Source: an uncultured Eubacteriales bacterium (GTDB lineage: Bacteria > Bacillota > Clostridia > Oscillospirales > CAG-272). Taken from it: DNA of 64,000 nucleotides. Numbering within the stretch: the stretch's first letter is position 1; every line of letters begins with the position of its first letter. The stretch spans positions 331-64,330 of the forward strand of contig URDX01000007.1 in assembly GCA_900546695.1 (NCBI GenBank). Direction: 5' to 3'. A model generated the notes under the pieces. The model did no database searches, was not told the DNA's origin, and saw only the letters and a list, made by a program, of their open reading frames with translations. This document shows, piece by piece, positions 1 through 64,000 of this stretch. Both the position numbers and the translations under genes were made by a program.

Positions 1-1851
1 CGCAACTACATCGCGCACATCGCCGAGACCGTCCTCCGCGTTGTCCGCATCCTTTGCGGCAGCTGCAAGGCGGTCGAGGATCGAGTCGACCTCTTCGCGG
101 GAGAGCGGTGTGTCGTGCTCGATAAATATCAGATCATTTTCGGTCTTGGTAAGCGTTTCGGTCTTGATAAGCAGCTCCTCGTACAGCTTTTCGCCCGGGC
201 GCAGACCGATCTCCTTTATCTTGATATCAAGATTCGGCTCAAGCCCCGAGAGCTTTATCATATTGACCGCGAGGTCGTATATCCTGATTGGCTTGCCCAT
301 ATCGAGGACAAAAAGCTCGCCGCTCTTTGCCATCGCGCCCGCCGTCATAACGAGCTGGCTCGCCTCGGGTATGGTCATGAAATATCTGATTATGCGCTTA
401 TCGGTGATGGTTATAGGTCCGCCTGCGGCTATCTGACGCTTAAACAGCGGTATAACCGAGCCGTTCGAGCCGAGAACGTTTCCGAAACGCACTGCTGCGA
501 ACGAGGTCTTAGAATCGCTGCGGCTCTGAACGATCATCTCGCACAGCCGCTTAGAAGCGCCCATGATATTGGTCGGGTTGACCGCCTTGTCGGTCGATAT
601 GAGAATAAACTTAGCCGTACCGTACTTTTCAGCCATGTCGGCGACGTTCTTCGTGCCGAAAACGTTATTCTTTATTGCCTCACCGCCGCTGACCTCCATG
701 AGCGGCACATGCTTATGCGCTGCGGCATGGAATACCACCTCGGGGCGGTAGCGCTCGAATATGTTCTCGAGCCTTGCGCGGTCGCGCACCGAGCCTATCT
801 CAACGTGCAGATCGAGCGATGCACCGTACTTGCGGGTCAGCTCCTGCTGAATATCGTAGGCATTGTTCTCATAGATATCGAATATAATGAGCTGCTTCGG
901 CTCGAGCTTAGCTATCTGTCGGCAGAGCTCGCTGCCGATAGAGCCGCCTCCGCCCGTCACGAGAACGGTCTTGCGCGAATAAAACGAGGTCAGCACAGCC
1001 CCGTCAAGCTTGAGCGGGGTGCGGAAAAGCAGGTCCTCTATCTGAAAATCACGGATAATGCGCTTTCCGTCGTCCTCGCGGCTGTCGCTCTCGGTGATGT
1101 CGCGGATAGGCGTGTCGTAGATGCGGACCTTGCAGCCGGTCTTTCCGTAAAAATCGAACAGCCATGCAGCGAGGTCGCTGTCGACGTTGTTCAGCGCGAT
1201 AAAGACCTCCTTGACGCCGTATTCCTTCAGATATCTGCCTACCGCGTCTCTCTCATGAAAGACGGGCAGACCCGAAATGCGGCTGCCGTACTTCGTCGAA
1301 TCGTTATCGATAAAGAATACGGGGCGATACGGACTGCCGTGATTGTATTTCAGCTCGTTTGCGAGTATTACCCCTATATGTCCCGCGCCGACTATCGCGA
1401 CGTTGAGCTGCGACTGACCGTCGGGACGGGTCGCGTTCAGCTTTTTATAAAGAATGCGGTAGACAAAGCGCGAGGTAAGAGCGAGCAGCAGATTTGCCAT
1501 CGAAACGATGAGCGGAAACCAGAAGCCGCCCCTTGCGCCCGATACAACGAATATCCCGCAGGCAAGTATGCAGCCGAGACCGTCGGAGCAGACGATATTC
1601 AGATTTGCATATGTATTGGTATAGCGCCAGACGTTCGCATAGAGGCGGAAGATCAGGCGCAGACCGAATATACATGCGAAAAGTATCAGCGAATTTCCGA
1701 GAAAGGTACGCATCGGCGGAGGCGACTCGATAAAGTTGCTGTAATCCGAGAATACGTAATACAAAAAGCCGCAGGAAGCAAAGCAGAAAACGTCAAACAG
1801 GAAAAGAACTATCTTTCTGCCGCGCCCCTTTATAAAATTGAATAGATCCAT
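1..1851 (-). CDS. polysaccharide biosynthesis protein, CapD/PglF/WbpM-like NDP-sugar 4,6-dehydratase (C-terminus runs off the window start)
   Basis: Absent from the ORF track because it has no stop in the window. Reverse translation from the ATG at 1851 (SD aaggaag upstream) gives MDLFNFIKGRGRKIVLF..., hydrophobic N-terminal segments, then KTVLVTGGGGSIGSELCRQIAKLE and VRFGNVLGSNGSVIPLFK. The listed + ORF 115..1845 is its antisense shadow. Confidence 0.85.
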   Translation of the reverse strand, partial: MDLFNFIKGRGRKIVLFLFDVFCFASCGFLYYVFSDYSNFIESPPPMRTFLGNSLILFACIFGLRLIFRLYANVWRYTNTYANLNIVCSDGLGCILACGIFVVSGARGGFWFPLIVSMANLLLALTSRFVYRILYKKLNATRPDGQSQLNVAIVGAGHIGVILANELKYNHGSPYRPVFFIDNDSTKYGSRISGLPVFHERDAVGRYLKEYGVKEVFIALNNVDSDLAAWLFDFYGKTGCKVRIYDTPIRDITESDSREDDGKRIIRDFQIEDLLFRTPLKLDGAVLTSFYSRKTVLVTGGGGSIGSELCRQIAKLEPKQLIIFDIYENNAYDIQQELTRKYGASLDLHVEIGSVRDRARLENIFERYRPEVVFHAAAHKHVPLMEVSGGEAIKNNVFGTKNVADMAEKYGTAKFILISTDKAVNPTNIMGASKRLCEMIVQSRSDSKTSFAAVRFGNVLGSNGSVIPLFKRQIAAGGPITITDKRIIRYFMTIPEASQLVMTAGAMAKSGELFVLDMGKPIRIYDLAVNMIKLSGLEPNLDIKIKEIGLRPGEKLYEELLIKTETLTKTENDLIFIEHDTPLSREEVDSILDRLAAAAKDADNAEDGLGDVRDVVA

Positions 1852-2107
1852 TTATATCTTCCTTTAACAGTACATTTTATGTTACCATCAATTATAACAT
1901 AAATATGAACTCATGTCAATGACGAGGTTAAGGAAATCAAAGACTGAATTGTATTTTTTTGAGCTCATATGCGGAGCTGTGCCGTTACGGCGTGTCGGAA
2001 AAATGAGTAATTATTCGTTTTTTTGATTTTTTATGAAAAAAATGTAAAAACCTATTGCAATTCCGAATATTATCTGCTATAATGAAAAATCAGATAAATA
2101 AGCTGTG

Positions 2108-2275
2108 TGACGCAGGCAGGAAATGCGGGTGACCGCGACCGAAGGAGTAACACTCTCAGGTGCAATTAAATGCGAAGACTGTCTGCCGACGGCACTTTGG
2201 AGAATCCCGCCGACGGCGGGTGCCGAAGGGGCAAAGCGCACCGCGCGAATCTCTCAGGCAAAAGGACAAAGCTGT
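2108..2275 (+). promoter_or_regulatory. tandem glycine riboswitch in the leader of the symporter gene
   Basis: Aptamer 2 (2206-2272) reads GGAGAAtcccgccgacggcgggtGCCGAAGGGGCAAagcgcaccgcgcgaatCTCTCAGGCAAAAGGAC. This matches the remembered glycine-aptamer core (GGAGAG..ACCGAAGGGGCAA..CUCAGGCAAAAGGAC). A more degenerate aptamer 1 (ACCGAAGGAGTAA..CTCTCAGG) lies at about 2113-2190. The element sits ~150 nt upstream of an alanine/glycine symporter gene. Confidence 0.8.
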
Positions 2276-2424
2276 TTTTCCGCATTGCGGGTCCCCCGCA
2301 CGGAGTTTCCTCTCGGATTTTTCTTTTGATTTTTCTTTTGAGCTTCCTTTTGTATGTTTTTTTGCAGGTCGCGATTGCCGCACCTGCATTTTTTTATTTA
2401 TTCTTTTTATTATAAGGAGCTCGT

Positions 2425-3993
2425 ATGGAACAGTTTCTCGACAAGGTCGCTGCGGTGAACAATGTCATAAATACGTTTGTGTGGGTCAAGATAGGTATCA
2501 TAATCCTCATCGGCGTCGGCATCGTAACCACCGTATGTACAAAATTCTTTCAGATCTCCCACCTCGGTCTGTGGTGGAAGAACACGATAGGCAGTCTTTT
2601 CAAAAAGCACGTTATCGGTCACACCGAGGATAAGGGCGCTATCTCTCCTTTTCAGGCACTATGCACCGCCCTCGCCGCAACGGTCGGCACGGGTAATATC
2701 GCAGGCGTTTCCGCGGCTATCTGCATAGGCGGAGCGGGCGCGGTATTCTGGATGTGGCTCGCAGCCTTCTTCGGTATGATGACCAACTACTCGGAGAACG
2801 TTCTCGGCATCTACTTCCGTCGCCGCAACAAAGCAGGCGAGTGGTCCGGCGGTGCTATGTACTATCTTAAGGACGGTCTCGGCGCTAAGCGCGGTTGCAA
2901 GCACCTCGGCAAGATACTCGCGGTGCTCTTCTCTGTCTTTGCGATCCTCGCCTCCTTCGGTATCGGAAGCATGGGTCAGATAAACAAGATAGTCATCAAC
3001 ATCACCTCCGCTTTCCCCGTACAGTCACTGCTCGACGCTAAGGTGTTCGGCGATGTTTCGGTATATGCGCTCATCATCGGTATCGCGCTCATGCTGCTCG
3101 GCGGACTCATTGTCCTCGGCGGACTTAAGCGCATCGCATCGGTCGCAGAGCGCGTCGTACCCTTCATGGTCGTTATCTTCGTGCTCGGATCGCTCGTCAT
3201 TATCGGCATTAACTACGATAATATCCTTCCTGCATTTAAGGCAATATTCGTCGGCGCGTTCAAGCCCATAGCGGCTATCGGCGGCGGCATCGGCGTGCTC
3301 ATCAGCACGGTAATCACGCAGGGCTTCAAGCGCGGCGTATTCTCGAACGAAGCAGGTCTCGGCTCATCGGTCATGGTCCACTCCAACTCTAATGTCCGCG
3401 AGCCCGTCACTCAGGGTATGTGGGGTATATTCGAGGTATTCGCTGATACCATGGTCGTCTGCACCATGACCGCGCTCGTCGTACTCACATCGGGTGCGTA
3501 TAATCTCGTCACGGGCGAAGCGGCATCCTCCGACGCGACCCTCGTCGCTACCGCGTTCAACTCGGTATTCTCTTGGGGCGGCATCGGTGAGAAGTTCATC
3601 GCTGTTGCCATGTTCCTCTTTGCCTTCACCACCGTTCTCGGCTGGGATCACTACGGTACAAAGGCATGGGAGTACCTTTTCGGCACTAAGAGTACCAAGG
3701 TGTTCAAGGTCATCCACACCCTCACCATCGTACTCGGCGCTGTTCTTTCTTCTTCGCTCGCATGGGATATCTCCGATACCTTCAACGGTCTGATGATGAT
3801 ACCTAACCTTATCGGTGTCGTCGTTCTCTGCCCGCTCGTTGCAAAGATAACGAAAAACTACCTCGACCGCAAGGTTCGCGGTAAGGATGTCAAGCCCGTG
3901 CTCTCCGCCTTTCCCGAGATAGAAAAGGCATATGCGGAGCAGCCTGAAGAGCATGCTGAAGCAGAGATGCCTGGGTCTGCGGCAACAAAGTAA
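2425..3993 (+). CDS. agcS: alanine/glycine:cation (sodium) symporter, AGCS family
   Basis: 522-aa polytopic membrane ORF with typical AGCS sequence (ISPFQALCTALAATVGTGNIAGV, GFKRGVFSNEAGLGS). SD aaggag lies 6 nt upstream and a glycine riboswitch precedes the gene. Confidence 0.9.
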   Translation: MEQFLDKVAAVNNVINTFVWVKIGIIILIGVGIVTTVCTKFFQISHLGLWWKNTIGSLFKKHVIGHTEDKGAISPFQALCTALAATVGTGNIAGVSAAICIGGAGAVFWMWLAAFFGMMTNYSENVLGIYFRRRNKAGEWSGGAMYYLKDGLGAKRGCKHLGKILAVLFSVFAILASFGIGSMGQINKIVINITSAFPVQSLLDAKVFGDVSVYALIIGIALMLLGGLIVLGGLKRIASVAERVVPFMVVIFVLGSLVIIGINYDNILPAFKAIFVGAFKPIAAIGGGIGVLISTVITQGFKRGVFSNEAGLGSSVMVHSNSNVREPVTQGMWGIFEVFADTMVVCTMTALVVLTSGAYNLVTGEAASSDATLVATAFNSVFSWGGIGEKFIAVAMFLFAFTTVLGWDHYGTKAWEYLFGTKSTKVFKVIHTLTIVLGAVLSSSLAWDISDTFNGLMMIPNLIGVVVLCPLVAKITKNYLDRKVRGKDVKPVLSAFPEIEKAYAEQPEEHAEAEMPGSAATK

Positions 3994-4037
3994 GCAACAA
4001 TATATACCCGTTAAGCGCGGAAAAGCCTCAGACGGGA

Positions 4038-4078
4038 AAAAGGAGCGGTTAAAAAACGAGTTTTTTAACCGCTCCTTT
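4038..4078. terminator. bidirectional rho-independent terminator
   Basis: Hairpin aaaggagcggttaaaaaa-cgag-ttttttaaccgctccttt lies between the convergent genes agcS (+) and the XRE gene (-). Confidence 0.7.
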
Positions 4079-4115
4079 CGATTTCAGGGGGAGGGGCAAA
4101 AAGGTCCGAAGCAAG

Positions 4116-4300
4116 CGGTTTTGCCTGATCAGGCGTACAAGCATACGTCAAGGGGCAAAACCGCTCGCAGAAAAAGCGATAATTGTCCCATCGGGAAAAT
4201 CCGATAGGATTTCATCAGCTTTCCTTGTATTTATGCTGAATAAAAGTTCAAATCACATTTTTATTCACGTTTTTTGTTCCGGACTTTTTTAACATTCCAT
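4116..4300 (-). repeat. ~190-nt structured intergenic repeat, copy I (second copy at 19005-19200)
   Basis: Aligns by eye with 19005-19200. Shared blocks are ttttgcc..ggcgtaca..cgtacgtc..ggcaaaa, gcagaaaaagcg, ggatttcatcagcttt and tccggac(g)tttttta(a/g)cattcc. Both copies begin right after the stop of a minus-strand gene. Confidence 0.5.
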
Positions 4301-4349
4301 TTTTGTTATACTCATGCTGCTATATATTCACACACCCGCGAGCCCACGC

Positions 4350-5024
4350 TCACGATCTTCTGCGCGTCAGCGCCGCGCCGACGGCAAATGCGGCAAACAG
4401 CAGCGGCGCAGCCCTGACAAACAGCCACTCGAATGCGTGAAACGCTGCGCCGAATACCGCCGTTTCGGGGTCGCCGTAGTTCCATTCAAGATACGGGCTG
4501 CCGAGTGAAATGAGCGCGGCAAAGCCCGCTGCCGTCAGCACGCAAAGCACGATGAACACGATGTGCAGCACCCGTCTGCGCCCCGCACTCCTGCGCGCAA
4601 GCTGCAGATTAATGACCTCGAGCTTTTCGGATATCGCCCGCAGCTCACTTGCTCTCGATTCATTTGCTCTCGATTCATTTACTCTCGGTTCATTTGTTCT
4701 CGGCTCATTTGCTCCCGATTCATCCGTTTTTGCGCCGTCTGTTACAGGTTCATTCCCGCCCGACCGGTCTGCGCGCAGCTCGCCCGTCATAGATTCACCC
4801 GTCACAAGCTCAACCGCCCGCTGCGGAGCGACGGTCTCGCCGAGCAGCACGCTCACGGGAGTATCGAACGCCTCGCCTATCGCGACAAGCATATCCGCGT
4901 CGGGCACAGACAGCCCATTCTCCCACTTTGACACGGTCTGACGAACGACATTAAGCCGCACTGCAAGCTCCTCCTGCGAGAGCCCCTTTGCCTTTCGCAG
5001 CGCCCTTATATTTTCATTCAACAT
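4350..5024 (-). CDS. membrane-anchored XRE-family HTH transcriptional regulator with a pentapeptide-repeat linker
   Basis: N-terminal HTH_3 sequence (LRKAKGLSQEELAVRLNVVRQTVSKWENG). The middle carries repeats NEPRTNEPRVNESRANESRASE. There are C-terminal TM helices (VLHIVFIVLCVLTAAGFAALI, LLFAAFAVGAAL). Confidence 0.8.
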   Translation of the reverse strand: MLNENIRALRKAKGLSQEELAVRLNVVRQTVSKWENGLSVPDADMLVAIGEAFDTPVSVLLGETVAPQRAVELVTGESMTGELRADRSGGNEPVTDGAKTDESGANEPRTNEPRVNESRANESRASELRAISEKLEVINLQLARRSAGRRRVLHIVFIVLCVLTAAGFAALISLGSPYLEWNYGDPETAVFGAAFHAFEWLFVRAAPLLFAAFAVGAALTRRRS

Positions 5025-5103
5025 TTTATAACAGCCTCCCTTCGGTTTCTGCTGTTATTATATACCTGCACGCCCGTTGCCGCAAGCAACGCAGATTAAC
5101 AAT

Positions 5104-5243
5104 CGCCCGCGCGGCAGGGAAAACCGCTCACACAGCCGAAAAATCAGCCCGCACAGCGAAAATAACCGCCCGCACGGCAGGAAAACCGCGCGGCAAAAAA
5201 TATCGCAAATGCGGTCAAATATCGCACGATACCGTCAAAAAAT
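5104..5243. repeat. degenerate ~20-nt tandem repeat array (about 7 units)
   Basis: Units read cgcccgcgcggcagggaaaac / cgctcacacagccgaaaaatcag / cccgcacagcgaaaataac / cgcccgcacggcaggaaaac / cgcgcggcaaaaaatat / cgcaaatgcggtcaaatat / cgcacgataccgtcaaaaaat. The array lies upstream of the XRE-TM gene promoter. Confidence 0.5.
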
Positions 5244-5307
5244 CCGATTTGTACCGCCTTGACCCACACTAAACGACCGTCAAACATTGCGGAACGCCGC
5301 TCCGCCG

Positions 5308-6480
5308 TCACACGCCCGTCGGCGTACGATACTCAATCAACGCGCGCACCCTCTCACAGAGCTCCCCGTACGCCGCAATTCCGCACAGCGGCTCAAAGCC
5401 CGCGCCCGTCAGCATTTCATAGTACACGCTCGGAAACAGACATGCGCAGGATGTCACGCCGCCGACCTCAGAAGAGACGTATATCATCCGCTGCTGCAGC
5501 CCGTCGGGATCGTTATCTATGCTTGCCCACCGTTCCTCCGCCCACCGCTCCATGCCGTCAAGGAATCGACAGGAGGTCGGCAGAATGACCCTTTCCGTGA
5601 TGCGCATAGTGTCCTCGATGAGCCGCACCGCAGCCCCGATACGCTCTACAGCCTCGCAGCGCTGACCCGATGCAGCAAGGTATTCAGCCGTGCTCAACCC
5701 CGTTTCGATACGGTCAAAGACCCATATATCCGCACCGTCTCCCGCGGCATCGCAGCGGAAAAGCTCAAGCGCACGCTCGGCAAACAAAACGGCTGCGCTG
5801 TTTTTTTTCGCGTCTTTGCTCATTCCGACAAGCGAGCGCTTGTCAAGTATAGCGCAAAGCGCCTCCTGCAGCCGATATATCCGCTCGCGCTCAAATCGCT
5901 CTGCGTCACCGCGCAGCAGACAGCGCTCAAACATCAGAGCACGCTCCGAGCAGTCAAATGCAGTGGTGTATTTTTCGAGAAAAACCGACAGATGATCCTC
6001 ATCCTCGACGACTGCCATCGTCCGAATGGTCTGAGCGCACATCGGATGTCGCTCGAGATACGCCTCGGCGAGCAGACGCACCTCGGGTAAAACCTCGGGG
6101 TCGCCGAATGCCCGCATGTTTCCATCGCACCACGGGCGCACGGCGGCATCGCTGTCGATATGGTCTCTGCGTATTTCGCGCAGCAGCTCCGATATCCGTT
6201 TTGTATCGTAATTCCGCTTCATGCACTCGCGCCGCAGCGCGTCAAAGGTCTCAGATGCCCGCCGCTCACGCTCGCGCATCGGCATACCGAGCAGCCCGTC
6301 AACGGTGATACCGAGCAGCTCGGATATCGACGGTATGAGCTCAAGGTCGGGATAGGTCGCGCCGTTCTCCCACCTGCTGACCGACTGATACGTTACCCCC
6401 AGCCGCTCGGCAAATTCCTCCTGCGTCAGACCGTTTTTCTTTCTGTAGGAACGGATGTTTTCACCGATCATCAGTTTCAT
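5308..6480 (-). CDS. XRE-family HTH transcriptional regulator with a large C-terminal helical domain
   Basis: Start trimmed to the ATG at 6480 (MKLMIGENIRSYRKKNGLTQEEFAERLGVTYQSVSRWENG), which has a GGAGG SD 5 nt upstream. The track start at 6561 has no SD. Confidence 0.75.
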   Translation of the reverse strand: MKLMIGENIRSYRKKNGLTQEEFAERLGVTYQSVSRWENGATYPDLELIPSISELLGITVDGLLGMPMRERERRASETFDALRRECMKRNYDTKRISELLREIRRDHIDSDAAVRPWCDGNMRAFGDPEVLPEVRLLAEAYLERHPMCAQTIRTMAVVEDEDHLSVFLEKYTTAFDCSERALMFERCLLRGDAERFERERIYRLQEALCAILDKRSLVGMSKDAKKNSAAVLFAERALELFRCDAAGDGADIWVFDRIETGLSTAEYLAASGQRCEAVERIGAAVRLIEDTMRITERVILPTSCRFLDGMERWAEERWASIDNDPDGLQQRMIYVSSEVGGVTSCACLFPSVYYEMLTGAGFEPLCGIAAYGELCERVRALIEYRTPTGV

Positions 6481-6610
6481 AATTACCTCCGTATGTTCAT
6501 TACTGCAAAGCCACGGATCCGTCTGCAATATCATTATACATGCAAAACGTCCGACACGCAATAACGCATATAGAGAGAAAAACTATTAATATGTGTTATA
6601 TCACACATCG

Positions 6611-6661
6611 AAAAGCAGGGCTGTCGCTATGCGTTTTCACGTTTTGCGACAGCCCCTTTTT
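6611..6661. terminator. stem-loop terminator
   Basis: gggctgtcgc (6618-6627) pairs with gcgacagccc (6646-6655). It is flanked by an A-run and a T-run. Confidence 0.5.
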
Positions 6662-6687
6662 ATGGCAACAGTTGATAAAAATGATAC

Positions 6688-6750
6688 GGTTTCATTTGGT
6701 TTCAAATGGTTTCACTCAAAAATGAAACCATAGCGGTGAAAGGTGAAACC
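6688..6750. repeat. 10-bp-phased GGTTTCA direct repeats followed by inverted TGAAACC copies (iteron/operator-like)
   Basis: GGTTTCA occurs at 6688, 6698 and 6708. TGAAACC occurs at 6723 and 6744, with gtgaaag at 6734. ATGGTTTCA..TGAAACCAT can also form a 9-bp hairpin. Confidence 0.5.
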
Positions 6751-6782
6751 ATAATGAGACGAGAGATGAATCAAGAGATACC

Positions 6783-7130
6783 TTATTGGTCTTTTCCTTT
6801 TTCAGATTCATCATCAGGGGTGGATTTGATCTTTTCATTCAGTACTTTCCCGACTGCCTGTAGCCCGTCAGGGCTGCAAAATGCGTCCATCAGTTCGTTG
6901 AACTCAGGGTTTTCGCTATGAGACACGGCAGCATTTCGGATGCGTGACTGTTCAACAATCGATAGGATCAGATCCAGGCCAAGAACCGCACATCCAATGT
7001 AAAGACAGGTCTTTATCCAAATCCCAACGATGCAGAGGATGATCCCCGGAACAGATAAGTAGAAAAAGTGAAATAGGAAATTCGTTAGAACAAATAGCCA
7101 AAACATTTTCTGGGGGTATTTTCTTTCCAT
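6783..7130 (-). CDS. small membrane protein (115 aa), hypothetical
   Basis: This is the internal ATG of track ORF 6783..7604, with a GGAGG SD (cctcc at 7137-7141). It gives MERKYPQKMFWLFVLTNFLFHFFYLSVPGIILCIVGIWIKTCLYIGCAVLGL, predicting 2-3 TM helices. The longer track ORF would read through two tRNA genes. Confidence 0.55.
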   Translation of the reverse strand: MERKYPQKMFWLFVLTNFLFHFFYLSVPGIILCIVGIWIKTCLYIGCAVLGLDLILSIVEQSRIRNAAVSHSENPEFNELMDAFCSPDGLQAVGKVLNEKIKSTPDDESEKGKDQ

Positions 7131-7211
7131 GTTGTACCTCCTAAATTTACAGACCTGACAATTTTCCTTTGCCGAATTGATTGTATCACATGCCTGCACT
7201 AATTTCCATAC

Positions 7212-7255
7212 AAAAAAAGCCCGATGGTCTCGTATCAAAACCATCGGGCTTATTT
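7212..7255. terminator. stem-loop terminator downstream of tRNA-Pro
   Basis: agcccgatgg (7218-7227) pairs with ccatcgggct (7241-7250). An A-run precedes it and a T-rich tract follows. Confidence 0.65.
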
Positions 7256-7331
7256 GGTCGGAGTGAGGTGACTCGAACACCCGACCTCTTGGTCCCGAAC
7301 CAAGCGCTCTACCAAACTGAGCCACACCCCG
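7255..7331 (-). tRNA. tRNA-Pro (anticodon CGG)
   Basis: The reverse complement CGGGGTGTGGCTCAGTTTGGTAGAGCGCTTGGTTCGGGACCAAGAGGTCGGGTGTTCGAGTCACCTCACTCCGACCA folds as a cloverleaf. The anticodon loop is TTCGGGA, with a GTTCGAGT T-loop and an encoded CCA. Confidence 0.9.
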
Positions 7332-7468
7332 TAATGTAGTTATTATATCACTATGTTCCCCGCTTGTCAATAGATTTCTTTGTTTTTTGATTTCCTTTTT
7401 GATAAAAACGCCTCTATCGGGCTTGACAAAGCCGTCGATATATGATATAATACCGGACGTGAATATGA

Positions 7469-7545
7469 GCACCCTTAGCTCAGTCGGATAGAGCAACTGC
7501 CTTCTAAGCAGTAGGTCGAGGGTTCGAATCCCCCAGGGTGCGCCA
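7469..7545 (+). tRNA. tRNA-Arg (anticodon TCT)
   Basis: GCACCCTTAGCTCAGTCGGATAGAGCAACTGCCTTCTAAGCAGTAGGTCGAGGGTTCGAATCCCCCAGGGTGCGCCA folds as a cloverleaf. The acceptor is GCACCCT/AGGGTGC and the anticodon loop is CTTCTAA. There is one A-C mismatch in the T-stem. Confidence 0.85.
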
Positions 7546-7575
7546 TAAAAGGGCTGCAAAACAGATATAGCTCGT

Positions 7576-7602
7576 GAAAACCCCGATTTTATCGGGGTTT
7601 TC
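7576..7602 (+). terminator. rho-independent terminator after tRNA-Arg
   Basis: gaaaaccccgat-ttt-atcggggttttc. Confidence 0.7.
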
Positions 7603-8107
7603 ATCGTTTATACGGTAATATTTCAGCAAACCGTTTTGACAGATATAAAAATGATGTTTTCCCTTTGTTTGGAGCTATCACACAACCGAATATCCGATGC
7701 TCTGCCGCGCGCGGAGCATGCACCGCGCATCCGCTCCTACCGGCACAGACGCTGACACAGGCACAGAGTCGGAAAAACGTCTGATTTTCATAAATGGCAT
7801 CTGCCCTCATCGGCTGCACGATGAAATATGCGACTCTTTTTGCCGCCACGGCAAAAACAGCCCATACATTAATTCAGGGAGGTAATTCAAAATGGAAAAC
7901 GTTATCACAGCACCAGGGCAACAGTCATAATCTTTAATGACTACAGTTTTGTAACAACATCGTCAGAAGAGACAAAGCCGGCAACTGCCCGCGATGACAT
8001 CGGCGAGTGGGATTTTAACTGATCCACCGCACTCCGACCGCCGTCCGACAGCGCATGCGCATAGTATCTGCACCGCGCCGTGCATATCGAAGTAAATGAC
8101 GGACAAA

Positions 8108-8163
8108 CGCCATGTAAAAAACGCCCGAGCGGAAGCCGCCGCCAGAGCGTTTTTTACATGGCG
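8108..8163 (-). terminator. terminator of the BMP-family ABC importer operon
   Basis: A 17-bp stem, cgccatgtaaaaaacgc (8108-8124) with gcgttttttacatggcg (8147-8163), lies ~55 nt downstream of the last permease stop. Confidence 0.7.
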
Positions 8164-8216
8164 TTATTTTAAAGCGTTTTTTATAACTGCATTCGCTGCA
8201 GTGCCGCGCGGTGCGC

Positions 8217-9206
8217 TCAGCGTTCCTCTCTGAAATAAGAAAGACCGAGACTTGCGGGCGGCTGGTTTTCGCGCTTTCTGCGTATGCTGATTATTATCAG
8301 CACAATGATAGTAACCACATACGGGAGCATCTTAAAGAGCTCTGTAGCGCTGCGCGAAAGGCCGGGGATGAAGTTATAAACTATATAGAGTCCGCCGAAG
8401 AGAATCGAGCCGAGAACACCCGCATCGGGCTTCCATACGGCAAAGATAACGAGCGCAATAGCGAGCCATCCACGGTCGCCGAAGCCGTTATTTGACCATA
8501 CGCCCATCGTGTAATCCATAACGTAGTACAGACCTCCGAGGCCGGCGATAACGCTGCCGACGCAGGTTGCGGTGTACTTATACAGCTCAACGTTTATGCC
8601 CGCAGCGTCCGCGGTTGCGGGGTTCTCACCGACCGCGCGCAGATAGAGTCCGCGGCGGGTATGCTTGAAGAACCATGCGGTAAGCAGTGCGATGACTATC
8701 GCGAGATAAGCAAGAAAGCCGTACGACAGGAACACCTCGCCGAACCATCCGAGCTTTGAAGCAAACGGCAGGGTCGTGCGGAAGAATTCGCTCGTCTGAG
8801 TCAGTGCGACCGACGCGGTCTCACTCTTTGTGATAGTTGCGAGCGAGCCGCCGAAGAAGTTACCGAAGCCGATACCGAAGGTAGTGAGCGCAAGACCCGT
8901 GACGTTCTGATTTGCGCGGAGCGAAACGGTCAGGAAGCAATAGATAAGCCCCATCAGAAGCGAACCGAGCATAGAAGAAAGCAGCGGGATAATAACGGCA
9001 AGGAAGGGATTGAGCACGCCCGATGCCGCGCGTGCCGACTCCTCATAAAGGAACGCGCCGATGACGCCGCTGATGCCGCCGACGTACATTATACCGGGGA
9101 TACCGAGATTGATATTACCCGATTTCTCGGTGATTATCTCACCCGTCGAGCCGAAAAGGAGCGGAATGCCCTGAACGATAGCGCGCTGAATTACGGTAAT
9201 AATCAT
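8217..9206 (-). CDS. ABC transporter permease (BMP/nucleoside-type importer)
   Basis: Start trimmed to the ATG at 9206 (MIITVIQRAIVQGIPLLFGSTGEIITEKSGNINLGIPG), 3 nt after the upstream permease stop. The protein is polytopic and the gene is the last of a 4-gene operon. Confidence 0.85.
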   Translation of the reverse strand: MIITVIQRAIVQGIPLLFGSTGEIITEKSGNINLGIPGIMYVGGISGVIGAFLYEESARAASGVLNPFLAVIIPLLSSMLGSLLMGLIYCFLTVSLRANQNVTGLALTTFGIGFGNFFGGSLATITKSETASVALTQTSEFFRTTLPFASKLGWFGEVFLSYGFLAYLAIVIALLTAWFFKHTRRGLYLRAVGENPATADAAGINVELYKYTATCVGSVIAGLGGLYYVMDYTMGVWSNNGFGDRGWLAIALVIFAVWKPDAGVLGSILFGGLYIVYNFIPGLSRSATELFKMLPYVVTIIVLIIISIRRKRENQPPASLGLSYFREER

Positions 9207-9208
9207 AC

Positions 9209-10318
9209 TCAGTTCTCCTTTCTTGCACTGCGGTGCATGATGCGGTAGTTGATGAAGAATTCGCTTCCGATAATGAAGAACAGAATAATTCCGCTGATGA
9301 TATCGGAGAAGGATTCGTTGAGCTTGAATACCGTCGCAATCTCGCCCGCGCCGCGCTCGAGGAACACGAGCAGGAACGAGGTAAGTATCATGTAGATAGG
9401 ATTGAACTTTGCGAGCCACGATACCATGATAGCGGTAAAGCCTCTGCCGTCCGCCGTCGTTGTTGCTATCGTGTGATGCGTTCCGCCGACGAGCAGCAGA
9501 CCCGCAACGCCGCAGATAGCGCCCGAGAATGCCATTGTGCGTATAATAACGCGCTTTACATTGATGCCGATATAGCGGGCGGTGTTTTCACTCTCGCCGA
9601 CGACCGATATCTCGTAGCCGTGCTTAGAATAGCGCAGATATACGAAAAGGATAACTACGATGAGCGCAACGATGATGATATTCAGCAGATAGCTGTTGTC
9701 GCCGATGGTAGGCAGCCAGCCGGCATGCGTATCCTGATTGATGATGCCGACCTTGCCCGAGCCCTTCGGAACCTCCCATTTGACGACGAAAAACTGAACG
9801 AGCTGCATGGCAACATAGTTCATCATGAGGGTAAAGAGCGTTTCGTTTGTACCCCAGTTAGCCTTGAAGAATGCGGGAATTACGCCCCATATTGCGCCCG
9901 CGACGATAGCCGCGACCGCCATTATGAGGATAAGCACGCCGTCCGGCACCTTTCCGCCGAGCGTTATCATACACGCCGCGGTAGCAAGTCCGCCGATAAG
10001 CACCTGACCCTCCGCGCCGATATTCCAGAAGCGCATACGGAACGCGGGTGTTACGGCAAGCGCAACGCAGAGCAGCATTGCGATATTCTGCAGCAGCTGC
10101 CATACGCGCCTGTTCGTTCCGAAGGAGGATTTAATCATCGTTCCGTAAACGCTGATGGGGTTCTCGCCCGTCAGCGCAAGCGTTACAATACCCGCGACAA
10201 GGAGCGCCGCAATGACCGCGCCGATGCGGATAAGCCATGCGCGCCACCATGCGACGGCGGGGCGCTTGACTATGTGAAAGAGGGGTTCGTGTCCCTCGGC
10301 TTTTTTAGTTGCTGCCAT
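9209..10318 (-). CDS. ABC transporter permease (BMP/nucleoside-type importer)
   Basis: 369-aa polytopic membrane ORF that overlaps the ATPase gene stop by 14 nt. Confidence 0.85.
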   Translation of the reverse strand: MAATKKAEGHEPLFHIVKRPAVAWWRAWLIRIGAVIAALLVAGIVTLALTGENPISVYGTMIKSSFGTNRRVWQLLQNIAMLLCVALAVTPAFRMRFWNIGAEGQVLIGGLATAACMITLGGKVPDGVLILIMAVAAIVAGAIWGVIPAFFKANWGTNETLFTLMMNYVAMQLVQFFVVKWEVPKGSGKVGIINQDTHAGWLPTIGDNSYLLNIIIVALIVVILFVYLRYSKHGYEISVVGESENTARYIGINVKRVIIRTMAFSGAICGVAGLLLVGGTHHTIATTTADGRGFTAIMVSWLAKFNPIYMILTSFLLVFLERGAGEIATVFKLNESFSDIISGIILFFIIGSEFFINYRIMHRSARKEN

Positions 10319-11861
10319 GCTGCTCTCCCTCCTTTTCTTCCTTCTTGTCTGTCTTTGTCATGAGATAGCCTATCTCTTCCTTGACGGCGGTTCTGCCGTC
10401 GACCGTTCCCGTTATGCTGCCGGAGTTGATGACCATTATGCGGTCACAGAGCCCGATAAGCACGTCAAGGTCCTCTCCGACGAAAATGACGGCAACGCCG
10501 CTTTCCTTCTGCTTATTGAGCAGATTATATATCATGTAGGAGGAGTTGATGTCGAGTCCGCGGACGGGGTACGCCGCCATAAATACCGACGGAGCCGCCG
10601 CGATCTCGCGCCCTACAAGCACCTTCTGAACGTTACCGCCCGAAAGACGGCGGACGGGGGTGAAGGCGCTCGGGGTAACGACCTCGAGATCCTTGATTAT
10701 CTCGTCGGCGAGGTCATGCGGCTTCTTTCTGTTAAGAAAGATGGAGCGACCCTTGCCGTAGCTGCGCAGCATCATGTTGTCGATTATGTTCATGTTTCCG
10801 ACAAGTCCCATGCCGAGACGGTCCTCGGGCACGAACGACAGACGGACACCGAGGTCGCGTATCTGTACGGGGGTCTTGTCGCGGAGGTTTACGTGCTCTC
10901 CGTCCTTCGGACTGAGATATGTGATCTCGCCCGAATCTATCGGCTGCAGTCCCGCGATAGCCTCGAGCAGCTCGCGCTGTCCGGAGCCCGCGATGCCCGC
11001 GATACCGAGTATCTCACCCGCGCGCGCCTCGAACGAAACACCGTCCAGCACCTTTATTCCGTCGCTGTTGGTGTAGTTGACGTCGCGGACGAGCAGCCTC
11101 AGACATACGTCGCGCGGCTCGCTGCGGTCGATGTTCAGTGTGACCTTTTTGCCGACCATCATCTCGGTAAGGCTTGCCTCATCGGTCTTTGCGGTCTCGA
11201 CGGTAGCAACATGCTCGCCCTTGCGGAGAACGGCGACGCGGTCGGAGATGGAAAGCACCTCGTGCAGCTTGTGCGTTATGATAATGACCGATTTGCCCTC
11301 ATCGCGCATGCGGCGGAGAACGGCGAACAGCTTTTCCGTCTCCTGCGGGGTAAGCACGGCGGTGGGCTCGTCAAGAATAAGTATGTCCGCGCCGCGGTAG
11401 AGCACCTTCAATATCTCTACCGTCTGCTTCTCGGAAACACTCATATCGTAGATCTTCTTGTCGGGATCCATGATAAAGCCGTATTTCTCGGTGAGCGCGA
11501 CCACCTTCTCGCGCGCGGCGGGAAGCGAATATTTGTCCTCGTCTATGCCGAGGATGATATTCTCGGTCGCCGTAAAAACGTCGACGAGCTTGAAATGCTG
11601 ATGTATCATTCCGATTTTGTAACGGAACGCATCTTTCGGGGAGCGGATAACGACGGGCTCTCCGTCGACATAGACCTCGCCCTCATCGGGATAGTAAATA
11701 CCCGAAATCATATTCATAAGGGTGGTCTTGCCGCTGCCGTTTTCGCCGAGTACCGCAAGTATCTCGCCGTGAAGAACGTCAAGGTCAACATCCTTATTTG
11801 CAACTATGCTGCCAAATCGCTTGGTAACATGCTTTAGCTGTATCGCTACGGAATCTGTCAC
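10305..11861 (-). CDS. ABC transporter ATP-binding protein with duplicated NBDs (sugar/nucleoside importer type)
   Basis: GTG start with a GGAGGTG SD. Walker A is GENGSGKTT, the signature is LSVSEKQ and Walker B is ILILDEP. A second NBD carries GIAGSGQRE and LSGGNVQK. Confidence 0.9.
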   Translation of the reverse strand: MTDSVAIQLKHVTKRFGSIVANKDVDLDVLHGEILAVLGENGSGKTTLMNMISGIYYPDEGEVYVDGEPVVIRSPKDAFRYKIGMIHQHFKLVDVFTATENIILGIDEDKYSLPAAREKVVALTEKYGFIMDPDKKIYDMSVSEKQTVEILKVLYRGADILILDEPTAVLTPQETEKLFAVLRRMRDEGKSVIIITHKLHEVLSISDRVAVLRKGEHVATVETAKTDEASLTEMMVGKKVTLNIDRSEPRDVCLRLLVRDVNYTNSDGIKVLDGVSFEARAGEILGIAGIAGSGQRELLEAIAGLQPIDSGEITYLSPKDGEHVNLRDKTPVQIRDLGVRLSFVPEDRLGMGLVGNMNIIDNMMLRSYGKGRSIFLNRKKPHDLADEIIKDLEVVTPSAFTPVRRLSGGNVQKVLVGREIAAAPSVFMAAYPVRGLDINSSYMIYNLLNKQKESGVAVIFVGEDLDVLIGLCDRIMVINSGSITGTVDGRTAVKEEIGYLMTKTDKKEEKEGEQHGSN

Positions 11862-11906
11862 ACCGCACCTCCGAGTCAGAATTGTAGGCTTTTCCGAAAA
11901 AGCAGG

Positions 11907-11975
11907 AAAAACCGAAGAAGGGTATACCGTTTCTTCGGAATTCTTTAAAGAAAAAATATCGGAGCCGTCTCCGAT
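11907..11975 (-). terminator. two intercistronic hairpins with T-runs between the binding-protein and ATPase genes (partial terminators)
   Basis: atcggag-ccgt-ctccgat (11958-11975) and ccgaagaag..cttcttcgg-type stem (11912-11938). Each is followed by a T-run on the minus strand. Confidence 0.5.
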
Positions 11976-12039
11976 AAAAGACAGTCAGGGGGAGCCGGAC
12001 AGCACCCTGCTCCCCTCCTGTCATATTATACTGTTAAAA

Positions 12040-13293
12040 TCAGAATTTGCTGTTGAGCAGCTCGATGCCGTCGATCTTTACATCGAAGTAAGGAGCAGAA
12101 CGGAACTCGGACTCATGGAAGTAGCCGTTTACGATAGCCTCGGTGTCGCCCGTGTTGTCAGCGTCGGAGTTAACGTCAGCCATGTAGCTCTCAAGAGCAG
12201 CGCCGTCAACGGCGAACTTAGAGGTATCGAATACCTTGAGAGTGCCGTTTTCGAGCTCGTTCTTAACCTCAGCGAGCTTCTCTGCGGTGCCCGCAGCAGC
12301 TGCCTCGGTGTTGATGTCGGAGAGAACAACGGAGCCTGTAGCAAGTGTGCCGGTCCAGTCAGCATCGATAGCCTTGCCGTCCATGGTGTTCTTGATGATA
12401 AGCTCCATGTAAGGCTGCCAGTTGATAGCAGAGGAGATGATGAAGGTCTTGGGGCAAGCCTGAACGGTAGAACCGTTGTAGGAGACATTAGGAACGCCTG
12501 CTGCCTCACATGCGGTAGGAGCACCCATGGAGTCTGCGTGCTGGCTGATAAGCTTGCAGCCCTTAGCGATAAGAGCGTTTGCAGCTTCCTTCTCCATAGC
12601 CTCGTCATACCAAGAACCGGTGAACTGAACCTTCATGGTAGCGGTGGGGCAAACCGATCTTGCGCCGAGGAAGAAGGAGGTATAACCCGAAACAACCTCT
12701 GCGTAGGTGAATGCGCCGACGTAGCCGATAACAGCCTCCTCAGCGGTGAAATCGCCGTTTGCGATCATCTCGTTGAGCTTAAGACCTGCAGCAACGCCTG
12801 CAAGATAACGACCCTCGTAAATAGAAGCAAATGCATTGTGATAGTTGGAAAGACCCTCGGTGTGAGCTCTTGTACCGGTAGCATGGCAGAACTGAACATC
12901 GGTGTACTTCTTAGCAGCCTCGATGAGGTAGGTCTCGTGACCGAAGCTGTCTGCAAAGATGAGCGAGCAGCCCTGATCGACAAGGTCCTCACAAGCCTCG
13001 TAGCACTCCTGACCCTCGGGAATGTTGGTCTTCATGATAACCTGCGAATCGGTAAGACCGGTAGCAGCCTGAGCACCCTTAACTGCGTTGATGAAGTTAA
13101 GGTCATAGGTGGAGTTCTCGTCGTGCAGGAAAATGAAGCCTACCTTGAACTCCTTACCGTCGTTTGCCTTGTTGTCAGCAACGGTAGTCTCGCTGTTATT
13201 GTCGCCGGCAGTATTGCCGCAAGAGGTCGCAAAAGCGGCAACCGAGACAATCATGACAACTGCGAGAGCAATAGAAAGAATCTTCTTAAGCAT
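12040..13293 (-). CDS. BMP-family (Med/PnrA-like) ABC transporter substrate-binding lipoprotein
   Basis: Start trimmed to the ATG at 13293 with a GGAGGA SD. The lipoprotein signal is MLKKILSIALAVVMIVSVAAFATSCGN. The gene is first in the importer operon. Confidence 0.9.
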   Translation of the reverse strand: MLKKILSIALAVVMIVSVAAFATSCGNTAGDNNSETTVADNKANDGKEFKVGFIFLHDENSTYDLNFINAVKGAQAATGLTDSQVIMKTNIPEGQECYEACEDLVDQGCSLIFADSFGHETYLIEAAKKYTDVQFCHATGTRAHTEGLSNYHNAFASIYEGRYLAGVAAGLKLNEMIANGDFTAEEAVIGYVGAFTYAEVVSGYTSFFLGARSVCPTATMKVQFTGSWYDEAMEKEAANALIAKGCKLISQHADSMGAPTACEAAGVPNVSYNGSTVQACPKTFIISSAINWQPYMELIIKNTMDGKAIDADWTGTLATGSVVLSDINTEAAAAGTAEKLAEVKNELENGTLKVFDTSKFAVDGAALESYMADVNSDADNTGDTEAIVNGYFHESEFRSAPYFDVKIDGIELLNSKF

Positions 13294-14090
13294 TTGTCTA
13301 ATCCTCCAAATTTGTTTATAATTAAAAGCATACCTCGCGGCAGCTCTTAATACGGTGTCAGAGGTCGGGCAAGCCAGACAAATAAAGCAACATCGAACAC
13401 ACACCTGTTGTCCGCGCCGAGACACGACGCCCACGCCGACACAAAAATGCAATATCCGATGTAAAAAAACCGGGACGAATTTCTTCGTCCGACATAATGA
13501 TACACCATTCGAACCGGTTTGTCAACTAACAAAAACTCATCAAAACAAGGTTTTAATAAAGTGTGAAAAATCCCGCGTCATCGCTCCCCGCCTTTGGTAA
13601 TTATAACGGCACACTCGACGTGTCCGCAACCAAATCGGCAGCATTTAAGGGAAATAAAGCCATAGCAGTGCCGCTCCGCCGCTGCTGCAACTGACACACC
13701 CCGCCGCATTCCACCGCGCCGCGTCCCCGCATTCCGCTGCGCACTTCTCAATTCACCATGCGTCCCTCTCCTCCGCACGCTCTGCCGTTCGCCGCATGTT
13801 CACTATCGCGTCCAACGCATTCTGCCGCGAGCCGTCACCGTCCTCGCCGTGCGCTCCGTCATTCAGGACAAAATTTTCATGTCTCGGCACGGATAATTTT
13901 CCCCGAAAACATGCATTCAATTCCTGCCGTGCCGTTTTTCACCACACAAACGCGCAAAAGTAAGCCATCGCGACAGCAAGCCGCTTTTACCGCCGCAGAA
14001 AGCCTGTCCCCGCGTGTACTATAGAAATGCCGGAGCTCGTGTATACTATAGAAAAATGCAGCATGCTGCAAAAATCTTCATTTGCGCTTA

Positions 14091-14551
14091 CATCCAAATC
14101 GGATAGGAGACGGTGGTTAACCGCCGTCCTCCCACAACATTCCTCCGCAGTAATTAATCGCTTCTTCGGTACTTTGAGCGGAGCTGACCTCTGCAAGCTC
14201 AACCGCTGCCTTTCGACACGGCTTACTCCTTTTTGAAGCCGGGAGCGTTCCTTGCAAGCCTCCCCGAGTAAGAACAATAACCTTCATTCCGTAACCGCCG
14301 CATCTACTGTATGGAATTCGGGTGCATTGGACTTCTTCTTGTTTGGCAGAGTCGTCCGTCCCAAGTCTGCCTTCTATGCGATTTCTGTTCGTCAGTCCGG
14401 AGCTTTGCCCGCAGAGGCACTTCTCAGCCTCTACATCCGGCTTCCTTCGGATTCCGCCTCACGACGGACACCCTTGCCTTCGGCTAATGCTTCCCGCTGC
14501 CGAGCGCATAGCGGGCTTTCAACATCGAGTTATTGCCCATGTCTGGCACAC
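14091..14551 (-). mobile_element. group IIC intron remnant, copy A (ORF-less, domains IV-V deleted)
   Basis: The minus strand starts GTGTGCCAGACATGGGCAATAAC. It contains GCAAGGGTGTCCGTCGTGAGGCGGAATCCGAAGGAAGC and CTTACTCGGGGAGGC. About 430 nt are nearly identical to copy B. The sequence jumps from ..GCGGAGGAA directly to TGTTGTGG plus a DVI-like hairpin. Boundaries are approximate. Confidence 0.75.
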
Positions 14552-15099
14552 CGAATATTATGCCACTGCGCCGCAGGCGCAATATCACTTTTGCCGCAGG
14601 CAAAAATATCACGCCGAGCAGCGCGAGACTCACTTAACTCGCTTCATCTCGCATTCTGCGGTAAATATCATCCTGTAATATAATTATTTAAAATTGTTCT
14701 TGACATATGTAATTATTTATGATACACTCCTATTGTAAGGAATAGATTTTGTCACATAATCACATAATACGTAAAATAACGTTCCATATAGTTAGTCCTA
14801 AAGTATGCCACCGTATGCTGTGCGCCTCCCCAATTGGATTTATCTGCAGACGTGCAGTGTAGGTACAACCCTCGCGTACGTCTGTTTTTGTTTTACAACG
14901 GAGATTGTATCTCGTAAACTACGAGAAATAGATGACAATATCCATTTGAAAGCGAATACTACAGAGATGTTCAGATTTGGGTATGCATTGATCCCGTATT
15001 TGATAGTCAGATGATTGAATTAAAAGCGTTTTGATTGTGTAAATACCTTTTTCATGCTAAATTTATATGCAGTTGGAATTGCCGGAGTAAGGTGACAAA

Positions 15100-16101
15100 A
15101 TGAAAAGTAACAGTTTGCCGATAGCAAAGCCGTTTTACAGTGTATCGCATTCTCAGGGGACAACCGGAGCAATAATTTACAATAACCCCAGTATGCGAAA
15201 TTGGTACCTAAACAATTCTCTTGTTCTGCAGGCTCGAGCAGACGGACTCGAAAGCAAGCAACCGAAATTACGCATGGATATCTGTCAGTCTAATATAGAA
15301 GACAATCCGTATATTGATCGCCAGCAGCTACTTATGACCTTTCTTGACGGATGTATCAGCCGTGTTGTATGCAATATGATAGACCGTGGGTGGTATGTAT
15401 ATTTCGGAGGAGTGGATGATTATTATATGAAGGGCAGATACGGGTATCACGTACGCCATTATTTACACGACGGTCTAATCTGCGGATATAACCGTGAAAA
15501 GAAAACATACAGCGTTTTTGCGTATGATGAACATATGAGATATTCGTTATTTGAAATGCCGCAACTATGCTTTGATGAGGCAAGAAAATCATCCGAGCGA
15601 ATGGAGTATTGTGGTATGCTTGTAGCCGTCAGGCCGCAGCCTATTCAAATCGACCTTAACCCAATACTGATGCTCGAAAAGCTGCGCGATCATCTTTCGC
15701 CGCCGTCAGCATGGAACTACGACGAGAGCGGTGTAACGGTATACGGCATAGAGGCGCATGAATGTACCATTCATTATATTGAGGCAATTGCAACACCCAA
15801 TTGTCTGCAAGATATCGACATCCGACCGTTCAAGATGTTACTTGAGCATAAGCGTTTTATGCTTGAACGACTTGAAGCACTTGAGTGTTATTACGGACTT
15901 GAAGCAAATTACAGTACTCGATATAAAATAGTAGAAGTTACTGCGGAAAAAATGTGGAATCGGTGCTTGCGTTATACTATGACATCAACTGATTCTGACC
16001 TTTTGGACATGATAGATAAGATACATATTATGCGCGACCTTGAATGGAAAATACTTTCCGATACCGTCGATATGCTATCGGCGAAAGAACGAAGCATGTA
16101 A
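15100..16101 (+). CDS. hypothetical protein, 333 aa; paralog of 31244..32242
   Basis: SD aaggtga. Roughly four-fifths identical by eye to the 332-aa ORF in the RiPP-like operon. There is a possible papain/BtrH-like His motif (HYLHDGLICGYNREKKTYSVFAYDE), but no motif I can assign with confidence. Confidence 0.7.
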   Translation: MKSNSLPIAKPFYSVSHSQGTTGAIIYNNPSMRNWYLNNSLVLQARADGLESKQPKLRMDICQSNIEDNPYIDRQQLLMTFLDGCISRVVCNMIDRGWYVYFGGVDDYYMKGRYGYHVRHYLHDGLICGYNREKKTYSVFAYDEHMRYSLFEMPQLCFDEARKSSERMEYCGMLVAVRPQPIQIDLNPILMLEKLRDHLSPPSAWNYDESGVTVYGIEAHECTIHYIEAIATPNCLQDIDIRPFKMLLEHKRFMLERLEALECYYGLEANYSTRYKIVEVTAEKMWNRCLRYTMTSTDSDLLDMIDKIHIMRDLEWKILSDTVDMLSAKERSM

Positions 16102-16226
16102 TCAAAATTACAGCTGCATATGCGCATGTGATAAGGCTTTGACAGTAATCAGTGTATTGGGCGATCTTTGAAATTGCCATCAAAGCCTTAAGCTGCAAGC
16201 ATTGTTCGTAAAAGGATGCAATCACA

Positions 16227-18047
16227 ATGAGCAAGATAAAAAATCTCGCATCTAATTGCAGAAAGCATGTCGGCAATCTGATGTTCATGTACAGACAAAT
16301 ATTTTCGATTTCAAAAATCAGAATATTTCTTGTCGTTTTACAATGTATAATATCAAACGCATACCTGGTGGTAGATATTTATTTTCTCAAGTATATCGTT
16401 GAGGGATTAATAGGCGGTCGCAGCCTGACATATTTCGCCGCAGTGATAGCAGTAAAGTTAGGTACGCTTTTGTTGATGCAATGCTGCGACAATATCTTTG
16501 AAAACTATGTTTTCAAGAAAATAGATGTGAGAATCGAAAAAGAGCTCGCGATACGTCTGTTCGACAGAATCAAAGACATAAAGCTGAGCAAGATGGAATC
16601 CCCCGAATACTACAACAAATATGAGAAAGCCGTCGCGGAGGTCGGGCAGCGTTCGGGGGCACTTATCGGATATTTTACCTATGTTCTGTCCACCCTTTTG
16701 AACATCGTCAGCCTGACAGCCATCATCTCTTCCCTGAACGTTGCTATGATAATAATTTCGCTTGTCGGAATGCTTGTTACCGTTTGGGCGAACATAGCAA
16801 ATACAAAGAACGTTTATGATGCTAATATGAGCTTTGTGGATACGGACAGAAAAATTAATTACGTTCGTCGTATATTCTATCTCCCGCAGTATGCAAAGGA
16901 TATCAGGAGAACAAATCTGCCGCAGCTGCTGAAAAGAAAATATAATGATGCAATCGACGAAAAGCAGGGCTTGATAAAAAAGCACTGGCCGAAAATCATC
17001 GCGATAGCGGTATCGGGAAGCTGGCTTTATAACGTTGTAAATGTGGGTGCGTCGTATTTGTATCTGGCAATCAAAGCGATGCAGCAGGTCATTTCCGTCG
17101 GCGACGTCACATCGCTTGCTTACGCCGTCAATCAGTTGAGCAACAATTTTCTACAGATATCCAATATCATTCCGCAGGCGATTCAGCATTCATTGTACAT
17201 ACAAAACTATAAAGACATGTTCGACGCATTCAGCGAGGAAGACCTGTATGCAGGCTCCGATAAAGCCGCTGTTACGTGCGCCGGTGATATCAGGCTCGAG
17301 CACGTGTCTTTCAGCTACGTCGGTGCTAACGCAAAAGCAATCGATGATATATGCCTGTCGATAAGAAACGGAGAGCACCTTGCAATTGTCGGTGAAAACG
17401 GCTCGGGAAAAACAACTCTCGTAAAGCTGCTGTCGGCTCTGTATGACCCCTCAGACGGAAGGATATCTATGGGCGGCGTTGATTATAGGAATATTTCCTT
17501 CAAAAGCCTGTCGTCGCTGTTCGGAATCGTTGATCAGGATTTTCAGCACTATGCGTTTTCCATCTCGGAAAATCTCTCTATCCAATGCGACGGTACGGAT
17601 GTCGATGATGAAAGGGCCAGCGATTCGCTGAAAAAAGTAAATATTTATGACGCGATATCGAAGCTTGATAACGGGGTTGATTCTGTTTACTCTAAAGAAT
17701 TCGACAAAGACGGCGTAGACTTCTCGGGCGGTCAGCTCCAAAGGCTCGCCATCGCACGCGCTCTGTATTCCGATGCTCCGATAATGATTTTTGATGAGCC
17801 GTCAAGCGCTCTCGACCCTATAGGTGAGCAAAAGCTGTTTGACACCATTTATGAAAATTGCGCGGAAAAGACGCTCATCATGGTGTCGCATAGGCTCTCC
17901 TGCGTTAAGGATATGGATAGAATTATCGTTCTTGATAAGGGAAGGATAATCGAAATGGGCAGCCATGCGGAATTGATGCACTTGGACGGAAAATATGCTG
18001 AAATGTTTAAATTGCAGGGTGAAAGATACGGTCTTGATAAAGACTGA
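16227..18047 (+). CDS. ABC exporter, fused permease/ATPase (606 aa)
   Basis: N-terminal 6-TM domain. Walker A is GENGSGKTT, the signature is FSGGQLQR and Walker B is IMIFDEPSSALD. Confidence 0.9.
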   Translation: MSKIKNLASNCRKHVGNLMFMYRQIFSISKIRIFLVVLQCIISNAYLVVDIYFLKYIVEGLIGGRSLTYFAAVIAVKLGTLLLMQCCDNIFENYVFKKIDVRIEKELAIRLFDRIKDIKLSKMESPEYYNKYEKAVAEVGQRSGALIGYFTYVLSTLLNIVSLTAIISSLNVAMIIISLVGMLVTVWANIANTKNVYDANMSFVDTDRKINYVRRIFYLPQYAKDIRRTNLPQLLKRKYNDAIDEKQGLIKKHWPKIIAIAVSGSWLYNVVNVGASYLYLAIKAMQQVISVGDVTSLAYAVNQLSNNFLQISNIIPQAIQHSLYIQNYKDMFDAFSEEDLYAGSDKAAVTCAGDIRLEHVSFSYVGANAKAIDDICLSIRNGEHLAIVGENGSGKTTLVKLLSALYDPSDGRISMGGVDYRNISFKSLSSLFGIVDQDFQHYAFSISENLSIQCDGTDVDDERASDSLKKVNIYDAISKLDNGVDSVYSKEFDKDGVDFSGGQLQRLAIARALYSDAPIMIFDEPSSALDPIGEQKLFDTIYENCAEKTLIMVSHRLSCVKDMDRIIVLDKGRIIEMGSHAELMHLDGKYAEMFKLQGERYGLDKD

Positions 18048-18140
18048 GTCGCACTACACGAAAAATCCTCATTCGATCGAGTGGGGATTTTTCTTTTTCT
18101 TTTGCCGACAAAAAACAGCAGACAAAGCGTATTTTCCTGT

Positions 18141-18790
18141 CAGCCGAATCGGGTAGGAGGCGGTGACTAACCGCCTCCTACCACAACACCATGCGTACAG
18201 GTCCGTACACGGCGTTTCGATAAGTTGTTGTTTATGCCTTCTCCTTTGATGACTGCTAAACATTCTCGACCTCTACTCTCGGTTTCCAACCTACCCTCAG
18301 TCATTCAATCTTCATGGAGCAGCTGTTTTCAATCACAATCATTCACCTTTGATTTCACACAGCTTCTTATCGTCCCCCTTCCTCCGCGGTAATTAATCGC
18401 TTCTTCGGTACTTTGAGCGGAGCTGACCTCTGCAAGCTCAACCGCTGCCTTTCGACACGGCTTACTCCTTTTTGAAGCCGGGAGCGTTCCTTGCAAGCCT
18501 CCCCGAGTAAGAACAATAACCTTCATTCCGTAACCGCCGCATCTACTGTATGGAATTCGGGTGCATTGGACTTCTTCTTGTTTGGCAGAGTCGTCCGTCC
18601 CAAGTCTGCCTTCTATGCGATTTCTGTTCGTCAGTCCGGAGCTTTGCCCGCAGAGGCACTTCTCAGCCTCTACATCCGGCTTCCTTCGGATTCCGCCTCA
18701 CGACGGACACCCTTGCCTTCGGTTAATGCTTCCCGCTGCCGAGCGCATAGTGGGCTTTCACCACCAAGTTATTGCCCATGTCGGGCACAC
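18141..18790 (-). mobile_element. ORF-less group IIC intron, copy B (domains I-VI present, no reverse-transcriptase ORF)
   Basis: The 5' end is GTGTGCCCGACATGGGC, immediately 3' of a terminator hairpin. DI blocks resemble (from memory) the Oceanobacillus iheyensis IIC ribozyme: GCAAGGGTGTCCGT.GTGAGG.GGAATC.GAAGGAAGC, AAGAAGAAGTCC, CTTACTCGGGGAGGC. DV reads ACGCCGTGTAC-GGACCT-GTAC-GC-ATGGTGT, with a CGC triad and a 2-nt bulge. DVI is GGTAGGAGGCGGT..ACCGCCTCCTACC. The ~170-nt DIV holds only tiny ORFs. Confidence 0.8.
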
Positions 18791-18794
18791 CGCA

Positions 18795-18836
18795 AAAACC
18801 GTCTCTGCCGTACCGAGGTACGGCAGAGACGGTTTT
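18795..18836 (-). terminator. perfect 20-bp terminator hairpin serving as the 5'-exon target motif of intron copy B
   Basis: The minus strand reads aaaaccgtctctgccgtac-ctcg-gtacggcagagacggttttt, followed by gcg and then the intron GTGTG. Confidence 0.75.
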
Positions 18837-19004
18837 AACGTCAGAAAAACGAAAGCATAAAGCTCCTTGCAATGAATCCCGGCGGGGCTTCCACTGCACC
18901 CGAGGCACTGTGCGTGCATCTGGGCAGCCTCGGCTGCCGTCGTTTTCCGTTATGCACTTTTTAAGCATCTCCGAAATGGGAACAGATAAAACGCCCGGAG
19001 TGCT

Positions 19005-19200
19005 CGATTTTGCCGTACAAGGCGTACACTCGTACGTCGTACGGCAAAAACTGGCGCAGAAAAAGCGGATAACAATTTTTTACGGAGAAATCCGTTTGGA
19101 TTTCATCAGCTTTTTCGGCTTCTGATTTCCCATTTTTGCTTATTACTAATCTTTATCCTCTTTATCCGCTTTTTCGATCCGGACGTTTTTTAGCATTCCT
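19005..19200 (-). repeat. ~190-nt structured intergenic repeat, copy II
   Basis: Starts directly after the groEL stop. It is homologous to 4116-4300. Conserved hairpins are ttttgccgtac..gtacggcaaaa and gaaatcc-aaac-ggatttc, and AAAAAGCGGATAA pairs at long range with TTATCCGCTTTTT. Confidence 0.5.
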
Positions 19201-19201
19201 T

Positions 19202-21183
<1,982 letters not shown>

Positions 21184-21204
21184 TTAGTAAGCAATTTAAG
21201 GTTA

Positions 21205-21231
21205 TTAGCACTCTAACCGTTCGAGTGCTAA
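21205..21231. promoter_or_regulatory. CIRCE operator (HrcA binding site)
   Basis: TTAGCACTC-taaccgttc-GAGTGCTAA is a perfect match to the CIRCE consensus and lies 49 nt upstream of groES. Confidence 0.9.
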
Positions 21232-21243
21232 TAACTGTTTACT

Positions 21244-21271
21244 ATTATACTCACACCTTTTCTAAAATCAA
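21244..21271 (-). promoter_or_regulatory. sigma-A type promoter of groES-groEL
   Basis: On the minus strand, TTGATT (21271-21266), a 16-nt spacer, then TATAAT (21249-21244), just upstream of CIRCE. Confidence 0.6.
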
Positions 21272-21314
21272 GTCATTTTCTGCTTTGTTTACATATATTT
21301 AACACGAAAGAAAT

Positions 21315-21360
21315 ATAATAAATACAATCTCCCGTCCGCACATATAGACAGACGGGAGAC
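21315..21360 (-). terminator. terminator downstream of ABC exporter 21487..23295
   Basis: tctcccgtc (21329-21337) pairs with gacgggaga (21351-21359). A T-rich tract follows on the minus strand. Confidence 0.65.
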
Positions 21361-21486
21361 CGTACATGTTTATTCAAATTTCGACGCTTCGCGGAGCACC
21401 GCCTGCCCGTGAAGCCCCCACGTTACGCAAAGCAGACCCCGCCGCGAAAAATCATAGGCACGAGGAGCACGTTCCGCGCGTCGGTA

Positions 21487-23295
21487 TCAGGTATAATGCT
21501 TTGCCTGCGCCTCATACATCTCGGCGTAGCGGCGGTTAGTCTGCATCAAGCGCTCGTGCGAATCAAAGCCCGAGACGGTATTGCCGTCAATAAAAATAAC
21601 CTTGTCGGCATACTTTGCGACCGACAGCCGATGCGAGATGTAGAACACCGTCTTTCCGCGCGCCGCCTTACCGAAGGTCTGTATCAGATCATCCTCCGCA
21701 AACGCATCGAGCGCGCTTGTCGGCTCGTCGAGAATAACAATTTTCGGGTCGCGATACAGCGCCTTTGCGAGTGCGAGCTTCTGCAGCTCGCCGCCCGAAA
21801 GCCTTGTGCCCTCCGCGTCGAACAGCTTGCCCAGCATGGTCATTGTGCGGTGCGGCAGCGAGTTTATCTTTTCGATAAGCCCCGCCTCGCCGAGCCGATA
21901 TTCCACCTCCGCCCTGCACTCATCCGTATCCTCGAACTCGTTCAGTGCGACATTCTCGGCTATTGTAAATTCAAATGACCTGTAATTCTGAAACACCGTG
22001 CCGAATATCCCGCGATAATCCTCATAATTATATTGCTTTATATTGCTGCCGCCGAGCGTTATCTCACCCGACGAAACGTCGTACAGCCGCATCATGAGGT
22101 TGATAAAGGTCGATTTCCCCGCGCCGTTCACGCCGACAATCACATAGAATTTTCCCGTTTCGAGCGAAAGATTCAAATCACGCAGAACGCACGTATCCGA
22201 GCCGGGGTAGCAGAACGATACATTTTTGAACTCGATGCTGCCGCGCACGTCGCTCTTTTTAAGGCGGATATCATCGTCATGCGGCACGGCGATGGAATTT
22301 TCTATCTCCATATAATCGCGGTATGCGTCGACATACTTGCATTTATCGCCTATCCCTATCACCTCGCCGATAAGCGACGATACCGTTCCCGAAAAGGTCT
22401 GCAGCGCGGCAAAGAACATCGTAAAATCGGCAAAGCTCAGCCCCGCAAAAATCATCCGCCATGCGAGAAACAGATACATAACGGCATTCTGCGCCTGCGA
22501 CAGAAAGCAGTTGCCCGCATTGTAGCGGAACAGCGACCTGCCGAAGCGGCGAACCAGCTTGTCGAATCTGAGTATCAGACGATAATATTTGCTCGCTATC
22601 CAATCGGCGAGACCGTGCAGCTTGAGTTCAAAAGCGCAGCTCGGGTCGTCAAGCACGTTCATATAATAGGTAACTTCCTTGTTCAGCGGCGCTTCATCGG
22701 CGAATTTCTTTCTGTTTTTTCGGTTGCTGAGCACAATAATGAGCGTCTGCAGCGCTATCACGACAAGCATTATTATAAGGATGTAAACGTCGACGGCAGA
22801 CAGGATATACGTCACGCTGAGCAGCGTAATCGCCCCCGATATCAGATTAAAAAACGACGAAAACAGGGCTGTTATGTAGTTGCCCTGCGCGGATGCGGTC
22901 GCCATCTGCTTTTTTGTCGATATTTCGGGCGAATCGAGAAGCGCAAGATCGAGCTTTGAATTCTTGACGAGCACCCGAAAAAACAGGTCGTTGCGGAACA
23001 GAGAATCATTCGCGCCCTGCAGCAGCTGTATCAGCAGAATAACCGCGGTAAGCGCGTATGTCACGGCAAACGACAGAATAATATACGTCACCGTCATTTT
23101 CCAATCCCCGTCCGTTATCTGCTCGACGATAAGCTTAGAAAACAGAACCGTCGCCGTCGGCATGATGCCGCTCAGTATCGCGAGCAAAAATCTCGATAGG
23201 AGAAAAAACCTGTTGAAGCTCCATGCCGTTCCGATAACAAAGCTAAGTGTAGAAAACACCCGCCCCGTTGCACCGATAATTTTTTTCATATCCAC
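21487..23295 (-). CDS. ABC exporter, fused permease/ATPase (602 aa)
   Basis: TMD plus an NBD with GVNGAGKST, LSGGELQK and IVILDEPTSALD. The track start is GTG; an ATG 6 nt downstream (23289) is an alternative. Confidence 0.9.
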   Translation of the reverse strand: MDMKKIIGATGRVFSTLSFVIGTAWSFNRFFLLSRFLLAILSGIMPTATVLFSKLIVEQITDGDWKMTVTYIILSFAVTYALTAVILLIQLLQGANDSLFRNDLFFRVLVKNSKLDLALLDSPEISTKKQMATASAQGNYITALFSSFFNLISGAITLLSVTYILSAVDVYILIIMLVVIALQTLIIVLSNRKNRKKFADEAPLNKEVTYYMNVLDDPSCAFELKLHGLADWIASKYYRLILRFDKLVRRFGRSLFRYNAGNCFLSQAQNAVMYLFLAWRMIFAGLSFADFTMFFAALQTFSGTVSSLIGEVIGIGDKCKYVDAYRDYMEIENSIAVPHDDDIRLKKSDVRGSIEFKNVSFCYPGSDTCVLRDLNLSLETGKFYVIVGVNGAGKSTFINLMMRLYDVSSGEITLGGSNIKQYNYEDYRGIFGTVFQNYRSFEFTIAENVALNEFEDTDECRAEVEYRLGEAGLIEKINSLPHRTMTMLGKLFDAEGTRLSGGELQKLALAKALYRDPKIVILDEPTSALDAFAEDDLIQTFGKAARGKTVFYISHRLSVAKYADKVIFIDGNTVSGFDSHERLMQTNRRYAEMYEAQAKHYT

Positions 23296-23450
23296 CTCAC
23301 CGCCGCATATCTGTTGTTCTCAGCCCGCCGCACATCTGCGGCGCGACCCTTTCATATACTACAGTCGTAAAAACAGCTGCATGGTTAGGGGGGGAGGCGA
23401 AAAAAGCGCAAGCATCGCTTCTCAAATTCGACAGATACGGCAAAAAGGGA

Positions 23451-23481
23451 GGGCTGCTAAAAAACAAGTTTTTAACAGCCC
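23451..23481 (-). terminator. intergenic terminator hairpin between two ABC exporter genes
   Basis: gggctgctaaaaaac-aag-tttttaacagccc. A T-run follows on the minus strand. Confidence 0.6.
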
Positions 23482-23660
23482 CGAGGGGAAAGGTAAAAAT
23501 GCCCTGACTTTTCGGACATCCCCTTTTATATGGAAAGGTAAAAAATGTAGCTAATCTATGTATGCAACGGGTCGACTTGCCGACGATATCATACCGTCCG
23601 CGCCCGACCGCGAGACATTTAATACAGCGCCATGACCTCCGTTCCCGACAAAATTGCCTG

Positions 23661-25505
23661 TCATCTATAGTACTGTGCCTGCATTTCAAACATCTTTTTG
23701 TATATACCGTCCTCGAACTGTATCAGCTCGCTGTGCGTTCCGTATTCCGCTATGGTATTACCGGCAAACACGGCGATATGGTCCGTAAATCTGGTTGACG
23801 AAAGCCTGTGCGAGATATAGAGAGAGGTACGATTTTCTGCGATCTCGTGAAAGCTCTTATAGATATTGTACTCCGCTATCGGGTCAAGCGCAGAGGTAGG
23901 CTCGTCAAAAATAATTATCGGAGTATTTCTGTAGACCGCGCGTGCGATAGCAAGCTTCTGCGATTCCCCGCCCGACAGCTCTATTCCGTCGGGATCAAAA
24001 TCCTTGCTTATATACGTATCGAGCTTTTTCGGCAGGGTCTCCATTCTCTGCTCAAATCCGCTTTTTTTAATGCTGTCATAAAGCCTATCATCATCGGCGA
24101 CCATATCCATGGCAATATTCTCGCGCACGGTAAAGGGAAACAGCTTATAATCCTGAAAGACAACGCTCAGCAGCTTACGGTATGTCTCATACGGGATATC
24201 TCTTGCGGGAATGCCGTTTATCAATATCTCTCCGCTTGTAGGCTCATAGAAGCGGCAGAGCAGCTTGACAAATGTAGTTTTTCCCGCGCCGTTAACGCCG
24301 ACTATCGACAGGGATTCGCCGCGTTTTATCTTTATATTAATGTTTTCAAGTATCATTCGGTCCGTTTGGGGATACTTAAACGAAACATTTCTGAACTCGA
24401 TCTCGGCATTCTCGGTGATATCTATATGCGCCGTGCCCTCATCGGCTTTTTGCTTCTCCACCATCGAGATGCATCGGCGATAGTGCCTCAGAAACTCCAC
24501 GGCATTCTTCATCAACACAGAATAATTTCCGAAAACGCCCATAATGGCACCCGAGAATGTACCTGCAGCCGAAAGATACATCGAAAAATCTCCGATAGTC
24601 ATCGTACTGCGCAGCACGCCTGCCGACAGTATGACATATATGAGAATGCTCTGAGCTATTCCCATTACGCCGCTGATAATTTGAAAGTTGCTCATGGTCT
24701 TATTGTGCTTTTTATCAATCGGGAACAGCTCTTTTTCCCAATATTCCTCGGCACTGTCATACAGCCATTTTTCGAGATTGTTTACACGCACCTCCTTACC
24801 CATCGGGGCATATGTCATAAGCGATGCAAGATACCCCGCTCTGCGGCTCTTGTGAACCCGCTCCTCCTCATATCTGCGCGGAATATCCCTCTGAAGATAA
24901 TCAATGAACACATTCAGAGCGGAAAAAACGACCACTATCAGCAGAACTGCGGGATTAAGCGTTAATATAACGGAGCCTATTCCTACAATATTAAAAAGCG
25001 CTTTCAGTACATCGGTAGAGTTCTGCAATATTACGTCAAAGCGATTGTTACGCGCCAGCAGTACGTAGTCCTGAGTATCAGGGTTTTCAAGAGACGCATA
25101 ACTCATCTCCGTTGTGGCTTCGGCGAGCTTTATGAAAGCGTTGTAAGACGTCGTCTCAAGCTCATGCGAATCCCATAGTGAAAACAGCTGCGTTAAAAGC
25201 CGGGCAGCCAGCGTGAACAGCGCCATAAGAACGGCATATATTATTACCCGCTTTATGTCTCTGCCCTCCGTCAGCTCATTTATCACCGCACGCACAAACA
25301 AAATAGGTATTATAGTCTGAAGGGTCTGGATTATAAGAAAAGGTATCCGCACAAAGATCAGCTTTTTATTAGCCCTATACATGAATTTGTATGCGAACAG
25401 CAAATTTGAATATCGCTCCTTCAGCGTACCCCTCTCCTCGCGCCTTTTCTGCCGCGCCGCGCGGCGTTCTTCTTTTTCTTTTTTTCTGTCTCTCATCACT
25501 TTCAC
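23661..25505 (-). CDS. ABC exporter, fused permease/ATPase (614 aa)
   Basis: Basic N-terminus, then a TMD and an NBD with GVNGAGKTT, LSGGESQK and IIIFDEPTSALD. Confidence 0.9.
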   Translation of the reverse strand: MKVMRDRKKEKEERRAARQKRREERGTLKERYSNLLFAYKFMYRANKKLIFVRIPFLIIQTLQTIIPILFVRAVINELTEGRDIKRVIIYAVLMALFTLAARLLTQLFSLWDSHELETTSYNAFIKLAEATTEMSYASLENPDTQDYVLLARNNRFDVILQNSTDVLKALFNIVGIGSVILTLNPAVLLIVVVFSALNVFIDYLQRDIPRRYEEERVHKSRRAGYLASLMTYAPMGKEVRVNNLEKWLYDSAEEYWEKELFPIDKKHNKTMSNFQIISGVMGIAQSILIYVILSAGVLRSTMTIGDFSMYLSAAGTFSGAIMGVFGNYSVLMKNAVEFLRHYRRCISMVEKQKADEGTAHIDITENAEIEFRNVSFKYPQTDRMILENINIKIKRGESLSIVGVNGAGKTTFVKLLCRFYEPTSGEILINGIPARDIPYETYRKLLSVVFQDYKLFPFTVRENIAMDMVADDDRLYDSIKKSGFEQRMETLPKKLDTYISKDFDPDGIELSGGESQKLAIARAVYRNTPIIIFDEPTSALDPIAEYNIYKSFHEIAENRTSLYISHRLSSTRFTDHIAVFAGNTIAEYGTHSELIQFEDGIYKKMFEMQAQYYR

Positions 25506-25557
25506 CTGTCCCTATGCAACAAAATCAAGCATATGAAATATCCGATGCCGCAGCGGC

Positions 25558-27396
25558 TCATTCTTCATTCTCTTCTTCAGACACATCAGATTCGTCCGAC
25601 TCATCCGTCTTATCAACGTAATAAGACGCTTGCTTTGAAAACATGTCGGCATAAACGCCGCCGAGAGCCATAAGCTCGGAATGGGTTCCGCGCTCAACAA
25701 GCTCACCGTCTGCAAACATAGCCACCGAATCGCAGAACTTAACGCTTGCAAGCCTGTGCGAGATATAGATTGACGTTTTGTTTTTAATAATACTCCGGAA
25801 CCTGTTATAAAGGGTCGTTTCGGCTACGGGATCAAGAGATGCCGTCGGCTCATCCAGAATAATGATGGGTGCATCCTTGTAATATGCCCGTGCGCAAGCC
25901 AGCTTCTGCCCTTCTCCGCCGGATAATTCGTTTCCCTTATAATCGAACGCCCTGCCTATATGCGTATATATTCCTTCGTCAAGGGTCGCGAGCTTTTCGC
26001 CGAGCCCGCTCTGCTCCAGCGCCGTTATCACCCGCGCTTCATCCACCTCACGATTCATGACAACATTTTCGCATATAGTCATCCAGAAAAGCTGAAAATC
26101 CTGAAATACAACGGAGATTCGCTCACGGTAATCCGCAAGATTTATCGTCGAAATATCTATCCCGTCCAAAAGTATCTTACCCATAGTAGGCTCATAGAGA
26201 CGGCAGATAAGCTTAATAAAGGTTGTTTTTCCCGCACCGTTGTATCCCACTACCGAAAGGCGCTCGCCCGCCTTTATTTTGATATTGACGTTTTTCAATA
26301 CAAATCTGTCGGTGTTGGGATATTTAAAAGATACGTCGACAAATTCGAGCGCTCCGCACTTTGCGGGCAGTTCATCTCCCGTGACTACCTCTTTTTCTTT
26401 TCCCTTATGATCCGCGTACGACAAAAACTCCTTATAATCATCAACATATCCCGACAGCAGAGCCAAGCCCGAGAATCTGTTTACAAAGCATGACAATGTC
26501 CATGAAAATGCCGATATAGCGCCGAGAAATACGGTAAAGGAACCGACGGTTATCCCACCCGATATCACCAGATACGCACAGTAGCCGTATACGGCAACGG
26601 TTTGCAACATTTCGGTAAAGAACGGGAGCACTCTGTACTTAAACTGTTTTTTTTGGTTCGTCATACAATTATCTATGTATTCAGAGACCTTATCATCGTA
26701 CTTTTTGTGAAGCCATTCTGCAGCGCCGTTGATTCTTATCTCCTTTGCAAAGTCAAAGTAAAGCATACTCAGCCAGATAGAGGTAATACATCTGTTGATT
26801 CTTGTAAGGATACTCTGATACTCATAGCCAATCTTATCACATCTCCGCGAAGCATACGCATTTGTCGCTATTACGAGCAGGAGGAAAACGACCATCAACG
26901 GATGAATGGAAGCGATAATATAGCTGTATCCGATAAGCTGCACCAGCTCGGATATAAAACCCGCCACCGTATTCTCCGCAAACGATTTCGGTTCGACCGC
27001 GCCTATCGACTTCTCCGCGAGATCGCGTACGCGACCGTCTTCAAAATTACCGTAATCCATGTATCCCCACTTCGCGTGATGATACATGGTCATGTTCTGA
27101 TTGATCCTCAGCGTACGAATAGTCTTAGACCGCTGAATAAGCGTCGGAACTATACCGAAAAATACGGTCGCCGCAGCATAAAAACACAGATAACGTACGG
27201 TAACATCCACACGCTTTTCGCCCGCAAGCTCGTCCAAAATATATTTGGACAGATAAAGCATGATAAACGGCTGCGCCATCTGCATCGCCGTCTGCATTAT
27301 GATGTGCGGATATATGCTGCGCGCAAAATTCCACGAGCGCTGCCACATGAACTTCATGTTTTTCATGAAATGACCTGTTTTTTTGAATAATTGCAT
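25558..27396 (-). CDS. ABC exporter, fused permease/ATPase (612 aa)
   Basis: TMD plus an NBD with GYNGAGKTT, LSGGEGQK and IIILDEPTASLD. The C-terminal tail is acidic (DESDESDVSEEENEE). Confidence 0.9.
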   Translation of the reverse strand: MQLFKKTGHFMKNMKFMWQRSWNFARSIYPHIIMQTAMQMAQPFIMLYLSKYILDELAGEKRVDVTVRYLCFYAAATVFFGIVPTLIQRSKTIRTLRINQNMTMYHHAKWGYMDYGNFEDGRVRDLAEKSIGAVEPKSFAENTVAGFISELVQLIGYSYIIASIHPLMVVFLLLVIATNAYASRRCDKIGYEYQSILTRINRCITSIWLSMLYFDFAKEIRINGAAEWLHKKYDDKVSEYIDNCMTNQKKQFKYRVLPFFTEMLQTVAVYGYCAYLVISGGITVGSFTVFLGAISAFSWTLSCFVNRFSGLALLSGYVDDYKEFLSYADHKGKEKEVVTGDELPAKCGALEFVDVSFKYPNTDRFVLKNVNIKIKAGERLSVVGYNGAGKTTFIKLICRLYEPTMGKILLDGIDISTINLADYRERISVVFQDFQLFWMTICENVVMNREVDEARVITALEQSGLGEKLATLDEGIYTHIGRAFDYKGNELSGGEGQKLACARAYYKDAPIIILDEPTASLDPVAETTLYNRFRSIIKNKTSIYISHRLASVKFCDSVAMFADGELVERGTHSELMALGGVYADMFSKQASYYVDKTDESDESDVSEEENEE

Positions 27397-27482
27397 AAAA
27401 CCTCACCGTGCTTTACTGTAAATATGTGTTTTCTTGTGCTGTATCGTATATCTTTTCTATACATTTATTTTTTGCTTAACTA

Positions 27483-27716
27483 ATTATATCGCATTTTCGG
27501 ATTTTGTGTTAATTTTGACGTGAAACATATCAAATTTGTCCTGAAAAGCATTTTGATGTAAATCGCAGGAAATTTCGTGTCACTTTCGCGAGATTTTCAC
27601 ACCATATTATAAAAATCATTGCATGGCTGTCCGTTGAAAATCCCATCTTCTAATCCCCCTCCGTACAGAGAAAAACGCCGGCGCAGAAAAGGCAGCCTCT
27701 GCAGCCTGCCTTTTCA
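27483..27716 (-). repeat. ~235-bp cassette-junction module, copy 1 (terminator hairpin plus outward promoter)
   Basis: Homologous to 30903-31138 and 39822-40054. The hairpin aaaaggcag-cctctgcagc-ctgcctttt lies at 27686-27715. On the minus strand, -35 TTAACA, an 18-nt spacer and -10 TATAAT (27488-27483) point at ABC gene 25558..27396. Confidence 0.7.
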
Positions 27717-27753
27717 AATCAGATTCGTATGTTTTTTCCCGTGCCGAGCCTTA

Positions 27754-28023
27754 TTACTCTTGCGTCGAAAGGTCACACGACTCATCGTACAGCACCTGAA
27801 GAACATCTATCATCTTCTGCGCGGTATCCATCTCGGTTATAATCAGTTTTTCGTCCGGAATCACACACTCAAATTCTTCCTCCAAAGCTACTATTATCTG
27901 AATAAACGCGATTGAATCCATTCCGAGATCGGGCAGACTTTCGTCCAACTGCTCTACGGTTATTTCGAACTTTTCCGTGCTGTTGATGACTTCCAACACC
28001 TTCTCTATTGTAACTGTTTTCAT
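27754..28023 (-). CDS. acyl carrier protein-like protein (89 aa)
   Basis: The PP-binding helix-II signature is LGMDSIAFIQIIVALEEEFECVIPDEKL. Confidence 0.8.
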   Translation of the reverse strand: MKTVTIEKVLEVINSTEKFEITVEQLDESLPDLGMDSIAFIQIIVALEEEFECVIPDEKLIITEMDTAQKMIDVLQVLYDESCDLSTQE

Positions 28024-28050
28024 CGGAATTTTTCCACATGCAATACAAAT

Positions 28051-28188
28051 TCAATACTCGGATTGATAATTAAACACAAGTATATCACCAACATCGTATT
28101 TATCTTTCTGTTCAATAAATACTCTGTCATCCGGTAAAATAGCGGGATACATACTATTCCCGGTTACAGACACAAAATGTCCTTTCAT
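28051..28188 (-). pseudogene. truncated S24/S26-type peptidase fragment (45 aa)
   Basis: Not in the track because it is under 60 aa. It has a strong SD (aggaggcgacATG) and reads MKGHFVSVTGNSMYPAILPDDRVFIEQKDKYDVGDILVFNYQSEY*. It aligns with the N-terminal half of the 89-aa protein at 35815..36084 (GDSMLPT box) but stops before the His and GDN boxes. Confidence 0.6.
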
Positions 28189-28196
28189 GTCGCCTC

Positions 28197-29978
28197 CTAT
28201 TTCACATAGTTTTCCGCCTGCTTTGTAAACATCTCATAGTACTCGCCGCGGCGCGACATAAGCTCATCGTGCGAGCCCGTTTCGACGATGCTGCCGTTGT
28301 CGACAACGACTATGCGGTCCGCATCGCGGACGGTCGACAGCCTATGCGCGACCATAACGGTCGTAGTCCGATTTGCCGTGCTCATTATCAGCTTCATCAT
28401 GTTATATTCCGCGATGGGATCGAGCGCGGACGACGGTTCGTCAAGGATGAGCAAGCCGAAATCGCCCGATATGATACGCGAAAGTGCAATCTTCTGCGCC
28501 TCTCCGCCCGACACCATGATGCCCTTTTCGTCGAATTCGCGTGTCATCTCGACGTCGGCGGTGCCGTCACCCTTTTCAAGGATACCGTTCAGCCCCATTT
28601 TGGAAACGATATCGTCGACCTCTTCTCTCGAAAGATCGCCGTACATGGTTATATTGTCGATGAACGGCAGAGCGTACACATTGGCATCCTGAAAGGCAAC
28701 GCCTATCTTCCTTCTCAGCTCCAACAGATCATATTCCTTAACGGAAACTCCGTTGTACAGTATCTCTCCGCCGTTTACGTCGTACAGACGCAGAAGAAGC
28801 TTTACAAGCGTCGTTTTTCCGACGCCGTTTGCGCCGACAATCGCGACCTTCTCACCCGGCTTTATGTCAAGGCAGACCTTTGACAGTCTGAACTGCGAGT
28901 TATCATAGGAAAAATCAACGTCTCTTAAGCTGACCGAAAACGGACCGTCGGTCGGCACGGTCAGGCGCTTTTCGTCATGCGGCTCGATATCGGAGTGCAT
29001 TTCAAAAAAGGCTTTTATCTTATCGGCGTTGAGCGAGATTATCTTTGCATTCGACAGAAGCGAAATAAACTCGCTCAGCTTTGAATCAAGACGATAGAAA
29101 GCAAGTATCATCGTGATATACAGTCCGACCTCGGGAATATCGCCGTTGATTATGCTCGTTATAAGATAAACGATTATCACAAACTCCGTTATCGCCAGAA
29201 CAGCTTCCCTTACCAGTCCCAAAAGCAGTACTCTTTTTGCATATTTGTAGGTCACCTCGACCTTCGCTTCTCCGCTTCTGTCATACTCGCGAAACAGCTT
29301 GCGCGGCAGCGATGTCACCTTCAAATCGGCTGCATATTGCTTTAAATAAAAGGCGCGATGGAAATAGCCTATCTTTCGGTCTACGGGCATCAGCTCGTTT
29401 TTCTGACTGATGGAGAGCTTGTTGCTGTATTCGTTCAGAATCGCCTGAAGTATCAGCTGAACCGATTCGATAAGCAGTATCCACGGACCGATAGTCGCGA
29501 TTATGGTAAGCAGCACCGATGCGGAAAACAGATATTGAAAAAATCTGCTTATAAAATCCCGCGCTGCGTTGGTCTGACTCGTATATTCGTTTACCGCCCA
29601 TGTAAATTTGTCATAGTATTCGGGATTGTCTATGTATTTGTAATCCGTCTCGATAGCCTTCCGATAGATCTCCTTGTTCATGAGCAGGTTTATCCGAGTC
29701 TGCTTTTTCTGAAAAAACGGGTAGAAAAAGCTCGGGAACATGTGCGTCAAAAACGATATGCCGCAAACGACCGATACAAACGCCAGCATATAGCCGAGTG
29801 ACCTGCCGTCTATCAACAGATCGACCACCCGCTCGGGCAGATATACATAAATTATGTCTCCGACGGGAAACAGAATGAACGATACGACTATAGACAGAAT
29901 AAAATAGACTTTTCCGTACTTCAGATACGGCTTGCACAGCCACAGTATGTTTTTTATGTCATTGGATATGCGCTTCAT
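28197..29978 (-). CDS. ABC exporter, fused permease/ATPase (593 aa)
   Basis: TMD plus an NBD with GANGVGKTT, VSGGEAQK and LLILDEPSSALD. Confidence 0.9.
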   Translation of the reverse strand: MKRISNDIKNILWLCKPYLKYGKVYFILSIVVSFILFPVGDIIYVYLPERVVDLLIDGRSLGYMLAFVSVVCGISFLTHMFPSFFYPFFQKKQTRINLLMNKEIYRKAIETDYKYIDNPEYYDKFTWAVNEYTSQTNAARDFISRFFQYLFSASVLLTIIATIGPWILLIESVQLILQAILNEYSNKLSISQKNELMPVDRKIGYFHRAFYLKQYAADLKVTSLPRKLFREYDRSGEAKVEVTYKYAKRVLLLGLVREAVLAITEFVIIVYLITSIINGDIPEVGLYITMILAFYRLDSKLSEFISLLSNAKIISLNADKIKAFFEMHSDIEPHDEKRLTVPTDGPFSVSLRDVDFSYDNSQFRLSKVCLDIKPGEKVAIVGANGVGKTTLVKLLLRLYDVNGGEILYNGVSVKEYDLLELRRKIGVAFQDANVYALPFIDNITMYGDLSREEVDDIVSKMGLNGILEKGDGTADVEMTREFDEKGIMVSGGEAQKIALSRIISGDFGLLILDEPSSALDPIAEYNMMKLIMSTANRTTTVMVAHRLSTVRDADRIVVVDNGSIVETGSHDELMSRRGEYYEMFTKQAENYVK

Positions 29979-30110
29979 GACAAATCCCCTTTCCGATCAA
30001 TACACATGCATTTTCGCTGCTCGTATATCTTAATTCAAAACACAAGCAACTTTGGGCAAGTTTCCTGCATGTGTCAAACAGATTACTTATTTTATCATGT
30101 GATTGAATAC

Positions 30111-30184
30111 TCGCTGCAGCTCGGGTCTGCATTGCTGCGAAAGATACGAAGATGTGAAGGATATGAAAGAAAAGACAGACCCTG
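30111..30184 (-). repeat. conserved ~75-nt spacer upstream of an ABC gene (second copy at 39307-39388)
   Basis: tcgctgcagctcgggtctgcattgctgcgaaagatacgaagatgtgaaggatatgaaagaaaagacagaccct is shared almost exactly with 39307-39388. That copy has an extra gaaggatat. Confidence 0.6.
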
Positions 30185-30285
30185 CAGTCCGCCTTTTCAA
30201 ATGAATTCCGATAACTATCCTTCGCGCCGAGCACTGTTTTTACCCTTGCATTCTGCCCAAGGTATACCCGGCACTTCCGAGATTG

Positions 30286-30696
30286 TTATTCTTTAGCTTC
30301 CCGCTCGCGCGCATCCTCGTCATACTGCGCCTCGTTCGCCTCAGCCTCGCGCGCATCTCTGTCGTACTTCGCCTCGTTCGCTTCTACCTCGCGGGCATCC
30401 TCGTCGTACTGTGCCTCGTTTGCCTCAGCCTCGCGGGCATCCTCGTCGTACTGCACTTCGTTTGCCTCGGCCTCGCGGGCATCCTCGTCGTACTGCGCTT
30501 CGTTCGCCTCAACCTCGCGCGCATCTCTGTCGTACTGCACCTCATTTGCCTCAGCCTCGCGCGCATCTCTGTCGTACTGCGCTTCGTTTGCTTCTGCCTT
30601 GCGGGCATCCTCGTCGTACTGCGCTTCGTTTGCCTCGGCCTCGCGGGCGTATCTCTCGTACAACTCTTTCTTTTTTTCCGCCGTATGCATATCCAT
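30286..30696 (-). CDS. acidic tandem-repeat protein (136 aa; about eight 14-aa DAREAEANEAQYDE repeats)
   Basis: SD aggagg lies 8 nt upstream. The sequence starts MDMHTAEKKKELYERYAREAEANEAQYDEDARKAEANEAQYDRDAREAEANEVQYDRD... It has no signal peptide or TM segment. Confidence 0.65.
   Translation of the reverse strand: MDMHTAEKKKELYERYAREAEANEAQYDEDARKAEANEAQYDRDAREAEANEVQYDRDAREVEANEAQYDEDAREAEANEVQYDEDAREAEANEAQYDEDAREVEANEAKYDRDAREAEANEAQYDEDAREREAKE
30303..30645. repeat. 42-bp tandem repeat (about 8 units) inside the acidic-protein gene
   Basis: The plus-strand unit is ctcgcgcgcatcctcgtcatactgcgcctcgttcgcctcagc, with point variants. Confidence 0.8.
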
Positions 30697-30902
30697 AACA
30701 GTACCTCCTGTTTTTACCGACCGATATTCGGCTCGATATTTTTAATACGATTTTCGGCAAGGTTCTGCTGCGAGATGTTCAAACGTCACCTCGCAGCAGT
30801 TACGAATCGACGCCGATCAAGTTATACCATGCCGTTCCCGCTGTCTGCACACAGTCAAAAACGACCTCGGTATGCCGTCTCTCCGCATAAAATCCGCCAG
30901 GT

Positions 30903-31138
30903 TGATTATAGCACAACTTTGTATCTTTGTGTCAATCTTGACGCAAAACATATCAATTTTGTCCTGAAATGCATCTTTTTGTCAATGATAGAAAATTGCG
31001 TGTTTTTTCGCAGGATTTTCACACTATTTTACGGAAATTTTTGCGCGGATGCACAAGGAGAATTCCGTCTTTAAATTCCCGTCCCCGCCGCGAAAAGCGC
31101 CCGCGCAGAAAAGACAGCCTCTGCAGTCTGCCTTTTCA
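30903..31138 (-). repeat. ~235-bp cassette-junction module, copy 2
   Basis: The hairpin lies at 31108-31136. On the minus strand, TTGACA (30935-30930), a 19-nt spacer, then extended -10 TGcTATAAT (30910-30905) point at the acidic repeat-protein gene. Confidence 0.7.
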
Positions 31139-31243
31139 AACTAATTATGATAACTATCCTCCGCACCGATCACAATTTTTTCGAATCGCACATACACACT
31201 TTCTTCTGTATCTACCGATACACAAATCTATATTTTCGTTGAT

Positions 31244-32242
31244 TTAATACGATTCCCGTGCCGATATCATGTCGACGGTATCCGAAAGTATCCCTCCTTC
31301 AAGGTCGCGCATGATACGTATCTTGTCTATCATATCCGAAAGGTCCGAAGCGTTTAATGTTATAGCATAATGCAAACACCGATTCCACATTTTTTCTGCC
31401 GCAGCCGTCACCTGCTTGTAGCGCGTACTGTAATCTGCTTCAAGTCCATAATAACGCTCAAGCGTTTCAAGCCGTTCAAGCATAAATTGCTTATGTTCAA
31501 GCAACATCTTAAATGGTCGGATATCAACATCCTGTGACTCATCGAGTTTTGCAAACGTCTCAATATATCGAATGGCGCATTCATGCGCCTCTATACCGTA
31601 CACCGTAACTCCACGCTCGTCATAGTGCCACGCCGATGTCAGCAAAAGATGGTCACGTAGCTTTTCAAGAATCAGCATCGGGTTAAGTTCAAACTGTACC
31701 GACTGTGGCCGAACAGCCGCAAGCGTGCCGCAACACCCCATCCGCTCGGATGACTTTCTCGCCTTGTCAAAGCATAGCTGCGGCATTTCAAACAATGAAT
31801 ATCTCATACGCTCATCATACACAAAAATGCTGTATGTATTCTTTTCGAAGTCATACCCACAGATAAGACCGTCGTGTAGATAATGGCACATATGATATCC
31901 GGCCCTGCCCTTCATGTAATAATCATCCACTCCGCCGAAATAAACATACCACCCACGATCTATCATATTACGTATCACACGGCTGATACACCCGTCAAGG
32001 AAAGTCATAAGCAGCTGCTGACGGTCTATGTATGGATTATCTTCTATATTCGATTGACAGACATCCATGCGCAGCCTCGGCTGATCCCCCGCGAAACTCT
32101 CCGCCCGCGCCGATAAAACGAGTGAATTGTTTAAATACCAATTTCGCATACTCGGATTATTGTAAAGAATCGCTCCTATCGTACCCTGAGAATGTGATAC
32201 ACTGTAAAACGGCTTTGTTATCGGCAAACTGTTACTCTTCAT
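31244..32242 (-). CDS. hypothetical protein, 332 aa; last gene of the RiPP-like operon and paralog of 15100..16101
   Basis: Same orientation as the radical SAM genes, 158 nt downstream of them. It is followed by the module-2 terminator. Confidence 0.7.
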   Translation of the reverse strand: MKSNSLPITKPFYSVSHSQGTIGAILYNNPSMRNWYLNNSLVLSARAESFAGDQPRLRMDVCQSNIEDNPYIDRQQLLMTFLDGCISRVIRNMIDRGWYVYFGGVDDYYMKGRAGYHMCHYLHDGLICGYDFEKNTYSIFVYDERMRYSLFEMPQLCFDKARKSSERMGCCGTLAAVRPQSVQFELNPMLILEKLRDHLLLTSAWHYDERGVTVYGIEAHECAIRYIETFAKLDESQDVDIRPFKMLLEHKQFMLERLETLERYYGLEADYSTRYKQVTAAAEKMWNRCLHYAITLNASDLSDMIDKIRIMRDLEGGILSDTVDMISARESY

Positions 32243-32400
32243 TTTGTCAACTCACTTTCGTTCTTTCCATCACTTATGCAGGTAAACCCGGAATGCAAAA
32301 AAATATTCGTCTCGCGCAGATTAAAGCCACTTTCAATCTGCCTATTTGATTAATCTGTTCCAATCGGGAAAGGAATTCAAATTCTTTTCTTGATAAATGA

Positions 32401-33666
32401 CTAACGATCATCAACCATCTCCAGCATTGCATAACAAGGCTCAAAACATTTTTGACATTGTCTGATTTTAATATATTTTTTTGTGGACTCTATTATTTGA
32501 TCATTATGAAAATTTCCATGAATATGTTCATAGAGTGCATTGCTTCCCTCAACAGAGCACATCTCTTCAGGCAAAAAATGGCATGCGCGTATTTTGCCAC
32601 TGCTGGATATAACCATTGTCTCTATCCCAGACCCACATGACAAGCCTCCATTGTAAATATGTTTTTTCAAGTCGTCTTTTTTTCTCTTATATCCGTGTAA
32701 TTTCGAGGAATATGAAATTTGAATATCCAACTCATCCTTGTTTTCTCGACGCAATCTAGAAATTTCGGAAATCGCCATCTTAATTTTTTCTTTTAAAGCA
32801 TTGTTTTGATATATAGCTTCGGCTCGTCCGTAATTATCTGCAAACCCTATGATCAATCGATCTGGGTGTAACCTCTTAGCGGTATCTACAAATTCATCAA
32901 TACGATCAATTGTTGATTCACTTAACGTTAATGACAAATGTACCGAAATACCGATTTCTCGAGCAAAATCGATTGACCTCTCCAAGTTAGAATAACCATT
33001 AGCAGCCCCTGTCATTCTTTTGTATTCATTATCGTCCACCCCATACAATGAGAATTGAATTAAATACAATTTACTCAAAGACGAGGAATGAATACGGAAT
33101 TTCCACAATCGGCTCCCATTTGTAATCATTGTGAGGCGAGGTACTTTATCGGCATAAATGTCAATATACTCAATCAAATGATTGTGTAATGTTGGCTCTC
33201 CTCCGGTAAATGTCACATGTTCAACTTTGGTATCAATAACACCTATTATTTTCTCCATATCACCATCGGATATATACTTTCCCGTTGTAACCGCGGATTT
33301 ATAGCAAAAAGGGCAACGGTAATTGCAAGCTGATGTCAGTTCTATTGCAATTTGTTTCGGATAATATAATCCTTTTTCGCCCCAAAAAGTAATATTTTTA
33401 TGACTACGGCACCCCTTTGTCATAAGAACTCCGCTTTGAACAAGCCTTTTTATTCTATTCTCAACATTTTCTTCGCATTTTGTCGGTTGTGCTTGCGTCA
33501 AGCAATTTGCAATCGTGCGATTTCCATCACATAGCAGCAATATACTTATATCATCCCGATCTAGATATGCTATTGATTCGCCATAATAATCTGCTATACA
33601 ACCATCTCCGAAATAATATAGTTTTACGTTATCCCTCACTCCTATATAATAATCATAATTAACCAT
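32401..33666 (-). CDS. radical SAM peptide-modifying enzyme with an N-terminal RRE/PqqD-like domain and a reduced SPASM/twitch C-terminus (421 aa)
   Basis: The CX3CX2C motif is ACNYRCPFC at about residue 114. The N-terminus (DDISILLLCDGNRTIANC..RIKRLVQSGVL) is PqqD-like. C-terminal cysteines are SCGSG..GKIRACHF..CQKCFEPC. The gene overlaps the upstream rSAM gene by 8 nt. Confidence 0.85.
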   Translation of the reverse strand: MVNYDYYIGVRDNVKLYYFGDGCIADYYGESIAYLDRDDISILLLCDGNRTIANCLTQAQPTKCEENVENRIKRLVQSGVLMTKGCRSHKNITFWGEKGLYYPKQIAIELTSACNYRCPFCYKSAVTTGKYISDGDMEKIIGVIDTKVEHVTFTGGEPTLHNHLIEYIDIYADKVPRLTMITNGSRLWKFRIHSSSLSKLYLIQFSLYGVDDNEYKRMTGAANGYSNLERSIDFAREIGISVHLSLTLSESTIDRIDEFVDTAKRLHPDRLIIGFADNYGRAEAIYQNNALKEKIKMAISEISRLRRENKDELDIQISYSSKLHGYKRKKDDLKKHIYNGGLSCGSGIETMVISSSGKIRACHFLPEEMCSVEGSNALYEHIHGNFHNDQIIESTKKYIKIRQCQKCFEPCYAMLEMVDDR

Positions 33667-35080
33667 ATGATTCGTGATATTTCTCCTTTATTGAAATTTC
33701 TTTCGCTAATCTTGCGTATAAATTGTCATCGTATGTTTGCATATTCAAGCATAAAACTAATGAAATATTGATAATACTCCTCTGTAATTCACAAAATTCA
33801 TTGTCAGGGTGAGTTATGTCACCATTTTTCATTAGTGAATTATAATAACAATCCCCTCCGCACAAATATCTTATATCGCAATCTTTACATTGTTCGATGC
33901 TGTCAACGGTTATACCTTCAAAAAATTTAAGATTAACTTTCTTTGATGCCAAATCACCAATTATAAAGTCTGAATATCCGACAAGACTATCACATGGATA
34001 AATAGTCCCATCCGGGCAAATTGTCATTTTATTGATTCCTGCATTGCACCTTTGCCAAACTAGACTTCCAAGAATAATTCTCTTAATCAATTGTCCAAAT
34101 TGATCATTATCATTAATAATCATTCTGAGGAAGGTTAAATCTTTCTCCTTAAATGTTGCCAGTAAAAACTTTGATAATTTTTTATACTCACAAACAATTT
34201 TCTCAATACAATATTCTCCTTTGCTACGCACTAGACGTATCTGCACACTTTTAAATCCTAAACTATACAAATGATTAATTATACTAACAAAATCACAATT
34301 TTCGTTTGTTGCTGCACACAAGCCCCATATATGTTTAAATTTTTTGCTAACATTTTTATTACTTTGTATAAGCTTTATCCCCTTAACCACAGTGTCATAC
34401 GTACCTCTCCCATCAGCAAATACTCTGTTAGAATCATTATCGTCTTTTTCACCATCAAGGCTTATACCTATAGACACATTATGAGCACTTAAATATTCGA
34501 TTATTTCGTCAGTTAAAAGCGAGGCATTTGTACACAACCATATGGATATATTTTTCCCGGTTTGAGCACTAATGCTCTCACAATATTCAATAGTTTCTCT
34601 GATGATTGGGAAGCCCAACAACGGTTCGCCACCGCTCACAAAATCTATTCTGTATTGTTTCGCGTTCGGAAAAAAGTCATAAAAAAAGCAAGACAACATT
34701 TTCAACAAATTTTCTTTAGTAAATGCCCTTTCAACGCCGCCAAAGCAATCACCATGATTTCCAAAGCAATATCTACACCTAAAGTTACAACTATACACAG
34801 GGGCAAATGACAAATATGCAACGTCATTTTGAAAAATATTTTTCTTGACAATAGTATAATATTTTCGAGAAATCATACCGCAACATATTAATTCTTCAAT
34901 ATATTCATTTTCCTCATCATTCAATACTTGCCCATAAAGATATTTTTTTATTATAAAATATATTCTTTTAGTCAGTTGTACAAGCGCCCCATTTGTCAAA
35001 TTATACATATAGAAATCTTGATTATAAGAAAACAAATAATAGTTGTCTTTTAAATCATCGTTATTATTAATATACTCCAT
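33659..35080 (-). CDS. radical SAM/SPASM peptide maturase (473 aa)
   Basis: Start trimmed to the ATG at 35080 (MEYINNNDDL), with SD aggtga. The CX3CX2C motif is SCNFRCRYC at about residue 98. GGEPLL is present. The SPASM region is CNAGINKMTICPDGTIYPCD and CKDCDIRYLCGGDC. Confidence 0.85.
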   Translation of the reverse strand: MEYINNNDDLKDNYYLFSYNQDFYMYNLTNGALVQLTKRIYFIIKKYLYGQVLNDEENEYIEELICCGMISRKYYTIVKKNIFQNDVAYLSFAPVYSCNFRCRYCFGNHGDCFGGVERAFTKENLLKMLSCFFYDFFPNAKQYRIDFVSGGEPLLGFPIIRETIEYCESISAQTGKNISIWLCTNASLLTDEIIEYLSAHNVSIGISLDGEKDDNDSNRVFADGRGTYDTVVKGIKLIQSNKNVSKKFKHIWGLCAATNENCDFVSIINHLYSLGFKSVQIRLVRSKGEYCIEKIVCEYKKLSKFLLATFKEKDLTFLRMIINDNDQFGQLIKRIILGSLVWQRCNAGINKMTICPDGTIYPCDSLVGYSDFIIGDLASKKVNLKFFEGITVDSIEQCKDCDIRYLCGGDCYYNSLMKNGDITHPDNEFCELQRSIINISLVLCLNMQTYDDNLYARLAKEISIKEKYHESYG

Positions 35081-35381
35081 TTTGACCGTCACCTGCCTTA
35101 TTATCGACGATTCGTTTTGAATCCAACAGATAATCATATAGGTCTTGGATAGTGTTGATTTCAATATCGAATTCAAAAGTAATATCATACAATTCTTCTA
35201 CTCGAACAATCAATTCAACAAAATCTATGGAAGACAAATCCAAACTATCCGTGCCAACTCCATAGCCAAGATGAGTATTAAGAGTAATTGGCATCCATAA
35301 ATTATCCACTTCAAATATTTTCTTTAATATTGACTCAATATCAATTAAAAAATCCTCAACCTGAACCACGTTATTATCCAT
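35067..35381 (-). CDS. acyl carrier protein-related protein (104 aa)
   Basis: SD aaggtggag. The sequence LGYGVGTDSLDLSSIDFVELIVRVEELYDITFEFDI resembles ACP helix II. The gene overlaps the rSAM start by 14 nt. Confidence 0.7.
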   Translation of the reverse strand: MDNNVVQVEDFLIDIESILKKIFEVDNLWMPITLNTHLGYGVGTDSLDLSSIDFVELIVRVEELYDITFEFDIEINTIQDLYDYLLDSKRIVDNKAGDGQNGVY

Positions 35382-35465
35382 TGCTCCACCTTTATTTTAT
35401 ATACTTCATAAACCCATACTGTTCATCCGGATATGAAAAAATTGTTTAATATTAACATTAGTAAT

Positions 35466-35524
35466 ATTCCCCCTTCAAATTAAGAGAATAATATGTACTC
35501 AACTTTAATTTTTGAAGGGGGAAT
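35466..35524 (-). promoter_or_regulatory. strong stem-loop between the precursor-peptide gene and the ACP-like gene
   Basis: A 14-bp stem, attcccccttcaaa (35466-35479) with tttgaagggggaat (35511-35524), encloses a 31-nt loop. No T-run follows, so it is not a canonical terminator. Confidence 0.6.
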
Positions 35525-35578
35525 GTCAGCGAACATGGAATCAGTCATTAATAACATTTGACTGTTTATTCATTCCCG

Positions 35579-35695
35579 TTAGCATTTCTTATACCCGGCT
35601 GCATGCTTCGTACTCCCGGCGCAACAACAATGTGCAACAATCACAATTTCCTTAAGAAGTTTCTTGGAAATCGGTCTGCCCTTTTTGGTCTTCAT
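35579..35695 (-). CDS. candidate RiPP precursor peptide, 38 aa, Cys-rich
   Basis: Not in the track because it is under 60 aa. The SD is aaaggaggt, 7 nt upstream of the ATG (35695). Translation gives MKTKKGRPISKKLLKEIVIVAHCCCAGSTKHAAGYKKC*. It lies between the peptidase-like and ACP-like/rSAM genes in the same orientation. Confidence 0.7.
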   Translation of the reverse strand: MKTKKGRPISKKLLKEIVIVAHCCCAGSTKHAAGYKKC

Positions 35696-35814
35696 ACTCT
35701 AAACCTCCTTTCGTAACCTTTTATGTCAATCGATTTCCTGCCTTTTAAGGTTAAACCGATATAACACGCCAATCTGTAACAAATTTACACAACTGTATCC
35801 GGAGAATTTTAATA

Positions 35815-36084
35815 TTACTCAATTACTCTTCCGATAATTTTATCTACACGAACAGCAAAGCTATCCGGTTCGAGACAATTGTCGCCCTTTGTTTTTATAA
35901 ATGAATAACCATTTCTTGTGTTAATCACCTTAATGATTCGATGACAAATAATCAATTCACCGACTTTAAATACAACAATATCATCCGGATACACTTTCCC
36001 GTCTTTTACAGCTTCCACTTTATACATGTTGCCATTCTGCAGCGTTGGCAGCATGCTATCCCCTTTCGCAATGATATACACCAC
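35815..36084 (-). CDS. minimal TM-less S26B (SipW/ER-type) signal-peptidase-like protein (89 aa)
   Basis: The boxes GDSMLPT, ELIICHRII and TKGDNCLEPD match the remembered Ser/His-type signal peptidase motifs (SGSMxP, xHR, TKGDNNxxxD). GTG start with SD gaggga. There is no hydrophobic segment. Confidence 0.7.
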   Translation of the reverse strand: MVYIIAKGDSMLPTLQNGNMYKVEAVKDGKVYPDDIVVFKVGELIICHRIIKVINTRNGYSFIKTKGDNCLEPDSFAVRVDKIIGRVIE

Positions 36085-36110
36085 TATCCCTCACATTTCG
36101 CAAAAATGGA

Positions 36111-37703
36111 TCAATTTTTGGACTCAATCAGCACACGTTTATCTGCGCACTCCGTAAGCGACGGCCGATGTGTTATAAACAAAATCGTTTTGTCGCTGTC
36201 TTTAATATACCTCTCGACCGTTTTTATCGCCCTGGCATCCAGATTATTTTCCGGTTCATCCAGAAAAACAACGGGCGAATCCTTAACAATTGCACGGATA
36301 AGTGATATCTTTTGTTTTTCGCCGCCCGACAGCTCATTACCGCCGCAGGTGACCGCCCTATCATAGAGATAAGATATTTCAAATCTGTCGAGCAGCATTT
36401 TCACGGTCGAATCATCTATTGAGGGATTTGCGATTTTAATATTATCAGGAACGCTGCCGCTGAACAGATACGGATCCTGCGGAGCATAGGCAACCATCGC
36501 ACGCAGATCCGTGATGCTGAGATCCGACATACTTTTGCCGCTCAAGCTTATACTTCCCTTATAATTATCAATAAACCCCAGCAAGATTTTTAAAAGCGTA
36601 GACTTTCCGCTTCCGTTGTCGCCGCATATTGCGACCTTATCTCCTGCGTTCACGAGAAAAGACAGGGATTTTATCACCTGCTTATCCCCATAAGAAAAGC
36701 TCAGCTGCGAAACGGAAAGGTCGTTAAACTCACCGATATGCTCGCCGCCCGTGCTTTCCTCATCGTTATAAAAGAATTCGAGCCTTTCCGCGATATTGTC
36801 TATGATTGGGATCTCACGAACGATCTCGTTTATTCTTCCGATAATGGAATTAAGCACGGAATAATATCCCATCATCGCGGTAATTGCACCCAAAGAAATA
36901 TCGCCCCTCGCCGCAAGATATGTACCTACGAACAGAACAACGAGCAGACAGCCGTTATCCACAAATGAGTTTACGAATTTAGAGCCGAGGGAAAGACGCA
37001 TGCTCTTTTTCTGCGTGTTTTGAAAAAACGAGCGATAGAGCTTATCAAGGAGCCCGAGATACTTATCCCCCACCCCCATAAAAACTACATTGCACGGTCT
37101 TTCGCATATCTCCGTCTCATAGGAATGAACTCTCGATGTATACTCTCTATCCTCCTTGTGATATTTTCGCACATACTTATTGGTCAGTATGGGAACAACA
37201 AATTTCACCAGCGAGACCGACACCGTTATAACGGTATAGCTAATGCTTATGCGAGTGACGTTTATCAAAAGATAGATCAGCGTAGACGGTATGGCAAGTC
37301 CCATGGATATAACATTATTAAGCTCCTGCCACAGATCATTCGGATCCTCATCGAGCCTCACAAGCATATCACCCGCATCTATTTTTGAAGCGGATACAAA
37401 ATTCTTGCCGAGAAATTTGGATAATACCGTTCTGTCATGCGCCAGAGAATTCCTGACGAGAATTATGTCCTCGACATAATAGACGGCGGGTATGACCAAA
37501 ACCGTTATAACAAGAGCCCGCGCTAATGAAAGGACATTTTCAAGCCCGGCGGGAATATCGAGCGAAAAGACGGCATCGGTGAATTTTCCGAACACCCCCG
37601 AAGAAAACACGGACAAAACTCCGCTCAAGCTCGTTATTATCGTGTCAAGTAAAATCGGAAACCACACAAATTTAAAGACATCTCTGTATATTTTACTTTT
37701 CAC
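36111..37703 (-). CDS. ABC exporter subunit, CydC/CydD-like (530 aa)
   Basis: TMD plus an NBD with GDNGSGKST, LSGGEKQK and VVFLDEPENNLD. Overlaps the upstream ABC gene by 11 nt. Confidence 0.85.
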   Translation of the reverse strand: MKSKIYRDVFKFVWFPILLDTIITSLSGVLSVFSSGVFGKFTDAVFSLDIPAGLENVLSLARALVITVLVIPAVYYVEDIILVRNSLAHDRTVLSKFLGKNFVSASKIDAGDMLVRLDEDPNDLWQELNNVISMGLAIPSTLIYLLINVTRISISYTVITVSVSLVKFVVPILTNKYVRKYHKEDREYTSRVHSYETEICERPCNVVFMGVGDKYLGLLDKLYRSFFQNTQKKSMRLSLGSKFVNSFVDNGCLLVVLFVGTYLAARGDISLGAITAMMGYYSVLNSIIGRINEIVREIPIIDNIAERLEFFYNDEESTGGEHIGEFNDLSVSQLSFSYGDKQVIKSLSFLVNAGDKVAICGDNGSGKSTLLKILLGFIDNYKGSISLSGKSMSDLSITDLRAMVAYAPQDPYLFSGSVPDNIKIANPSIDDSTVKMLLDRFEISYLYDRAVTCGGNELSGGEKQKISLIRAIVKDSPVVFLDEPENNLDARAIKTVERYIKDSDKTILFITHRPSLTECADKRVLIESKN

Positions 37704-39282
37704 GTATGACCCGTCCTTCCCCTACCTCATAAACCGTTTTCGCAAGATCCGTCAAACTTTCCTCGTGAGTTATGATGATCGTTCCGCGTGTGCGCTCAGA
37801 GAGCAGCCTGCGAAGGATATCACAGCCGTTTTTATCAAGAGAATTTGTCGGCTCATCCAGAATCATCAGTTGTGGGTCGCATGCAAACGCCAGTGAAAGA
37901 AATACCTTCTTTCTCTCTCCGCCCGACAGACTCCCTATCGTCTGTGACAATATACCCTCGCCGATATTAAACATACCTAAAACAGCGAACGCCGTCTCTG
38001 ATGCAGCCTCATCGAGAACCATGCCAAACAGCTCCCCGGGTGTCAGATTATACGGCGGATCTTCCTGCGTCAGATAGAATATCTTGTGCGGAAAGTTGTC
38101 GTAACCGATATCCTTCGGCGCTACTCCGCCGACGCATATATCTCCCCCATCGCAGTTGACTATCCCCAGCAGCAGCCTTACTATTGTGGATTTTCCCGCG
38201 CCGTTCACGCCCCTGAAAACCGTAATGCCATCCGAGTCAATGCTAAGATCCGCTTCATTCAATATCTGCTTATCGCCTAAAGTACAAGAAACCTTCTTAA
38301 ACCGTACGTCTGTATTATCCGACAGCAGGTCGTTCTTTTTGCTTTCCGCGCCGAATCGCGACATTCTTTTCTCTGCAACACGGACAAGCTCAAATTCGGG
38401 AATCAGACCGAACATCGAGCTTACAGATGAATACAGACTTCCCGACAAAGCGATAGCCTGTATCCCGGCTTCGACGGTAATGTGCTTCGTAATAACAAAC
38501 AGCCCGACAATGGCATATGTACCGTATGTCAAGGCATTTGAAACAACGCCCGATATGGCAGTCTCCGTGCGATATGTCGCCTGAAGCCTATCGGCGATCT
38601 TTCGCATTTTGCGATGCAGAAGCTTCATCCGCCCCATAGACCATGCGGTAAGATCAAATAATTTTATCGTTGCAAAGCCGTTGTAACACTCCAATGCGCA
38701 GTTTGAAATCTGACCTTCCGTCTCCTTGCAGCTCGTATCCAGCTTCCCGCAAAAGAACCTGATATACAGCGGCGGAATGATCTGAATAACCGAAACGCCC
38801 AGCATTATGCCCGCAAGTATCGGAAATTGAATACACAAATATGTCAGATAAGCCACTATCGTGACAACGGTGGAAATAAGAGAAGGGTACAGATCTACGT
38901 ACTTAGATGTGACCTTCCCGAAATCGCTGTTTAATACTACCCCGGCTTCGCCTGCCGTAGAACGATACAAAAAATCAAGCGGAGATGATAAGTACCGTTT
39001 GTATAAAAGCATCTTGCATGTATGAAGAGAATTTGAGACCTTTTTTTGATACAGATAACCCGTAACAAGGTCAAATATATTAAACACCAAAAGAATCGCT
39101 AAAATCGTCAGGCTGTTGTTTATAACCTCGCGATAATCACCGCGTGTGGCGGAATCCACCACATCAGCCATCAATCTTGCATTTACTATCCCGATCGGCA
39201 CTGACACAAGCTTTAATAATGTCGATGCAACGCTCACGGGCTTTAAAACAGAGAAAAATATATCTTTTGTTCTTTCCATCAA
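37693..39282 (-). CDS. ABC exporter subunit, CydC/CydD-like (529 aa)
   Basis: TMD plus an NBD with GVNGAGKST, LSGGERKK and LMILDEPTNSLD. Confidence 0.85.
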   Translation of the reverse strand: MMERTKDIFFSVLKPVSVASTLLKLVSVPIGIVNARLMADVVDSATRGDYREVINNSLTILAILLVFNIFDLVTGYLYQKKVSNSLHTCKMLLYKRYLSSPLDFLYRSTAGEAGVVLNSDFGKVTSKYVDLYPSLISTVVTIVAYLTYLCIQFPILAGIMLGVSVIQIIPPLYIRFFCGKLDTSCKETEGQISNCALECYNGFATIKLFDLTAWSMGRMKLLHRKMRKIADRLQATYRTETAISGVVSNALTYGTYAIVGLFVITKHITVEAGIQAIALSGSLYSSVSSMFGLIPEFELVRVAEKRMSRFGAESKKNDLLSDNTDVRFKKVSCTLGDKQILNEADLSIDSDGITVFRGVNGAGKSTIVRLLLGIVNCDGGDICVGGVAPKDIGYDNFPHKIFYLTQEDPPYNLTPGELFGMVLDEAASETAFAVLGMFNIGEGILSQTIGSLSGGERKKVFLSLAFACDPQLMILDEPTNSLDKNGCDILRRLLSERTRGTIIITHEESLTDLAKTVYEVGEGRVIREK

Positions 39283-39306
39283 AACCGCCTTTGAAATATG
39301 GATATC

Positions 39307-39388
39307 TCGCTGCAGCTCGGGTCTGCATTGCTGCGAAAGATACGAAGATGTGAAGGATATGAAGGATATGAAAGAAAAGACAGACCCT
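39307..39388 (-). repeat. conserved spacer, copy 2 (see 30111-30184)
   Basis: Near-identical to 30111-30184, with a 9-nt internal duplication. Confidence 0.6.
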
Positions 39389-39481
39389 AAAGCCCACCTC
39401 TTTATTCGGATAGCAAGTCTCCGTGCAACCCCAGTTATTTTTTTATATCGCCATGTATTTGCCTAAGGTACATTTCACGTC

Positions 39482-39608
39482 TCAGAATACATCTTTCTTA
39501 GCTTCCCTTTCACATGCATATTTTTTGTACAGCACCTCGCTTACTTCCGCTTCCCGTGCAAAATCTCTCGTACAACTTTTCATTTTTCTCCTTCGTATGC
39601 TTATCCAT
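39482..39608 (-). pseudogene. frameshifted single-repeat homolog of the acidic repeat protein
   Basis: The same SD and start context as 30696 (aggaggtactgttATGga). It reads MDKHTKEKNEKLYER and then, after a T-run (atttt), the homologous frame DFAREAEVSEVLYKKYACEREAKKDVF* is +1. The in-frame product is only 32 aa (39510..39608). Confidence 0.5.
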
Positions 39609-39821
39609 AACAGTACCTCCTACTTTTGCAGACCGATACACGGCTCGGTATTTTTTATACGTTTTCGGCAATGTTCTGTCGCGAAATGAGCAAATGTCAC
39701 TTCGCAACGGTTACGAATCGACGCAATTATCAGGCTATAACTTTCCTCACGATTCACACTTGCGCTCTGCCACAGATGACTTGGAAGGGTATCAAATCCC
39801 CGTATTCATTTCGTTTGATTT

Positions 39822-40054
39822 ATTATAACACAATTTCAGTTTTTGTGCTGATTTTGGCGTGAAACGTATCAATTTTGTCCTGAAATGCACCTTTTTGTAA
39901 ATCGCAGGAAATCGCGTGTTTTTTTTACGGGATTTTCACACCATTTTATAGGAATCTTTGCGTAGCTGCGAGAGGAGAATTCCGTCTTTAAATTCCCCTC
40001 CCCGCTGCGAAAAGCGCCCGCGCAAAAAAGCCAGCCTCTGCAGCCTGCCTTTTC
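39822..40054 (-). repeat. ~235-bp cassette-junction module, copy 3
   Basis: The hairpin lies at 40024-40053. The extended -10 TGtTATAAT (39827-39822 on the minus strand) points at the frameshifted repeat-protein gene and the RiPP-like operon. Confidence 0.7.
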
Positions 40055-40151
40055 AGAACGCCTTCAACAGCGGTATTATTTTTCCTCGTCGGCGTTATAC
40101 TCCCCCGTCGCTGTTATGCTTCCGCATCGCCGTTATACTTTCACGTCGCCG

Positions 40152-40754
40152 TTATACTTCCTCGTCGTACAATCTTTTCTTTATCTCAAACAGTCTCTTA
40201 TACTCGCCGTCGGCTTCCATCAATTCCTTATGGGAGCCCTCTTCGCAGATAACTCCATCCTTCAAGTGAATGATTTTATCGGTCGTGACAGCGCATGAAA
40301 GGTTATGCGACACGATAATACAGGTTCTTGTTTTACTTATATCGCGTATCCCGCGAACGACCTGTTCTTCCGTTTCCGTATCAATAGCGCTTGTCGGCTC
40401 ATCAAGGATTATCACACCCGAATCCTTGATGATGGATCTGTAGAGCTTTATTCGCTGCTTCTCCCCTCCCGACGGTTCTACGCCGTTTGGATACAGATAT
40501 GTCAGCAATACGGTATCTAAATGATTGGGATATTTATTTACAATGCTGTCAAACCACTCATAATCTCCCGCCTTATACTTAGCTTGCAGCCCTTCATCTC
40601 CGAAAAACACATTCTCTCTGAGCGTTATCGGCAGGAGATTGCAATCCTGAAACATACTTCTATCATGTGCCATAACAAAAGCAAAGCATTTATCGCTGAT
40701 TATCTTGACGGGTATCATCGGCTTCGTATTTGCGCGCTTGGCAAATTCGGCCAT
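40152..40754 (-). pseudogene. 5'-truncated ABC exporter gene (C-terminal part of the NBD only)
   Basis: The 200-aa ORF has the signature PSGGEKQR, Walker B VIILDEPTSAIDTETE and the H-loop IIVSHN. It lacks Walker A and the whole TMD. Confidence 0.7.
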
Positions 40755-41027
40755 TATTATTCAAGAGTTTACTTTCTGCTAAGACTATAGCATATTTTCG
40801 CTTTTTGGTCAATATAAACGTATTAATTCGCACTAAAAAATATGCGTATTCGCGCTTTTTTGTCGAAAACAGGTATTTTTTGTAACCGTAATTGATGGCG
40901 CGTGTTCTATACATGATCAACAATATTTTAAATAACTTCAACAATTTTTATCAAGCAACACCAGGTTATTTACACCACATAATATTATACCTCAACTCTC
41001 TCCGCAAGCGTTATTATTACATAATCA

Positions 41028-41056
41028 TTGACGAAATGCGGAAAATGTGTTATCCT
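41028..41056 (+). promoter_or_regulatory. putative promoter of the plus-strand ABC exporter pair
   Basis: TTGACG (41028-41033), a 17-nt spacer, then TGtTATCCT (41048-41056). Confidence 0.45.
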
Positions 41057-41110
41057 TATACATGAAAAATCCACGATTCGATAATTTCTCCGAAAAAACA
41101 GAAGGTACAC

Positions 41111-42934
41111 ATGAAGAAGAAAAAAGAAGAAAGAGAATTAAAGCGCGGGCGGATATTTGCGAACAACATTTTCGCCTTAAAGCTGCTTTGGAAGGCATGT
41201 CCCGCGAAGATGGTATTCACCGTCGTGACCACCCTTACCGGCATTGCTCTCGGGCTTGCGTCGCTGTATATAATCCGCTATGCGACGAACACCGCAGATG
41301 CAAACGGTGAGTATCTCAGTGTGCTTGCATGGCTGCTTGTGCTTGTCGGCGCGTATCTGGCAGACAGCCTTTTCGGTCAGCTTGCGGGCATATATATTAC
41401 GCCGCAGTTCGATGAGCAGGTAAACAAGCGGCTCAAACGAAAAATTCTCGAGAAAGCAGCCGAATGCGATCTCGAATGCTACGAAAACCCCGAGTTTTAC
41501 GAAAAGTACACCTGTGCGATGATAGAGGGTCCGGGGCGGTGCGACGCCGTTTTCGGCTCGGTTATCGGGCTGATACGGGATATCATCGAGTTTTTCGGCG
41601 CGGGACTGATAGTTATTCTCGCCGACCCGATCATGCTGATATTTGTGGTCATACCGTTCGTTTTCGGCTTTCTCAAGGCGGGCGGACAAAAGACGGGCTT
41701 CAAGCTGCACAACGAAAAAATGAAGGTCGAGCGCCGCAAGGCTTATCCCGTCCGCATCTTTTATCAGAGTGCATATGCAAAGGAGCTGCGCACCACCGAT
41801 ATTTCCAAGCCGATTATAGCGCGGTACAGAGAGGCAATCTCCGATTCCGTAAAGATATATCACAAATACGGCACAAAGCTCGCACTCTACTATGCGTTTG
41901 TCGATATCGTTGACATGTTTCTCGGCGATTACGGAATCTACATTTATATAGCATGGCGGGTGCTTGTATCAAAAACGATGCCGCTCGGCGACTGCTTTGT
42001 CAGCGTCATAGCGATAAATACCGTTCTCGGCTCGGTCTATTCCCTTCTCGATTCGTCGATGATCTTCTACGAGCATGCGCTGCATGTGGAAAACATGCGT
42101 TTCCTGCTCGACTACAAGCCGAAGATAGCCGTAAACAAGGACGCACCCGCGGCGCACGCAGGGGATATCGTGCTCGACCATGTATCGTTTTCCTATTTCG
42201 GCTCGGAGGAAAAAGCGCTCGACGATGTCTCACTGACGATACACAAGGGCGAAAAGCTCGCTGTCGTCGGGCAAAACGGCGCGGGAAAAACGACCCTGAC
42301 AAAGCTGCTGCTGCGTCTGTACGACCCGACGGCGGGCTCGATATCATTGGACGGCAAGGATATACGCGATGTCGAGCTGACGTCATATCGCGACCTTTTT
42401 GCGACCGTATTGCAGGACTACCGCCATTTCTCGATGTCGGTAAAAAGCAATATTCTGCTCCGACGCGAGCAGGACGGAGATGATGCCGTCGTCGCGGACG
42501 CACTGCGCAAAAGCACGGCGGATTCGTTCGTTGATGCCTTTCCGAACGGCGCGGATTCGATTCTCGACCGCGAGTTTGACGACAACGGAGAGGTCCTTTC
42601 GGGCGGGCAGGCGCAGATGATTTCCATCGCCCATGTCCATGCGAAGGGCAGCCCGATCGTCATCCTCGACGAGCCGTCGTCCGCGCTCGACCCCATCGCG
42701 GAGCAAAAGATGTATGAAAATATGATGGCATCCGCGGAGGGAAAAACGGTAATCTTTATCTCTCACAGAATGTCTGCGTGCACCCTCGCCGACAGGATAG
42801 TCGTGCTCGATCACGGAAGGGTGCTCGAGTGCGGCAGCCACGCCGAGCTGATGAAAAAGAACGGAAGATACTCGGAGCTGTTCCGCATGCAGTCGGAGCA
42901 CTATATCGAAGGCGAAGCGGAGGAGGCGTGCTGA
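41111..42934 (+). CDS. ABC exporter, fused permease/ATPase (607 aa)
   Basis: TMD plus an NBD with GQNGAGKTT, LSGGQAQM and IVILDEPSSALD. Confidence 0.9.
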   Translation: MKKKKEERELKRGRIFANNIFALKLLWKACPAKMVFTVVTTLTGIALGLASLYIIRYATNTADANGEYLSVLAWLLVLVGAYLADSLFGQLAGIYITPQFDEQVNKRLKRKILEKAAECDLECYENPEFYEKYTCAMIEGPGRCDAVFGSVIGLIRDIIEFFGAGLIVILADPIMLIFVVIPFVFGFLKAGGQKTGFKLHNEKMKVERRKAYPVRIFYQSAYAKELRTTDISKPIIARYREAISDSVKIYHKYGTKLALYYAFVDIVDMFLGDYGIYIYIAWRVLVSKTMPLGDCFVSVIAINTVLGSVYSLLDSSMIFYEHALHVENMRFLLDYKPKIAVNKDAPAAHAGDIVLDHVSFSYFGSEEKALDDVSLTIHKGEKLAVVGQNGAGKTTLTKLLLRLYDPTAGSISLDGKDIRDVELTSYRDLFATVLQDYRHFSMSVKSNILLRREQDGDDAVVADALRKSTADSFVDAFPNGADSILDREFDDNGEVLSGGQAQMISIAHVHAKGSPIVILDEPSSALDPIAEQKMYENMMASAEGKTVIFISHRMSACTLADRIVVLDHGRVLECGSHAELMKKNGRYSELFRMQSEHYIEGEAEEAC

Positions 42935-42935
42935 A

Positions 42936-44729
42936 ATGAAAAAGAAAACATCGCTTAAAAGCACCCTTTCCGGCAACCTGTTTCTGCTGAAATATATATG
43001 GAAATTTGCGCCCTCATACCTCTTCTGGGAGGTGCTGAATGCGCTAATTCAGGGCGCTTATATCTCCATCATTAAGGTCTACCGTAAGCTGTACTACGAC
43101 TCGCTTTCCGACGGGCGGCAGTTTATATACGTGCTCGGCATGTGCCTCACCGTGTTTGCGGTATTTGTATTCGTTGAAATATTCACCGGCTATTACATGC
43201 AGGTCCTGAGAGAAAGCAAAAAGCAGAAACTGAAGCTCGGAATGACCGTCGATCTGTTCCGCGCGGCGCAAAGGGTCGACCTCGCCTGCTACGATGATAC
43301 CGAGTTCTACAACGACTTTATATGGTCGATGAGCAACGGCGACGGTCGCGCGACCGCCATGGTCGATTCGCTGATGAAAACGCTCAACCGCTCGATAGTT
43401 CTTATCACCTCGGCGGCGATAATGGCGACGATAAACCCGTGGATATCATTGATAGCGGCGCTCGTCGCCGTCGTGTCGGTCATCCTGAACAGAAATACGA
43501 TGCTGCTGTCGGTCAGACGCAACGTCGCATTGAATCCGCTCACCAGAAAAAGCTCCTACTATGAGCGCATCTTTTCACAGCCCGATATGGCAAAAGAGGT
43601 CAGGATAAGCCATATCTCGGACGTTGTTCTCGACGATTACGAAAGCAATATCGGCGAGATACGCAAAACGGAGCAGAAGTTCAATCGTGAGGGCGTAAAA
43701 TACAGCCTCCCGGGTGCGCTCATAGAGCGTCTGATGGAGCCAGTAGTGTACATTATCGTGCTCTACCTCATCATGGTGAAAAAGACCGCGTCGATAGGCG
43801 ACCTCGCCATCGTCGTGACGACGTTCAAATCCATAAAATCCTGTCTATCCGACCTGCTCCAATCGCTCACCTCGTTTGAGGAGCATGCACTGTTTACCGA
43901 AAAGGTCAGAACATTGCTCGAATATAAGCCCAAGCTGAAAAGCGGCGAGCTGCCCGTGCCTGAGTTTGAAAGCCTCGAGCTGAAAAACGTCTGCTTCTCG
44001 TATCCGAACGGCGAAGAGGTGCTGCACGACGTCAGCCTGTCGGTGCGGCGCGGCGAACGGATAGCATTTGTCGGCTATAACGGCGCGGGAAAATCAACGC
44101 TCGTCAAGCTGATACTGCACTTTTATGAGCCGACATCGGGCGTAATACTGCTGAACGGAACCGATATCCGCGAGTATGATGCGGAAGCATACCGCCGCAG
44201 CATCGGCTCGGTCTTTCAGGATTTTCAGATCTACGCCCTCTCCCTGTCCGAAAATGTTCTGTGCGATGAGGTCAGCCCGTCGGATTCGGATGCCGTTTCC
44301 GATGCCCTGAGAGCCGCATCGTTCGGCGAAAAGCTCGCGCAGCTGCCCGAAGGGCTGAATACCGAGCTGACACGCGAATTTTCGGACGACGGAACAAACC
44401 TGTCGGGCGGAGAAGCGCAGAAGGTCGCCATCTCGCGAATATTTGCGCGCCCCTACCGGCTCATTCTCATGGATGAGCCCTCCGCATCGCTCGACCCCGA
44501 AGCGGAAAACGAGATAAACGGAAATATCAGCCGCCTCGGCACGGATAAAACCGTCGTGTGCATCTCGCACCGCCTCTCCACCACACGCTATTCCGACCGC
44601 ATCTACGTCTTTGACGGCGGTCGCCTCGCGGAGGAGGGTACGCATCAGCAGCTGATGTCGCTCGGCAGAAGGTACGCGGAAATGTTTGAAGCACAGGCGA
44701 AGAAATATACCGCCGCCGAAACAGGCTGA
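42936..44729 (+). CDS. ABC exporter, fused permease/ATPase (597 aa), likely heterodimer partner of 41111..42934
   Basis: Starts 2 nt after the upstream stop. The NBD has GYNGAGKST, LSGGEAQK and LILMDEPSASLD. Confidence 0.9.
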   Translation: MKKKTSLKSTLSGNLFLLKYIWKFAPSYLFWEVLNALIQGAYISIIKVYRKLYYDSLSDGRQFIYVLGMCLTVFAVFVFVEIFTGYYMQVLRESKKQKLKLGMTVDLFRAAQRVDLACYDDTEFYNDFIWSMSNGDGRATAMVDSLMKTLNRSIVLITSAAIMATINPWISLIAALVAVVSVILNRNTMLLSVRRNVALNPLTRKSSYYERIFSQPDMAKEVRISHISDVVLDDYESNIGEIRKTEQKFNREGVKYSLPGALIERLMEPVVYIIVLYLIMVKKTASIGDLAIVVTTFKSIKSCLSDLLQSLTSFEEHALFTEKVRTLLEYKPKLKSGELPVPEFESLELKNVCFSYPNGEEVLHDVSLSVRRGERIAFVGYNGAGKSTLVKLILHFYEPTSGVILLNGTDIREYDAEAYRRSIGSVFQDFQIYALSLSENVLCDEVSPSDSDAVSDALRAASFGEKLAQLPEGLNTELTREFSDDGTNLSGGEAQKVAISRIFARPYRLILMDEPSASLDPEAENEINGNISRLGTDKTVVCISHRLSTTRYSDRIYVFDGGRLAEEGTHQQLMSLGRRYAEMFEAQAKKYTAAETG

Positions 44730-44740
44730 CTCGCCCGCAC

Positions 44741-44921
44741 CGCGCGGTTGAATGAAATACCCTCGTTCCGCCGCGCTGCGCGGTTGAATGAAAACGTCCT
44801 CGTTTCCCCGTGCCGGCGGTTGAGTGAAAACACTCACTCCGCCGCGCCACGTGGTTGAATGAAACCGCCCTCGCTTCTCCGCGCCATGCGGTTAAAGCAC
44901 TCTCGCTCAGCCGCGCAGCAC
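44741..44921. repeat. degenerate ~37-nt tandem repeat (5 units) in a convergent intergenic region
   Basis: Units begin at 44741, 44779, 44817, 44852 and 44889. The core is (G)CGGTTGAATGAAA..CCTCG..CCGCCGCGC. Confidence 0.6.
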
Positions 44922-45143
44922 TCTGTTTGCCCCCACAACTGCGAAAATGTCTCCTTGATACGAATGTAATTCGAGCGAAAAAAACAAAATGACACGACAA
45001 AAACGGCACGGTTTTTCCGTGCCGTTTTTTCGGGTTACTGCATATGCCTATATTTTATCTGCATATATTTCGGGAAAAATATATGCAGATAACGGGCAAT
45101 TTTTTTGCTTATCTGTGCATCAAAGGGGTAAAATGATTTCCGT

Positions 45144-46979
45144 TCACTCCCCCGCAGTGCCGCCTTGCTCTGCTGCGGGCTCCGACGGCAGGTCGCGATA
45201 AAACTTTGCCTGCTTATCGAACATCTCGGTATAGATACCGCCCTTTGCATACAGCTCGGCGTGCGTTCCGTATTCGGCTACGTGCCCGTCGTCGAACACC
45301 GCGACCCTATCCGCGAGCTGAACGGCGGAGAGACGGTGCGTTATCATGACCGCCGTTCTTCCGCGTATCATATTGTGGAACTGCGTATAGATTTCGTATT
45401 CCGCCAGCGGGTCAAGCGCGGCGGTAGGCTCATCGAGCAGATAGATACTGCCGCCGCGATAGCAGGCGCGGGCGATGGCGATACGCTGCTCCTCTCCGCC
45501 CGACGGAGTTATTCCGTCCTCGTCGAGCCATTTGCTGATATACGTGTCGTAACGGCGCGGGAGCTTCTCTATCAGCGAATAGATACCGCAGCTTTTGCAG
45601 ACGTCATCAAGCTTTTCGGCATCGTAATCGTTCGTGAGAACGATATTCTCCCCGAGCGTCAGACCGTCAAACAGCTGATAGTCCTGAAAGACCGCCGCAA
45701 ACATTTTTATGTACTGCTCGGGCTCATAATCGTCAAGGCTCCTGCCGTTCAGAAGTATCTCGCCCTCGGTCGGCGAGAACATGCGGCACAGCAGCTTTAT
45801 GAACGTCGATTTTCCCGCACCGTTTTCGCCTACGATGCACAGCGTCTCGCCGCTTCTGATTTTCAGGTTGAAATTCTTCAAGATATCCCTGTCGCTGCCG
45901 GGGTATCTGAACGAAACATTCCTGAATTCTATCACGGCATCCGCACCGAAGGTCGGTATCGAATCCCCGCAGCGCGACCGCGTCAGCGGCAGCTCCATGT
46001 ACTCTATCATTTCATTGACATGCGGAACGTTATTATTCAGCCCGAGATATGAGCCGAACACGCCGCCCACCGCGGACGAAAACTGTCCCGCGGCGCTCAG
46101 GTATATCGACATGGTACCGATAGGGAGACCGACCGCAAGGACCTTATAGATGAGGTACGCATATATGATAAGCTGCTGCGCACAGCCGAGAAGCGACTGC
46201 TTCACGCCCGCCTTGCTCTGCAGCTTATTCTTGCTCAGCTCGTTATTGAAATAGTCCCTTTCCGCCGAGGTTTTCTTGTCAATCATGTACGGCGTCAGCC
46301 CGAAAATGCGCATCTCCTTAGCCCACAGATACTGCGCGAGCGGATTATGGCTGACGAGCAGGAAGCGCGACAGCCTGTCGCCCTCCTTGTTCAGCTTAAA
46401 GATGTCCGCATTCAGATGCTTTGCGATTATCGAATTGATGTACATTATCAGGACAATGACCGCGATAACGATCGGAGACAGCGTGCTGATTATGGAAAAG
46501 AGCGCGATAACGCTGACGACCGACGACAGCAAGCCGAACAGCTGTGATATGATGTTCGCCGAATTCTGAATTGTATCCTTTGCCCGTCCGCCCATCATTC
46601 CGATATCGGGCGACTCGCGGTATTCAAAATCCACCTGCGACAGATGAATGTAGAAATCGGTTTCGAGCGAATCCTTCAGCTCAAACGACAGCCGCATTAT
46701 CCGCCTGTTCATCGCTATGCCAAGCAGTTGGTATATGACCGGGACAAACAGCATCACGGCAAGCAGTGCGCCGATGACCTGCAGCCTCCGCCCGCCCGTC
46801 AGCTCGTTAATTATCATGCCGGGCAAAACGGATAGACCGATAGGCACCAGCGCATTGAGGCACGAGAACACCCCGCTGTGCGCTATCAGCCGCTTTCCCT
46901 GCTTCTTTCCGCAGACCATCCTAAGCAGACAGCGTGTGCTTTTCACGGTCTGCTTAAAATTATACTTCGGTTTCTCCAT
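45144..46979 (-). CDS. ABC exporter, fused permease/ATPase (611 aa)
   Basis: TMD plus an NBD with GENGAGKST, PSGGEEQR and IYLLDEPTAALD. Confidence 0.9.
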   Translation of the reverse strand: MEKPKYNFKQTVKSTRCLLRMVCGKKQGKRLIAHSGVFSCLNALVPIGLSVLPGMIINELTGGRRLQVIGALLAVMLFVPVIYQLLGIAMNRRIMRLSFELKDSLETDFYIHLSQVDFEYRESPDIGMMGGRAKDTIQNSANIISQLFGLLSSVVSVIALFSIISTLSPIVIAVIVLIMYINSIIAKHLNADIFKLNKEGDRLSRFLLVSHNPLAQYLWAKEMRIFGLTPYMIDKKTSAERDYFNNELSKNKLQSKAGVKQSLLGCAQQLIIYAYLIYKVLAVGLPIGTMSIYLSAAGQFSSAVGGVFGSYLGLNNNVPHVNEMIEYMELPLTRSRCGDSIPTFGADAVIEFRNVSFRYPGSDRDILKNFNLKIRSGETLCIVGENGAGKSTFIKLLCRMFSPTEGEILLNGRSLDDYEPEQYIKMFAAVFQDYQLFDGLTLGENIVLTNDYDAEKLDDVCKSCGIYSLIEKLPRRYDTYISKWLDEDGITPSGGEEQRIAIARACYRGGSIYLLDEPTAALDPLAEYEIYTQFHNMIRGRTAVMITHRLSAVQLADRVAVFDDGHVAEYGTHAELYAKGGIYTEMFDKQAKFYRDLPSEPAAEQGGTAGE

Positions 46980-47072
46980 CCCCTGCTCCTTTCAACCCGA
47001 TAATAACGCGCCCGCATATAGGGGCATCGAAATCGTCTCCTTCACGCCGCATGCGGAGCACTGCGTTCCTGT

Positions 47073-48923
47073 CTACTTCCCTGCCTCACCGTCGCTCTCT
47101 GCTGCGGGCTCCGACGGCAGGTCGCGATAAAACTTTGCCTGCCTATCAAACATCTCGGTATAAATACCGCCCTTTGCATACAGCTCGGCGTGCGTTCCGT
47201 ATTCGGCTACGTGCCCGTCGTCGAACACCGCGACCTTATCCGCGAGCTGAACCGCGGACATTCTATGCGTAATGAGAACCGCCGTACGGTCTGTGATGAT
47301 ATGCGTAAAACTGTTGTATATCTCATACTCCGCCGCGGGATCAAGCGCTGCGGTAGGCTCATCGAGCAGGTAGATCGGGCGGTCATGATACAGCGCGCGG
47401 GCGATCGCTATCTTCTGCCCCTCGCCGCCCGACGGTTCAAAACCGTCCTCGTACACCTGCTTGCCGACATATGTATCCGGTCCGTTTTTCAGCTTGGGTA
47501 TAAGCGAAGCCAGCTCGCTTTTCTCCACAGCCGACATCACCCTGTCAACGTCGGGCTCGTTCTCGAGCGCAATGTTGTCGATAAGGGACATCCGATATTT
47601 TGAATAGTCCTGAAAAACGGGCGCAAACAGCTTCATGTAATCAAAACGGTCAAAATTTCTGATATTAACACCGTCAAGCAGTATCTCGCCCTCGGTCGGA
47701 AAATACAGCATCGTAAGCAGCTTGATAAACGTGCTTTTGCCCGAGCCGTTTTTGCCGACGATGCAGAGCTTTTGTCCGAGCGGTATCTTCAGATTCAGAT
47801 CCCGTATCGCATAGACATCGCTCCCGGGATACCTGAATGAAACACCTGCGAATTCAATGGCCGAATCAGGTCGGAGTTCAGGCTTCTGCGCTCCGCTGTT
47901 ATCCTTCATATTCGGCATTTTCATAAAGGCTTTTATCTCTTTGATATTCAGGCAATAATCGGCTATCGCGAGATATGAGGAGGTAATTGCATTGAGCGAC
48001 CCCGCAAGCTGATTGCCCGCCGACATAAATATCGTCATTGAGCCTATCGTCAGGGCGCCGCCTATTACACGGACAACGGAGAATGCGTACAGAAACAGCT
48101 GTTGAAGCACGCCCGTAATGACCGTGATGCTGCGCAGCCGTTTTATGTAGACATTATTCTCGTGCAGACAATCATCAAGCTCGGTCACTATCGCGGAATA
48201 TCTGCCGATAAAATAATCCTTAAGCCCGAACAGCCGCAGCTCCTTGCTGTTTTGAGGATTCGACAGATTGTCAAATTCACTCCACAGAAATCGGTTTTTA
48301 TCGTCATGTGCCCGATTTCTGTCATGAACTATTACCCCTATTTTCTTGTTAGCGACGGCATTGATTATCACGATAAGAACCAGCAAAATCACTACAAACG
48401 GGCTCAATATCGCTATAACGGAAATTACGGAGACTACCCCTATCACGGCTCTCAGCATTCCGAGCAGATAGTTCACCATATCAATGGGTGCATTCGGAGC
48501 GTAGTTGAGTATTCGGCTGAGCTGCACCGCTATCTCCGGGCTCTCATACGAGGAGTACTCCATATCCGAGACATATTCATGCAGCCTTATCTCAAACAGC
48601 CGCTTCAAGCGCCCGCTTATCCTGTCGGTATACGACCCTATCGTCATATCCTTTAAATGATTGAGCAGCGGAGAAAAACACAGTATCGACACGTATACCG
48701 TCAAAACCGATACCCTCCGCTCGCCCGACAGCTCGTTGATAATCAAGCCGGGCATAATCATAAAGATTATCGGAAACAACGATTCAAACACCGCCGCAAA
48801 TATACGCAAAATAATATATCTGCCCCCGTATTTTGCATGCCTGAACTGCCTGAGCACATAGGCTACATCGCCTATGTTATCGCTGAATCCTGAAAAAATT
48901 TTCTTCATATCGGTAAACCTCAA
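47073..48923 (-). CDS. ABC exporter, fused permease/ATPase (616 aa)
   Basis: TMD plus an NBD with GKNGSGKST, PSGGEGQK and IYLLDEPTAALD. Confidence 0.9.
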   Translation of the reverse strand: MRFTDMKKIFSGFSDNIGDVAYVLRQFRHAKYGGRYIILRIFAAVFESLFPIIFMIMPGLIINELSGERRVSVLTVYVSILCFSPLLNHLKDMTIGSYTDRISGRLKRLFEIRLHEYVSDMEYSSYESPEIAVQLSRILNYAPNAPIDMVNYLLGMLRAVIGVVSVISVIAILSPFVVILLVLIVIINAVANKKIGVIVHDRNRAHDDKNRFLWSEFDNLSNPQNSKELRLFGLKDYFIGRYSAIVTELDDCLHENNVYIKRLRSITVITGVLQQLFLYAFSVVRVIGGALTIGSMTIFMSAGNQLAGSLNAITSSYLAIADYCLNIKEIKAFMKMPNMKDNSGAQKPELRPDSAIEFAGVSFRYPGSDVYAIRDLNLKIPLGQKLCIVGKNGSGKSTFIKLLTMLYFPTEGEILLDGVNIRNFDRFDYMKLFAPVFQDYSKYRMSLIDNIALENEPDVDRVMSAVEKSELASLIPKLKNGPDTYVGKQVYEDGFEPSGGEGQKIAIARALYHDRPIYLLDEPTAALDPAAEYEIYNSFTHIITDRTAVLITHRMSAVQLADKVAVFDDGHVAEYGTHAELYAKGGIYTEMFDRQAKFYRDLPSEPAAESDGEAGK

Positions 48924-48967
48924 AAATGCCGATCAAACTGCTTTGATATTCTCCGCCGTTCCCGCCG

Positions 48968-50791
48968 TCAGACCTCCCCGCACGGTTCGGGCGGAACATC
49001 GCGGTAGAACTGCGCCTGCCTATCGAACATCTCGGTATAAATACCGCCCTTTGCATAGAGCTCGGCGTGCGTTCCGTATTCGGCTACGTGCCCGTCGTCG
49101 AACACCGCGACCATATCGGCAAGCTGAACCGCGGAGAGACGGTGCGTTATCAGCACGGCGCACTTATCGGTTATCATATTATTAAACTGCGTATAAATTT
49201 CATATTCGGCATTGGGGTCAAGCGCCGCCGTCGGTTCATCAAGGATATAGACGCTGCCGCCGCGATAGAGTGCGCGCGCCATGGCAATGCGCTGCCCCTC
49301 GCCGCCCGACGGCTCTATCCCCTCCTCGTCAAACCACTTATAGATAACGGTATCGTAGCCGTTCTTATTATGCTCCGCCATCTCGGACAAGCCGCTCTGA
49401 CGCGCCGCCGACCGCAGCCGTTCTTCGTCGTAGCTCTCCGCCATCACGATATTTTCGCCAAGCGTGATATTATACAGCGCAAAATCCTGAAACACGGGCG
49501 CAAAAAGCCTGCGATACTCCCGATATTCGTACTCGTTTATATTGATGCCGTTCAGCAGTATCTCGCCCTCCGTCGGGACGTACAGCCTCGTCAGCAGCTT
49601 TACAAAGGTCGATTTTCCCGAGCCGTTTGCGCCCACGATGCACAGCTTTTCGTCGCCGCGGATTGTAAGGCTCAGCCCCTTGATAACGAATCTGTCGCTG
49701 CCGGGATATCTGAACGATACGTTTTTGAATTCGATAACCGAATCCGTCCCGAAGGTAGGCGTGAGGCTTCCTCTGACGTGATTGCTCAGCGGTATCTCCA
49801 TGAATTTTATAAGCTCCTGCACGCTGAGACTCAGCATAGACAGGTTGAGATACTGCTGTGTGATGTTAGACAGCGAGCCCGAGAACTGCATTATCAGTCC
49901 CATATATATCGTCATACTGCCGACCGACAGCGCGCCCGCAATGACCTTGAAAACGAAATAGAGATTCAGCAGCGCGGTCTGCGCAAAGGATATCAGCGCA
50001 CCGAAAAAGCTGCTGTTGCGGATATAAATGCTGCTTTTCTCGCCGTACTTATTTGCTTCGAGCCGCTTTCCGACGTACAGGTTGATGAAAAAATCCTTCA
50101 GACCGTATATGCGCATCTCCTTTGCATACTTCATATCGGAAAAATAGCTCATCACCGGCCATCCGTAGCGGTTGTAGCGCTGTATATTGCGGTTCATCTC
50201 AAAGGTCTTTCGGTTCAGCCGTTTGCCGTTTATATAATTGAGCACGACGGCTGCCGCGACGGGGATCAGTATCCACGGATTCAGCACCGTTATCGTCGAG
50301 ATGCACATGATAAGACTGACAAGCGCCGTGACAAGACCGCTCAGACCCTCAAACACATCAAGACTCCTGAAGGTCGTATCCGACGCGCGCTCCTTGAGCA
50401 TTCCTATCTCGGGGTTCTCCATCGTCTCGTAATCCATGTCCGCGCAATGACCGATAAAATCCGCGTTGACCTGCACCATGAACCTGTATCGCAGACTGTT
50501 TAAATACACATTCAGCGACGACGTGACCGCGCTCTGCAGCAGCGGTATCCCCGCTGTCGCGGCGATATACCACAAAAGAACATCGACCCGCTGCGCGCCT
50601 GTCAGCTCGTTTATGATAAGTCCGGGCAGAAGCACGAGCCCGAGCGGAAGTACGGCGCCGAGCACCGACAAAAAGCTCTTCATCAGTATGTAGCCCTTGC
50701 CGCTGCGCGAGCGCCATACGTATCCGAGCATGTATTTTGAGGTCGAAAACGTTGTTCTGAGATTCTGCTTTAATCTGTCGCTTTCCTTCAT
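48968..50791 (-). CDS. ABC exporter, fused permease/ATPase (607 aa)
   Basis: Start trimmed to the ATG at 50791 (MKESDRLKQNLRTTF), with SD aaagga 8 nt upstream. This removes the overlap with the next gene. The NBD has GANGSGKST, PSGGEGQR and VYILDEPTAALD. Confidence 0.85.
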   Translation of the reverse strand: MKESDRLKQNLRTTFSTSKYMLGYVWRSRSGKGYILMKSFLSVLGAVLPLGLVLLPGLIINELTGAQRVDVLLWYIAATAGIPLLQSAVTSSLNVYLNSLRYRFMVQVNADFIGHCADMDYETMENPEIGMLKERASDTTFRSLDVFEGLSGLVTALVSLIMCISTITVLNPWILIPVAAAVVLNYINGKRLNRKTFEMNRNIQRYNRYGWPVMSYFSDMKYAKEMRIYGLKDFFINLYVGKRLEANKYGEKSSIYIRNSSFFGALISFAQTALLNLYFVFKVIAGALSVGSMTIYMGLIMQFSGSLSNITQQYLNLSMLSLSVQELIKFMEIPLSNHVRGSLTPTFGTDSVIEFKNVSFRYPGSDRFVIKGLSLTIRGDEKLCIVGANGSGKSTFVKLLTRLYVPTEGEILLNGININEYEYREYRRLFAPVFQDFALYNITLGENIVMAESYDEERLRSAARQSGLSEMAEHNKNGYDTVIYKWFDEEGIEPSGGEGQRIAMARALYRGGSVYILDEPTAALDPNAEYEIYTQFNNMITDKCAVLITHRLSAVQLADMVAVFDDGHVAEYGTHAELYAKGGIYTEMFDRQAQFYRDVPPEPCGEV

Positions 50792-50885
50792 AACAGACAT
50801 CCTTTTCGGCGAATATTTCGCGGTGAACGCGATGTGTCCGCGATGCGGGAAATGCCGTGATATTTGCGGGATGCGGGGTACCGAA

Positions 50886-52160
50886 TTATCCTTCGAGCGA
50901 TGCGCGGTATTCGGTATGTATGCGGTCGACGCATTCGAGCAGACTGTCGAGATATTCGACCTGCGCGGCGGTCGCGCTGTCGTACTCCGAAAATATCGCA
51001 ACGGTGTACGGATGCTCGTCGTATACTATCCCGATATCGTGATATGCGCCGTAGTCCCATCCGTATTTGTGAGCCGCCTTGCGGTCGCCCGCGACACGCG
51101 CGATGAGCTTCGGCTGATCGCTGTCGATAAGCGCATCCTTCATCAGAGCGGAATACTTATGCCCGCCCTCCGTGTACTTATATATCTGCTCCATCACGCG
51201 GCAGCCGTCGCGCGCACTCATGCGGCTCGCGCTCGACTTCATCGACTCCCAGCCCTGCTTATCTATCATGCGGTGCAGCGAGCCGTAGCCGTATTCGCGC
51301 ATCAGCGTGTTGAAGGCGACATTGTCGCTGTAAGAGAGCACATACCTGACAAGCTCCTCATAGGTGTAGATGCTGCCGTCGGGGCTGTCGGCGATGCGCC
51401 CCGTGCCCTCGCGGTAATGCTCCTCATGGTTGTATTCGAGCGTTTTTCCCGCAAGGTCATAGCGGTCTCCGCCGCCCTCCGCATCGAGCAGCACCGAAAG
51501 TATAAACGGCGCTTTTATCACGCTCGCCGAGTCGAAAACGGTATCCCCGCCGCACGAAACGGTATAGCCCGTCTCAAGGTCGAGATAGCATATGCCTATG
51601 CGCGGGCGAAAGCTGCTGCCGTCGTCGGCGTTTATGAGAAACGGGCGCTCCTCCATCAGGCTGCCGAGCTCCGAAAACAGCTCCGCCTGCCGCCGCAGCT
51701 CGGGCGTAAAGCTCTGCGAGAGCAGATCGACCGTCGACTGCAGCTCCTCTATGCGAACATCCTTTTCCTTTATGCGTTCGAGCAGCAGCTGCTCATCCTT
51801 TGTCAGCTGAATGCCGTCAAGCTCGGCACGGAGAGCATCGCGCTCGGATTCGAGCTCGCTCTCGCGCTGCCTCGCGGATTCATCCTCGGTCGTTTCGGGA
51901 ACCTCCGTCTGCTGCGGCTTGTCGCGGCGCAGTGCAAGCACAAGCAGCGCACCGAGCAGCAGCGTCAGCGCGCCGAGCACCGACACAACGGCTATCATCG
52001 CGCCGCGGCTGACGGTGCGTTTGCCGTCTCTGCCGCCGCGGGCTGCGTGCGCATCGCTGCGGGAGCTGTCGTCCGGATTAGCGCCGCTGCGCGAAATATC
52101 CGCGCGGTCTGCCGCCCCGCCGTCGTTTTTATATTGCCGCCTTGTTTCCGTATCCTTCAT
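50886..52160 (-). CDS. membrane-anchored serine hydrolase, class A beta-lactamase-like fold
   Basis: The order is a basic/disordered N-terminus, a TM helix (MIAVVSVLGALTLLLGALLVLAL), a coiled-coil region, then the motifs SVIK (SxxK), YSDN (SDN) and HKYG (KxG). Confidence 0.7.
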   Translation of the reverse strand: MKDTETRRQYKNDGGAADRADISRSGANPDDSSRSDAHAARGGRDGKRTVSRGAMIAVVSVLGALTLLLGALLVLALRRDKPQQTEVPETTEDESARQRESELESERDALRAELDGIQLTKDEQLLLERIKEKDVRIEELQSTVDLLSQSFTPELRRQAELFSELGSLMEERPFLINADDGSSFRPRIGICYLDLETGYTVSCGGDTVFDSASVIKAPFILSVLLDAEGGGDRYDLAGKTLEYNHEEHYREGTGRIADSPDGSIYTYEELVRYVLSYSDNVAFNTLMREYGYGSLHRMIDKQGWESMKSSASRMSARDGCRVMEQIYKYTEGGHKYSALMKDALIDSDQPKLIARVAGDRKAAHKYGWDYGAYHDIGIVYDEHPYTVAIFSEYDSATAAQVEYLDSLLECVDRIHTEYRASLEG

Positions 52161-52233
52161 AGCCTCACCGTAAAAGCCGCGCGAGCTTTTCCCCGTGCGG
52201 CTGTGTTGTCAATTGTTAAAACGTTTATGATAG

Positions 52234-52548
52234 TCACTTTTTAAGATCGTTATAATAGATAACCTCGTCTGGCATGTGATACCCGAGACTCTTGCGCGCT
52301 ATCTGCTTGACGTATTCGTCGTCAAAATCATGGTCTATGAGCTCGTTCAGCTCCTCGATGTCGTACTCGCGCTCCTCTATCTGAGCCTGCAGCTCATCCT
52401 GCTGCTTGCAGAGCTCGTTATACTCGTACTGCTGTCCGATAATGGATGCCACACAGAAGCCGACAAAAACGACTATCGCCGCCTTGATGAAGACATTCAT
52501 CCGCTTTTCGGGCATTATGTATCTGTTTCTGCCTGCCATGCACATCAC
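52234..52548 (-). CDS. divIC: septum formation initiator family protein (DivIC/FtsB-like)
   Basis: 104 aa with one TM helix followed by a coiled coil (ELCKQQDELQAQIEEREYDIEELNELI). It sits downstream of yabP-yabQ, as in Bacillus. Confidence 0.8.
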   Translation of the reverse strand: MMCMAGRNRYIMPEKRMNVFIKAAIVVFVGFCVASIIGQQYEYNELCKQQDELQAQIEEREYDIEELNELIDHDFDDEYVKQIARKSLGYHMPDEVIYYNDLKK

Positions 52549-52803
52549 CTCTTTCCGCTATTGTATCACATTTTGCCGCATAAATCTACCGCAAACCGAT
52601 ATTTTTTTGAAAAATGCGCCGCATTCGCCGCGCAGCACGGCAAAAAACATCATCCGCCGCGCGGTACGACACGTAAATTAAGTCGTTCTCTCATCGCACG
52701 GCACGCGGTTCAAGCTGCTCACACCGCCGCGCGGCGCAGCAATACATGCTCATCGCCCCGCATTCAATCCAAGCTGCCGCACCGCCGCGCACGGCACGCG
52801 GGC

Positions 52804-52846
52804 AAAATAAAACACAGTCCCGACAAGACTCTGCGTCTGTCGGGGC
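52804..52846 (-). terminator. terminator downstream of yabQ
   Basis: cccgaca (52819-52825) pairs with tgtcggg (52838-52844). A T-rich run follows on the minus strand. Confidence 0.55.
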
Positions 52847-53032
52847 TGTAAAAAAGATTATATTCGGCAAGCGGAGGATATCGGTGCTTTGCTGCGCAAA
52901 AGCGCATTTTCCCCGTGTAACAAGCGATGCGGCGCGAAAACGCGTTTTCTGTACAGCAAGCACTGCGGTACAGCGAACAACACAGCGGGCAGTGCGGCGC
53001 AGCGGGCAGAGCAGTATACCCCATCGACGCGA

Positions 53033-53656
53033 CTATATACCGGCTGAATGCGTCCGCCTGCGAGGCGACTCCGCATCATCCGTTCGACCGAGATACTGCA
53101 CGGCACCGAGCGCCGAGCGTGCAGCCCGCATCGCGGCTCTGCGTTCACGGCGCGAATCCAGACGGCAGAGCGCTGCCGACGGCGGATACGCAAGTAGATG
53201 CAGCAGCAGTCGCAGCAGACGGAGCAGCGGCAGCAGCGTCAGGCGCGCCGCAGCGCGCACAAGCCGACCGACCGTGCGGATGACACGCGGCATTATGCAC
53301 GCGGTAAGTCTGCCGAGCGTTCTGCGATAAAGCAGAAATCCCAGCCCCGTGCCGAGCAGAATAAACCATCGGATATGCCCCGAGAGCAGGTTAAACACCG
53401 TCACGCTCAGCGCCGCAGAGGCAATGAGTGAAAACAGCACATCCGAGATAAACAAAAGCGCCGCAGACAGGCGGCGCCCCCATGTCGGCAGCACCTTGCC
53501 CCGACGGGAAAAGCAGCAGCGCAGGGTCATTCCCGCCGCAATGCGCGCCGCGCGGAACACGTCGTAGACCGCGCCGAGCGATGCGCCGACCGCAGCGCCG
53601 TACAGCGCGCTCGATGCGAGGCAGATCTGCGAGACATGCTCCATCTGAACTGTCAT
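53033..53656 (-). CDS. yabQ: spore cortex biosynthesis protein YabQ-like membrane protein
   Basis: 207-aa membrane protein with a 4-nt overlap onto yabP. The call rests mainly on synteny (yabP-yabQ-divIC). Confidence 0.65.
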   Translation of the reverse strand: MTVQMEHVSQICLASSALYGAAVGASLGAVYDVFRAARIAAGMTLRCCFSRRGKVLPTWGRRLSAALLFISDVLFSLIASAALSVTVFNLLSGHIRWFILLGTGLGFLLYRRTLGRLTACIMPRVIRTVGRLVRAAARLTLLPLLRLLRLLLHLLAYPPSAALCRLDSRRERRAAMRAARSALGAVQYLGRTDDAESPRRRTHSAGI

Positions 53657-54021
53657 TGCCGCCTCCTGCGCAGGAAACGGAAAAAGCCGCCTTCATCCTC
53701 TCCGCCGTCCTCGGAAATATATGCAAGCGCGTCCACACGCCCGACTATCTCGATAACACCGTCGCCGAGCTCGCCCGCCCCTGTGCTGCCGTCATAGACG
53801 AGCTTTATCCGCCCGTCTGCAGGCGCGTTGGGCGGAGATGAAAAGGACACTATCCGCAGACCCTCTCCCTCGATGCTCAGCACGCCCATGTCGGTGATCA
53901 GCACTATCCCGTTCTCGTCAAACGACTGCACATCGCGCGCACCGCACACCGTCATCCTTCCCCTGCCGACAAGCGAGATAGAATGTCTCCCCGCTCTGTC
54001 CTTCTCCGCTCTTGCTTCCAT
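53653..54021 (-). CDS. yabP: sporulation protein YabP
   Basis: Start trimmed to the ATG at 54021, with GGAGG 8 nt upstream. The sequence contains HSISLVGRGRMTVCGARDVQSFDENGIVLITDMGVLSIEGEGLRI. Confidence 0.8.
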   Translation of the reverse strand: MEARAEKDRAGRHSISLVGRGRMTVCGARDVQSFDENGIVLITDMGVLSIEGEGLRIVSFSSPPNAPADGRIKLVYDGSTGAGELGDGVIEIVGRVDALAYISEDGGEDEGGFFRFLRRRRQ

Positions 54022-54524
54022 ACCGAAAACCTCCAAAAAATATGAGAATCGGGGAGACCGAAAAGCGCCGACGTGACGATTTTCGACGCTTCCGCATCTT
54101 TTTATCTCTCCCCGTTACCGCATGGAATTTTTCCTGCGGATACCTCTCCGAGCATTTTTATCTATTCTCGCAGGGATACCGATAAAGTCCGCACTTTTCG
54201 GGTATCCTTTCTCCCGAGTATATTATATGCGACGGCAGCGCGCAATATTACCACACCCGTCGGCAAAGCGCGGTTTTGCAAATGCTCGTCTTTTCGGAAG
54301 CGTATTTATACAATAAAATATTTATGCAGGAATTCCGCCCGCGCGAATCAAATTTAAAATTTGCACACAACATTCAAATCCTTGTGCGTGAATTTTATAT
54401 TGAAAGTCTTACGTTTTTACGAAAGGTCAAGCCGCACAATTCAGAGCGACACAAGCCAAAAATCCGTCCATGCTCCGCAAAAAAAGCGATGCATGGGCGG
54501 CTGTGTTTTACGCGCGTCTGCGGT

Positions 54525-54779
54525 TTACTTTGAATTCTGCTCCACTACCTCATACATGGTCGAGGCATCCGCTTTGAGCGCATGCTCCAGCACGTTTGTC
54601 ACCCTGACGGTGAGCTCGCGCTGACCGAATGAAACGGTAATGACATCCCCGACCTTGACATCGTAGGATGCCTTGACGGGTCTGCCGTTGACGGTGATGC
54701 GCGATGCGTCGCACGCCTCGTTTGCCACCGTTCTGCGTTTGATTATACGCGAAACCTTTAAAAATTTATCAATTCTCAT
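54525..54779 (-). CDS. yabO: S4-domain RNA-binding protein (YabO/Hsp15-like)
   Basis: MRIDKFLKVSRIIKRRTVANEACDASRITVNGRPVKASYDVKVGDVI. Confidence 0.85.
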   Translation of the reverse strand: MRIDKFLKVSRIIKRRTVANEACDASRITVNGRPVKASYDVKVGDVITVSFGQRELTVRVTNVLEHALKADASTMYEVVEQNSK

Positions 54780-54918
54780 CTTTGTTCTCCTGTCTCCTTA
54801 AGGAATCCATGGGAATCTCGCCGCCGCACGGCATGTCCGACGGGTAAAATCGCAGTAATTCGTCGGTCACTGCACAGAGCGCTCCCGGACTGACGCAACA
54901 CCGCAACGGCAGCTCCGC

Positions 54919-55608
54919 TCACTGCTCTGCCTTCTGCTCAGCCGCGCGAACACGCTCTGTCATGCGGTCGCACTCGTCGTACAGTTCATGCTCGGCATCT
55001 GTACCGCTCTCGCGTGCTTCGAGCACGAGCCGCATAAGACGTGCGCCGAGCGAATCATCCCCTGCGTCGGGCAGTGCGGCATCGAGATAGCCCGCCTTTT
55101 TTGCCCTTCCGAGCAGCTTTTCCGCACGCATAAGCGCGGGGAGCGAGCGGGCGACGCTCTCGAGCGCCTCGGTCGCGGTGGTCTGGCTCTTGGAGCGCTG
55201 CTTGATGGCGTCCCAGTTATCGAGCACCTGCGCGGTGCCGCTGACCGTCGTATCGCCGAAAACGTGCGGATGGCGCAGTATCAGCTTACGGCAGATACCG
55301 TCGTACACGTCGTCGAGCGAAAAGCCGCCGTGCTCCTCCTCCATCCGTGCATGGAACATGACCTGCAGCAGCACGTCGCCGAGCTCCTCGCACATCAGCA
55401 CGGGGTCGCGGTTGTCTATCGCCTCTATCACCTCGTAGGTCTCCTCGATGAAGTTCTCGCGAACGCTCTCATGTGTCTGCTCGCGGTCCCACGGGCAGCC
55501 TTCGGGCGAGCGGAGCAGCGCGGTTATCATGCGCAGATCGGAGGCAGTCATGCGCTCGGCGGTGGCATATTTATCGGTCAGGTACTTTTTTTCATCTGTT
55601 ATCGACAT
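54919..55608 (-). CDS. mazG: MazG nucleoside triphosphate pyrophosphohydrolase
   Basis: CPWDREQTHESVRENFIEETYEVIEAI and EELGDVLLQVMFHARM..ILRHPHVF. Confidence 0.9.
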   Translation of the reverse strand: MSITDEKKYLTDKYATAERMTASDLRMITALLRSPEGCPWDREQTHESVRENFIEETYEVIEAIDNRDPVLMCEELGDVLLQVMFHARMEEEHGGFSLDDVYDGICRKLILRHPHVFGDTTVSGTAQVLDNWDAIKQRSKSQTTATEALESVARSLPALMRAEKLLGRAKKAGYLDAALPDAGDDSLGARLMRLVLEARESGTDAEHELYDECDRMTERVRAAEQKAEQ

Positions 55609-55619
55609 TTTAATCTCCG

Positions 55620-57251
55620 TTATTTTATGAGTCTTGCCTTTTGCAGTGCGGCATAGATTTTTGCGCCCTTAGGCAGCATGAGTACATCATCCCGCTCGAC
55701 CCCGCGGATGGCAAACAGCGCTATCACGTATATTATCGCAGCAACGACTATCGCGATGAGCGTTACCGCCTTTGACGGGATATGCCACGAGAGCAGACGC
55801 AGCGTGCCGAAGGCTCCGCCAACGCAGATTACCGAAGCGATGAGCGGCTTTACGAAGGTAACAAAGACCGACGGACGGACATCGGTATATTTCGCCATGA
55901 AATACACGTTGAGCACGGTGCAGACAACATAGCAGACTACGGTCGATATCGGCGCTCCGTAGATATTTACCGCAGGTATGCCAATGAGGATAAAGCTGAG
56001 TAATATCTTGACGACCGAGCCGGTGACGAGCGAGATTATCGGCTTATTCTGTCTGCCGTATGCCTGAAGAATGGCGTTTGATATCGAGAGCATGCAGATA
56101 AAGAAGATAGATATCGCGAGCACCGAGAGCTTGGGCGCGGCGAGCTCGGAGCTCTCCGCGTTATACAGCAGCTTGAGCAGCGGCTCGGAGAGCACACTGA
56201 CGCCGAGTGTACACGGCAGCGCCACTATCGCGGTGACGCGCAGACAGCTGCGGCAAATCTCCGCGCTTCGCTTGCTGTCACCGAGGGTGAGCGTGCCCTT
56301 GAGCAGCGGTATGAGCGAATAGGATATCGGGTAGATGAGCGCGGGCGGAAGGTTGGCAAACGGCACCGCAAAGCCGGTGTAATTTCCGTACAAAGCGTTT
56401 GCGTACTCCTCGACATAGCCGATGCTCATCAGCCGCCAGTTTATTATCATATCGTCAACCATTGTAGTCAGGCTCATGATAGACGAGCTGACGGTGATGG
56501 GTATCGCGATGACGAGCAGGCGGCGCAGTATCTCCCTGCCACCGGATATCTTACCGCCGCCGACCGCCTCCTCGATGGCGTACTCCTCCTCGCAGAAGCG
56601 CAGCTTTGAGATGAACAGGAACAGCATTCCGAAGGCGGTACCGACGGTAAGTCCCGCGATAGCGCATGCAGCCTGCACCTCGAGCCCGTATCCGAGCTTA
56701 CGTGCGCCGAGTGCGAACAGGATGCCCATCAGCAGCTTGCCGAGCGTCTCCATTATCTGCGAGACGGCGGTCGGTCTCATCTCCTGAAAGCCCTGAAAAT
56801 ATCCGCGCATCGCGCTTGAGACACAGACTAAGAAAAGGGTGGGCGCTACCGCGATGATGGACAGATACGAGCCCGCAACGCCGTTAAGGAACGCGAACTG
56901 ATGCGAGAGCAGTATCATCACTCCCGAGCCGAGCGCACCGATAACGATGAACATTTTCATCGTCAGCGAATATATCCGTTTTATCTCCTCCCGATTGCCG
57001 CGGAAGCGCGCCTCCGAGACGAGAATTGAGACAGCGAGCGGCAGACCGCCCGTTGATATCATATAAAACCAGACGAAAATGTGATAGGCGGCGTTGAAAT
57101 ACGCCATACCCGAGTCGCCTAGAATGTTGCTTATCGGTATGCGGAAGAGCATACCGATGACCTTGTTCAGCACGTTGGTAAAGGTGAGCACGGCAACACC
57201 CGAGAAAAACAGATTCTTATTATTTTTTATCTTTTTTGAAGTAGCTGCCAC
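55620..57251 (-). CDS. MOP-superfamily polysaccharide biosynthesis/flippase protein (SpoVB/YabM-like)
   Basis: 543-aa polytopic protein. Its position next to mazG-yabO-yabP matches Bacillus yabM. Confidence 0.75.
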   Translation of the reverse strand: MAATSKKIKNNKNLFFSGVAVLTFTNVLNKVIGMLFRIPISNILGDSGMAYFNAAYHIFVWFYMISTGGLPLAVSILVSEARFRGNREEIKRIYSLTMKMFIVIGALGSGVMILLSHQFAFLNGVAGSYLSIIAVAPTLFLVCVSSAMRGYFQGFQEMRPTAVSQIMETLGKLLMGILFALGARKLGYGLEVQAACAIAGLTVGTAFGMLFLFISKLRFCEEEYAIEEAVGGGKISGGREILRRLLVIAIPITVSSSIMSLTTMVDDMIINWRLMSIGYVEEYANALYGNYTGFAVPFANLPPALIYPISYSLIPLLKGTLTLGDSKRSAEICRSCLRVTAIVALPCTLGVSVLSEPLLKLLYNAESSELAAPKLSVLAISIFFICMLSISNAILQAYGRQNKPIISLVTGSVVKILLSFILIGIPAVNIYGAPISTVVCYVVCTVLNVYFMAKYTDVRPSVFVTFVKPLIASVICVGGAFGTLRLLSWHIPSKAVTLIAIVVAAIIYVIALFAIRGVERDDVLMLPKGAKIYAALQKARLIK

Positions 57252-58509
57252 ATTCTTCCCTCATATCGTGAATAATTTTTTCTATGTCAACGGTGGTATA
57301 CTCACCGTTTTCGTAAAGAATCCTGCCGTCGACCATGGTCATGGTGACGTTGGACGAATTTGCACTGTAAACGGCGGTGCAGCGCAGGTCGTAGTACGGG
57401 ATATTGTTCGGTGCGCACAGGTCAAGCAGAATAATGTCCGCCCGCCGTCCGACCGCTATCTCTCCGCAGTCGCCTCGCTGCTGGGCATGTGCGCCCGCCG
57501 TCGTCGCCGCGCGGAGCATGTCGCCCGCACCGATGCGCGAGGGGTCGCGCGTTATGCCCTTCTGGATTATCGCGCCGACGTGCATCTCCTTGAACATGTC
57601 GAGAACGTTGTTTGATGCCGTTCCGTCGGTACCGAGCGCAACGTTCACTCCGCCGTCAAGCAGCCTTGATAGCGGCATTACGCCGCTGCCGAGCTTGAGA
57701 TTTGAGACGGGGTTATATATCGCTGTCGCGCCGTGACGCGCGAGGATTTCGATATCGCCGTCCTCTACCCACACGCAGTGCGCCGCCGTGACGGAAGCCT
57801 CGAAGCAGCCGCACTGCTCGAAGAACGCCGCGGGAGTCAGCCCGCCGTGACGCTCCTTGCACTGCTCGTGCTCGGACTCGGTCTCGGAGAGGTGGATATG
57901 GAGATTCGCACCGTGCTCGGCAGCAAATTTTCCTACCTCGACGCAAGCGCGCGGGACGTTTGTATATTCGGCGTGCAGTGATATATCTATCTTTATTCTG
58001 CCGTCCTCGGCGTTATTCCATTCGGAGTACAGCGTCTTTGCCTCGTCAAAGCGGTGGTCGCGCGACATATCTATATCGGGGTCGAACGAGGTTATCGAGC
58101 GGCTGATATTCGCCTTGATGCCCGTCTCCGCGACCGCGAGTGCGGTATCTCCGCAGAAGAAATACATGTCCGAGAACGAGACCGTACCGCCCCTTATCAT
58201 CTCGGCTATCGCGAGCATGGAGGCGTTATATACCGCGCGACTCGTCAGCAGGTCCTCTGCGGGAAAAATCTTCTCGTGCAGCCAGCGGTCAAGCGGCATG
58301 TCCTCGCCGTAGCCGCGGAAAAGCGTCATAGCCGCGTGCGTATGGCAGTTGTAGAGTCCCGGCATGAGCAGGCGGTCGGTGCAGTCGATGATGCGGTCAT
58401 AGCCGTCGATCGGCGGCTCTGCTCCGACGTAGGTTATGTACGCCCCGTCGGTCGCGACGCAGGCAGTCGTACCGTCGAGCAGCTTTGCGTTTTTGAGCAA
58501 ATACTTCAT
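57220..58509 (-). CDS. mtaD: amidohydrolase, 5-methylthioadenosine/S-adenosylhomocysteine deaminase-like
   Basis: PGLYNCHTHAAMTLFRGYGEDMPLDRWL, HLSETE and LGTDGTASNN. Confidence 0.85.
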   Translation of the reverse strand: MKYLLKNAKLLDGTTACVATDGAYITYVGAEPPIDGYDRIIDCTDRLLMPGLYNCHTHAAMTLFRGYGEDMPLDRWLHEKIFPAEDLLTSRAVYNASMLAIAEMIRGGTVSFSDMYFFCGDTALAVAETGIKANISRSITSFDPDIDMSRDHRFDEAKTLYSEWNNAEDGRIKIDISLHAEYTNVPRACVEVGKFAAEHGANLHIHLSETESEHEQCKERHGGLTPAAFFEQCGCFEASVTAAHCVWVEDGDIEILARHGATAIYNPVSNLKLGSGVMPLSRLLDGGVNVALGTDGTASNNVLDMFKEMHVGAIIQKGITRDPSRIGAGDMLRAATTAGAHAQQRGDCGEIAVGRRADIILLDLCAPNNIPYYDLRCTAVYSANSSNVTMTMVDGRILYENGEYTTVDIEKIIHDMREECGSYFKKDKK

Positions 58510-58633
58510 TTTATATAAATCCTTTCAAACCATTCCGTTTATGCGGCAGCGGATGTGCGGCGGTGCAAATATGCGGCGGCATAGTATGCAGTGTCTGATG
58601 TTCGGCAGCGCGGGGATGAACGCCGTGCCGCGC

Positions 58634-59578
58634 TCAGCGCATATCGCCGATAAACTCGCGCAGCATCGAATCCGCAGGGACCTCCGACGGCGGCAGCGAC
58701 GGTACGCTGTCGAGCGCATCGAGCAGCCCGCGTACATCGGGATAGAGCGGCGAGGTTGCCGAGACGGCGCGCAGCAGCTCCGCAAGCGGCTGCTTGAGCA
58801 CGCAGACCTCATATGCGAGCGAGGAATCTATCAGCGCATCCGCATATCTGCGCGCGGGGTAGATGCTGCTCTGCTCGTTGCGGACGACCCCAGCCCATAC
58901 CTGCAGCGTAAATTCGACGGAGGCGGAGCGGAAAAGTCGGTCGCGCAGCAGACGGCGCATAAGCCGCAGCCGACGCGCGGAGAATTCGGTATCGCCTATC
59001 CTCACGCCGCTCGCGGCATCGGTGAAGATGAAGAGCGGCGATGCGGGAGAGATCACACGGCGTACCGACGGGTACGATGCCTGAATGCCCTCGAAAATAA
59101 AGACGTCATACGCAGAGGAGTCGACCGAGCGGAAGCCGCTGCGGCGCTGCAAACCAAAATCAAACTGCGGCAGCTCCGCCGTCTCACCGCGCAGCACGGC
59201 AGCGGTAAAGCACTCGAATTCGAGGATATCCATCGCATCCTCGCTGTCGAGGTCGAGCTCGCCGTTCGCCTCGGAGTAGCCCGAAACGTCGGGCGATGCC
59301 TCGGAGGTGAGAAAAAAGTCGTCTATCGACACGCGGAAAACACGCAGTCCGCAGGCGGCAAGCTCGGTACGGAGCTTTTCGACCGTTGTGGTCTTTCCCG
59401 AGCAGCTCGGACCCGACAGCGCTATCAGCTGCGGAGCGCTGCCGCCCCGTACCCGCTCGCATATCAGCGACGCGGTGCTGTCGAGCCGCTCCCTGTACTC
59501 CGCCTCGCAGTGCTTTATCAGCGCGGGGGTGCAGTCGGAGGGCGAGAGCGAAATTATATTTTCATGCAGTTCCAGCAT
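58634..59578 (-). CDS. P-loop kinase, uridine kinase/phosphoribulokinase family
   Basis: The Walker A motif LSGPSCSGKTTT is followed by RVSIDDFF. Confidence 0.6.
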   Translation of the reverse strand: MLELHENIISLSPSDCTPALIKHCEAEYRERLDSTASLICERVRGGSAPQLIALSGPSCSGKTTTVEKLRTELAACGLRVFRVSIDDFFLTSEASPDVSGYSEANGELDLDSEDAMDILEFECFTAAVLRGETAELPQFDFGLQRRSGFRSVDSSAYDVFIFEGIQASYPSVRRVISPASPLFIFTDAASGVRIGDTEFSARRLRLMRRLLRDRLFRSASVEFTLQVWAGVVRNEQSSIYPARRYADALIDSSLAYEVCVLKQPLAELLRAVSATSPLYPDVRGLLDALDSVPSLPPSEVPADSMLREFIGDMR

Positions 59579-59781
59579 AGGACACCTCCTGTCGGTGCTG
59601 ACGCGGCGCGTTCACCGCGGATATAACGATGGTGCGGCGTGTTCTCCGCGAATGCAGTAATGATATTTTACACGGAGCGCTGCCGACGGTGCGAGCATAA
59701 ATCCGCGCTTGAAGCTAAGCTGCGGAAATAAAGCAGACTCAATCTGTGTCATTAAATATTGACGGCGGAAACGTTGCAGAC

Positions 59782-61287
59782 TCACTCTGCATCATCAAAG
59801 CGGTCACGGTAAAAGCTCTCCGCCGCCTCGGCAAGCGCCCTCTCGGCTTCCTCCGGGGATGCGGCAAGATACTCGTACGGATATTTCGGCATGAACAGCC
59901 GCTGCATATCGCCGCCCGAGCGGGAAACAAGCTTTGTCACCGCACCCGCGCCGAGCGCGAAGATGCTGTGTATCTCATCCATTATCAGAATGTTGTATAT
60001 GCCCTCTTTGCCGTGCTTTGAAAAACCGACGTTTTCATAGCCGCCGACGGCGTTTTTCTGCTTATACATATAGTAGGGCTCGTAGCCGAGCTCGGCGCAG
60101 CGCCGCTGAGAATACGCAACTCCCCTCCCCGCATCCTCGCCCGTACGCGAGTAGCAGCCCCCGCGCTCGGCAAGCTCCGCCGCGCGCTTGACGCAGAAGG
60201 TATGAACGGTAATATTCTCGGGCGAGAGCGCGCTGACCTCGTCAAAGCTGCGGATAAAGCTCTCCCCGCTCTCGCCGGGCAGCCCCGCTATAAGATCGGT
60301 ATTTATGCAGTCAAAGCTCTGCGCCGCAGCCGCCTCATATGCGCGGAAAAACTGCTCCGCCGTGTGCGAGCGACCGATGCTGCGCAGCACCTCGTCGTTC
60401 GTTGTTTGCGGGTTTATGCTGACGCGGGTCACGCCCCGGCGCTTTGCCGCACGCAGCTTGTCGTCGGTTATCGTGTCGGGTCTGCCCGCCTCAAGCGTGA
60501 ACTCACGCAGCGCGGAGAGGTCTATGCACTCCCCGAGACAGCCGAGCAGACGGTCGAGCTGTTCGGCACTGAGCGTCGTCGGCGTTCCGCCGCCGATATA
60601 AACGGTGTCGACCCGCCTGCCTATCCTCGGCAGCAGCCTGCCGAGCGCGCGAATATCACTGCACAGCCGCTCGAGATAATCGGGGATGAGCGAGAGCAGA
60701 CGCGGCGTTGAATACGACACAAACGAGCAGTAAGCGCAGCGCGTCGGGCAGAACGGAATGGATATATACACCGAGCAGCCGTCGCTGCCGACCTGTCTGC
60801 GCAGCGCGGAATTGTTGCGCGCCACCTCGGTCAGCAGATGTGCTTTTTCGGGCGCGGCGAGGTAGTCGCCCGTCAGTATGCGCTCCGCCTCCCGTGCACC
60901 GTCAAGTCCCTGCGCACGGGCACTTTCCGCAAGCTGCTCGGCGAGCTTTGCAGGGCGCACTCCCGTCAGTATTCCCCATTCGGGGCGTATGTCGAAAAGC
61001 TCCGCACCCGCCTCGAATATCGCACGTCCCACCGCGCGCTTTTTTATCCGCTCGTCCGAGTCGATACCGTCGCGCAGCTCGCGCGCCGTGCCGCTGCGCT
61101 GCTCCCCGCCGTGCCGCATTACCGCCTCGGCGGTATAGCTCTGCGCATCCTCGTGCAGCGTCAAACGTACCGCGTCGCCCTCCGCCGTCTCCTCCTCCCG
61201 CTCGGAAAAGCCCGCGCCGGGAAAGAAGATAAGACAGAGCGTCTGAACGTAGTAGCGCCCGATATTTCCTTCTATATACAGCTTCAT
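59782..61287 (-). CDS. hemZ: HemN/HemZ-like oxygen-independent coproporphyrinogen oxidase family radical SAM protein
   Basis: SIPFCPTRCAYCSFVS, then YIGGGTPT. Confidence 0.8.
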   Translation of the reverse strand: MKLYIEGNIGRYYVQTLCLIFFPGAGFSEREEETAEGDAVRLTLHEDAQSYTAEAVMRHGGEQRSGTARELRDGIDSDERIKKRAVGRAIFEAGAELFDIRPEWGILTGVRPAKLAEQLAESARAQGLDGAREAERILTGDYLAAPEKAHLLTEVARNNSALRRQVGSDGCSVYISIPFCPTRCAYCSFVSYSTPRLLSLIPDYLERLCSDIRALGRLLPRIGRRVDTVYIGGGTPTTLSAEQLDRLLGCLGECIDLSALREFTLEAGRPDTITDDKLRAAKRRGVTRVSINPQTTNDEVLRSIGRSHTAEQFFRAYEAAAAQSFDCINTDLIAGLPGESGESFIRSFDEVSALSPENITVHTFCVKRAAELAERGGCYSRTGEDAGRGVAYSQRRCAELGYEPYYMYKQKNAVGGYENVGFSKHGKEGIYNILIMDEIHSIFALGAGAVTKLVSRSGGDMQRLFMPKYPYEYLAASPEEAERALAEAAESFYRDRFDDAE

Positions 61288-61349
61288 CTGTTCACATCAC
61301 TTTCAAGCTCCGCGCAGAGCGTACACCTCCGGGCGGAGCTGCGCGAACG

Positions 61350-63599
61350 TCAGGTATTATACCTGCGGTCGACGTGGTCAACGCCCTTGATAGCGCCGAG
61401 TCTGCCGACTATCGAACGCACATGGTCTATATTCTTTGCGCCTACGGTCACATTTATGACCGCCTCACCCGCACCCGTCTTGCGCGCGCCTATCGAGACA
61501 ATCGAAACCTTCATATCCGCAAGCGCGGTGGTTATGTCCGCTATCATCGAGATGCGGTCCTCGGCATAGATATTAAGCGAGGTCTCGAACAGCGCCTTCT
61601 CGCTCTGCTGCTCGCCGTCCCAACGCGCCTGCACCCAGCGGTCGGCGTTCTCCTCACGCTGCATGGACAGTCGGACGTTCGGGCAATCGCGCTTGTGCAC
61701 CGAGATGCCGTAGCCCTTGGTTATAAAGCCGATGAGCTCGTCACCCGGCAGCGGGTTGCAGCACTTCGCAAACTTGACCGCACAGCCCTCGACACCGTCG
61801 ACGATAACGCCGGAGCTCGCCTTATGCGAATGCGGCAGCGCCTTTGTGCGTACCGATGCCGCGTCGGTCGGTGCAGGCGGAGCATCCTCCGCCTTTGTTC
61901 TGCGCTCGAACTCATCGTGCAGCTTCGGCGCAAGCTTTGAGATGGTTATTCCGCCGTAGCCGATGGTGTTGCAAAGGTCCTCGTAGGTCTTTATGCTGAA
62001 TCGCGCGGCGACCGCGGTCGCGATCTCCTCCTTCATCTGCTCGGAGCAGCCGCGCCCGTAGCGACGGAACTCGCGGTCTATCTCCGCCCTGCCCATCGCG
62101 ATGTTCTCCTCGCGCTTCTCGCGCTTGAACCACTGGCGTATCTTGTTCCGCGCCTCACCCGTCTTGACTATCTTGAGCCAGTCGCGGCTCGGTCCGTGGG
62201 ACGCGCTCGATGTCAGTATCTCGACTATCTCGCCGTTCTGCGGAACGCGCTCAATGGGCACTATCATGCCGTTTATCTTCGCGCCTATCATCTTGTTGCC
62301 GACACCCGAATGAATAGCGTAAGCAAAGTCGATAACGGTCGAGCCCTGCGGGAGCGTGATAACATCGCCCTTCGGGGTAAACACGAAGGTCTCATCATGG
62401 AAAATATCTATCTTGAGCGCACGCATGAACTCGTCGGGGTCGCGGGTATCGTCCTCGGTCTCGACGAGCTTGCGTATCCACTGCAGCTTGTCGTCTATCT
62501 CCTTGGAGCTCTCCTCGCCCGACTTGTACTTCCAGTGCGCGGCGACGCCGTACTCTGCTATGCGGTGCATCTCCCATGTTCTTATCTGCACCTCGAACGG
62601 TATGCCGCCCCTGCCGATAACGGTGGTGTGGAGCGAGCGGTACATGTTCGGCTTCGGGGTCGAGATGTAATCCTTAAATCGCCCCGGCACCGAATGGAAC
62701 ATGTCGTGTATTATGCCCATGACCGTGTAGCATTCAAGCTCGGTATCGACGAGTACGCGCAGTGCGTAAAAATCGTATATCTCATTAAAGCTCTTGTTCT
62801 GCTCGAACATCTTGCGGTAGATGCTGTATACCGTCTTTACTCTGCCGTCGAGCGAAAAGTTGATGCCGCTCTCGGTCAGCTTATCGGATATCTGACTGCG
62901 CGCACGCTCGATAAAATCATGGCTCTGCCCGTATTTTTCCTCGATATGCTTCTCTATCTGCTCATAGCCGAACGGGTCGAGATAGCGCAGCGAGATGTTC
63001 TCAAGCTCCTGCTTCATCCTCTGCATACCGAGACGGTGTGCAAGCGGCGCAAATACCTGCATCGTTTCGAGCGCGGTCTGACGCTGCTTGTCCGGGCTCT
63101 TTGCGCCGAGTGTGCGCATGTTGTGCAGACGGTCGCACAGCTTGATGAATATGACGCGAATGTCGCGCGACATGGCAAGAAACATCTTGCGCAGGTTCTC
63201 AATGTGCTTTTCTTCCTTATCCTCAAACGGGATGTGCACCAGCTTTGTGAGACCGTCTACAATCATAGAAACATCGCTGCCGAACTCGTACTCTATCTCC
63301 TCGAGAGTGACCTTGCTTCCGCAATCCTCTACCGTATCATGCAGCAGCGCCGCACAGATGGAATCGGTATCGAGACCGAGCGAAACCGCTATCTCCGCGA
63401 CCGCGATGGGGTGAAAGATGTACTTCTCACCGCTCGCGCGGAACTGCCCCTCATGCAGCTTTGCGGCGTAGAGATACGCGCGCTTTATCTTTTCGATATC
63501 GTACTTTTTACCCGATGCCGTCAGGGCGAACAGCAGCATCTCTATATCCTTGTATTTAGGATCGGACTCTATATGATGAATTCTCGAATCGGTTTTCAT
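61350..63599 (-). CDS. relA: bifunctional (p)ppGpp synthetase/hydrolase RelA/SpoT
   Basis: 749 aa with an HD domain (HPIAVAEI..LHDTVED), a synthetase domain (YRSLHTTV) and TGS and ACT regions. Confidence 0.95.
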   Translation of the reverse strand: MKTDSRIHHIESDPKYKDIEMLLFALTASGKKYDIEKIKRAYLYAAKLHEGQFRASGEKYIFHPIAVAEIAVSLGLDTDSICAALLHDTVEDCGSKVTLEEIEYEFGSDVSMIVDGLTKLVHIPFEDKEEKHIENLRKMFLAMSRDIRVIFIKLCDRLHNMRTLGAKSPDKQRQTALETMQVFAPLAHRLGMQRMKQELENISLRYLDPFGYEQIEKHIEEKYGQSHDFIERARSQISDKLTESGINFSLDGRVKTVYSIYRKMFEQNKSFNEIYDFYALRVLVDTELECYTVMGIIHDMFHSVPGRFKDYISTPKPNMYRSLHTTVIGRGGIPFEVQIRTWEMHRIAEYGVAAHWKYKSGEESSKEIDDKLQWIRKLVETEDDTRDPDEFMRALKIDIFHDETFVFTPKGDVITLPQGSTVIDFAYAIHSGVGNKMIGAKINGMIVPIERVPQNGEIVEILTSSASHGPSRDWLKIVKTGEARNKIRQWFKREKREENIAMGRAEIDREFRRYGRGCSEQMKEEIATAVAARFSIKTYEDLCNTIGYGGITISKLAPKLHDEFERRTKAEDAPPAPTDAASVRTKALPHSHKASSGVIVDGVEGCAVKFAKCCNPLPGDELIGFITKGYGISVHKRDCPNVRLSMQREENADRWVQARWDGEQQSEKALFETSLNIYAEDRISMIADITTALADMKVSIVSIGARKTGAGEAVINVTVGAKNIDHVRSIVGRLGAIKGVDHVDRRYNT

Positions 63600-63796
63600 T
63601 CTCTCTGCCTCGCTCTCCTTGTGTATGTTTTGCCGCGACTTATTTTAAAGCCCGCGCGGCGCTGTGCGGTTTATTATATGCTCATGCTACGACTATGCGA
63701 TGCCGCTTATTTTGCCGCATGCACGCCGCCGATTTTTCCGCATACGCGGTTTATTCTATGCTCGTTCACCGCCGTCTGTTTTGCCGCTTGCGCGGC

Positions 63797-64000
63797 TCAT
63801 TTCGCCACACGCGCCTCAAGACTCTTATATATCTGCGATGCGCACAGATCGACCTTGCCGTCGGTCTCTCCGAGCTCGATATAAAGCCCGCCGCCGTCGA
63901 CCGAATAATCGGGCACGGCAGAATAGGATATTATCCCCGTCTGCACGAGTATGGCAAGAATAAAGCGCAGCTTTATGTACTCGCGGGGTCCGTCTCCGAG
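63797..64000 (-). CDS. C-terminal fragment of an unidentified protein (N-terminus beyond the window end)
   Basis: The open frame from the window edge to the TGA (63799-63797) reads LGDGPREYIKLRFILAILVQTGIISYSAVPDYSVDGGGLYIELGETDGKVDLCASQIYKSLEARVAK*. I do not recognise the product. Confidence 0.4.
   Translation of the reverse strand, partial: LGDGPREYIKLRFILAILVQTGIISYSAVPDYSVDGGGLYIELGETDGKVDLCASQIYKSLEARVAK

What the first reader, a model, noticed from the sequence alone, without database searches (positions are those of the whole stretch)
14091..18790. Two same-orientation intron copies bracket a lower-GC two-gene module that duplicates part of the RiPP locus
Between the intron copies lies a 3.6-kb segment that is visibly more AT-rich than the core genome. 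It has its own promoter-like sequence (TTGACA at about 14697) and a terminator-like hairpin (cagacgt..acgtctg plus a T-run at about 14846-14893). It also carries the 333-aa paralog and an ABC exporter, both on the strand opposite to the introns.

Direct repeats of ~430 nt at ~98% identity are substrates for homologous recombination. They could excise, amplify or have delivered this module. The arrangement resembles a composite element built from retroelement copies rather than from IS elements.
Basis: inference. Interest (0 to 1): 0.55.

Follow-up and report, generated by a model that had tools for sequence, protein, structure and literature searches.

The report
Intron-bracketed peptide-gene cassette beside groEL
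Two copies of a small, protein-less group II intron sit as direct repeats around a 3.6-kb remnant of a peptide-antibiotic-type gene cluster next to groEL, and closely related gut strains either have this cassette, have a longer intact version, or have just one intron copy, which suggests that recombination between the intron copies moves the cassette in and out.

Summary
A 414-nt direct repeat (14140-14553 and 18379-18792, 98.3% identical) is the D1-D3 part of a group II intron on the minus strand.

- **Right copy:** 18148-18790, a complete ORF-less intron of class C type. It lies directly after the groEL terminator.
- **Left copy:** 14098-14551, a relic without D4-D5.
- **Module between them:** GC 42%, against 53-57% in core genes. 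It has a promoter-like site, a leader hairpin, a 333-aa gene and an ABC exporter. The 333-aa protein is 79% identical to the 332-aa protein at 31244-32242.

I compared ten loci from strains with an identical GroEL protein (one is identical to the window here).

- Five have one intron copy at this site. That copy has the right copy's 5' variants in four of the five, and the left copy's 3' end in all.
- Four have right copy, 3.6-kb module, left copy.
- One has the same ends around an 8-kb intact radical-SAM peptide cluster, so the window's module is a deletion remnant.
- A sister species has no intron.
- One metagenome contig carries the junction expected of an excised circle or a tandem copy, but it could be an assembly error.

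Best explanation: homologous recombination within the intron repeats inserts and deletes the cassette. It is a new variant of repeat-flanked islands, not a transposon.

The parts
18148..18790 (-). Right copy (R): complete ORF-less group II intron, 643 nt. 5' end GTGTG. D1-D3 at 18379-18790, an ORF-free D4 of about 160 nt, D5 at 18185-18216 and D6 at 18152-18182.
   Evidence: RF02001 at 111 bits. RF00029 (D5-D6) at 34.5 bits, E 5e-4, below its cut-off of 40. D5 folds as 32 nt with a CGC triad and a 2-nt bulge; D6 is a 13-bp hairpin. There is no ORF of RT size.
14098..14551 (-). Left copy (L): intron relic of 454 nt. It has D1-D3 joined directly to the last 4 nt of D5 and a diverged D6 hairpin. 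D4 and almost all of D5 (about 190 nt) are missing.
   Evidence: RF02001 at 111 bits. There is no RF00029 match. Alignment and sequence. Its D6 keeps its pairing through changes on both strands.
14140..14553 (.). Left arm of the 414-nt direct repeat (intron D1-D3 plus 2 nt of 5' exon).
18379..18792 (.). Right arm of the 414-nt direct repeat.
18795..18836 (-). Intrinsic terminator hairpin (19 bp plus a T-run) downstream of groEL. The intron starts 4 nt after the T-run.
   Evidence: Self-complementary 42 nt. Folds at -40.8 kcal/mol, z -9.8. Present without an intron in the sister species (L015).
14552..18147 (+). Lower-GC module between the two intron copies.
   Evidence: GC 0.423. Present or absent as a unit among strains.
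14700..14728 (+). Promoter-like site TTGACA-17-TACACT with a TG extension.
   Evidence: Conserved upstream of the radical-SAM gene in the long cassette.
14846..14893 (+). Leader hairpin followed by a T-run, between the promoter and the first gene. A possible attenuator, or the end of a small leader RNA.
   Evidence: Fold. Stem pair T-A in the window and C-G in L012.
14897..15048 (.). Scar region where about 4.6 kb of the long cassette is missing: radical SAM enzyme, ACP-ferredoxin protein, two precursor peptides, S8 peptidase and a 74-aa protein.
15100..16101 (+). 333-aa protein of a rare uncharacterised family, paralog of 31244-32242. The predicted fold resembles the carrier-protein-dependent amide-forming enzymes CtaG, CcbD and AziU3.
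16227..18047 (+). ABC exporter, 606 aa (fused permease and ATPase).
18060..18103 (+). Terminator-like hairpin with a T-run after the exporter gene, facing the 3' end of R.
19202..20839 (-). groEL, the core gene on the right flank.
12040..13293 (-). Bmp/PnrA-type substrate-binding protein gene, the first gene of the core ABC importer operon on the left flank.
31244..32242 (-). 332-aa paralog inside the larger radical-SAM / ACP / ABC locus.

Best explanation
**What is shown**

The groEL-Bmp intergenic region of this uncultured gut Clostridia species carries a relic of a class C type group II intron just after the groEL terminator. This is the usual target of that intron class.

In some strains a gene cassette lies there between two direct intron copies. 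The copy next to the terminator is a complete ORF-less intron. The copy next to Bmp is the relic.

The cassette was originally an 8-kb radical-SAM peptide cluster with these parts:
- a leader;
- a radical SAM enzyme;
- an ACP-ferredoxin protein;
- two Cys-rich precursor peptides;
- an S8 peptidase;
- a 74-aa protein;
- the 333-aa CtaG/CcbD-like protein;
- an ABC exporter.

In the window it has lost 4.6 kb. Only the leader, the 333-aa gene and the exporter remain.

**What is inferred**

The cassette entered by a single crossover between the resident relic and a complete intron carried next to the cassette on the incoming DNA. This is Campbell-type integration of a circle, or the equivalent double event.

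The cassette leaves by the reverse crossover between the two 414-nt repeats. That crossover leaves one hybrid copy in the chromosome and releases a circle carrying the other hybrid copy. Unequal exchange between sister chromosomes would give tandem copies with the same junction.

The introns serve as portable homology for the host's recombination system. Their own retromobility is not involved in moving the cassette.
For: **Three allelic states differ by exactly one repeat period.** The repeat period is 4239 nt.
- Five loci with the same GroEL protein read terminator, 463-nt L-type stretch (the 454-nt relic plus 9 flanking nt), Bmp flank.
- Four read terminator, R, 3594-nt module, L.
- One reads R, 8-kb module, L.
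- These come from independent assemblies, including contigs of 0.35-1.8 Mb.

**The single copy is an R/L hybrid.** All five single copies have the L-type 3' end. In four of the five, the first 44 nt carry the variants found in R copies. Four of five L copies carry a different 5' haplotype (A at position 10).

**Copies exchange sequence within a genome.** R and L of one strain share variants that distinguish strains (L003, L008, L009), so they undergo gene conversion. D1-D3 differ by 1.7%. The D6 hairpins lie beyond the 190-nt gap and differ by about 20%. This fits homogenisation limited to the contiguous homology.

**A reciprocal junction exists in one contig.** Contig L014 reads module left end, full intron with L-type 5' variants and R-type D4-D6, module right end. 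That is the junction of a circle or a tandem copy.

**State is not tied to the flanks.** Flank haplotypes within 400-800 nt are reshuffled relative to cassette state. For example, L007 (long cassette) shares its right flank with L003 (short cassette) and its left flank with L006 (empty).

**No mobility genes.** The module holds no recombinase or transposase gene.

**A sister species lacks both.** L015 is about 92-93% identical over the syntenic region. It has the terminator but no intron and no module.
Against: - **Direction.** Direction and frequency of the events cannot be read from these data. All empty alleles could be ancestral, and the filled allele could have arisen once and spread by recombination in the flanking core genes.
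- **Exception.** One empty allele (L006) has the L-type 5' haplotype right up to position 10. A simple R x L crossover does not predict this; it needs an extra conversion event.
- **Junction contig.** The junction contig is short (1935 nt). A short-read assembler taking the wrong exit from the 414-nt repeat would produce the same sequence.
- **Donor unknown.** No other chromosomal site, plasmid or phage with this intron or this module was found. The donor context is therefore unknown.
- **No experiment.** There is no experimental evidence for excision.
Confidence: 0.65

Rival explanations
1. The intron duplication marks one old integration event, and the repeats are no longer active. Today's presence/absence pattern comes from allele replacement. 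Imported DNA recombines in the conserved flanking genes (groESL, Bmp operon) and swaps the whole intergenic region.
For: - Flanks are more than 99% identical among strains and clearly recombine.
- groESL is also bordered on its other side by a region that differs completely between strains with the same GroEL, so wholesale replacement does occur here.
- The short module has the same internal deletion in all strains that carry it, so it arose once and then spread.
Against: - The single copy at empty sites is an R-5'/L-3' hybrid in four of five cases, and R and L exchange variants within genomes. The repeats therefore do recombine.
- Cassette state is uncoupled from flank haplotypes only 400-800 nt away.
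- This rival still needs recombination inside the intron for the founding event.
Confidence: 0.2
2. Two separate events. The cassette was inserted between the terminator and the resident relic by some unrelated mechanism. A complete ORF-less intron then retrohomed to the same terminator, helped by a reverse transcriptase encoded elsewhere. The near-identity of D1-D3 arose later by gene conversion.
For: - Class C introns target intrinsic terminators, and recognition depends mainly on the upstream hairpin, which stays intact (PMC4424553, PMC4748821).
- R has an intact-looking D5 and D6.
- The closest intron with a reverse transcriptase also sits directly after a terminator.
Against: - The predicted intermediate (module plus L without R) was not seen in any of the ten loci.
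- It needs two independent insertions at one spot.
- It does not explain why filled and empty alleles differ by exactly one repeat period.
- No reverse transcriptase gene is in the window or the fetched loci.
Confidence: 0.1
3. The repeat arrangement is an assembly artefact, or the whole 4.7 kb is one giant cargo-carrying intron.
For: Repeats of 414 nt are hard for short-read assemblers. Introns can carry cargo in D4.
Against: - The same arrangement is found in at least five independent assemblies, including very long contigs.
- The 3' partner (L) has no D5, and R has its own D5-D6 before the module. The span therefore cannot fold as a single ribozyme.
Confidence: 0.02

Closest known systems
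Bacterial class C (IIC) group II introns, such as B.h.I1 and O.i.I1, and their rare ORF-less derivatives
   Same: - The ribozyme matches group II D1-D4.
- D5 is short with a CGC triad, and the 5' end is GTGTG.
- The intron lies a few nt after an intrinsic terminator.
- The closest relative with a protein (Peptoclostridium acidaminophilum plasmid, 76% identical over D1) has a 465-aa RT/maturase without an endonuclease domain and also follows a terminator (PMC4424553).
   Different: - No intron-encoded protein.
- One copy lacks D4-D5.
- The D5-D6 score is below Rfam's cut-off.
- Splicing and mobility are untested.
- Whether a helper reverse transcriptase exists in the genome is unknown.
IS-bounded composite transposons and IS26 translocatable units
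   Same: Two direct copies of a mobile element bracket cargo genes. The empty site keeps one copy. A circle with one copy plus the cargo is the expected intermediate.
   Different: - The flanking elements are retroelement relics without any enzyme of their own.
- There is no target-site duplication around the unit.
- The unit was seen at one site only.
- Movement would depend on host homologous recombination, not on transposition.
Group IIC-attC introns in integrons, and the Leon and Roy proposal that recombination between two such introns helps build gene cassettes (model recalled from memory; orientation and promoter facts from PMC3001079)
   Same: A class C type intron lies next to cassette genes in the orientation opposite to their transcription. 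Recombination between intron copies is invoked to join unrelated DNA.
   Different: - No attC site or integron integrase was looked for or seen.
- The target here is a housekeeping-gene terminator.
- The cargo is a multi-gene cluster with its own promoter.
Microcin H47 genomic island of E. coli (PMC3191183)
   Same: A ribosomal-peptide gene cluster lies in the chromosome, flanked by long imperfect direct repeats and with no recombinase of its own. It excises and integrates, leaving hybrid repeats.
   Different: There the repeats are not mobile-element copies, and the exchange was independent of homologous recombination. Here the repeats are intron copies, and the mechanism is inferred, not tested.
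Group II introns as substrates of ectopic recombination in Wolbachia (Leclercq et al. 2011, recalled from memory; association with amplified cid islands in PMC13439711)
   Same: Intron copies act as dispersed homology and are associated with modular, amplified gene islands.
   Different: Those are full-length, RT-encoding copies among other mobile elements. A clean copy-cargo-copy unit with matching empty sites was not described in the text I read.

Membership tests
Group II intron (ribozyme) | Domain 1-4 sequence and structure | tested here: met
   RF02001 at 111 bits (cut-off 32) for both copies.
Group II intron (ribozyme) | Catalytic domain 5 (triad, 2-nt bulge) followed by domain 6 | tested here: inconclusive
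   R matches RF00029 at 34.5 bits, E 5e-4, below the cut-off of 40. It folds as a 32-nt D5 with a CGC triad and an AU bulge, plus a D6 hairpin with an A 7 nt from the 3' end. L has no D5 at all, so L fails this feature.
Group II intron (ribozyme) | 5' GUGYG boundary | tested here: met
   GTGTG at 18790 and at 14551. It aligns with the GTGCG of the Peptoclostridium relative.
Group II intron (mobile retroelement form) | Intron-encoded reverse transcriptase/maturase in D4 | tested here: not met
   D4 of R is about 160 nt. There is no RT-sized ORF in or near either copy.
Class C (IIC) group II introns | Insertion just after an intrinsic transcription terminator | tested here: met
   A 19-bp hairpin plus T-run ends 4 nt before the intron. 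The same terminator lacks an intron in the sister species. The feature is as defined in PMC4424553 and PMC4748821.
Class C (IIC) group II introns | Class-specific exon recognition (short IBS1/EBS1, IBS3/EBS3, no EBS2) and IEP phylogeny | not tested
   No full secondary-structure model was built and there is no IEP to place. Indirect support only: the nearest relative has an En-less 465-aa RT.
Composite transposon | Flanking elements supply or are recognised by a transposition enzyme, and the unit moves to new sites with a target duplication | tested here: not met
   No enzyme is encoded. One flank lacks the catalytic domain. The unit was found at a single site in all strains. It was found nowhere else in the collections searched. 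There is no duplication outside the intron copies.
Repeat-flanked island moved by recombination between its repeats | Direct repeats at both ends, and an empty site with one hybrid repeat | tested here: met
Repeat-flanked island moved by recombination between its repeats | Circular or tandem recombinant junction | tested here: inconclusive
   One 1935-nt metagenome contig has the junction. Misassembly through the repeat cannot be excluded.
Radical-SAM modified peptide (RiPP) gene cluster | Precursor peptide plus radical SAM maturase, with protease and exporter | tested here: not met
   Met by the long cassette in L012: radical SAM enzyme of 453 aa, two Cys-rich precursors of 46 and 48 aa, an S8 peptidase and an exporter. 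The window's module keeps only the 333-aa gene and the exporter.

The most novel reading that the evidence does not exclude
Relics of a protein-less group II intron act as a dedicated docking site. A cassette that carries one intron copy circulates as a circle, or by DNA transfer, within a gut bacterial population. It can dock by host recombination wherever a copy of the intron lies behind a terminator. In this way a retroelement's target preference becomes a safe-harbour system for swapping peptide-antibiotic-type gene clusters. The logic would be that of an integron or a translocatable unit, but without any dedicated recombinase.
Probability: 0.2. Interest if true: 0.7.

Novelty: new variant of a known kind. 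Interest (0 to 1): 0.5.

Why it matters
Group II introns in bacteria are mostly treated as selfish retroelements that hide behind terminators. Here dead or protein-less copies appear to have a second role as homology arms. These arms let a biosynthetic gene cluster be gained, shortened and lost next to an essential operon.

The population data offer a natural series: no intron, one copy, short cassette, long cassette. This series makes the idea directly testable.

The result also shows how peptide-natural-product clusters turn over between strains of one uncultured gut species. It flags a rare protein family with a predicted CtaG/CcbD-like fold that travels with these clusters.

Tried and rejected
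**Searches that found nothing**
- An exact 24-nt intron pattern found nothing in the genome collection or the viral collection.
- The D5 pattern found nothing in viral contigs. In metagenomes it found only the junction contig.
- The module has no match in plasmid or phage records, even in distant mode.
- No intron lies in the loci of the two 333-aa homologues whose context was fetched (P0002, P0005), or in 80 Bmp loci of related Clostridia.
- The 333-aa protein has no significant Pfam match (only DUF5028 at E 0.0085, below its cut-off) and no NCBIfam or PDB sequence match. Only the predicted fold gave a lead.
- Literature searches found no description of a cargo unit bracketed by group II intron copies. 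Three key papers (Robart 2007, Leon and Roy 2009, Leclercq 2011) were not available, so what I say of them is from memory.

**Ideas rejected**
- One giant cargo intron: L lacks D5, and R is complete before the module.
- An assembly artefact: many independent assemblies agree.
- The exporter as a duplicate of the larger locus: only about 30% identity.
- The 69-aa ORF at 14805-15014 as a gene: no family match, and it lies in the deletion scar.
- Using the variant table to decide whether empty alleles are ancestral or derived: both directions predict the same hybrids.

Full report
**1. What is at the coordinates**

A search for repeats in 12-21 kb found one long direct repeat. Alignment and BLAST set its limits at 14140-14553 and 18379-18792. 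It is 414 nt long and 98.3% identical, and the seven mismatches all lie near the high-coordinate end.

Rfam matches both copies on the minus strand to the group II intron family RF02001, at 111 bits against a cut-off of 32. Read on the minus strand, each copy begins with GTGTG, at 18790 and at 14551.

The two copies are not equivalent.

- **Right copy (R).** It continues through about 160 nt without an ORF to a match with the D5-D6 family RF00029. That match scores 34.5 bits, E 5e-4, below the cut-off of 40. This stretch folds into a 32-nt D5 with a CGC triad and a 2-nt bulge. A 13-bp D6 hairpin follows, with an adenosine 7 nt from the end. The z-score is -5.4. R is therefore a complete ORF-less intron of 643 nt (18148-18790).
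- **Left copy (L).** It jumps from the end of D3 to the last four bases of D5 and a D6-like hairpin (14098-14551). It lacks about 190 nt, including the catalytic domain.

The D6 hairpins of R and L differ at about one position in five yet keep their pairing. D1-D3 differ by only 1.7%.

**2. Intron class**

R begins 4 nt after a perfect 19-bp terminator hairpin with a T-run (18795-18836; -40.8 kcal/mol, z -9.8). The hairpin lies downstream of groEL on the same strand.

The closest intron with a protein that I found is on a Peptoclostridium acidaminophilum plasmid (76% identical over D1). It also starts directly after a terminator. It encodes a 465-aa RT/maturase with RVT_1 and GIIM domains and no endonuclease domain.

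Insertion after intrinsic terminators and En-less proteins are the marks of class C (IIC) introns. ORF-less introns are rare in bacteria (PMC4424553; PMC4748821). I did not model the exon-binding sites, so class C membership is likely but not fully tested.

**3. The module**

*Composition.* The 3.6 kb between the copies has GC 0.423. The window has 0.503 and the neighbouring core genes have 0.53-0.57. GC3 is 0.43-0.52 against 0.62-0.72. The larger radical-SAM locus at 27-40 kb is equally or more AT-rich, so low GC is typical of these cassettes.

*Features on the plus strand:*
- a promoter-like site at 14700-14728;
- a hairpin with a T-run at 14846-14893;
- the 333-aa gene;
- a 606-aa ABC exporter;
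- a terminator-like hairpin at 18060-18103.

*The 333-aa protein.* It is 79% identical to the 332-aa protein at 31244-32242, and the DNA similarity covers just that gene. The exporter is only about 30% identical to the eleven other exporters of the window.

The 333-aa family is rare, with 18 clusters among 5.8 billion sequences. It has no significant Pfam match (only DUF5028 at E 0.0085, below its cut-off) and no NCBIfam or PDB sequence match. The two homologues whose context I fetched also sit in loci with radical SAM and ABC genes and other peptide-biosynthesis-type genes.

A confident AlphaFold model (pLDDT 91) resembles AziU3/U2, CtaG and CcbD, with Foldseek E 1e-7 to 1e-4 and TM 0.53-0.62. 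From my own knowledge, these are papain-like enzymes that form amide bonds on carrier-protein-bound substrates. This fits the small ACP-like genes in these loci.

**4. Comparison with related genomes**

Looking up the exact GroEL protein returned ten loci from independent gut metagenome assemblies and one NCBI genome. One of them (L002) is identical to the window over this region. BLAST of the window's pieces against them gave three states.

- **Empty (L001, L004, L005, L006, L010).** groEL, terminator, one 463-nt L-type stretch (the 454-nt relic plus 9 flanking nt), then the Bmp flank.
- **Short cassette (L002, L003, L008, L009).** R (the 645-nt query stretch), the 3594-nt module at 98.5-100% identity, then L.
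- **Long cassette (L007, also fetched as L012).** R, then the exporter and the 333-aa gene at 99.8% identity. Next come 4.6 kb that the window lacks, then the last 346 nt of the module at 90% identity, then L.

The extra 4.6 kb encodes:
- a 74-aa protein;
- an S8 peptidase with a DUF1611 domain;
- two Cys-rich precursor peptides of 46 and 48 aa;
- an ACP-like/ferredoxin protein;
- a radical SAM enzyme.

The promoter and leader hairpin stand in front of the whole set. The window's module is therefore a deletion remnant of a complete peptide-modification cluster.

Filled and empty alleles differ by exactly one repeat period (4239 nt). A sister species (UMGS824, about 92-93% identical across the syntenic region) has the terminator but neither intron nor module.

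**5. Evidence that the repeats recombine**

I aligned the 414-nt segment of 15 copies and found 32 variable positions.

- **5' haplotypes.** At the 5' end there are three haplotypes. Two occur in R copies and in four of the five single copies at empty sites. The third (A at position 10) occurs in four of five L copies.
- **3' ends.** All single copies have the L-type 3' end. A single copy is thus R-like at its 5' end and L-like at its 3' end, as a crossover inside the repeat predicts in either direction.
- **Gene conversion.** R and L of one strain share variants that differ between strains (L003, L008, L009). This indicates gene conversion. It also explains why D1-D3 are nearly identical while D6, beyond the gap, is not.
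- **Flanks.** The 400-800 nt flanks are reshuffled relative to cassette state. L007 (long cassette) has the right flank of L003 (short cassette) and the left flank of L006 (empty). Over the core genes all strains differ by less than 1%, and the states are interspersed.
- **Exception.** L006 does not fit. Its single copy has the L-type 5' haplotype.

**6. A possible reciprocal product**

The one metagenome contig containing R's D5 (L014, 1935 nt) reads as follows:
- part of the 333-aa gene;
- the module's left end;
- a full intron with L-type 5' variants and R-type D4-D6;
- the module's right end.

This is the junction of an excised circle or of a tandem duplication. A short-read assembler leaving the repeat by the wrong branch would give the same sequence, so I treat it as suggestive only.

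**7. Interpretation**

The best-supported account is that homologous recombination within the intron repeats integrates and deletes the cassette. The introns serve as portable homology and their own mobility plays no part (confidence about 0.65).

The main rival is that the arrangement arose once and is now passed around by recombination in the flanking core genes (about 0.2). Both processes may operate.

Two separate insertions, the second being retrohoming of R, are less economical. The predicted intermediate was not seen (about 0.1).

A giant cargo intron and an assembly artefact are excluded.

**8. Relation to known systems**

The unit looks like a composite transposon or an IS26 translocatable unit. 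It fails the defining test, because no enzyme is encoded or recognised and it occupies a single site.

It resembles the microcin H47 island, a peptide cluster between long direct repeats without a recombinase (PMC3191183).

It also resembles proposals that class C introns next to integron cassettes recombine to build cassettes. The orientation opposite to the cassette genes is the same as in PMC3001079. The recombination model itself I recall from memory.

I found no description of a cargo unit bracketed by group II intron copies with matching empty sites. I rate it a new variant of a known kind, of moderate interest.

Noticed in passing
window 21000-51000; L001-L010 upstream of groES: Strains with an identical GroEL protein carry at least four or five entirely different gene sets on the other side of groES. 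These are various mixes of ABC exporters, radical SAM enzymes, ACP-like proteins, S8 peptidases, NTP_transf_5 and MutS-like genes. groESL therefore sits between two hypervariable regions. No intron was found on that side.
   Followed up: partly
window 30247-30724 (ORF 30286-30696, minus strand): Eight tandem 42-nt repeats encode a 136-aa protein made of 14-residue units (EANEAQYDEDAREA-like). It lies directly downstream of the 332-aa paralog. No family match was found, and it could be a repetitive precursor or scaffold.
   Followed up: partly
window 27470-27716, 30926-31138, 39809-40055: A repeated intergenic sequence family (78-86% identical, up to 247 nt) recurs three times within the larger radical-SAM/ABC locus. 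It may be a shared leader or regulatory region, and it differs from the leader at 14554-14897.
   Followed up: no
window 14729-14893; L012 5180-5350: The leader between the promoter and the first gene ends in a hairpin with a T-run. One stem pair changes on both sides between strains (T-A to C-G). This could be an attenuator or a small RNA of about 165 nt. No Rfam family matches it.
   Followed up: partly
L012 7539-7679 and 7716-7862: The long cassette encodes two near-identical Cys-rich precursor peptides (...VILCAGIAPMATYEADCWSGVCYSSGCYSKGC). They lie between an ACP-like/ferredoxin fusion protein and an S8 peptidase with a DUF1611 domain. The peptide class is unidentified.
   Followed up: partly
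window 15100-16101 (alignment A3): In the 333-aa family the position near the N-terminus where CtaG and CcbD have their catalytic Cys appears to hold a nearly invariant Ser (S14). H120, H123, D106 and D107 are invariant and D143 is nearly so. This may be a Ser-His-Asp variant of the papain-like amide synthases. It rests on residue numbers recalled for CtaG, not on a structural superposition.
   Followed up: no
window 14533-14561, plus strand: A weak promoter-like site (TTGCCC-17-TATTAT, 9 of 12) spans the 5' end of the left intron copy and points into the module. This recalls the outward promoters described in group IIC-attC introns (PMC3001079). It may be chance.
   Followed up: no
window 4099-4178 and 18988-19067: An 80-nt palindromic intergenic element occurs twice (71% identical), once between groEL and the terminator. 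It looks like a small dispersed REP-like repeat.
   Followed up: no
window 14560-14625, minus strand: The sequence just upstream of the left intron copy (the module's left end) folds into a long imperfect hairpin (-39.6 kcal/mol, z -3.2). A terminator-like motif lies about 45 nt before the intron. It could be the original terminator-type target of the complete intron in the donor context.
   Followed up: partly
window 28051-28188 and 35815-36084: Very short S24/S26-type peptidase-like ORFs (45 and 89 aa) lie next to ACP-like genes in the larger locus. The 45-aa ORF looks like a fragment.
   Followed up: no

Follow-up and report, generated by a model that had tools for sequence, protein, structure and literature searches.

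A strain-variable island of ABC exporters beside groESL in a gut Clostridia species, probably a store of radical-SAM peptide cluster modules

What brings twelve ABC exporters together at one bacterial locus, and what do they serve? The window, the whole 64,000-nucleotide stretch of DNA that was analyzed, derives from an uncultured human-gut Clostridia species whose GroEL is at most 83% identical to those of Oscillospiraceae or Eubacteriales metagenome-assembled genomes. Its exporter island spans 37 kb, with groESL on one side and the yabP-yabQ-divIC genes on the other; the main array lies between two conserved landmarks, and one further cassette sits across groESL:

19202..21156, minus strand: groES-groEL, conserved core landmark bounding the main array on the left (NCBIfam GroEL, 846 bits; Cpn10 called in contig L002)
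50886..52160, minus strand: beta-lactamase2-domain (beta-lactamase-like) gene, the first conserved right-border gene, followed by divIC, yabQ and yabP

A count over 34.6 kb gives 12 intact fused TMD-NBD ABC exporter genes plus a single NBD fragment, in agreement with the original prediction of 12 intact and one truncated exporter in about 35 kb. The reading frames lie where it placed them, although the positions it gave as starts for the nine intact minus-strand genes and the NBD fragment are their 3' (stop-codon) ends; gene callers' starts give proteins of 600 aa (B1), 611 aa (B2), 611 aa (G2) and 607 aa (G3), and the G3 start at 50791 had served as the end coordinate of the region. Exporter genes take up 62% of this stretch (21.4 kb), which makes an equal density across the genome improbable. 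For comparison, 1.253 Mb of loci centred on groEL, from 80 related species, were searched with a profile built from the 12 proteins; this recovered 7 full-length fused exporters, a background of 0.0056 per kb versus 0.35 per kb in the island (about 60-fold); 0.19 genes would be expected at the background rate (Poisson P(≥12) = 4.7e-18). An assembly artefact was ruled out because contigs from four different sample accessions show the same arrangement.

All 12 ORFs encode a C-terminal ABC_tran domain (E 1e-21 to 1e-32) and an N-terminal hydrophobic half in which a crude hydropathy scan finds the 2+2+2 helix pattern of ABCB-like exporters; the Pfam ABC_membrane model scores above threshold for D1 and D2 only and is weak or absent in the others. 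Every reading frame is intact, and Walker A, the Q-loop, the signature motif, Walker B with its catalytic Glu and the H-loop His are present in each protein. As predicted, domain searches of the exporters found no match to a C39 peptidase domain, for which there is no space, since the first transmembrane helix begins at about residue 10-65 in the same crude scan. Exporter dN/dS values of 0.04-0.28 indicate purifying selection, those for B1, C1 and A1 including values from very few substitutions and those for B2 and B3 (0.20-0.24 versus contig L006) resting on more than 50 substitutions each. Pairwise identity among the island exporters is 17-46% and the nearest relatives are external (A1 66%, B1 73%, C1 59% and G3 67% identity), so the phylogeny that had been proposed as a check yields old, independent lineages and not recent duplicates. 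The tree places the exporters among those embedded in clusters and separates them from the generic pairs that lie near groEL in other species; the D2-D1 pair sits on a deep branch of its own.

The cassette across groESL carries a single exporter between direct repeats:

14140..14553, unstranded: left copy of a 414-bp direct repeat flanking the A1 cassette
14273-14468, minus strand: group II intron D1-D4 fragment in the left repeat (Rfam RF02001, 111 bits)
15100..16101, plus strand: transacylase-like protein, 333 aa, upstream of A1
16227..18047, plus strand: A1 ABC exporter, 606 aa, with a terminator at 18060-18093
18379..18792, unstranded: right copy of the repeat, with a group II intron fragment at 18512-18707 (minus strand)

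The two repeat copies are 98.3% identical, and a single copy is kept in strains without A1. The 333-aa protein has no Pfam or NCBIfam match and belongs to a family of only 18 clusters; its AF2 model (pLDDT 90.6) matches AziU3, CcbD and CtaG in Foldseek (probability 1.0, TM 0.54-0.59), and the predicted fold is thus that of carrier-protein-dependent transacylases (BtrH/CcbD/CtaG-like).

On the other side of groESL lie the B exporters and the first of three related spacers:

21487..23289, minus strand: B1 ABC exporter, 600 aa, its own transcription unit (dN/dS 0.08-0.23)
23334..23598, minus strand: B2/B1 junction, an empty cassette site, with a terminator at 23482-23450
23661..27396, minus strand: B3-B2 exporter pair, 612 and 611 aa
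27470..27716, minus strand: terminator-plus-promoter module, copy 1
30905..31140, minus strand: terminator-plus-promoter module, copy 2
39809..40055, minus strand: terminator-plus-promoter module, copy 3

In each of the three modules a hairpin precedes TT[GA]ACA and TATAAT boxes set 18 nt apart. The modules share 75-78% identity across about 240 nt, and between the two longer copies the identity is 76% across about 530 nt. B3-B2 form one operon, with its promoter at 27512-27483 and its terminator at 23482-23450. Of the two exporter triplets originally proposed, one dissolves here, as B1 is split from B3-B2 by this terminator and a cassette insertion point; in contigs L001 and L004 the junction holds a 5.4-kb biosynthetic block encoding a radical-SAM (rSAM) protein, an ACP-like protein, a 47-aa Cys-rich ORF, an S8 peptidase fused to a TIGR04066-like (Pfam DUF1611) region and a 346-aa protein.

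Biosynthetic genes of the strain studied here accompany the C and D exporters:

27754..28188, minus strand: decayed cluster remnant downstream of C1
28197..29978, minus strand: C1 ABC exporter, 593 aa
30247..30724, minus strand: 42-nt tandem repeat of about 11 units, in a long leader upstream of C1
31244..32242, minus strand: transacylase-like paralogue, 332 aa, the last D-operon gene
32401..35080, minus strand: radical-SAM gene pair, GC only 31-36%
32401-33666, minus strand: rSAM2
33659-35080, minus strand: rSAM1, an rSAM/SPASM maturase
35067..35381, minus strand: ACP-like protein, 104 aa (PP-binding 1e-4, above the Pfam threshold)
35579..35695, minus strand: candidate precursor peptide, 38 aa, MKTKKGRPISKKLLKEIVIVAHCCCAGSTKHAAGYKKC
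35815..36084, minus strand: S24/S26 (signal-peptidase-I-like) small peptidase, 89 aa, without membrane anchor
36111..39279, minus strand: D2-D1 exporter pair, 528 and 530 aa (ABC_membrane and ABC_tran above threshold)

From the exporter pair at its head to the 332-aa gene at its end, D2-D1 is apparently the one complete biosynthetic operon in the window. The 332-aa and 333-aa proteins are 79% identical (80% at the nucleotide level). The 38-aa ORF is also annotated as a gene in independent assemblies; its leader is rich in Lys and its C-terminus in Cys, as in the 47-aa ORF of L001 and a 43-aa ORF in L109, a cluster from another organism; this composition suggests a precursor peptide. In the C1 remnant, an 89-aa ACP-like protein (27754-28023; PP-binding match 5e-10) adjoins a 45-aa S24 peptidase fragment (28051-28188; Peptidase_S24 match 8e-7) that aligns with the first 48 aa of an intact 140-aa S24 protein next to the C1 orthologue in L113. 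The leader ORF at 30286-30696 encodes 14-aa acidic repeats, and a single-unit homologue of the 42-nt repeat lies upstream of D2.

The right part of the array contains exporters and one exporter fragment:

40152..40754, minus strand: E0, C-terminal NBD fragment, 200 aa, relic of a decayed exporter
41111..44729, plus strand: F1-F2 exporter pair, 607 and 597 aa, with adjacent stop and start codons
45144..50791, minus strand: G3-G2-G1 exporter triplet, 607, 611 and 611 aa

E0, correctly described as truncated, lacks Walker A; its signature motif and Walker B remain, as does an H-loop variant. The second proposed triplet is genuine: G1-G2-G3 are old paralogues kept in 10/10 strain contigs (dN/dS 0.04-0.24). 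Since B1 stands apart and complete clusters elsewhere carry up to three exporters, the apparent oddity of triplets is resolved.

To compare strains, we used conspecific metagenome contigs, six of them groEL-anchored and ten covering the F/G side. Between flanks that are 98-100% identical, these differ by at least four gains, losses or swaps of whole modules, which supports the alternative, raised with the original prediction, that the region is a hotspot where cassettes accumulate. L002 and L003 carry the 4.2-kb A1 cassette, which L001, L004, L005 and L006 lack; B2/B3 have been replaced in L005, and in L003 they are fused; F1/F2, which lie within an indel at about 40318-44994, are present in six contigs and absent from four, and are 41-43% identical to alternative pairs in L003 and L005. 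The D operon was seen only in contigs of one strain type, and B1 is kept in all six groEL-anchored contigs. The GC content of variable modules is 31-48%, versus 51-64% in flanking and conserved genes.

Orthologues of A1, B1, C1 and G3 (59-73% identical) occur elsewhere, and those of B1, C1 and G3 lie inside radical-SAM peptide gene clusters that encode acyl-carrier-like proteins and one to three exporters apiece. The B1-like exporter ends the L109 cluster, which comprises an rSAM gene, two ACP-like genes, a phosphopantetheinyl transferase, S8/DUF1611, an ABC pair, a tyrosine recombinase and a 330-aa protein. The cluster with the C1 orthologue (L113) encodes rSAM, PqqD, S24, NTP_transf_5 and an ABC pair, and that with the G3 orthologue (L116) encodes rSAM and a member of the 333-aa protein family; in L109 and L113, the three exporters are one single and a pair. 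A homologue of the D operon lies on a conjugative-type element in L117, and its exporter pair type also occurs in L119. Besides one to three dedicated ABCB-type half-transporters, complete clusters of this type encode a Cys-rich precursor, rSAM/SPASM maturases, an ACP-like or PqqD-like protein and a BtrH/CtaG-like transacylase, together with a peptidase that is either S24 or an S8 peptidase joined to a TIGR04066-like region.

The island is probably a strain-variable recombination hotspot that stores modules of radical-SAM peptide (RiPP-like) clusters, whose retained pumps would export peptides or give immunity. Most modules have probably lost their biosynthetic genes and kept intact ABC export pumps: the low-GC D module appears complete, that of C1 with its truncated S24 and ACP-like genes is decayed, E0 is what remains of one exporter, and A1, B3-B2 with B1, F1-F2 and G1-3 are exporters without a biosynthetic core. 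The suggestion of a pump battery around a peptide product stands in that orthologues of B1, C1 and G3 belong to RiPP-like clusters, and falls short in that only D2-D1 share an operon with biosynthetic genes in this strain; the other ten exporters are in separate transcription units and serve clusters absent or decayed here. The pumps may act as homodimers or symmetric heterodimers that expel mature peptides: cells with the cluster would export their own product, and cells without it would, by analogy, be protected against the peptides of sibling strains. McjD, an ABC exporter that confers self-immunity to microcin J25, is a precedent for this putative role of orphan pumps (PMC5641919).

Several other explanations were weighed. 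Multidrug, lipid or xenobiotic efflux pumps, such as LmrCD-, BmrCD- and EfrCD-type pairs, are abundant in Firmicutes, and the exporters could be ordinary pumps of this kind, clustered by local duplication, with the peptide genes as bystanders. None reaches an NCBIfam equivalog cutoff, placement being only in generic MsbA-like or ABCB groups, their PDB sequence matches are ABCB1 and ABCB4, and B1 and G1-3 are fixed in all strains. However, all 12 lack the degenerate ATP site typical of asymmetric drug-pump heterodimers, and they did not arise by recent duplication. C1 and D2-D1 lie in operons with ACP-like and S24 genes, orthologues of B1, C1 and G3 are embedded in rSAM peptide clusters elsewhere, and the tree separates the exporters from the generic pairs; we therefore regard this explanation as unlikely. 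The fixation of G1-3 and B1 in every strain sampled means that these may have a housekeeping role apart from peptide warfare. It is highly improbable that the twelve pumps form a redundant export or immunity battery for the one peptide of the single rSAM operon. Exporters do surround the only apparently complete operon, and the same promoter module precedes B3-B2, C1 and D2-D1, which could mean co-regulation, but the other modules vary independently of the D operon, which is confined to one strain type while B1 and G1-3 are in every contig examined, the D module, like its counterparts in L117 and L119, comes with a dedicated exporter pair, and every other exporter lineage is tied to a different cluster elsewhere.

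Decay is visible in E0, the 45-aa S24 fragment, the B3/B2 fusion of L003 and a split G1 in L097, and would fit orphan exporters that are functionless leftovers on their way to becoming pseudogenes. Twelve intact frames with complete catalytic motifs, the low dN/dS (including B2 and B3) and the retention of G1-3 and B1 in every strain leave this little probability. Firmicutes are known to encode peptide pheromones and their exporters at variable loci, and the precursors are small modified peptides, so that the pumps might instead export strain-specific signals or other self-made products, with pherotype diversification in place of immunity; yet most of the exporters lack any precursor or maturase that would provide them with a product, and no sensor kinase or Rgg/PlcR-type receptor was found among the island ORFs examined, making this, too, a doubtful account.

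Repeats and breakpoints suggest that homologous recombination adds, removes and exchanges the modules of the island; the window yielded neither a recombinase nor a defined attachment site. Candidate substrates would be the repeated terminator-promoter spacers, the conserved NBD-coding 3' ends and the group II intron remnants, fragments of which sit at cassette borders. In strains without F1/F2, a group II intron reverse transcriptase carries the last 55 codons of E0 fused to its N-terminus. The G1-3 proteins are 43-46% identical, and the last approximately 30 codons of their genes are 91-97% identical at the nucleotide level, which marks a gene-conversion tract that has homogenised the 3' ends.

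The density of ABC exporter genes in the island is real and far from chance. As originally predicted, ORF listing and a Pfam scan returned 12 full-length exporters with fused transmembrane and nucleotide-binding domains (TMD-NBD; 528-612 aa) and one NBD fragment, and 21.4 of 34.6 kb is exporter-coding. A profile built from the 12, run on 1.253 Mb of sequence around groEL in 80 related species, detected 7 full-length fused exporters; against the background of those loci, 0.19 exporters are expected in a 34.6-kb stretch compared with 12 observed (Poisson P ~5e-18). An assembly artefact was rejected, as the same arrangement recurs in independent assemblies. The predicted coordinates of the exporters hold, except that the positions read as gene starts are, for minus-strand genes, the stop-codon ends:

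16227-18047, plus strand: ABC exporter A1
21487-23289, minus strand: ABC exporter B1
23661-25496, minus strand: ABC exporter B2
25558-27396, minus strand: ABC exporter B3
28197-29978, minus strand: ABC exporter C1
36111-37703, minus strand: ABC exporter D1
37693-39279, minus strand: ABC exporter D2
40152-40754, minus strand: E0, a C-terminal NBD fragment of 200 aa
41111-42934, plus strand: ABC exporter F1
42936-44729, plus strand: ABC exporter F2
45144-46979, minus strand: ABC exporter G1
47073-48908, minus strand: ABC exporter G2
48968-50791, minus strand: ABC exporter G3

All 12 exporters carry ABC_tran at the C-terminus (Pfam, E 1e-21 to 1e-32). ABC_membrane scores above threshold in D1 and D2 only, falls below it in B3 and G1-G3, and is absent from A1, B1, B2, C1, F1 and F2; a crude hydropathy scan finds the 2+2+2 helix pattern of ABCB-like exporters (type IV fold, formerly termed type I exporters) in the N-terminal halves, and the MsbA and HlyB models align over full length (E 1e-55 to 1e-78 for the ten long exporters, 1e-27 to 1e-44 for D1 and D2). 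NCBIfam places all 12 in a generic MsbA/HlyB-like group, with no family cutoff reached, and PDB sequence searches with G1 and D1 returned generic ABCB1-type matches only. Membership of the PCAT (C39-type) transporters was also assessed with Pfam, NCBIfam and hydropathy, and the N-terminal C39 cysteine peptidase domain is absent from all 12, in agreement with the original prediction: there is no Peptidase_C39 match, the first helix lies at residue 10-65 in the crude hydropathy scan, and matches to the bacteriocin_ABC and NHLM models begin past the peptidase region of those models.

Judged from their sequences, the 12 exporters are old paralogues with catalytic sites predicted to work. Most pairs are 17-33% identical; B2 and G1 share 39% identity, and G1-G3 share 43-46%. 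The phylogeny that had been proposed for separating duplication from separate acquisition, built here as a neighbour-joining tree, gave most window exporters an external sequence, not an island neighbour, as nearest neighbour. A1, B1-B3, C1, F1-F2 and G1-G3 cluster with exporters embedded in peptide clusters of other organisms and apart from generic pairs near groEL of other species, and D1/D2 form a deep branch of their own. The only local clade is G1-G3, and the G3 orthologue of another organism nests within it. Recent tandem duplication was thus rejected, identity being only 17-46% and external orthologues being closer than any island paralogue.

Every exporter retains Walker A (always GxNGxGK[ST]), the Q-loop, the signature xSGG[EQ] (PSGGE in G1-G3), a Walker B ending in DEP with its catalytic Glu, and the H-loop His. 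TM287/288, LmrCD and BmrCD are asymmetric heterodimeric ABC exporters of Firmicutes with one degenerate ATP site, in which one subunit has lost the catalytic Glu and its partner has a non-consensus signature motif. The island resembles them in its adjacent, sometimes overlapping pairs of ~600-aa half-transporter genes (F1/F2, D2/D1, B3/B2), but differs in that neither the catalytic Glu nor the signature motif nor the H-loop departs from consensus in any of the 12. Because the catalytic motifs are kept throughout, none has the degenerate site of asymmetric heterodimeric drug pumps, and degenerate-site heterodimers were rejected as an account of the pairs and triplets; homodimers and symmetric heterodimers are both possible on these motifs. 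Comparison of conspecific strains gave dN/dS values of 0.20-0.24 for B2 and B3 (>50 substitutions each) and of 0.07-0.28 for A1, B1 and C1, the latter resting on few substitutions; for G1-G3 the values are 0.04-0.11 against L103, a further same-species contig.

The two triplets had been considered odd for exporters that usually work as dimers. G1-G3 is a real triplet and the B group is not: B1 is a separate transcription unit, with a terminator (23482-23450) and a cassette site between it and B2, and B3-B2 form an operon behind a promoter at 27512-27483. Moreover, three pumps per module are not anomalous, because up to three exporters (a single and a pair) occur in two complete clusters of other organisms, L109 and L113. 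Within G1-G3, whose proteins are 43-46% identical overall, the last ~30 codons are 91-97% identical in nucleotides, with third-position identity of 80-93% compared with ~40% elsewhere, the signature of a gene-conversion tract. The homogenised 3' ends are:

45144-45280: 3' end of G1
47073-47210: 3' end of G2
48968-49100: 3' end of G3

The gene bordering G3 (50886-52160, minus strand) encodes a beta-lactamase2-domain protein with an N-terminal extension of ~185 aa; its dN/dS between strains is 0.6-0.9, from only 4-6 substitutions.

Same-species contigs were identified in human-gut metagenomes by exact GroEL protein look-up. One 200-kb contig (ERZ28621551 scaffold_12) shares 21.6 kb with the window at 100% identity. 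Other GroEL matches in genome contigs are at most 83% identical, the best being Oscillospiraceae, Eubacteriales or Clostridia metagenome-assembled genomes, and when C1, F2 or the beta-lactamase-like gene served as query for an exact-protein look-up, only contigs of the same strain type came back. Between strains, whole modules differ inside flanks that are 98-100% identical, which supports the alternative raised in the original prediction, that of a hotspot where such cassettes accumulate; the comparison of the same locus in relatives, also suggested there, found differences between conspecific contigs at A1, the B2/B1 block, B2/B3 and F1/F2.

The A1 cassette, consisting of a 333-aa gene (15100-16101, plus strand) and A1, spans 4.2 kb between 414-bp direct repeats. 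It is present in strain contigs L002 and L003 and missing from L001, L004, L005 and L006, each of which has a single repeat copy. The repeats contain ORF-less group II intron fragments:

14140-14553 and 18379-18792: 414-bp direct repeats, 98.3% identical to each other
14273-14468 and 18512-18707, minus strand: group II intron D1-D4 fragments within the repeats

The B2/B1 junction of the window is 265 bp long and includes a terminator. At this position, L001 and L004 have a 5.4-kb biosynthetic block, which encodes a radical SAM (rSAM)/SPASM protein, an ACP-like protein, a Cys-rich ORF of 47 aa, a fusion of an S8 peptidase with a TIGR04066-like region, and a protein of 346 aa. In L005, B2/B3 are swapped for a different exporter pair and two MutS_V genes, and L003 has a B3/B2 fusion and another exporter pair with NTP_transf_5 and ACP-like genes. 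On the right side, surveyed through a YabP look-up, G3-G2-G1, the beta-lactamase-like gene and divIC-yabQ-yabP occur in 10 of 10 contigs, and F1/F2 (about 40318-44994) are absent from four of them. Strains lacking F1/F2 have a 116-aa ORF (19447-19797 in L097) in which the N-terminus of a group II intron reverse transcriptase is joined to the C-terminal end of E0; intron remnants therefore recur at module borders, in the A1 repeats and at this end of E0. Short imperfect tandem repeats (~75 nt, 76% identical) lie downstream of F2 at 44734-44916, near the right edge of the F1/F2 indel. From these module differences, B1 and G1-G3 are fixed, and everything between them, together with the A1 cassette, is variable. 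Synonymous divergence (dS) between strains is 0.074-0.089 in island genes compared with 0.014-0.022 in flanking core genes, and GC content is 31-48% in the variable modules compared with 51-64% in flanking and conserved genes.

The borders of the modules carry repeats of two kinds, the group II intron fragments and terminator-promoter modules. The latter occur as conserved spacers, each comprising a terminator hairpin, ~200 conserved nt, TT[GA]ACA, an 18-nt spacer and TATAAT:

27470-27716, minus strand: conserved spacer upstream of B3-B2
30905-31140, minus strand: conserved spacer upstream of C1
39809-40055, minus strand: conserved spacer upstream of D2-D1

The -35 box is preceded by ~150 conserved nt that may serve as a shared operator. 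In a search of 86 loci, the terminator-promoter module had no match other than its counterpart position in three same-species contigs. C1 and D2 are each preceded by a longer leader, and the two leaders are homologous. The C1 leader, which extends over ~950 nt from the shared promoter module to the gene, contains ~11 tandem copies of a 42-nt unit (30247-30724, minus strand); the copies form an ORF of 136 aa made up of acidic 14-aa repeats (EANEAQYDEDAREA), which may be a leader peptide, a small protein or non-coding. The D2 leader contains a single unit of this type with a frameshift (39482-39583, minus strand).

Homologous recombination could plausibly use the spacers, the intron remnants and the conserved NBD-coding ends as substrates, and may in this way shuffle the modules. 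An integron-like cassette array was rejected, with no integrase among the island ORFs and no attC-like site in the window, and the cross-strain alignment revealed no defined attachment site upstream of B1. A tyrosine recombinase was found only in the L109 cluster of another organism.

The nature of the modules can be read from small genes next to the exporters. Two such genes lie downstream of C1 in its orientation, one for a 45-aa fragment of an S24 peptidase and one for an ACP-like protein of 89 aa. In the D operon (minus strand, 39279 to 31244), D2-D1 come first; then follow an S24/S26-like peptidase of 89 aa, a Cys-rich ORF of 38 aa (MKTKKGRPISKKLLKEIVIVAHCCCAGSTKHAAGYKKC), an ACP-like protein of 104 aa, two rSAM proteins, the first of which (rSAM1) is an rSAM/SPASM maturase, and a 332-aa protein. 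Taken as a battery of pumps around one product, the original prediction holds only for D2-D1, which sit in a biosynthetic operon. Candidate precursor peptides with a Lys-rich leader and a Cys-rich C-terminus are:

35579-35695 in the window, minus strand: candidate precursor ending ...HCCCAGSTKHAAGYKKC
3802-3945 in L001: candidate precursor ending ...CTNNGTCCGNGQCCG
1138-1269 in L109: candidate precursor ending ...DSCCPSGQSGNCTC

Related clusters in other organisms contain orthologues of the island exporters. The L109 cluster ends with a B1 orthologue (73% identical). Besides an exporter pair, it encodes an rSAM protein, two ACP-like proteins, S8/DUF1611, a protein of 330 aa that belongs to the 333-aa family, a phosphopantetheinyl transferase and a tyrosine recombinase, and it has 39-aa and 43-aa ORFs, the latter with a Cys-rich stretch at its end. 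In L113, a C1 orthologue (59%) has rSAM/PqqD genes on one side and, on the other, a gene for an intact S24 peptidase of 140 aa, after which come NTP_transf_5 and an ABC pair; the 45-aa ORF of the window aligns to the first third of this peptidase and is thus a truncated remnant. In L116, a G3 orthologue (67%) is flanked by an rSAM gene and by a gene of the 333-aa family. L117 has a D-type operon on a conjugative-type element, in which two rSAM genes and an ABC pair of ~540 aa are accompanied by small ORFs and by proteins of 90 aa and 344 aa. Mobility genes adjoin two of these clusters, at 8094-9794 in L109 (phosphopantetheinyl transferase, tyrosine recombinase) and at 1-6800 in L117 (PrgI, TraG-like, TnpV, toxin-antitoxin (ParE/Phd) and transposase genes), which points to horizontal spread of the modules.

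The 332-aa protein (31244-32242, minus strand) shares 79% identity with the 333-aa protein of the A1 cassette. This family forms only 18 clusters among 5.8 billion proteins and has no Pfam domain, and its homologues are always found beside ABC exporters in rSAM clusters. The AlphaFold (AF2) model of the 333-aa protein (pLDDT 90.6, pTM 0.88) matched AziU3/U2, CcbD and CtaG over its full length in a Foldseek search of the PDB (E 2e-7 to 3e-5, probability 1.0, TM 0.54-0.59). These matches are carrier-protein-dependent amide-forming transacylases, and the CcbD entry was solved in complex with a PCP domain. The modelled structure indicates that the 332/333-aa proteins share the overall BtrH/CcbD/CtaG-type transacylase fold. 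Within the family, Ser14 is near-invariant, His120 and His123 are invariant, and no N-terminal Cys is conserved; PDB entry titles name C19 of CcbD, and C11 and H128 of CtaG, as catalytic Cys/His, and Ser14 sits at the N-terminus, where these titles put the mutated Cys of both enzymes. The predicted fold fits the ACP-like genes found here and the phosphopantetheinyl transferase of L109.

The closest described system is the clostridial Cys-rich peptide maturation system of Haft, which comprises the rSAM protein CcpM (TIGR04068), TIGR04066, the ACP-related TIGR04069, a subtilase and an ABC transporter, for example in a Roseburia intestinalis cluster (PMC4573289). Similarly to that system, the modules here combine rSAM/SPASM, ACP-like protein, Cys-rich small ORF, peptidase and ABC exporters, and the L001 module has the S8 peptidase fused to a TIGR04066-like region; in contrast, the window operon uses an S24-like peptidase, a second rSAM protein and a BtrH/CtaG-like protein. 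Against TIGR04068 (cutoff 500), rSAM1 of the window scores 118 bits and the L001 rSAM 88.5 bits; against TIGR04066 (cutoff 200), the L001 fusion protein scores 88.7 bits and the window has no match; TIGR04069 has no match, the ACP-like proteins reaching only generic ACP models, below cutoffs. As all scores lie below the family cutoffs, the modules would work like the Haft system without being members of it. In the literature searched we could find no characterised cluster combining rSAM, ACP-like protein and DUF1611, nor any characterised product for the gene-cluster family behind the island. The gene set of this family (rSAM/SPASM, ACP-like protein, phosphopantetheinyl transferase, BtrH/CtaG-like transacylase and up to three exporters) suggests a hybrid of ribosomal and carrier-protein chemistry.

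McjD, the ABC pump of the microcin J25 cluster, provides self-immunity and export (PMC5641919), and like it the island pumps are fused TMD-NBD ABCB-type half-transporters without C39 that lie in, or derive from, ribosomal-peptide clusters. The comparison extends to the canonical ATP sites throughout the island, which are compatible with homodimers. Unlike McjD, a single pump next to its biosynthetic genes, up to three pumps occur per cluster here, most without biosynthetic genes. By analogy with McjD, the pumps probably expel mature peptides.

The island is a pump-based variant of known bacteriocin/immunity variable loci. AID islands are arrays of orphan T6SS immunity genes in gut Bacteroidales (bioRxiv 10.1101/471110). 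The present island shares with them a strain-variable array of putatively protective genes without matching weapon genes in a gut commensal, but its putative protectors are 600-aa ATP-driven pumps in place of small immunity proteins, the presumed weapons are secreted peptides rather than T6SS effectors, and the window contains no recombinase. The pneumococcal blp locus differs between strains in bacteriocin and immunity content, some strains keeping immunity without production, and combines small immunity proteins with one C39-type transporter (BlpAB). Like blp, the island is a fixed chromosomal locus with strain-variable content; unlike blp, its variable units are the ABC exporters themselves.

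The idea that pumps are kept for protection against peptides of sibling strains fits several observations: exporters without a biosynthetic core are intact and constrained, sibling strains carry the corresponding core, and biosynthetic genes decay first, as in the C1 module. B1 and G1-G3 could have a fixed housekeeping role instead. We tentatively propose, as a possibility we consider rather unlikely in its full form, an "exporter archive," in which sibling strains make differing rSAM-modified, carrier-protein-dependent (possibly acylated) Cys-rich peptides, each strain keeps the pumps of lost or never-owned clusters as kin cross-immunity, and modules are shuffled via spacers, intron remnants and gene-conversion tracts. 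Such an archive, if true, would be a Gram-positive, pump-based counterpart of the Bacteroidales orphan-immunity islands; if the retained pumps do give cross-immunity, peptide warfare among strains of a common, uncultured gut Clostridia species would be recorded in a single hypervariable island, with whole ABC exporters and not small immunity proteins as the units collected. For genome mining, dense exporter arrays can flag strain-variable sites of peptide clusters even where biosynthetic genes are missing.

Outside the island, a further small indel of 583 bp (6666-7248) is missing from L001, L004 and L006, and is adjoined by divergent genes for tRNA-Pro(CGG) (7255-7331, minus strand) and tRNA-Arg(TCT) (7469-7545, plus strand). 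A glycine riboswitch aptamer (2187-2279, plus strand; Rfam RF00504, 62.9 bits) lies just upstream of a 522-aa ORF at 2425-3993.

What the first reader, a model, noticed from the sequence alone, without database searches (positions are those of the whole stretch)
18141..18790. ORF-less group IIC intron with all ribozyme domains, inserted directly behind a perfect terminator hairpin
The minus strand begins GTGTGCCCGACATGGGC. It carries domain I blocks that closely resemble, from memory, the Oceanobacillus iheyensis IIC ribozyme.

Domain V is ACGCCGTGTAC..GTACGCATGGTGT, with a CGC triad and a 2-nt bulge. Domain VI is a 13-bp helix without an obvious bulged A.

The 5' exon is a 20-bp terminator stem plus a T-run ending 3 nt before the intron. 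This is the known IIC target type.

Domain IV is only ~170 nt and has no reverse-transcriptase ORF. Mobility or splicing would therefore need a trans-acting IEP. ORF-less IIC copies are known but uncommon, and the lack of a bulged branch-point A hints at hydrolytic splicing.
Basis: partly seen in the sequence, partly recalled or inferred. Interest (0 to 1): 0.65.

Follow-up and report, generated by a model that had tools for sequence, protein, structure and literature searches.

The report
Decaying ORF-less group IIC intron pair
The flagged sequence is a real class C group II intron that has lost its reverse-transcriptase gene and looks like a decaying relic; with a second, more damaged copy 4.2 kb away it brackets a gene island that some strains carry and others lack.

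Summary
On the minus strand, 18790 to 18148 (643 nt) is a group II ribozyme: Rfam RF02001 scores 111 bits (cut-off 32), and RF00029 (DV-DVI) scores 34.5 bits, just under its cut-off of 40. It sits 8 nt behind a terminator hairpin downstream of groEL, carries no RT ORF, and its relatives in other genomes show the class C pattern.

- A second copy lies at 14551 to 14098. It has the same 412-nt DI-DIII plus a DVI, but no DIV or DV.
- The two copies are direct repeats around a 4.2-kb island (ABC exporter plus a 333-aa ORF). Five of ten strain contigs lack the island and keep one DV-less copy behind groEL.
- Copy B looks degenerate. EBS1 (CAAA) pairs with UUUG 2 nt upstream of GUGUG rather than next to it. 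A G-to-U change, unique among 54 relatives, pairs the branch-point A. Ten of 123 family-conserved positions are altered. Strain SNPs break helices.

The most likely reading is an immobile relic whose only visible present role is as recombination homology. It is a new member of a known kind, of low to moderate interest.

The parts
19202..20839 (-). groEL, the upstream gene on the intron's strand. Its stop codon lies 366 nt before the terminator hairpin.
   Evidence: ORF translation. Pfam Cpn60_TCP1 in the gene tables. The exact protein occurs on the 22 contigs that were read.
18795..18836 (-). Intrinsic-terminator-like hairpin forming the 5' exon. Arms are AAAACCGTCTCTGCCGTAC and GTACGGCAGAGACGGTTTT, with loop CTCG. 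The T-run 18798-18794 mostly lies within the 3' arm.
   Evidence: Read directly from the sequence. Conserved in all 11 groEL-proximal copies. Not listed by the simple scan because the A-tract pairs with the T-run.
18791..18796 (-). UUUG (18796-18793), the sequence complementary to EBS1, followed by a CG spacer (18792-18791) directly before GUGUG.
   Evidence: EBS1/IBS1 analysis: 2 of 4 positions pair in register and 4 of 4 at a 2-nt offset.
18148..18790 (-). Copy B, the finding: a 643-nt ORF-less class C group II intron with domains I to VI.
   Evidence: RF02001 111 bits. RF00029 34.5 bits. Present 97.8-100% identical in five strain contigs.
18379..18790 (-). DI-DIII of copy B. This is the 412-nt stretch shared with copy A (98.3% identical).
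18581..18584 (-). EBS1 (CAAA), in the terminal loop GC-CAAA-CA of a DI hairpin.
   Evidence: The equivalent four loop nucleotides pair with exon positions -1 to -4 at 3 or more positions in 27 of 39 relatives, against about 12 expected with shuffled exons.
18217..18378 (-). DIV remnant of about 160 nt with no RT ORF. Positions 18298-18263 resemble the first codons of a relative's IEP (residues 15-27 of its likely product); the codon aligned to that protein's second Met (residue 17) reads AGG.
   Evidence: EGRLETESRGREC against EGMLETESNRGAC of the L074 IEP; weak on its own, E 4.3. Pfam finds nothing in the internal ORFs.
18185..18216 (-). Domain V, 32 nt, with a CGC triad, a 2-nt CG bulge and a GACC loop.
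   Evidence: Relative to the commoner family form, two pairs are kept through changes on both sides (C-G to A-U, and C-G to G.U).
18148..18184 (-). J5/6 and domain VI. The homologue of the branch-point A is at 18154. The U at 18180 replaces a family-invariant G and pairs with that A.
14552..18147 (+). Strain-variable island between the two intron copies. It holds a 333-aa ORF (15100-16101), a 606-aa ABC ATPase/permease (16227-18047) and that gene's terminator (18060-18093).
   Evidence: Present in 5 and absent from 5 of 10 strain contigs. Pfam ABC_tran. Logan contigs of 3826-3832 nt equal the unique part between the repeats.
14098..14551 (-). Copy A: the same DI-DIII (14551-14140) joined directly to a diverged DVI. 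DIV and DV are missing, so it has no catalytic domain.
   Evidence: RF02001 111 bits at 14468-14273, with no RF00029 hit. Alignments.
12040..13293 (-). Bmp-family substrate-binding protein gene, first gene of the nucleoside-type ABC operon downstream of copy A.

Best explanation
**What it is.** Copy B (18790 to 18148, minus strand) is a class C (IIC) bacterial group II intron. An internal deletion removed almost all of its reverse-transcriptase/maturase gene. About 160 nt of domain IV remain, including a stretch that resembles the first codons of a relative's IEP.

**Where it sits.** It lies at the site typical of this class, a few nucleotides behind a Rho-independent terminator hairpin, here downstream of groEL in an uncultured gut Clostridia species.

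**How it most likely behaves now (inferred).** I think it is an immobile, slowly decaying relic, not an active retroelement:
- it has no IEP;
- its exon-binding site is 2 nt out of register with the exon;
- its branch-point adenosine is locked in a Watson-Crick pair;
- several positions that are invariant in the family are changed.

**The second copy and the island.** Copy A, 4.2 kb away, has the same DI-DIII but no DIV or DV, so it has no catalytic centre. The two 412-nt direct repeats exchange sequence by gene conversion. Homologous recombination between them explains why the ABC-exporter island is present in some strains and absent from others, where a single DV-less hybrid copy remains behind groEL.

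**Shown versus inferred.** Shown here: the identity, the anatomy, the copy structure and the strain polymorphism. Inferred: the loss of splicing and mobility, and recombination as the mechanism of island gain or loss.
For: **Identity**
- RF02001 scores 111 bits (gathering score 32) for both copies.
- RF00029 (DV-DVI) gives E 7e-5 for copy B only.
- Most related copies from other genomes sit directly behind a hairpin plus T-run.
- Full-length relatives encode RVT_1 + GIIM with no HNH match in Pfam.

**No ORF**
- No Pfam hit in the internal ORFs.
- No significant blastx match of DIV to 44 IEPs.
- The remnant resembling the IEP's first codons is described.

**Decay**
- EBS1 is CAAA. The adjacent exon UGCG pairs at 2 of 4 positions; UUUG, 2 nt upstream, pairs at 4 of 4. 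By comparison, 27 of 39 relatives pair at 3 or more positions in register.
- In DVI, 54 of 54 relatives have G opposite C(-6), and the neighbouring pair covaries A-U/G-C. This defines a bulged A at position -7.
- Copy B has U at that position in all 6 copies (five strain contigs and the window). The slipped continuous helix folds at -26.5 kcal/mol, against -20.9 for the canonical register.
- Copy B deviates at 10 of 123 conserved DI-DIII columns (relatives: median 1, maximum 10). One example is DIII CAUAGUA changed to CAAAGUA, where all 65 relatives in which the motif was located have U.
- Strain SNPs are as dense in paired positions (5 of 96) as in unpaired ones (7 of 100), and two of them break helices.
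- Between strains the intron 5' part is 97.6% identical, about the same as the non-coding spacer (98.0%) and lower than genes (99.2-99.4%).

**Recombination**
- Five of ten strain contigs carry B + island + A. The other five carry one copy with the groEL-terminator 5' flank and the A-type 3' end.
- The same SNP haplotypes occur at both loci.
- Island-bearing and island-less strains are interleaved in flank distances.
Against: - DV is well formed and kept two pairs through changes on both sides, so the ribozyme was under structural selection for part of its history.
- The J2/3 AGC, the 5' GUGUG and the 3' ..GAU are intact.
[quoted passage not shown] Introns can also splice by hydrolysis without a branch A (C.te.I1, PMC4024640). 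The two main defects are therefore not proof of inactivity.
- DIV-DVI is 99.2% identical between strains, although only 230 nt were compared.
- I saw only the 64-kb window and 21.6 kb around groEL in ten strains. An IEP-encoding copy elsewhere in the genome is not excluded.
- The direction of the island event (loss or gain) is not resolved.
Confidence: 0.68

Rival explanations
1. Copy B is an active non-autonomous intron. It still folds and splices, by hydrolysis or by branching after the A-U pair opens, and it is spliced or mobilised by the IEP of a related full-length IIC intron elsewhere in the genome.
For: - All six domains are present, DV is intact, and the DIV remnant keeps a stretch resembling the first codons of a relative's IEP.
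- L063, an ORF-less relative at an unrelated locus in another genome, shares this DIV block.
- ORF-less IIC copies are frequent in the sampled genomes: 19 of 53 copies with both ends.
- Known bacterial ORF-less introns usually coexist with a related IEP (PMC4424553).
Against: - No IEP was found in the window or in ten strain loci.
- A lineage-specific 21-mer found only one other contig in the metagenome collection and none in viral contigs.
- In all contigs seen, the 643-nt form sits at one locus only.
- EBS1 is out of register with the exon, the branch A is paired, and 10 conserved positions are changed.
- Half of the strains have only a DV-less copy at this site, with no sign of a cost.
Confidence: 0.15
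2. Copy B is a domesticated ribozyme like C.te.I1 of Clostridium tetani: ORF-less, with the 5' splice site shifted 2 nt upstream of GUGUG by the EBS1-UUUG pairing, and splicing by hydrolysis. It would process read-through transcripts between groEL and the genes downstream.
For: - The offset pairing is perfect (4 of 4), and it lies right behind the hairpin that IIC introns also recognise (PMC1702495).
- The same CG spacer is present in both copies and in all strains.
- C.te.I1 shows the same trio of features: ORF-less, shifted 5' site, lost branch A (PMC4024640).
Against: - Half of the strains lack DV at this locus altogether, so no conserved function can depend on splicing.
- The element is intergenic, and the genes that follow it run on the opposite strand, so there are no reading frames to fuse.
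- The SNP pattern shows no structural constraint.
Confidence: 0.06
3. The island is itself a mobile unit. A 4.2-kb circle carrying a complete intron (5' exon ..AATATTCG, 3' exon TCGGCTG..) integrates by Campbell-type recombination into the resident DV-less intron behind groEL, and can excise or amplify again.
For: - Contig L130 joins the island to the 412-nt 5' part, then to B-type DIV-DVI, then to the far end of the island. This is exactly the circle or tandem-duplication junction.
- The B-type 3' part occurs only together with the island.
- Copy A's 5' exon UUCG pairs with EBS1 at 3 of 4 positions.
Against: - L130 is a single 1.9-kb metagenome contig running through a 412-nt repeat, so it may be a chimeric assembly path.
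- The island encodes no replication or integration function.
- Plain deletion between direct repeats explains the same data.
Confidence: 0.1
4. The region is not a group II intron at all, only a chance resemblance or another kind of structured RNA.
For: RF00029 falls below its gathering score (34.5 against 40).
Against: - RF02001 scores 111 bits, E 7e-22.
- The region aligns base by base with tens of IIC introns, including full-length ones that encode an RT.
Confidence: 0.01

Closest known systems
Class C (IIC) bacterial group II introns such as B.h.I1 (Bacillus halodurans) and O.i.I1 (Oceanobacillus iheyensis)
   Same: - Small DI-DIII core that matches RF02001.
- 5' GUGUG and a 32-nt DV with a CGC triad.
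- A 4-nt EBS1 in the GC-NNNN-CA loop, with no EBS2.
- Position a few nucleotides behind a terminator hairpin plus T-run.
- Relatives encode RT/maturase proteins with no HNH match (PMC1702495; PMC4024640 introduction).
   Different: - No IEP.
- EBS1 pairs 2 nt upstream of the GUGUG instead of next to it.
- The branch A is base-paired because of a G-to-U change.
- There is a 26-nt extra hairpin in DI.
- Ten family-conserved positions are changed.
ORF-less bacterial group II introns (Simon et al. 2008, as summarised in Zimmerly and Semper 2015, PMC4424553)
   Same: All ribozyme domains are kept and the IEP is lost through an internal DIV deletion that leaves a remnant of the ORF.
   Different: The known cases nearly always lie in genomes with a related IEP that can act in trans. 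Here none was found in the DNA I could see, and the whole genome could not be searched. In my sample of species-representative genomes, ORF-less IIC copies were not rare: 19 of 53.
C.te.I1 of Clostridium tetani (McNeil and Zimmerly 2014, PMC4024640)
   Same: ORF-less, IBS1 separated from GUGYG by a spacer, branch-site structure of DVI lost, and extra partial intron copies downstream.
   Different: - C.te.I1 is a class B (IIB) intron inside a coding region.
- Its spacer is 8 nt and is required for splicing.
- Its extra copies are DV-DVI modules used for alternative splicing.
- Here the extra copy is DI-DIII plus DVI without DV, the element is intergenic, and half of the strains lack DV entirely.
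Group II intron fragments and inactivated copies in bacterial genomes (Leclercq and Cordaux 2012, PMC3522654)
   Same: Truncated or inactivated copies persist at single loci with no active counterpart in the same genome, like copy A and probably copy B.
   Different: Those cases are mostly non-IIC introns inside mobile elements of Enterobacteriales. Here two relics of one IIC lineage flank a strain-variable island next to a housekeeping gene.

Membership tests
Group II intron, bacterial class C (IIC) | DI-DIV ribozyme core recognised by a curated group II covariance model | tested here: met
   RF02001 scores 111 bits against a gathering score of 32, E 7e-22, over the full model 1-170.
Group II intron, bacterial class C (IIC) | Domain V with the catalytic triad and a 2-nt bulge, followed by domain VI | tested here: met
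   The 32-nt DV has a CGC triad, a CG bulge and a GANC-type loop, and it aligns with more than 60 relatives. Caveat: RF00029 scores 34.5 bits, below its gathering score of 40, though E is 7e-5 locally.
Group II intron, bacterial class C (IIC) | 5' GUGYG start and 3' ..AY end | tested here: met
   GUGUG at 18790 and ..CCCGAU at 18148, the same ends as in relatives.
Group II intron, bacterial class C (IIC) | Insertion a few nucleotides downstream of a Rho-independent terminator motif | tested here: met
   A GC-rich stem of 15 bp (19 bp with the A/T extension), then TTTTT, then GCG, then the intron. Relatives show the same pattern, for example 5 to 12 nt after the stem in L063, L129, L115 and L037.
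Group II intron, bacterial class C (IIC) | A 3-4 bp EBS1-IBS1 pairing directly adjacent to GUGYG, with no EBS2 | tested here: not met
   EBS1 (CAAA) pairs with the adjacent exon UGCG at only 2 of 4 positions. The cognate UUUG lies 2 nt upstream and pairs at 4 of 4. The family control is 27 of 39 relatives with 3 or more pairs, against about 12 with shuffled exons.
Group II intron, bacterial class C (IIC) | Bulged branch-point adenosine in DVI, 7 nt from the 3' end | tested here: not met
   The A is present at 18154, but U18180 replaces a G that is invariant in 54 relatives. The continuous helix is 5.6 kcal/mol more stable than the bulged-A register.
Group II intron, bacterial class C (IIC) | Intron-encoded RT/maturase without an endonuclease domain, in DIV | tested here: not met
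   No ORF with a Pfam match, and only a remnant of about 13 codons. Full-length relatives carry RVT_1 + GIIM with no HNH match. Copy B is therefore an ORF-less derivative.
Group II intron, bacterial class C (IIC) | Self-splicing and retrohoming activity | not testable with these tools
   This needs RT-PCR, in vitro splicing and mobility assays.
ORF-less bacterial group II introns served in trans | A closely related IEP-encoding intron in the same genome | tested here: inconclusive
   None was found in the 64-kb window or in ten 21.6-kb strain loci.
C.te.I1-type domesticated, alternatively splicing intron | Shifted 5' splice site used to fuse reading frames, with repeated DV-DVI modules downstream | tested here: not met
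   The element is intergenic. The downstream copy has DI-DIII plus DVI but no DV. Five of ten strains have no DV at the locus.

The most novel reading that the evidence does not exclude
The 643-nt element is not junk. It would be a working ORF-less IIC ribozyme that cleaves or splices hydrolytically at a 5' site shifted 2 nt upstream (after UUUG, behind the groEL terminator hairpin). Alternatively or additionally, the intron pair would serve as the attachment homology through which a small transporter island enters, leaves or amplifies next to groEL, with contig L130 as the circle or tandem junction.
Probability: 0.1. Interest if true: 0.55.

Novelty: new member of a known kind. Interest (0 to 1): 0.3.

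Why it matters
As an intron it is ordinary: one more class C group II intron, in ORF-less form, at the expected kind of site. Three smaller points have some value.

- It is a clean natural example of how such elements decay. The IEP is deleted, then the exon-binding register, the branch site and conserved core positions are lost, and in the twin copy the whole catalytic domain is gone.
- It shows intron relics acting as portable homology that creates a presence/absence polymorphism of a transporter island next to a housekeeping operon.
- In a sample of species-representative genomes, about a third of the IIC copies with both ends visible were ORF-less (19 of 53). This suggests that the literature view that bacterial ORF-less introns are rare may need revisiting with genomes assembled from metagenomes.

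Tried and rejected
- **Metagenome-contig scan.** A lineage-specific 21-mer gave one contig only.
- **Viral-contig scans.** Two scans gave nothing.
- **IEP remnants.** blastx of DIV against 44 IEPs gave only chance-level hits. The one hit that makes positional sense has E 4.3.
- **RT-like ORF elsewhere in the window.** A Y[AV]DD ORF at 25561-27402 turned out to be an ABC transporter.
- **Empty site.** The sister species (GroEL 93% identical) has a 457-nt AT-rich groEL-Bmp spacer with its own terminator and no intron. That spacer does not align with this species' spacer, so exact insertion boundaries, and the status of the CG dinucleotide, could not be read off.
- **Organism.** GroEL homologues carry only names such as 'Clostridia bacterium' or 'Eubacteriales bacterium'.
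- **Literature.** Simon et al. 2008 (PMC2525955) is not held in the paper library. A search on intron-mediated recombination in bacteria returned mostly organelle papers.
- **Rejected ideas.** I rejected the idea that the two copies arose by two clean retrohoming events into cognate sites, because neither 5' exon fully matches EBS1 in register. I also rejected a conserved regulatory role for groEL or the Bmp operon, because half of the strains lack DV.

Full report

Yes. Read on the minus strand, the region starts GTGTGCCCGACATGGGC at 18790. Directly upstream is a hairpin with arms 18836-18818 and 18813-18795 and loop CTCG. Its five-T run is followed by GCG before the first G of the intron.

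A scan of the whole window against Rfam gives RF02001 (group-II-D1D4-3) at 18707-18512. The score is 111 bits against a gathering score of 32, E 7e-22. A permissive local scan adds RF00029 (DV-DVI) at 18217-18148. That score is 34.5 bits, below the gathering score of 40, with E 7e-5.

- Domain VI (18184-18148) folds as one continuous helix.
- The intron ends at ..CCCGAU, position 18148, not at 18141.
- None of the small ORFs inside it matches a Pfam family.

**2.

Rfam finds an equally scoring RF02001 match at 14468-14273 on the same strand. This copy A runs from 14551 to 14098.

- Its first 412 nt are 98.3% identical to copy B.
- At GGAGGAA|TGTTGTGG it jumps straight into a DVI-like hairpin. 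About 190 nt, covering the DIV remnant and nearly all of DV, are missing, and RF00029 finds nothing there.
- Its DVI is only about 85% identical to copy B's (read from the alignment).

Between the two copies lie two genes on the opposite strand: a 333-aa ORF without a significant Pfam match, and a 606-aa ABC ATPase/permease.

**3. Strain comparison**

The exact GroEL protein of the window is encoded on many metagenome contigs, of which ten were fetched.

- Five contigs (L002, L003, L007, L008, L009) have the window's arrangement: groEL, hairpin, complete 643-nt copy, island, DV-less copy, Bmp operon. The island is larger in L007.
- The other five (L001, L004, L005, L006, L010) have no island. 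They carry a single copy whose 5' flank is the groEL hairpin and whose 3' end is the A-type, DV-less one.

So the DIV-DV-DVI part of the flagged intron is linked to the island, not to groEL. Three further observations bear on this:

- The same SNP haplotypes in the 412-nt part occur at both loci.
- Island-bearing and island-less strains are interleaved when flanks are compared.
- Short-read (Logan) contigs of 3826-3832 nt equal the unique sequence between the repeats.

Together these are what two direct repeats undergoing gene conversion and unequal or intramolecular homologous recombination would give. One 1935-nt metagenome contig (L130) even shows the junction expected for an excised circle or a tandem duplication. 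It could also be a chimeric assembly path through the repeat.

**4. Which kind of intron?**

A conserved 21-mer of DI retrieved 119 loci from species-representative genomes of many phyla.

- In most of them the intron starts a few nucleotides after a hairpin plus T-run, which is the class C signature (PMC1702495).
- Full-length relatives are about 1.9 kb long and encode RVT_1 + GIIM proteins with no HNH match.
- The four variable nucleotides in the DI loop GC-NNNN-CA pair with exon positions -1 to -4 at 3 or more positions in 27 of 39 relatives, against about 12 expected with shuffled exons. This places EBS1 there.
- From memory only, this is also where the O. iheyensis intron carries AUAA opposite its UUAU exon. 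I did not test that here.

Copy B therefore belongs to the IIC lineage. It also carries a lineage-specific 26-nt hairpin inserted in DI.

**5. How the ORF was lost**

In full-length relatives the IEP stop codon abuts DV. Copy B has only about 160 nt between DIII and DV.

Within that stretch, 18298-18263 (GAGGGTAGGTTGGAAACCGAGAGTAGAGG..) matches the first codons of the IEP of L074, a full-length intron in a Ruminococcus genome. The match covers residues 15-27 of the likely product. The protein-level match is EGRLETESRGREC against EGMLETESNRGAC. The codon aligned to that protein's second Met (residue 17) reads AGG in copy B.

The match is weak on its own (E 4.3). However, it lies at the right place and on the right strand, and it is shared with L063, an ORF-less relative at an unrelated locus. 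The simplest reading is an internal deletion of about 1.25 kb of the ORF.

ORF-less copies were common in my sample. Of 53 copies with both ends visible, 19 were shorter than 1.2 kb, and 15 more were 5' fragments without DV. The literature calls bacterial ORF-less introns rare (PMC4424553).

**6. Is copy B still a working ribozyme?**

Several independent signs say probably not, although none is proof.

- **(a) Exon pairing.** EBS1 is CAAA (18584-18581). The adjacent exon UGCG pairs at 2 of 4 positions. The perfect partner UUUG lies 2 nt further upstream, separated from GUGUG by CG. Oddly, copy A has the same CG before its GUGUG although its flank is unrelated.
- **(b) Branch site.** In DVI, 54 of 54 relatives have G opposite C(-6), and the neighbouring pair covaries A-U/G-C. 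This fixes the canonical register, with the A at -7 bulged. All six B-type copies have U at that position (18180). The slipped, bulge-free helix is then 5.6 kcal/mol more stable than the canonical register. Changing U back to G restores the bulged-A minimum-energy fold.
- **(c) Conserved positions.** Copy B departs from the family at 10 of 123 columns that are at least 95% conserved in DI-DIII. The median for 50 relatives is 1 and the maximum is 10. One departure is in the DIII motif CAUAGUA, where all 65 relatives in which the motif was located have U.
- **(d) Polymorphism.** Between strains the 412-nt part is no better conserved (97.6%) than the non-coding spacer after groEL (98.0%), and less so than genes (99.2-99.4%). 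SNPs are as frequent in paired as in unpaired positions, and two of them break conserved helices.
- **(e) Strains without DV.** Half of the strains have no DV at this locus at all.

Some evidence points the other way.

- DV is intact and has kept two pairs through changes on both sides.
- The J2/3 AGC and both intron ends are intact.
- IIC ribozymes can use stem-loop/IBS1 sites away from GUGYG (PMC1702495).
- An ORF-less intron with a shifted 5' site and no branch A, C.te.I1, does splice by hydrolysis (PMC4024640).

**7. Empty site and host**

The nearest sister species I could reach (GroEL 93% identical) keeps the groEL-Bmp synteny. Its spacer is 457 nt, AT-rich, has its own terminator and contains no intron. 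That spacer cannot be aligned with this species' spacer of about 1.6 kb, so base-exact insertion boundaries are not available.

The host is an unnamed gut member of the Clostridia. GroEL homologues carry only names such as 'Clostridia bacterium' or 'Eubacteriales bacterium'.

**8. Verdict**

The finding is a genuine class C group II intron in ORF-less form at a textbook target. It is a new member of a known kind. The best-supported mechanism is that it is an immobile, decaying relic. Together with a DV-less twin it provides 412 nt of direct-repeat homology, and recombination between the repeats accounts for the presence or absence of a 4.2-kb transporter island beside groEL.

Three readings remain possible but less likely:
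- an active element served in trans (about 0.15);
- a C.te.I1-like domesticated ribozyme (about 0.06);
- an island that integrates through the intron (about 0.1).

Interest is low to moderate.

Noticed in passing
window 14555-14661 (-): Directly 5' of copy A there are tandem GTGATATT motifs, each followed by a small GC hairpin (TTTGCC-TGC-GGCAAA, GCGCC-TGC-GGCGC). Rfam gives a weak Gut-1 RNA match of 22.9 bits (gathering score 50), E 0.08. The sequence is conserved in all island-bearing strains.
   Followed up: no
window 18791-18792 and 14552-14553 (-): Both intron copies have the same CG dinucleotide immediately before GUGUG, although their 5' flanks are otherwise unrelated. This CG is exactly the 2-nt offset between the cognate IBS1 (UUUG) and the intron start in copy B.
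   Followed up: partly
L130 (OLHG01017079.1) 1-1935: This metagenome contig joins the island interior (window 15669 to 14552) to the 412-nt intron 5' part, then to B-type DIV-DV-DVI, then to window 18147 to 17974. That is the junction of an excised circle or a tandem duplication of the island, or else a chimeric assembly path.
   Followed up: partly
loci L011-L129 (GTDB species representatives): Of 53 IIC copies with both ends in the fetched DNA, 19 are ORF-less (283-1178 nt; most are 540-710 nt). Another 15 are 5' fragments with no DV within 2.3 kb. ORF-less IIC introns behind terminators (for example L037, L063, L065, L079) look commoner than the literature suggests.
   Followed up: partly
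window 19008-19049 (-): An imperfect hairpin, TTTTGCCGTAC...GTACGGCAAAA, lies in the groEL 3' spacer. Its arms repeat the GCCGTAC/GTACGGC core of the terminator stem at 18811-18824. This may be a small repeat family.
   Followed up: no
window 13473-13525 (-): The Bmp operon leader has a promoter-like TTGACA-17-TATCAT followed at once by a terminator-like hairpin plus T-run, ahead of the Bmp start. This could be a transcription attenuator.
   Followed up: no
window 21487-27402 and 31673-32256; L001 and L007: Paralogous ABC exporter genes, and a paralogue of the island's 333-aa ORF (81% nt identity), lie elsewhere in the window. In other strains, radical-SAM, PP-binding and S8-peptidase genes sit on different sides of groESL and in different orientations. 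This looks like a rearranging RiPP-like gene neighbourhood.
   Followed up: no
window 2187-2279 (+), 7258-7331 (-), 7469-7542 (+): A glycine riboswitch aptamer (62.9 bits) and two tRNA genes, all above their Rfam gathering scores.
   Followed up: no
L134/L135 6639-7094: The sister species (GroEL 93% identical) has a 457-nt AT-rich groEL-Bmp spacer with its own terminator. The window's species has about 1.6 kb of GC-rich spacer of unknown origin on both sides of the intron, which does not align with it.
   Followed up: partly
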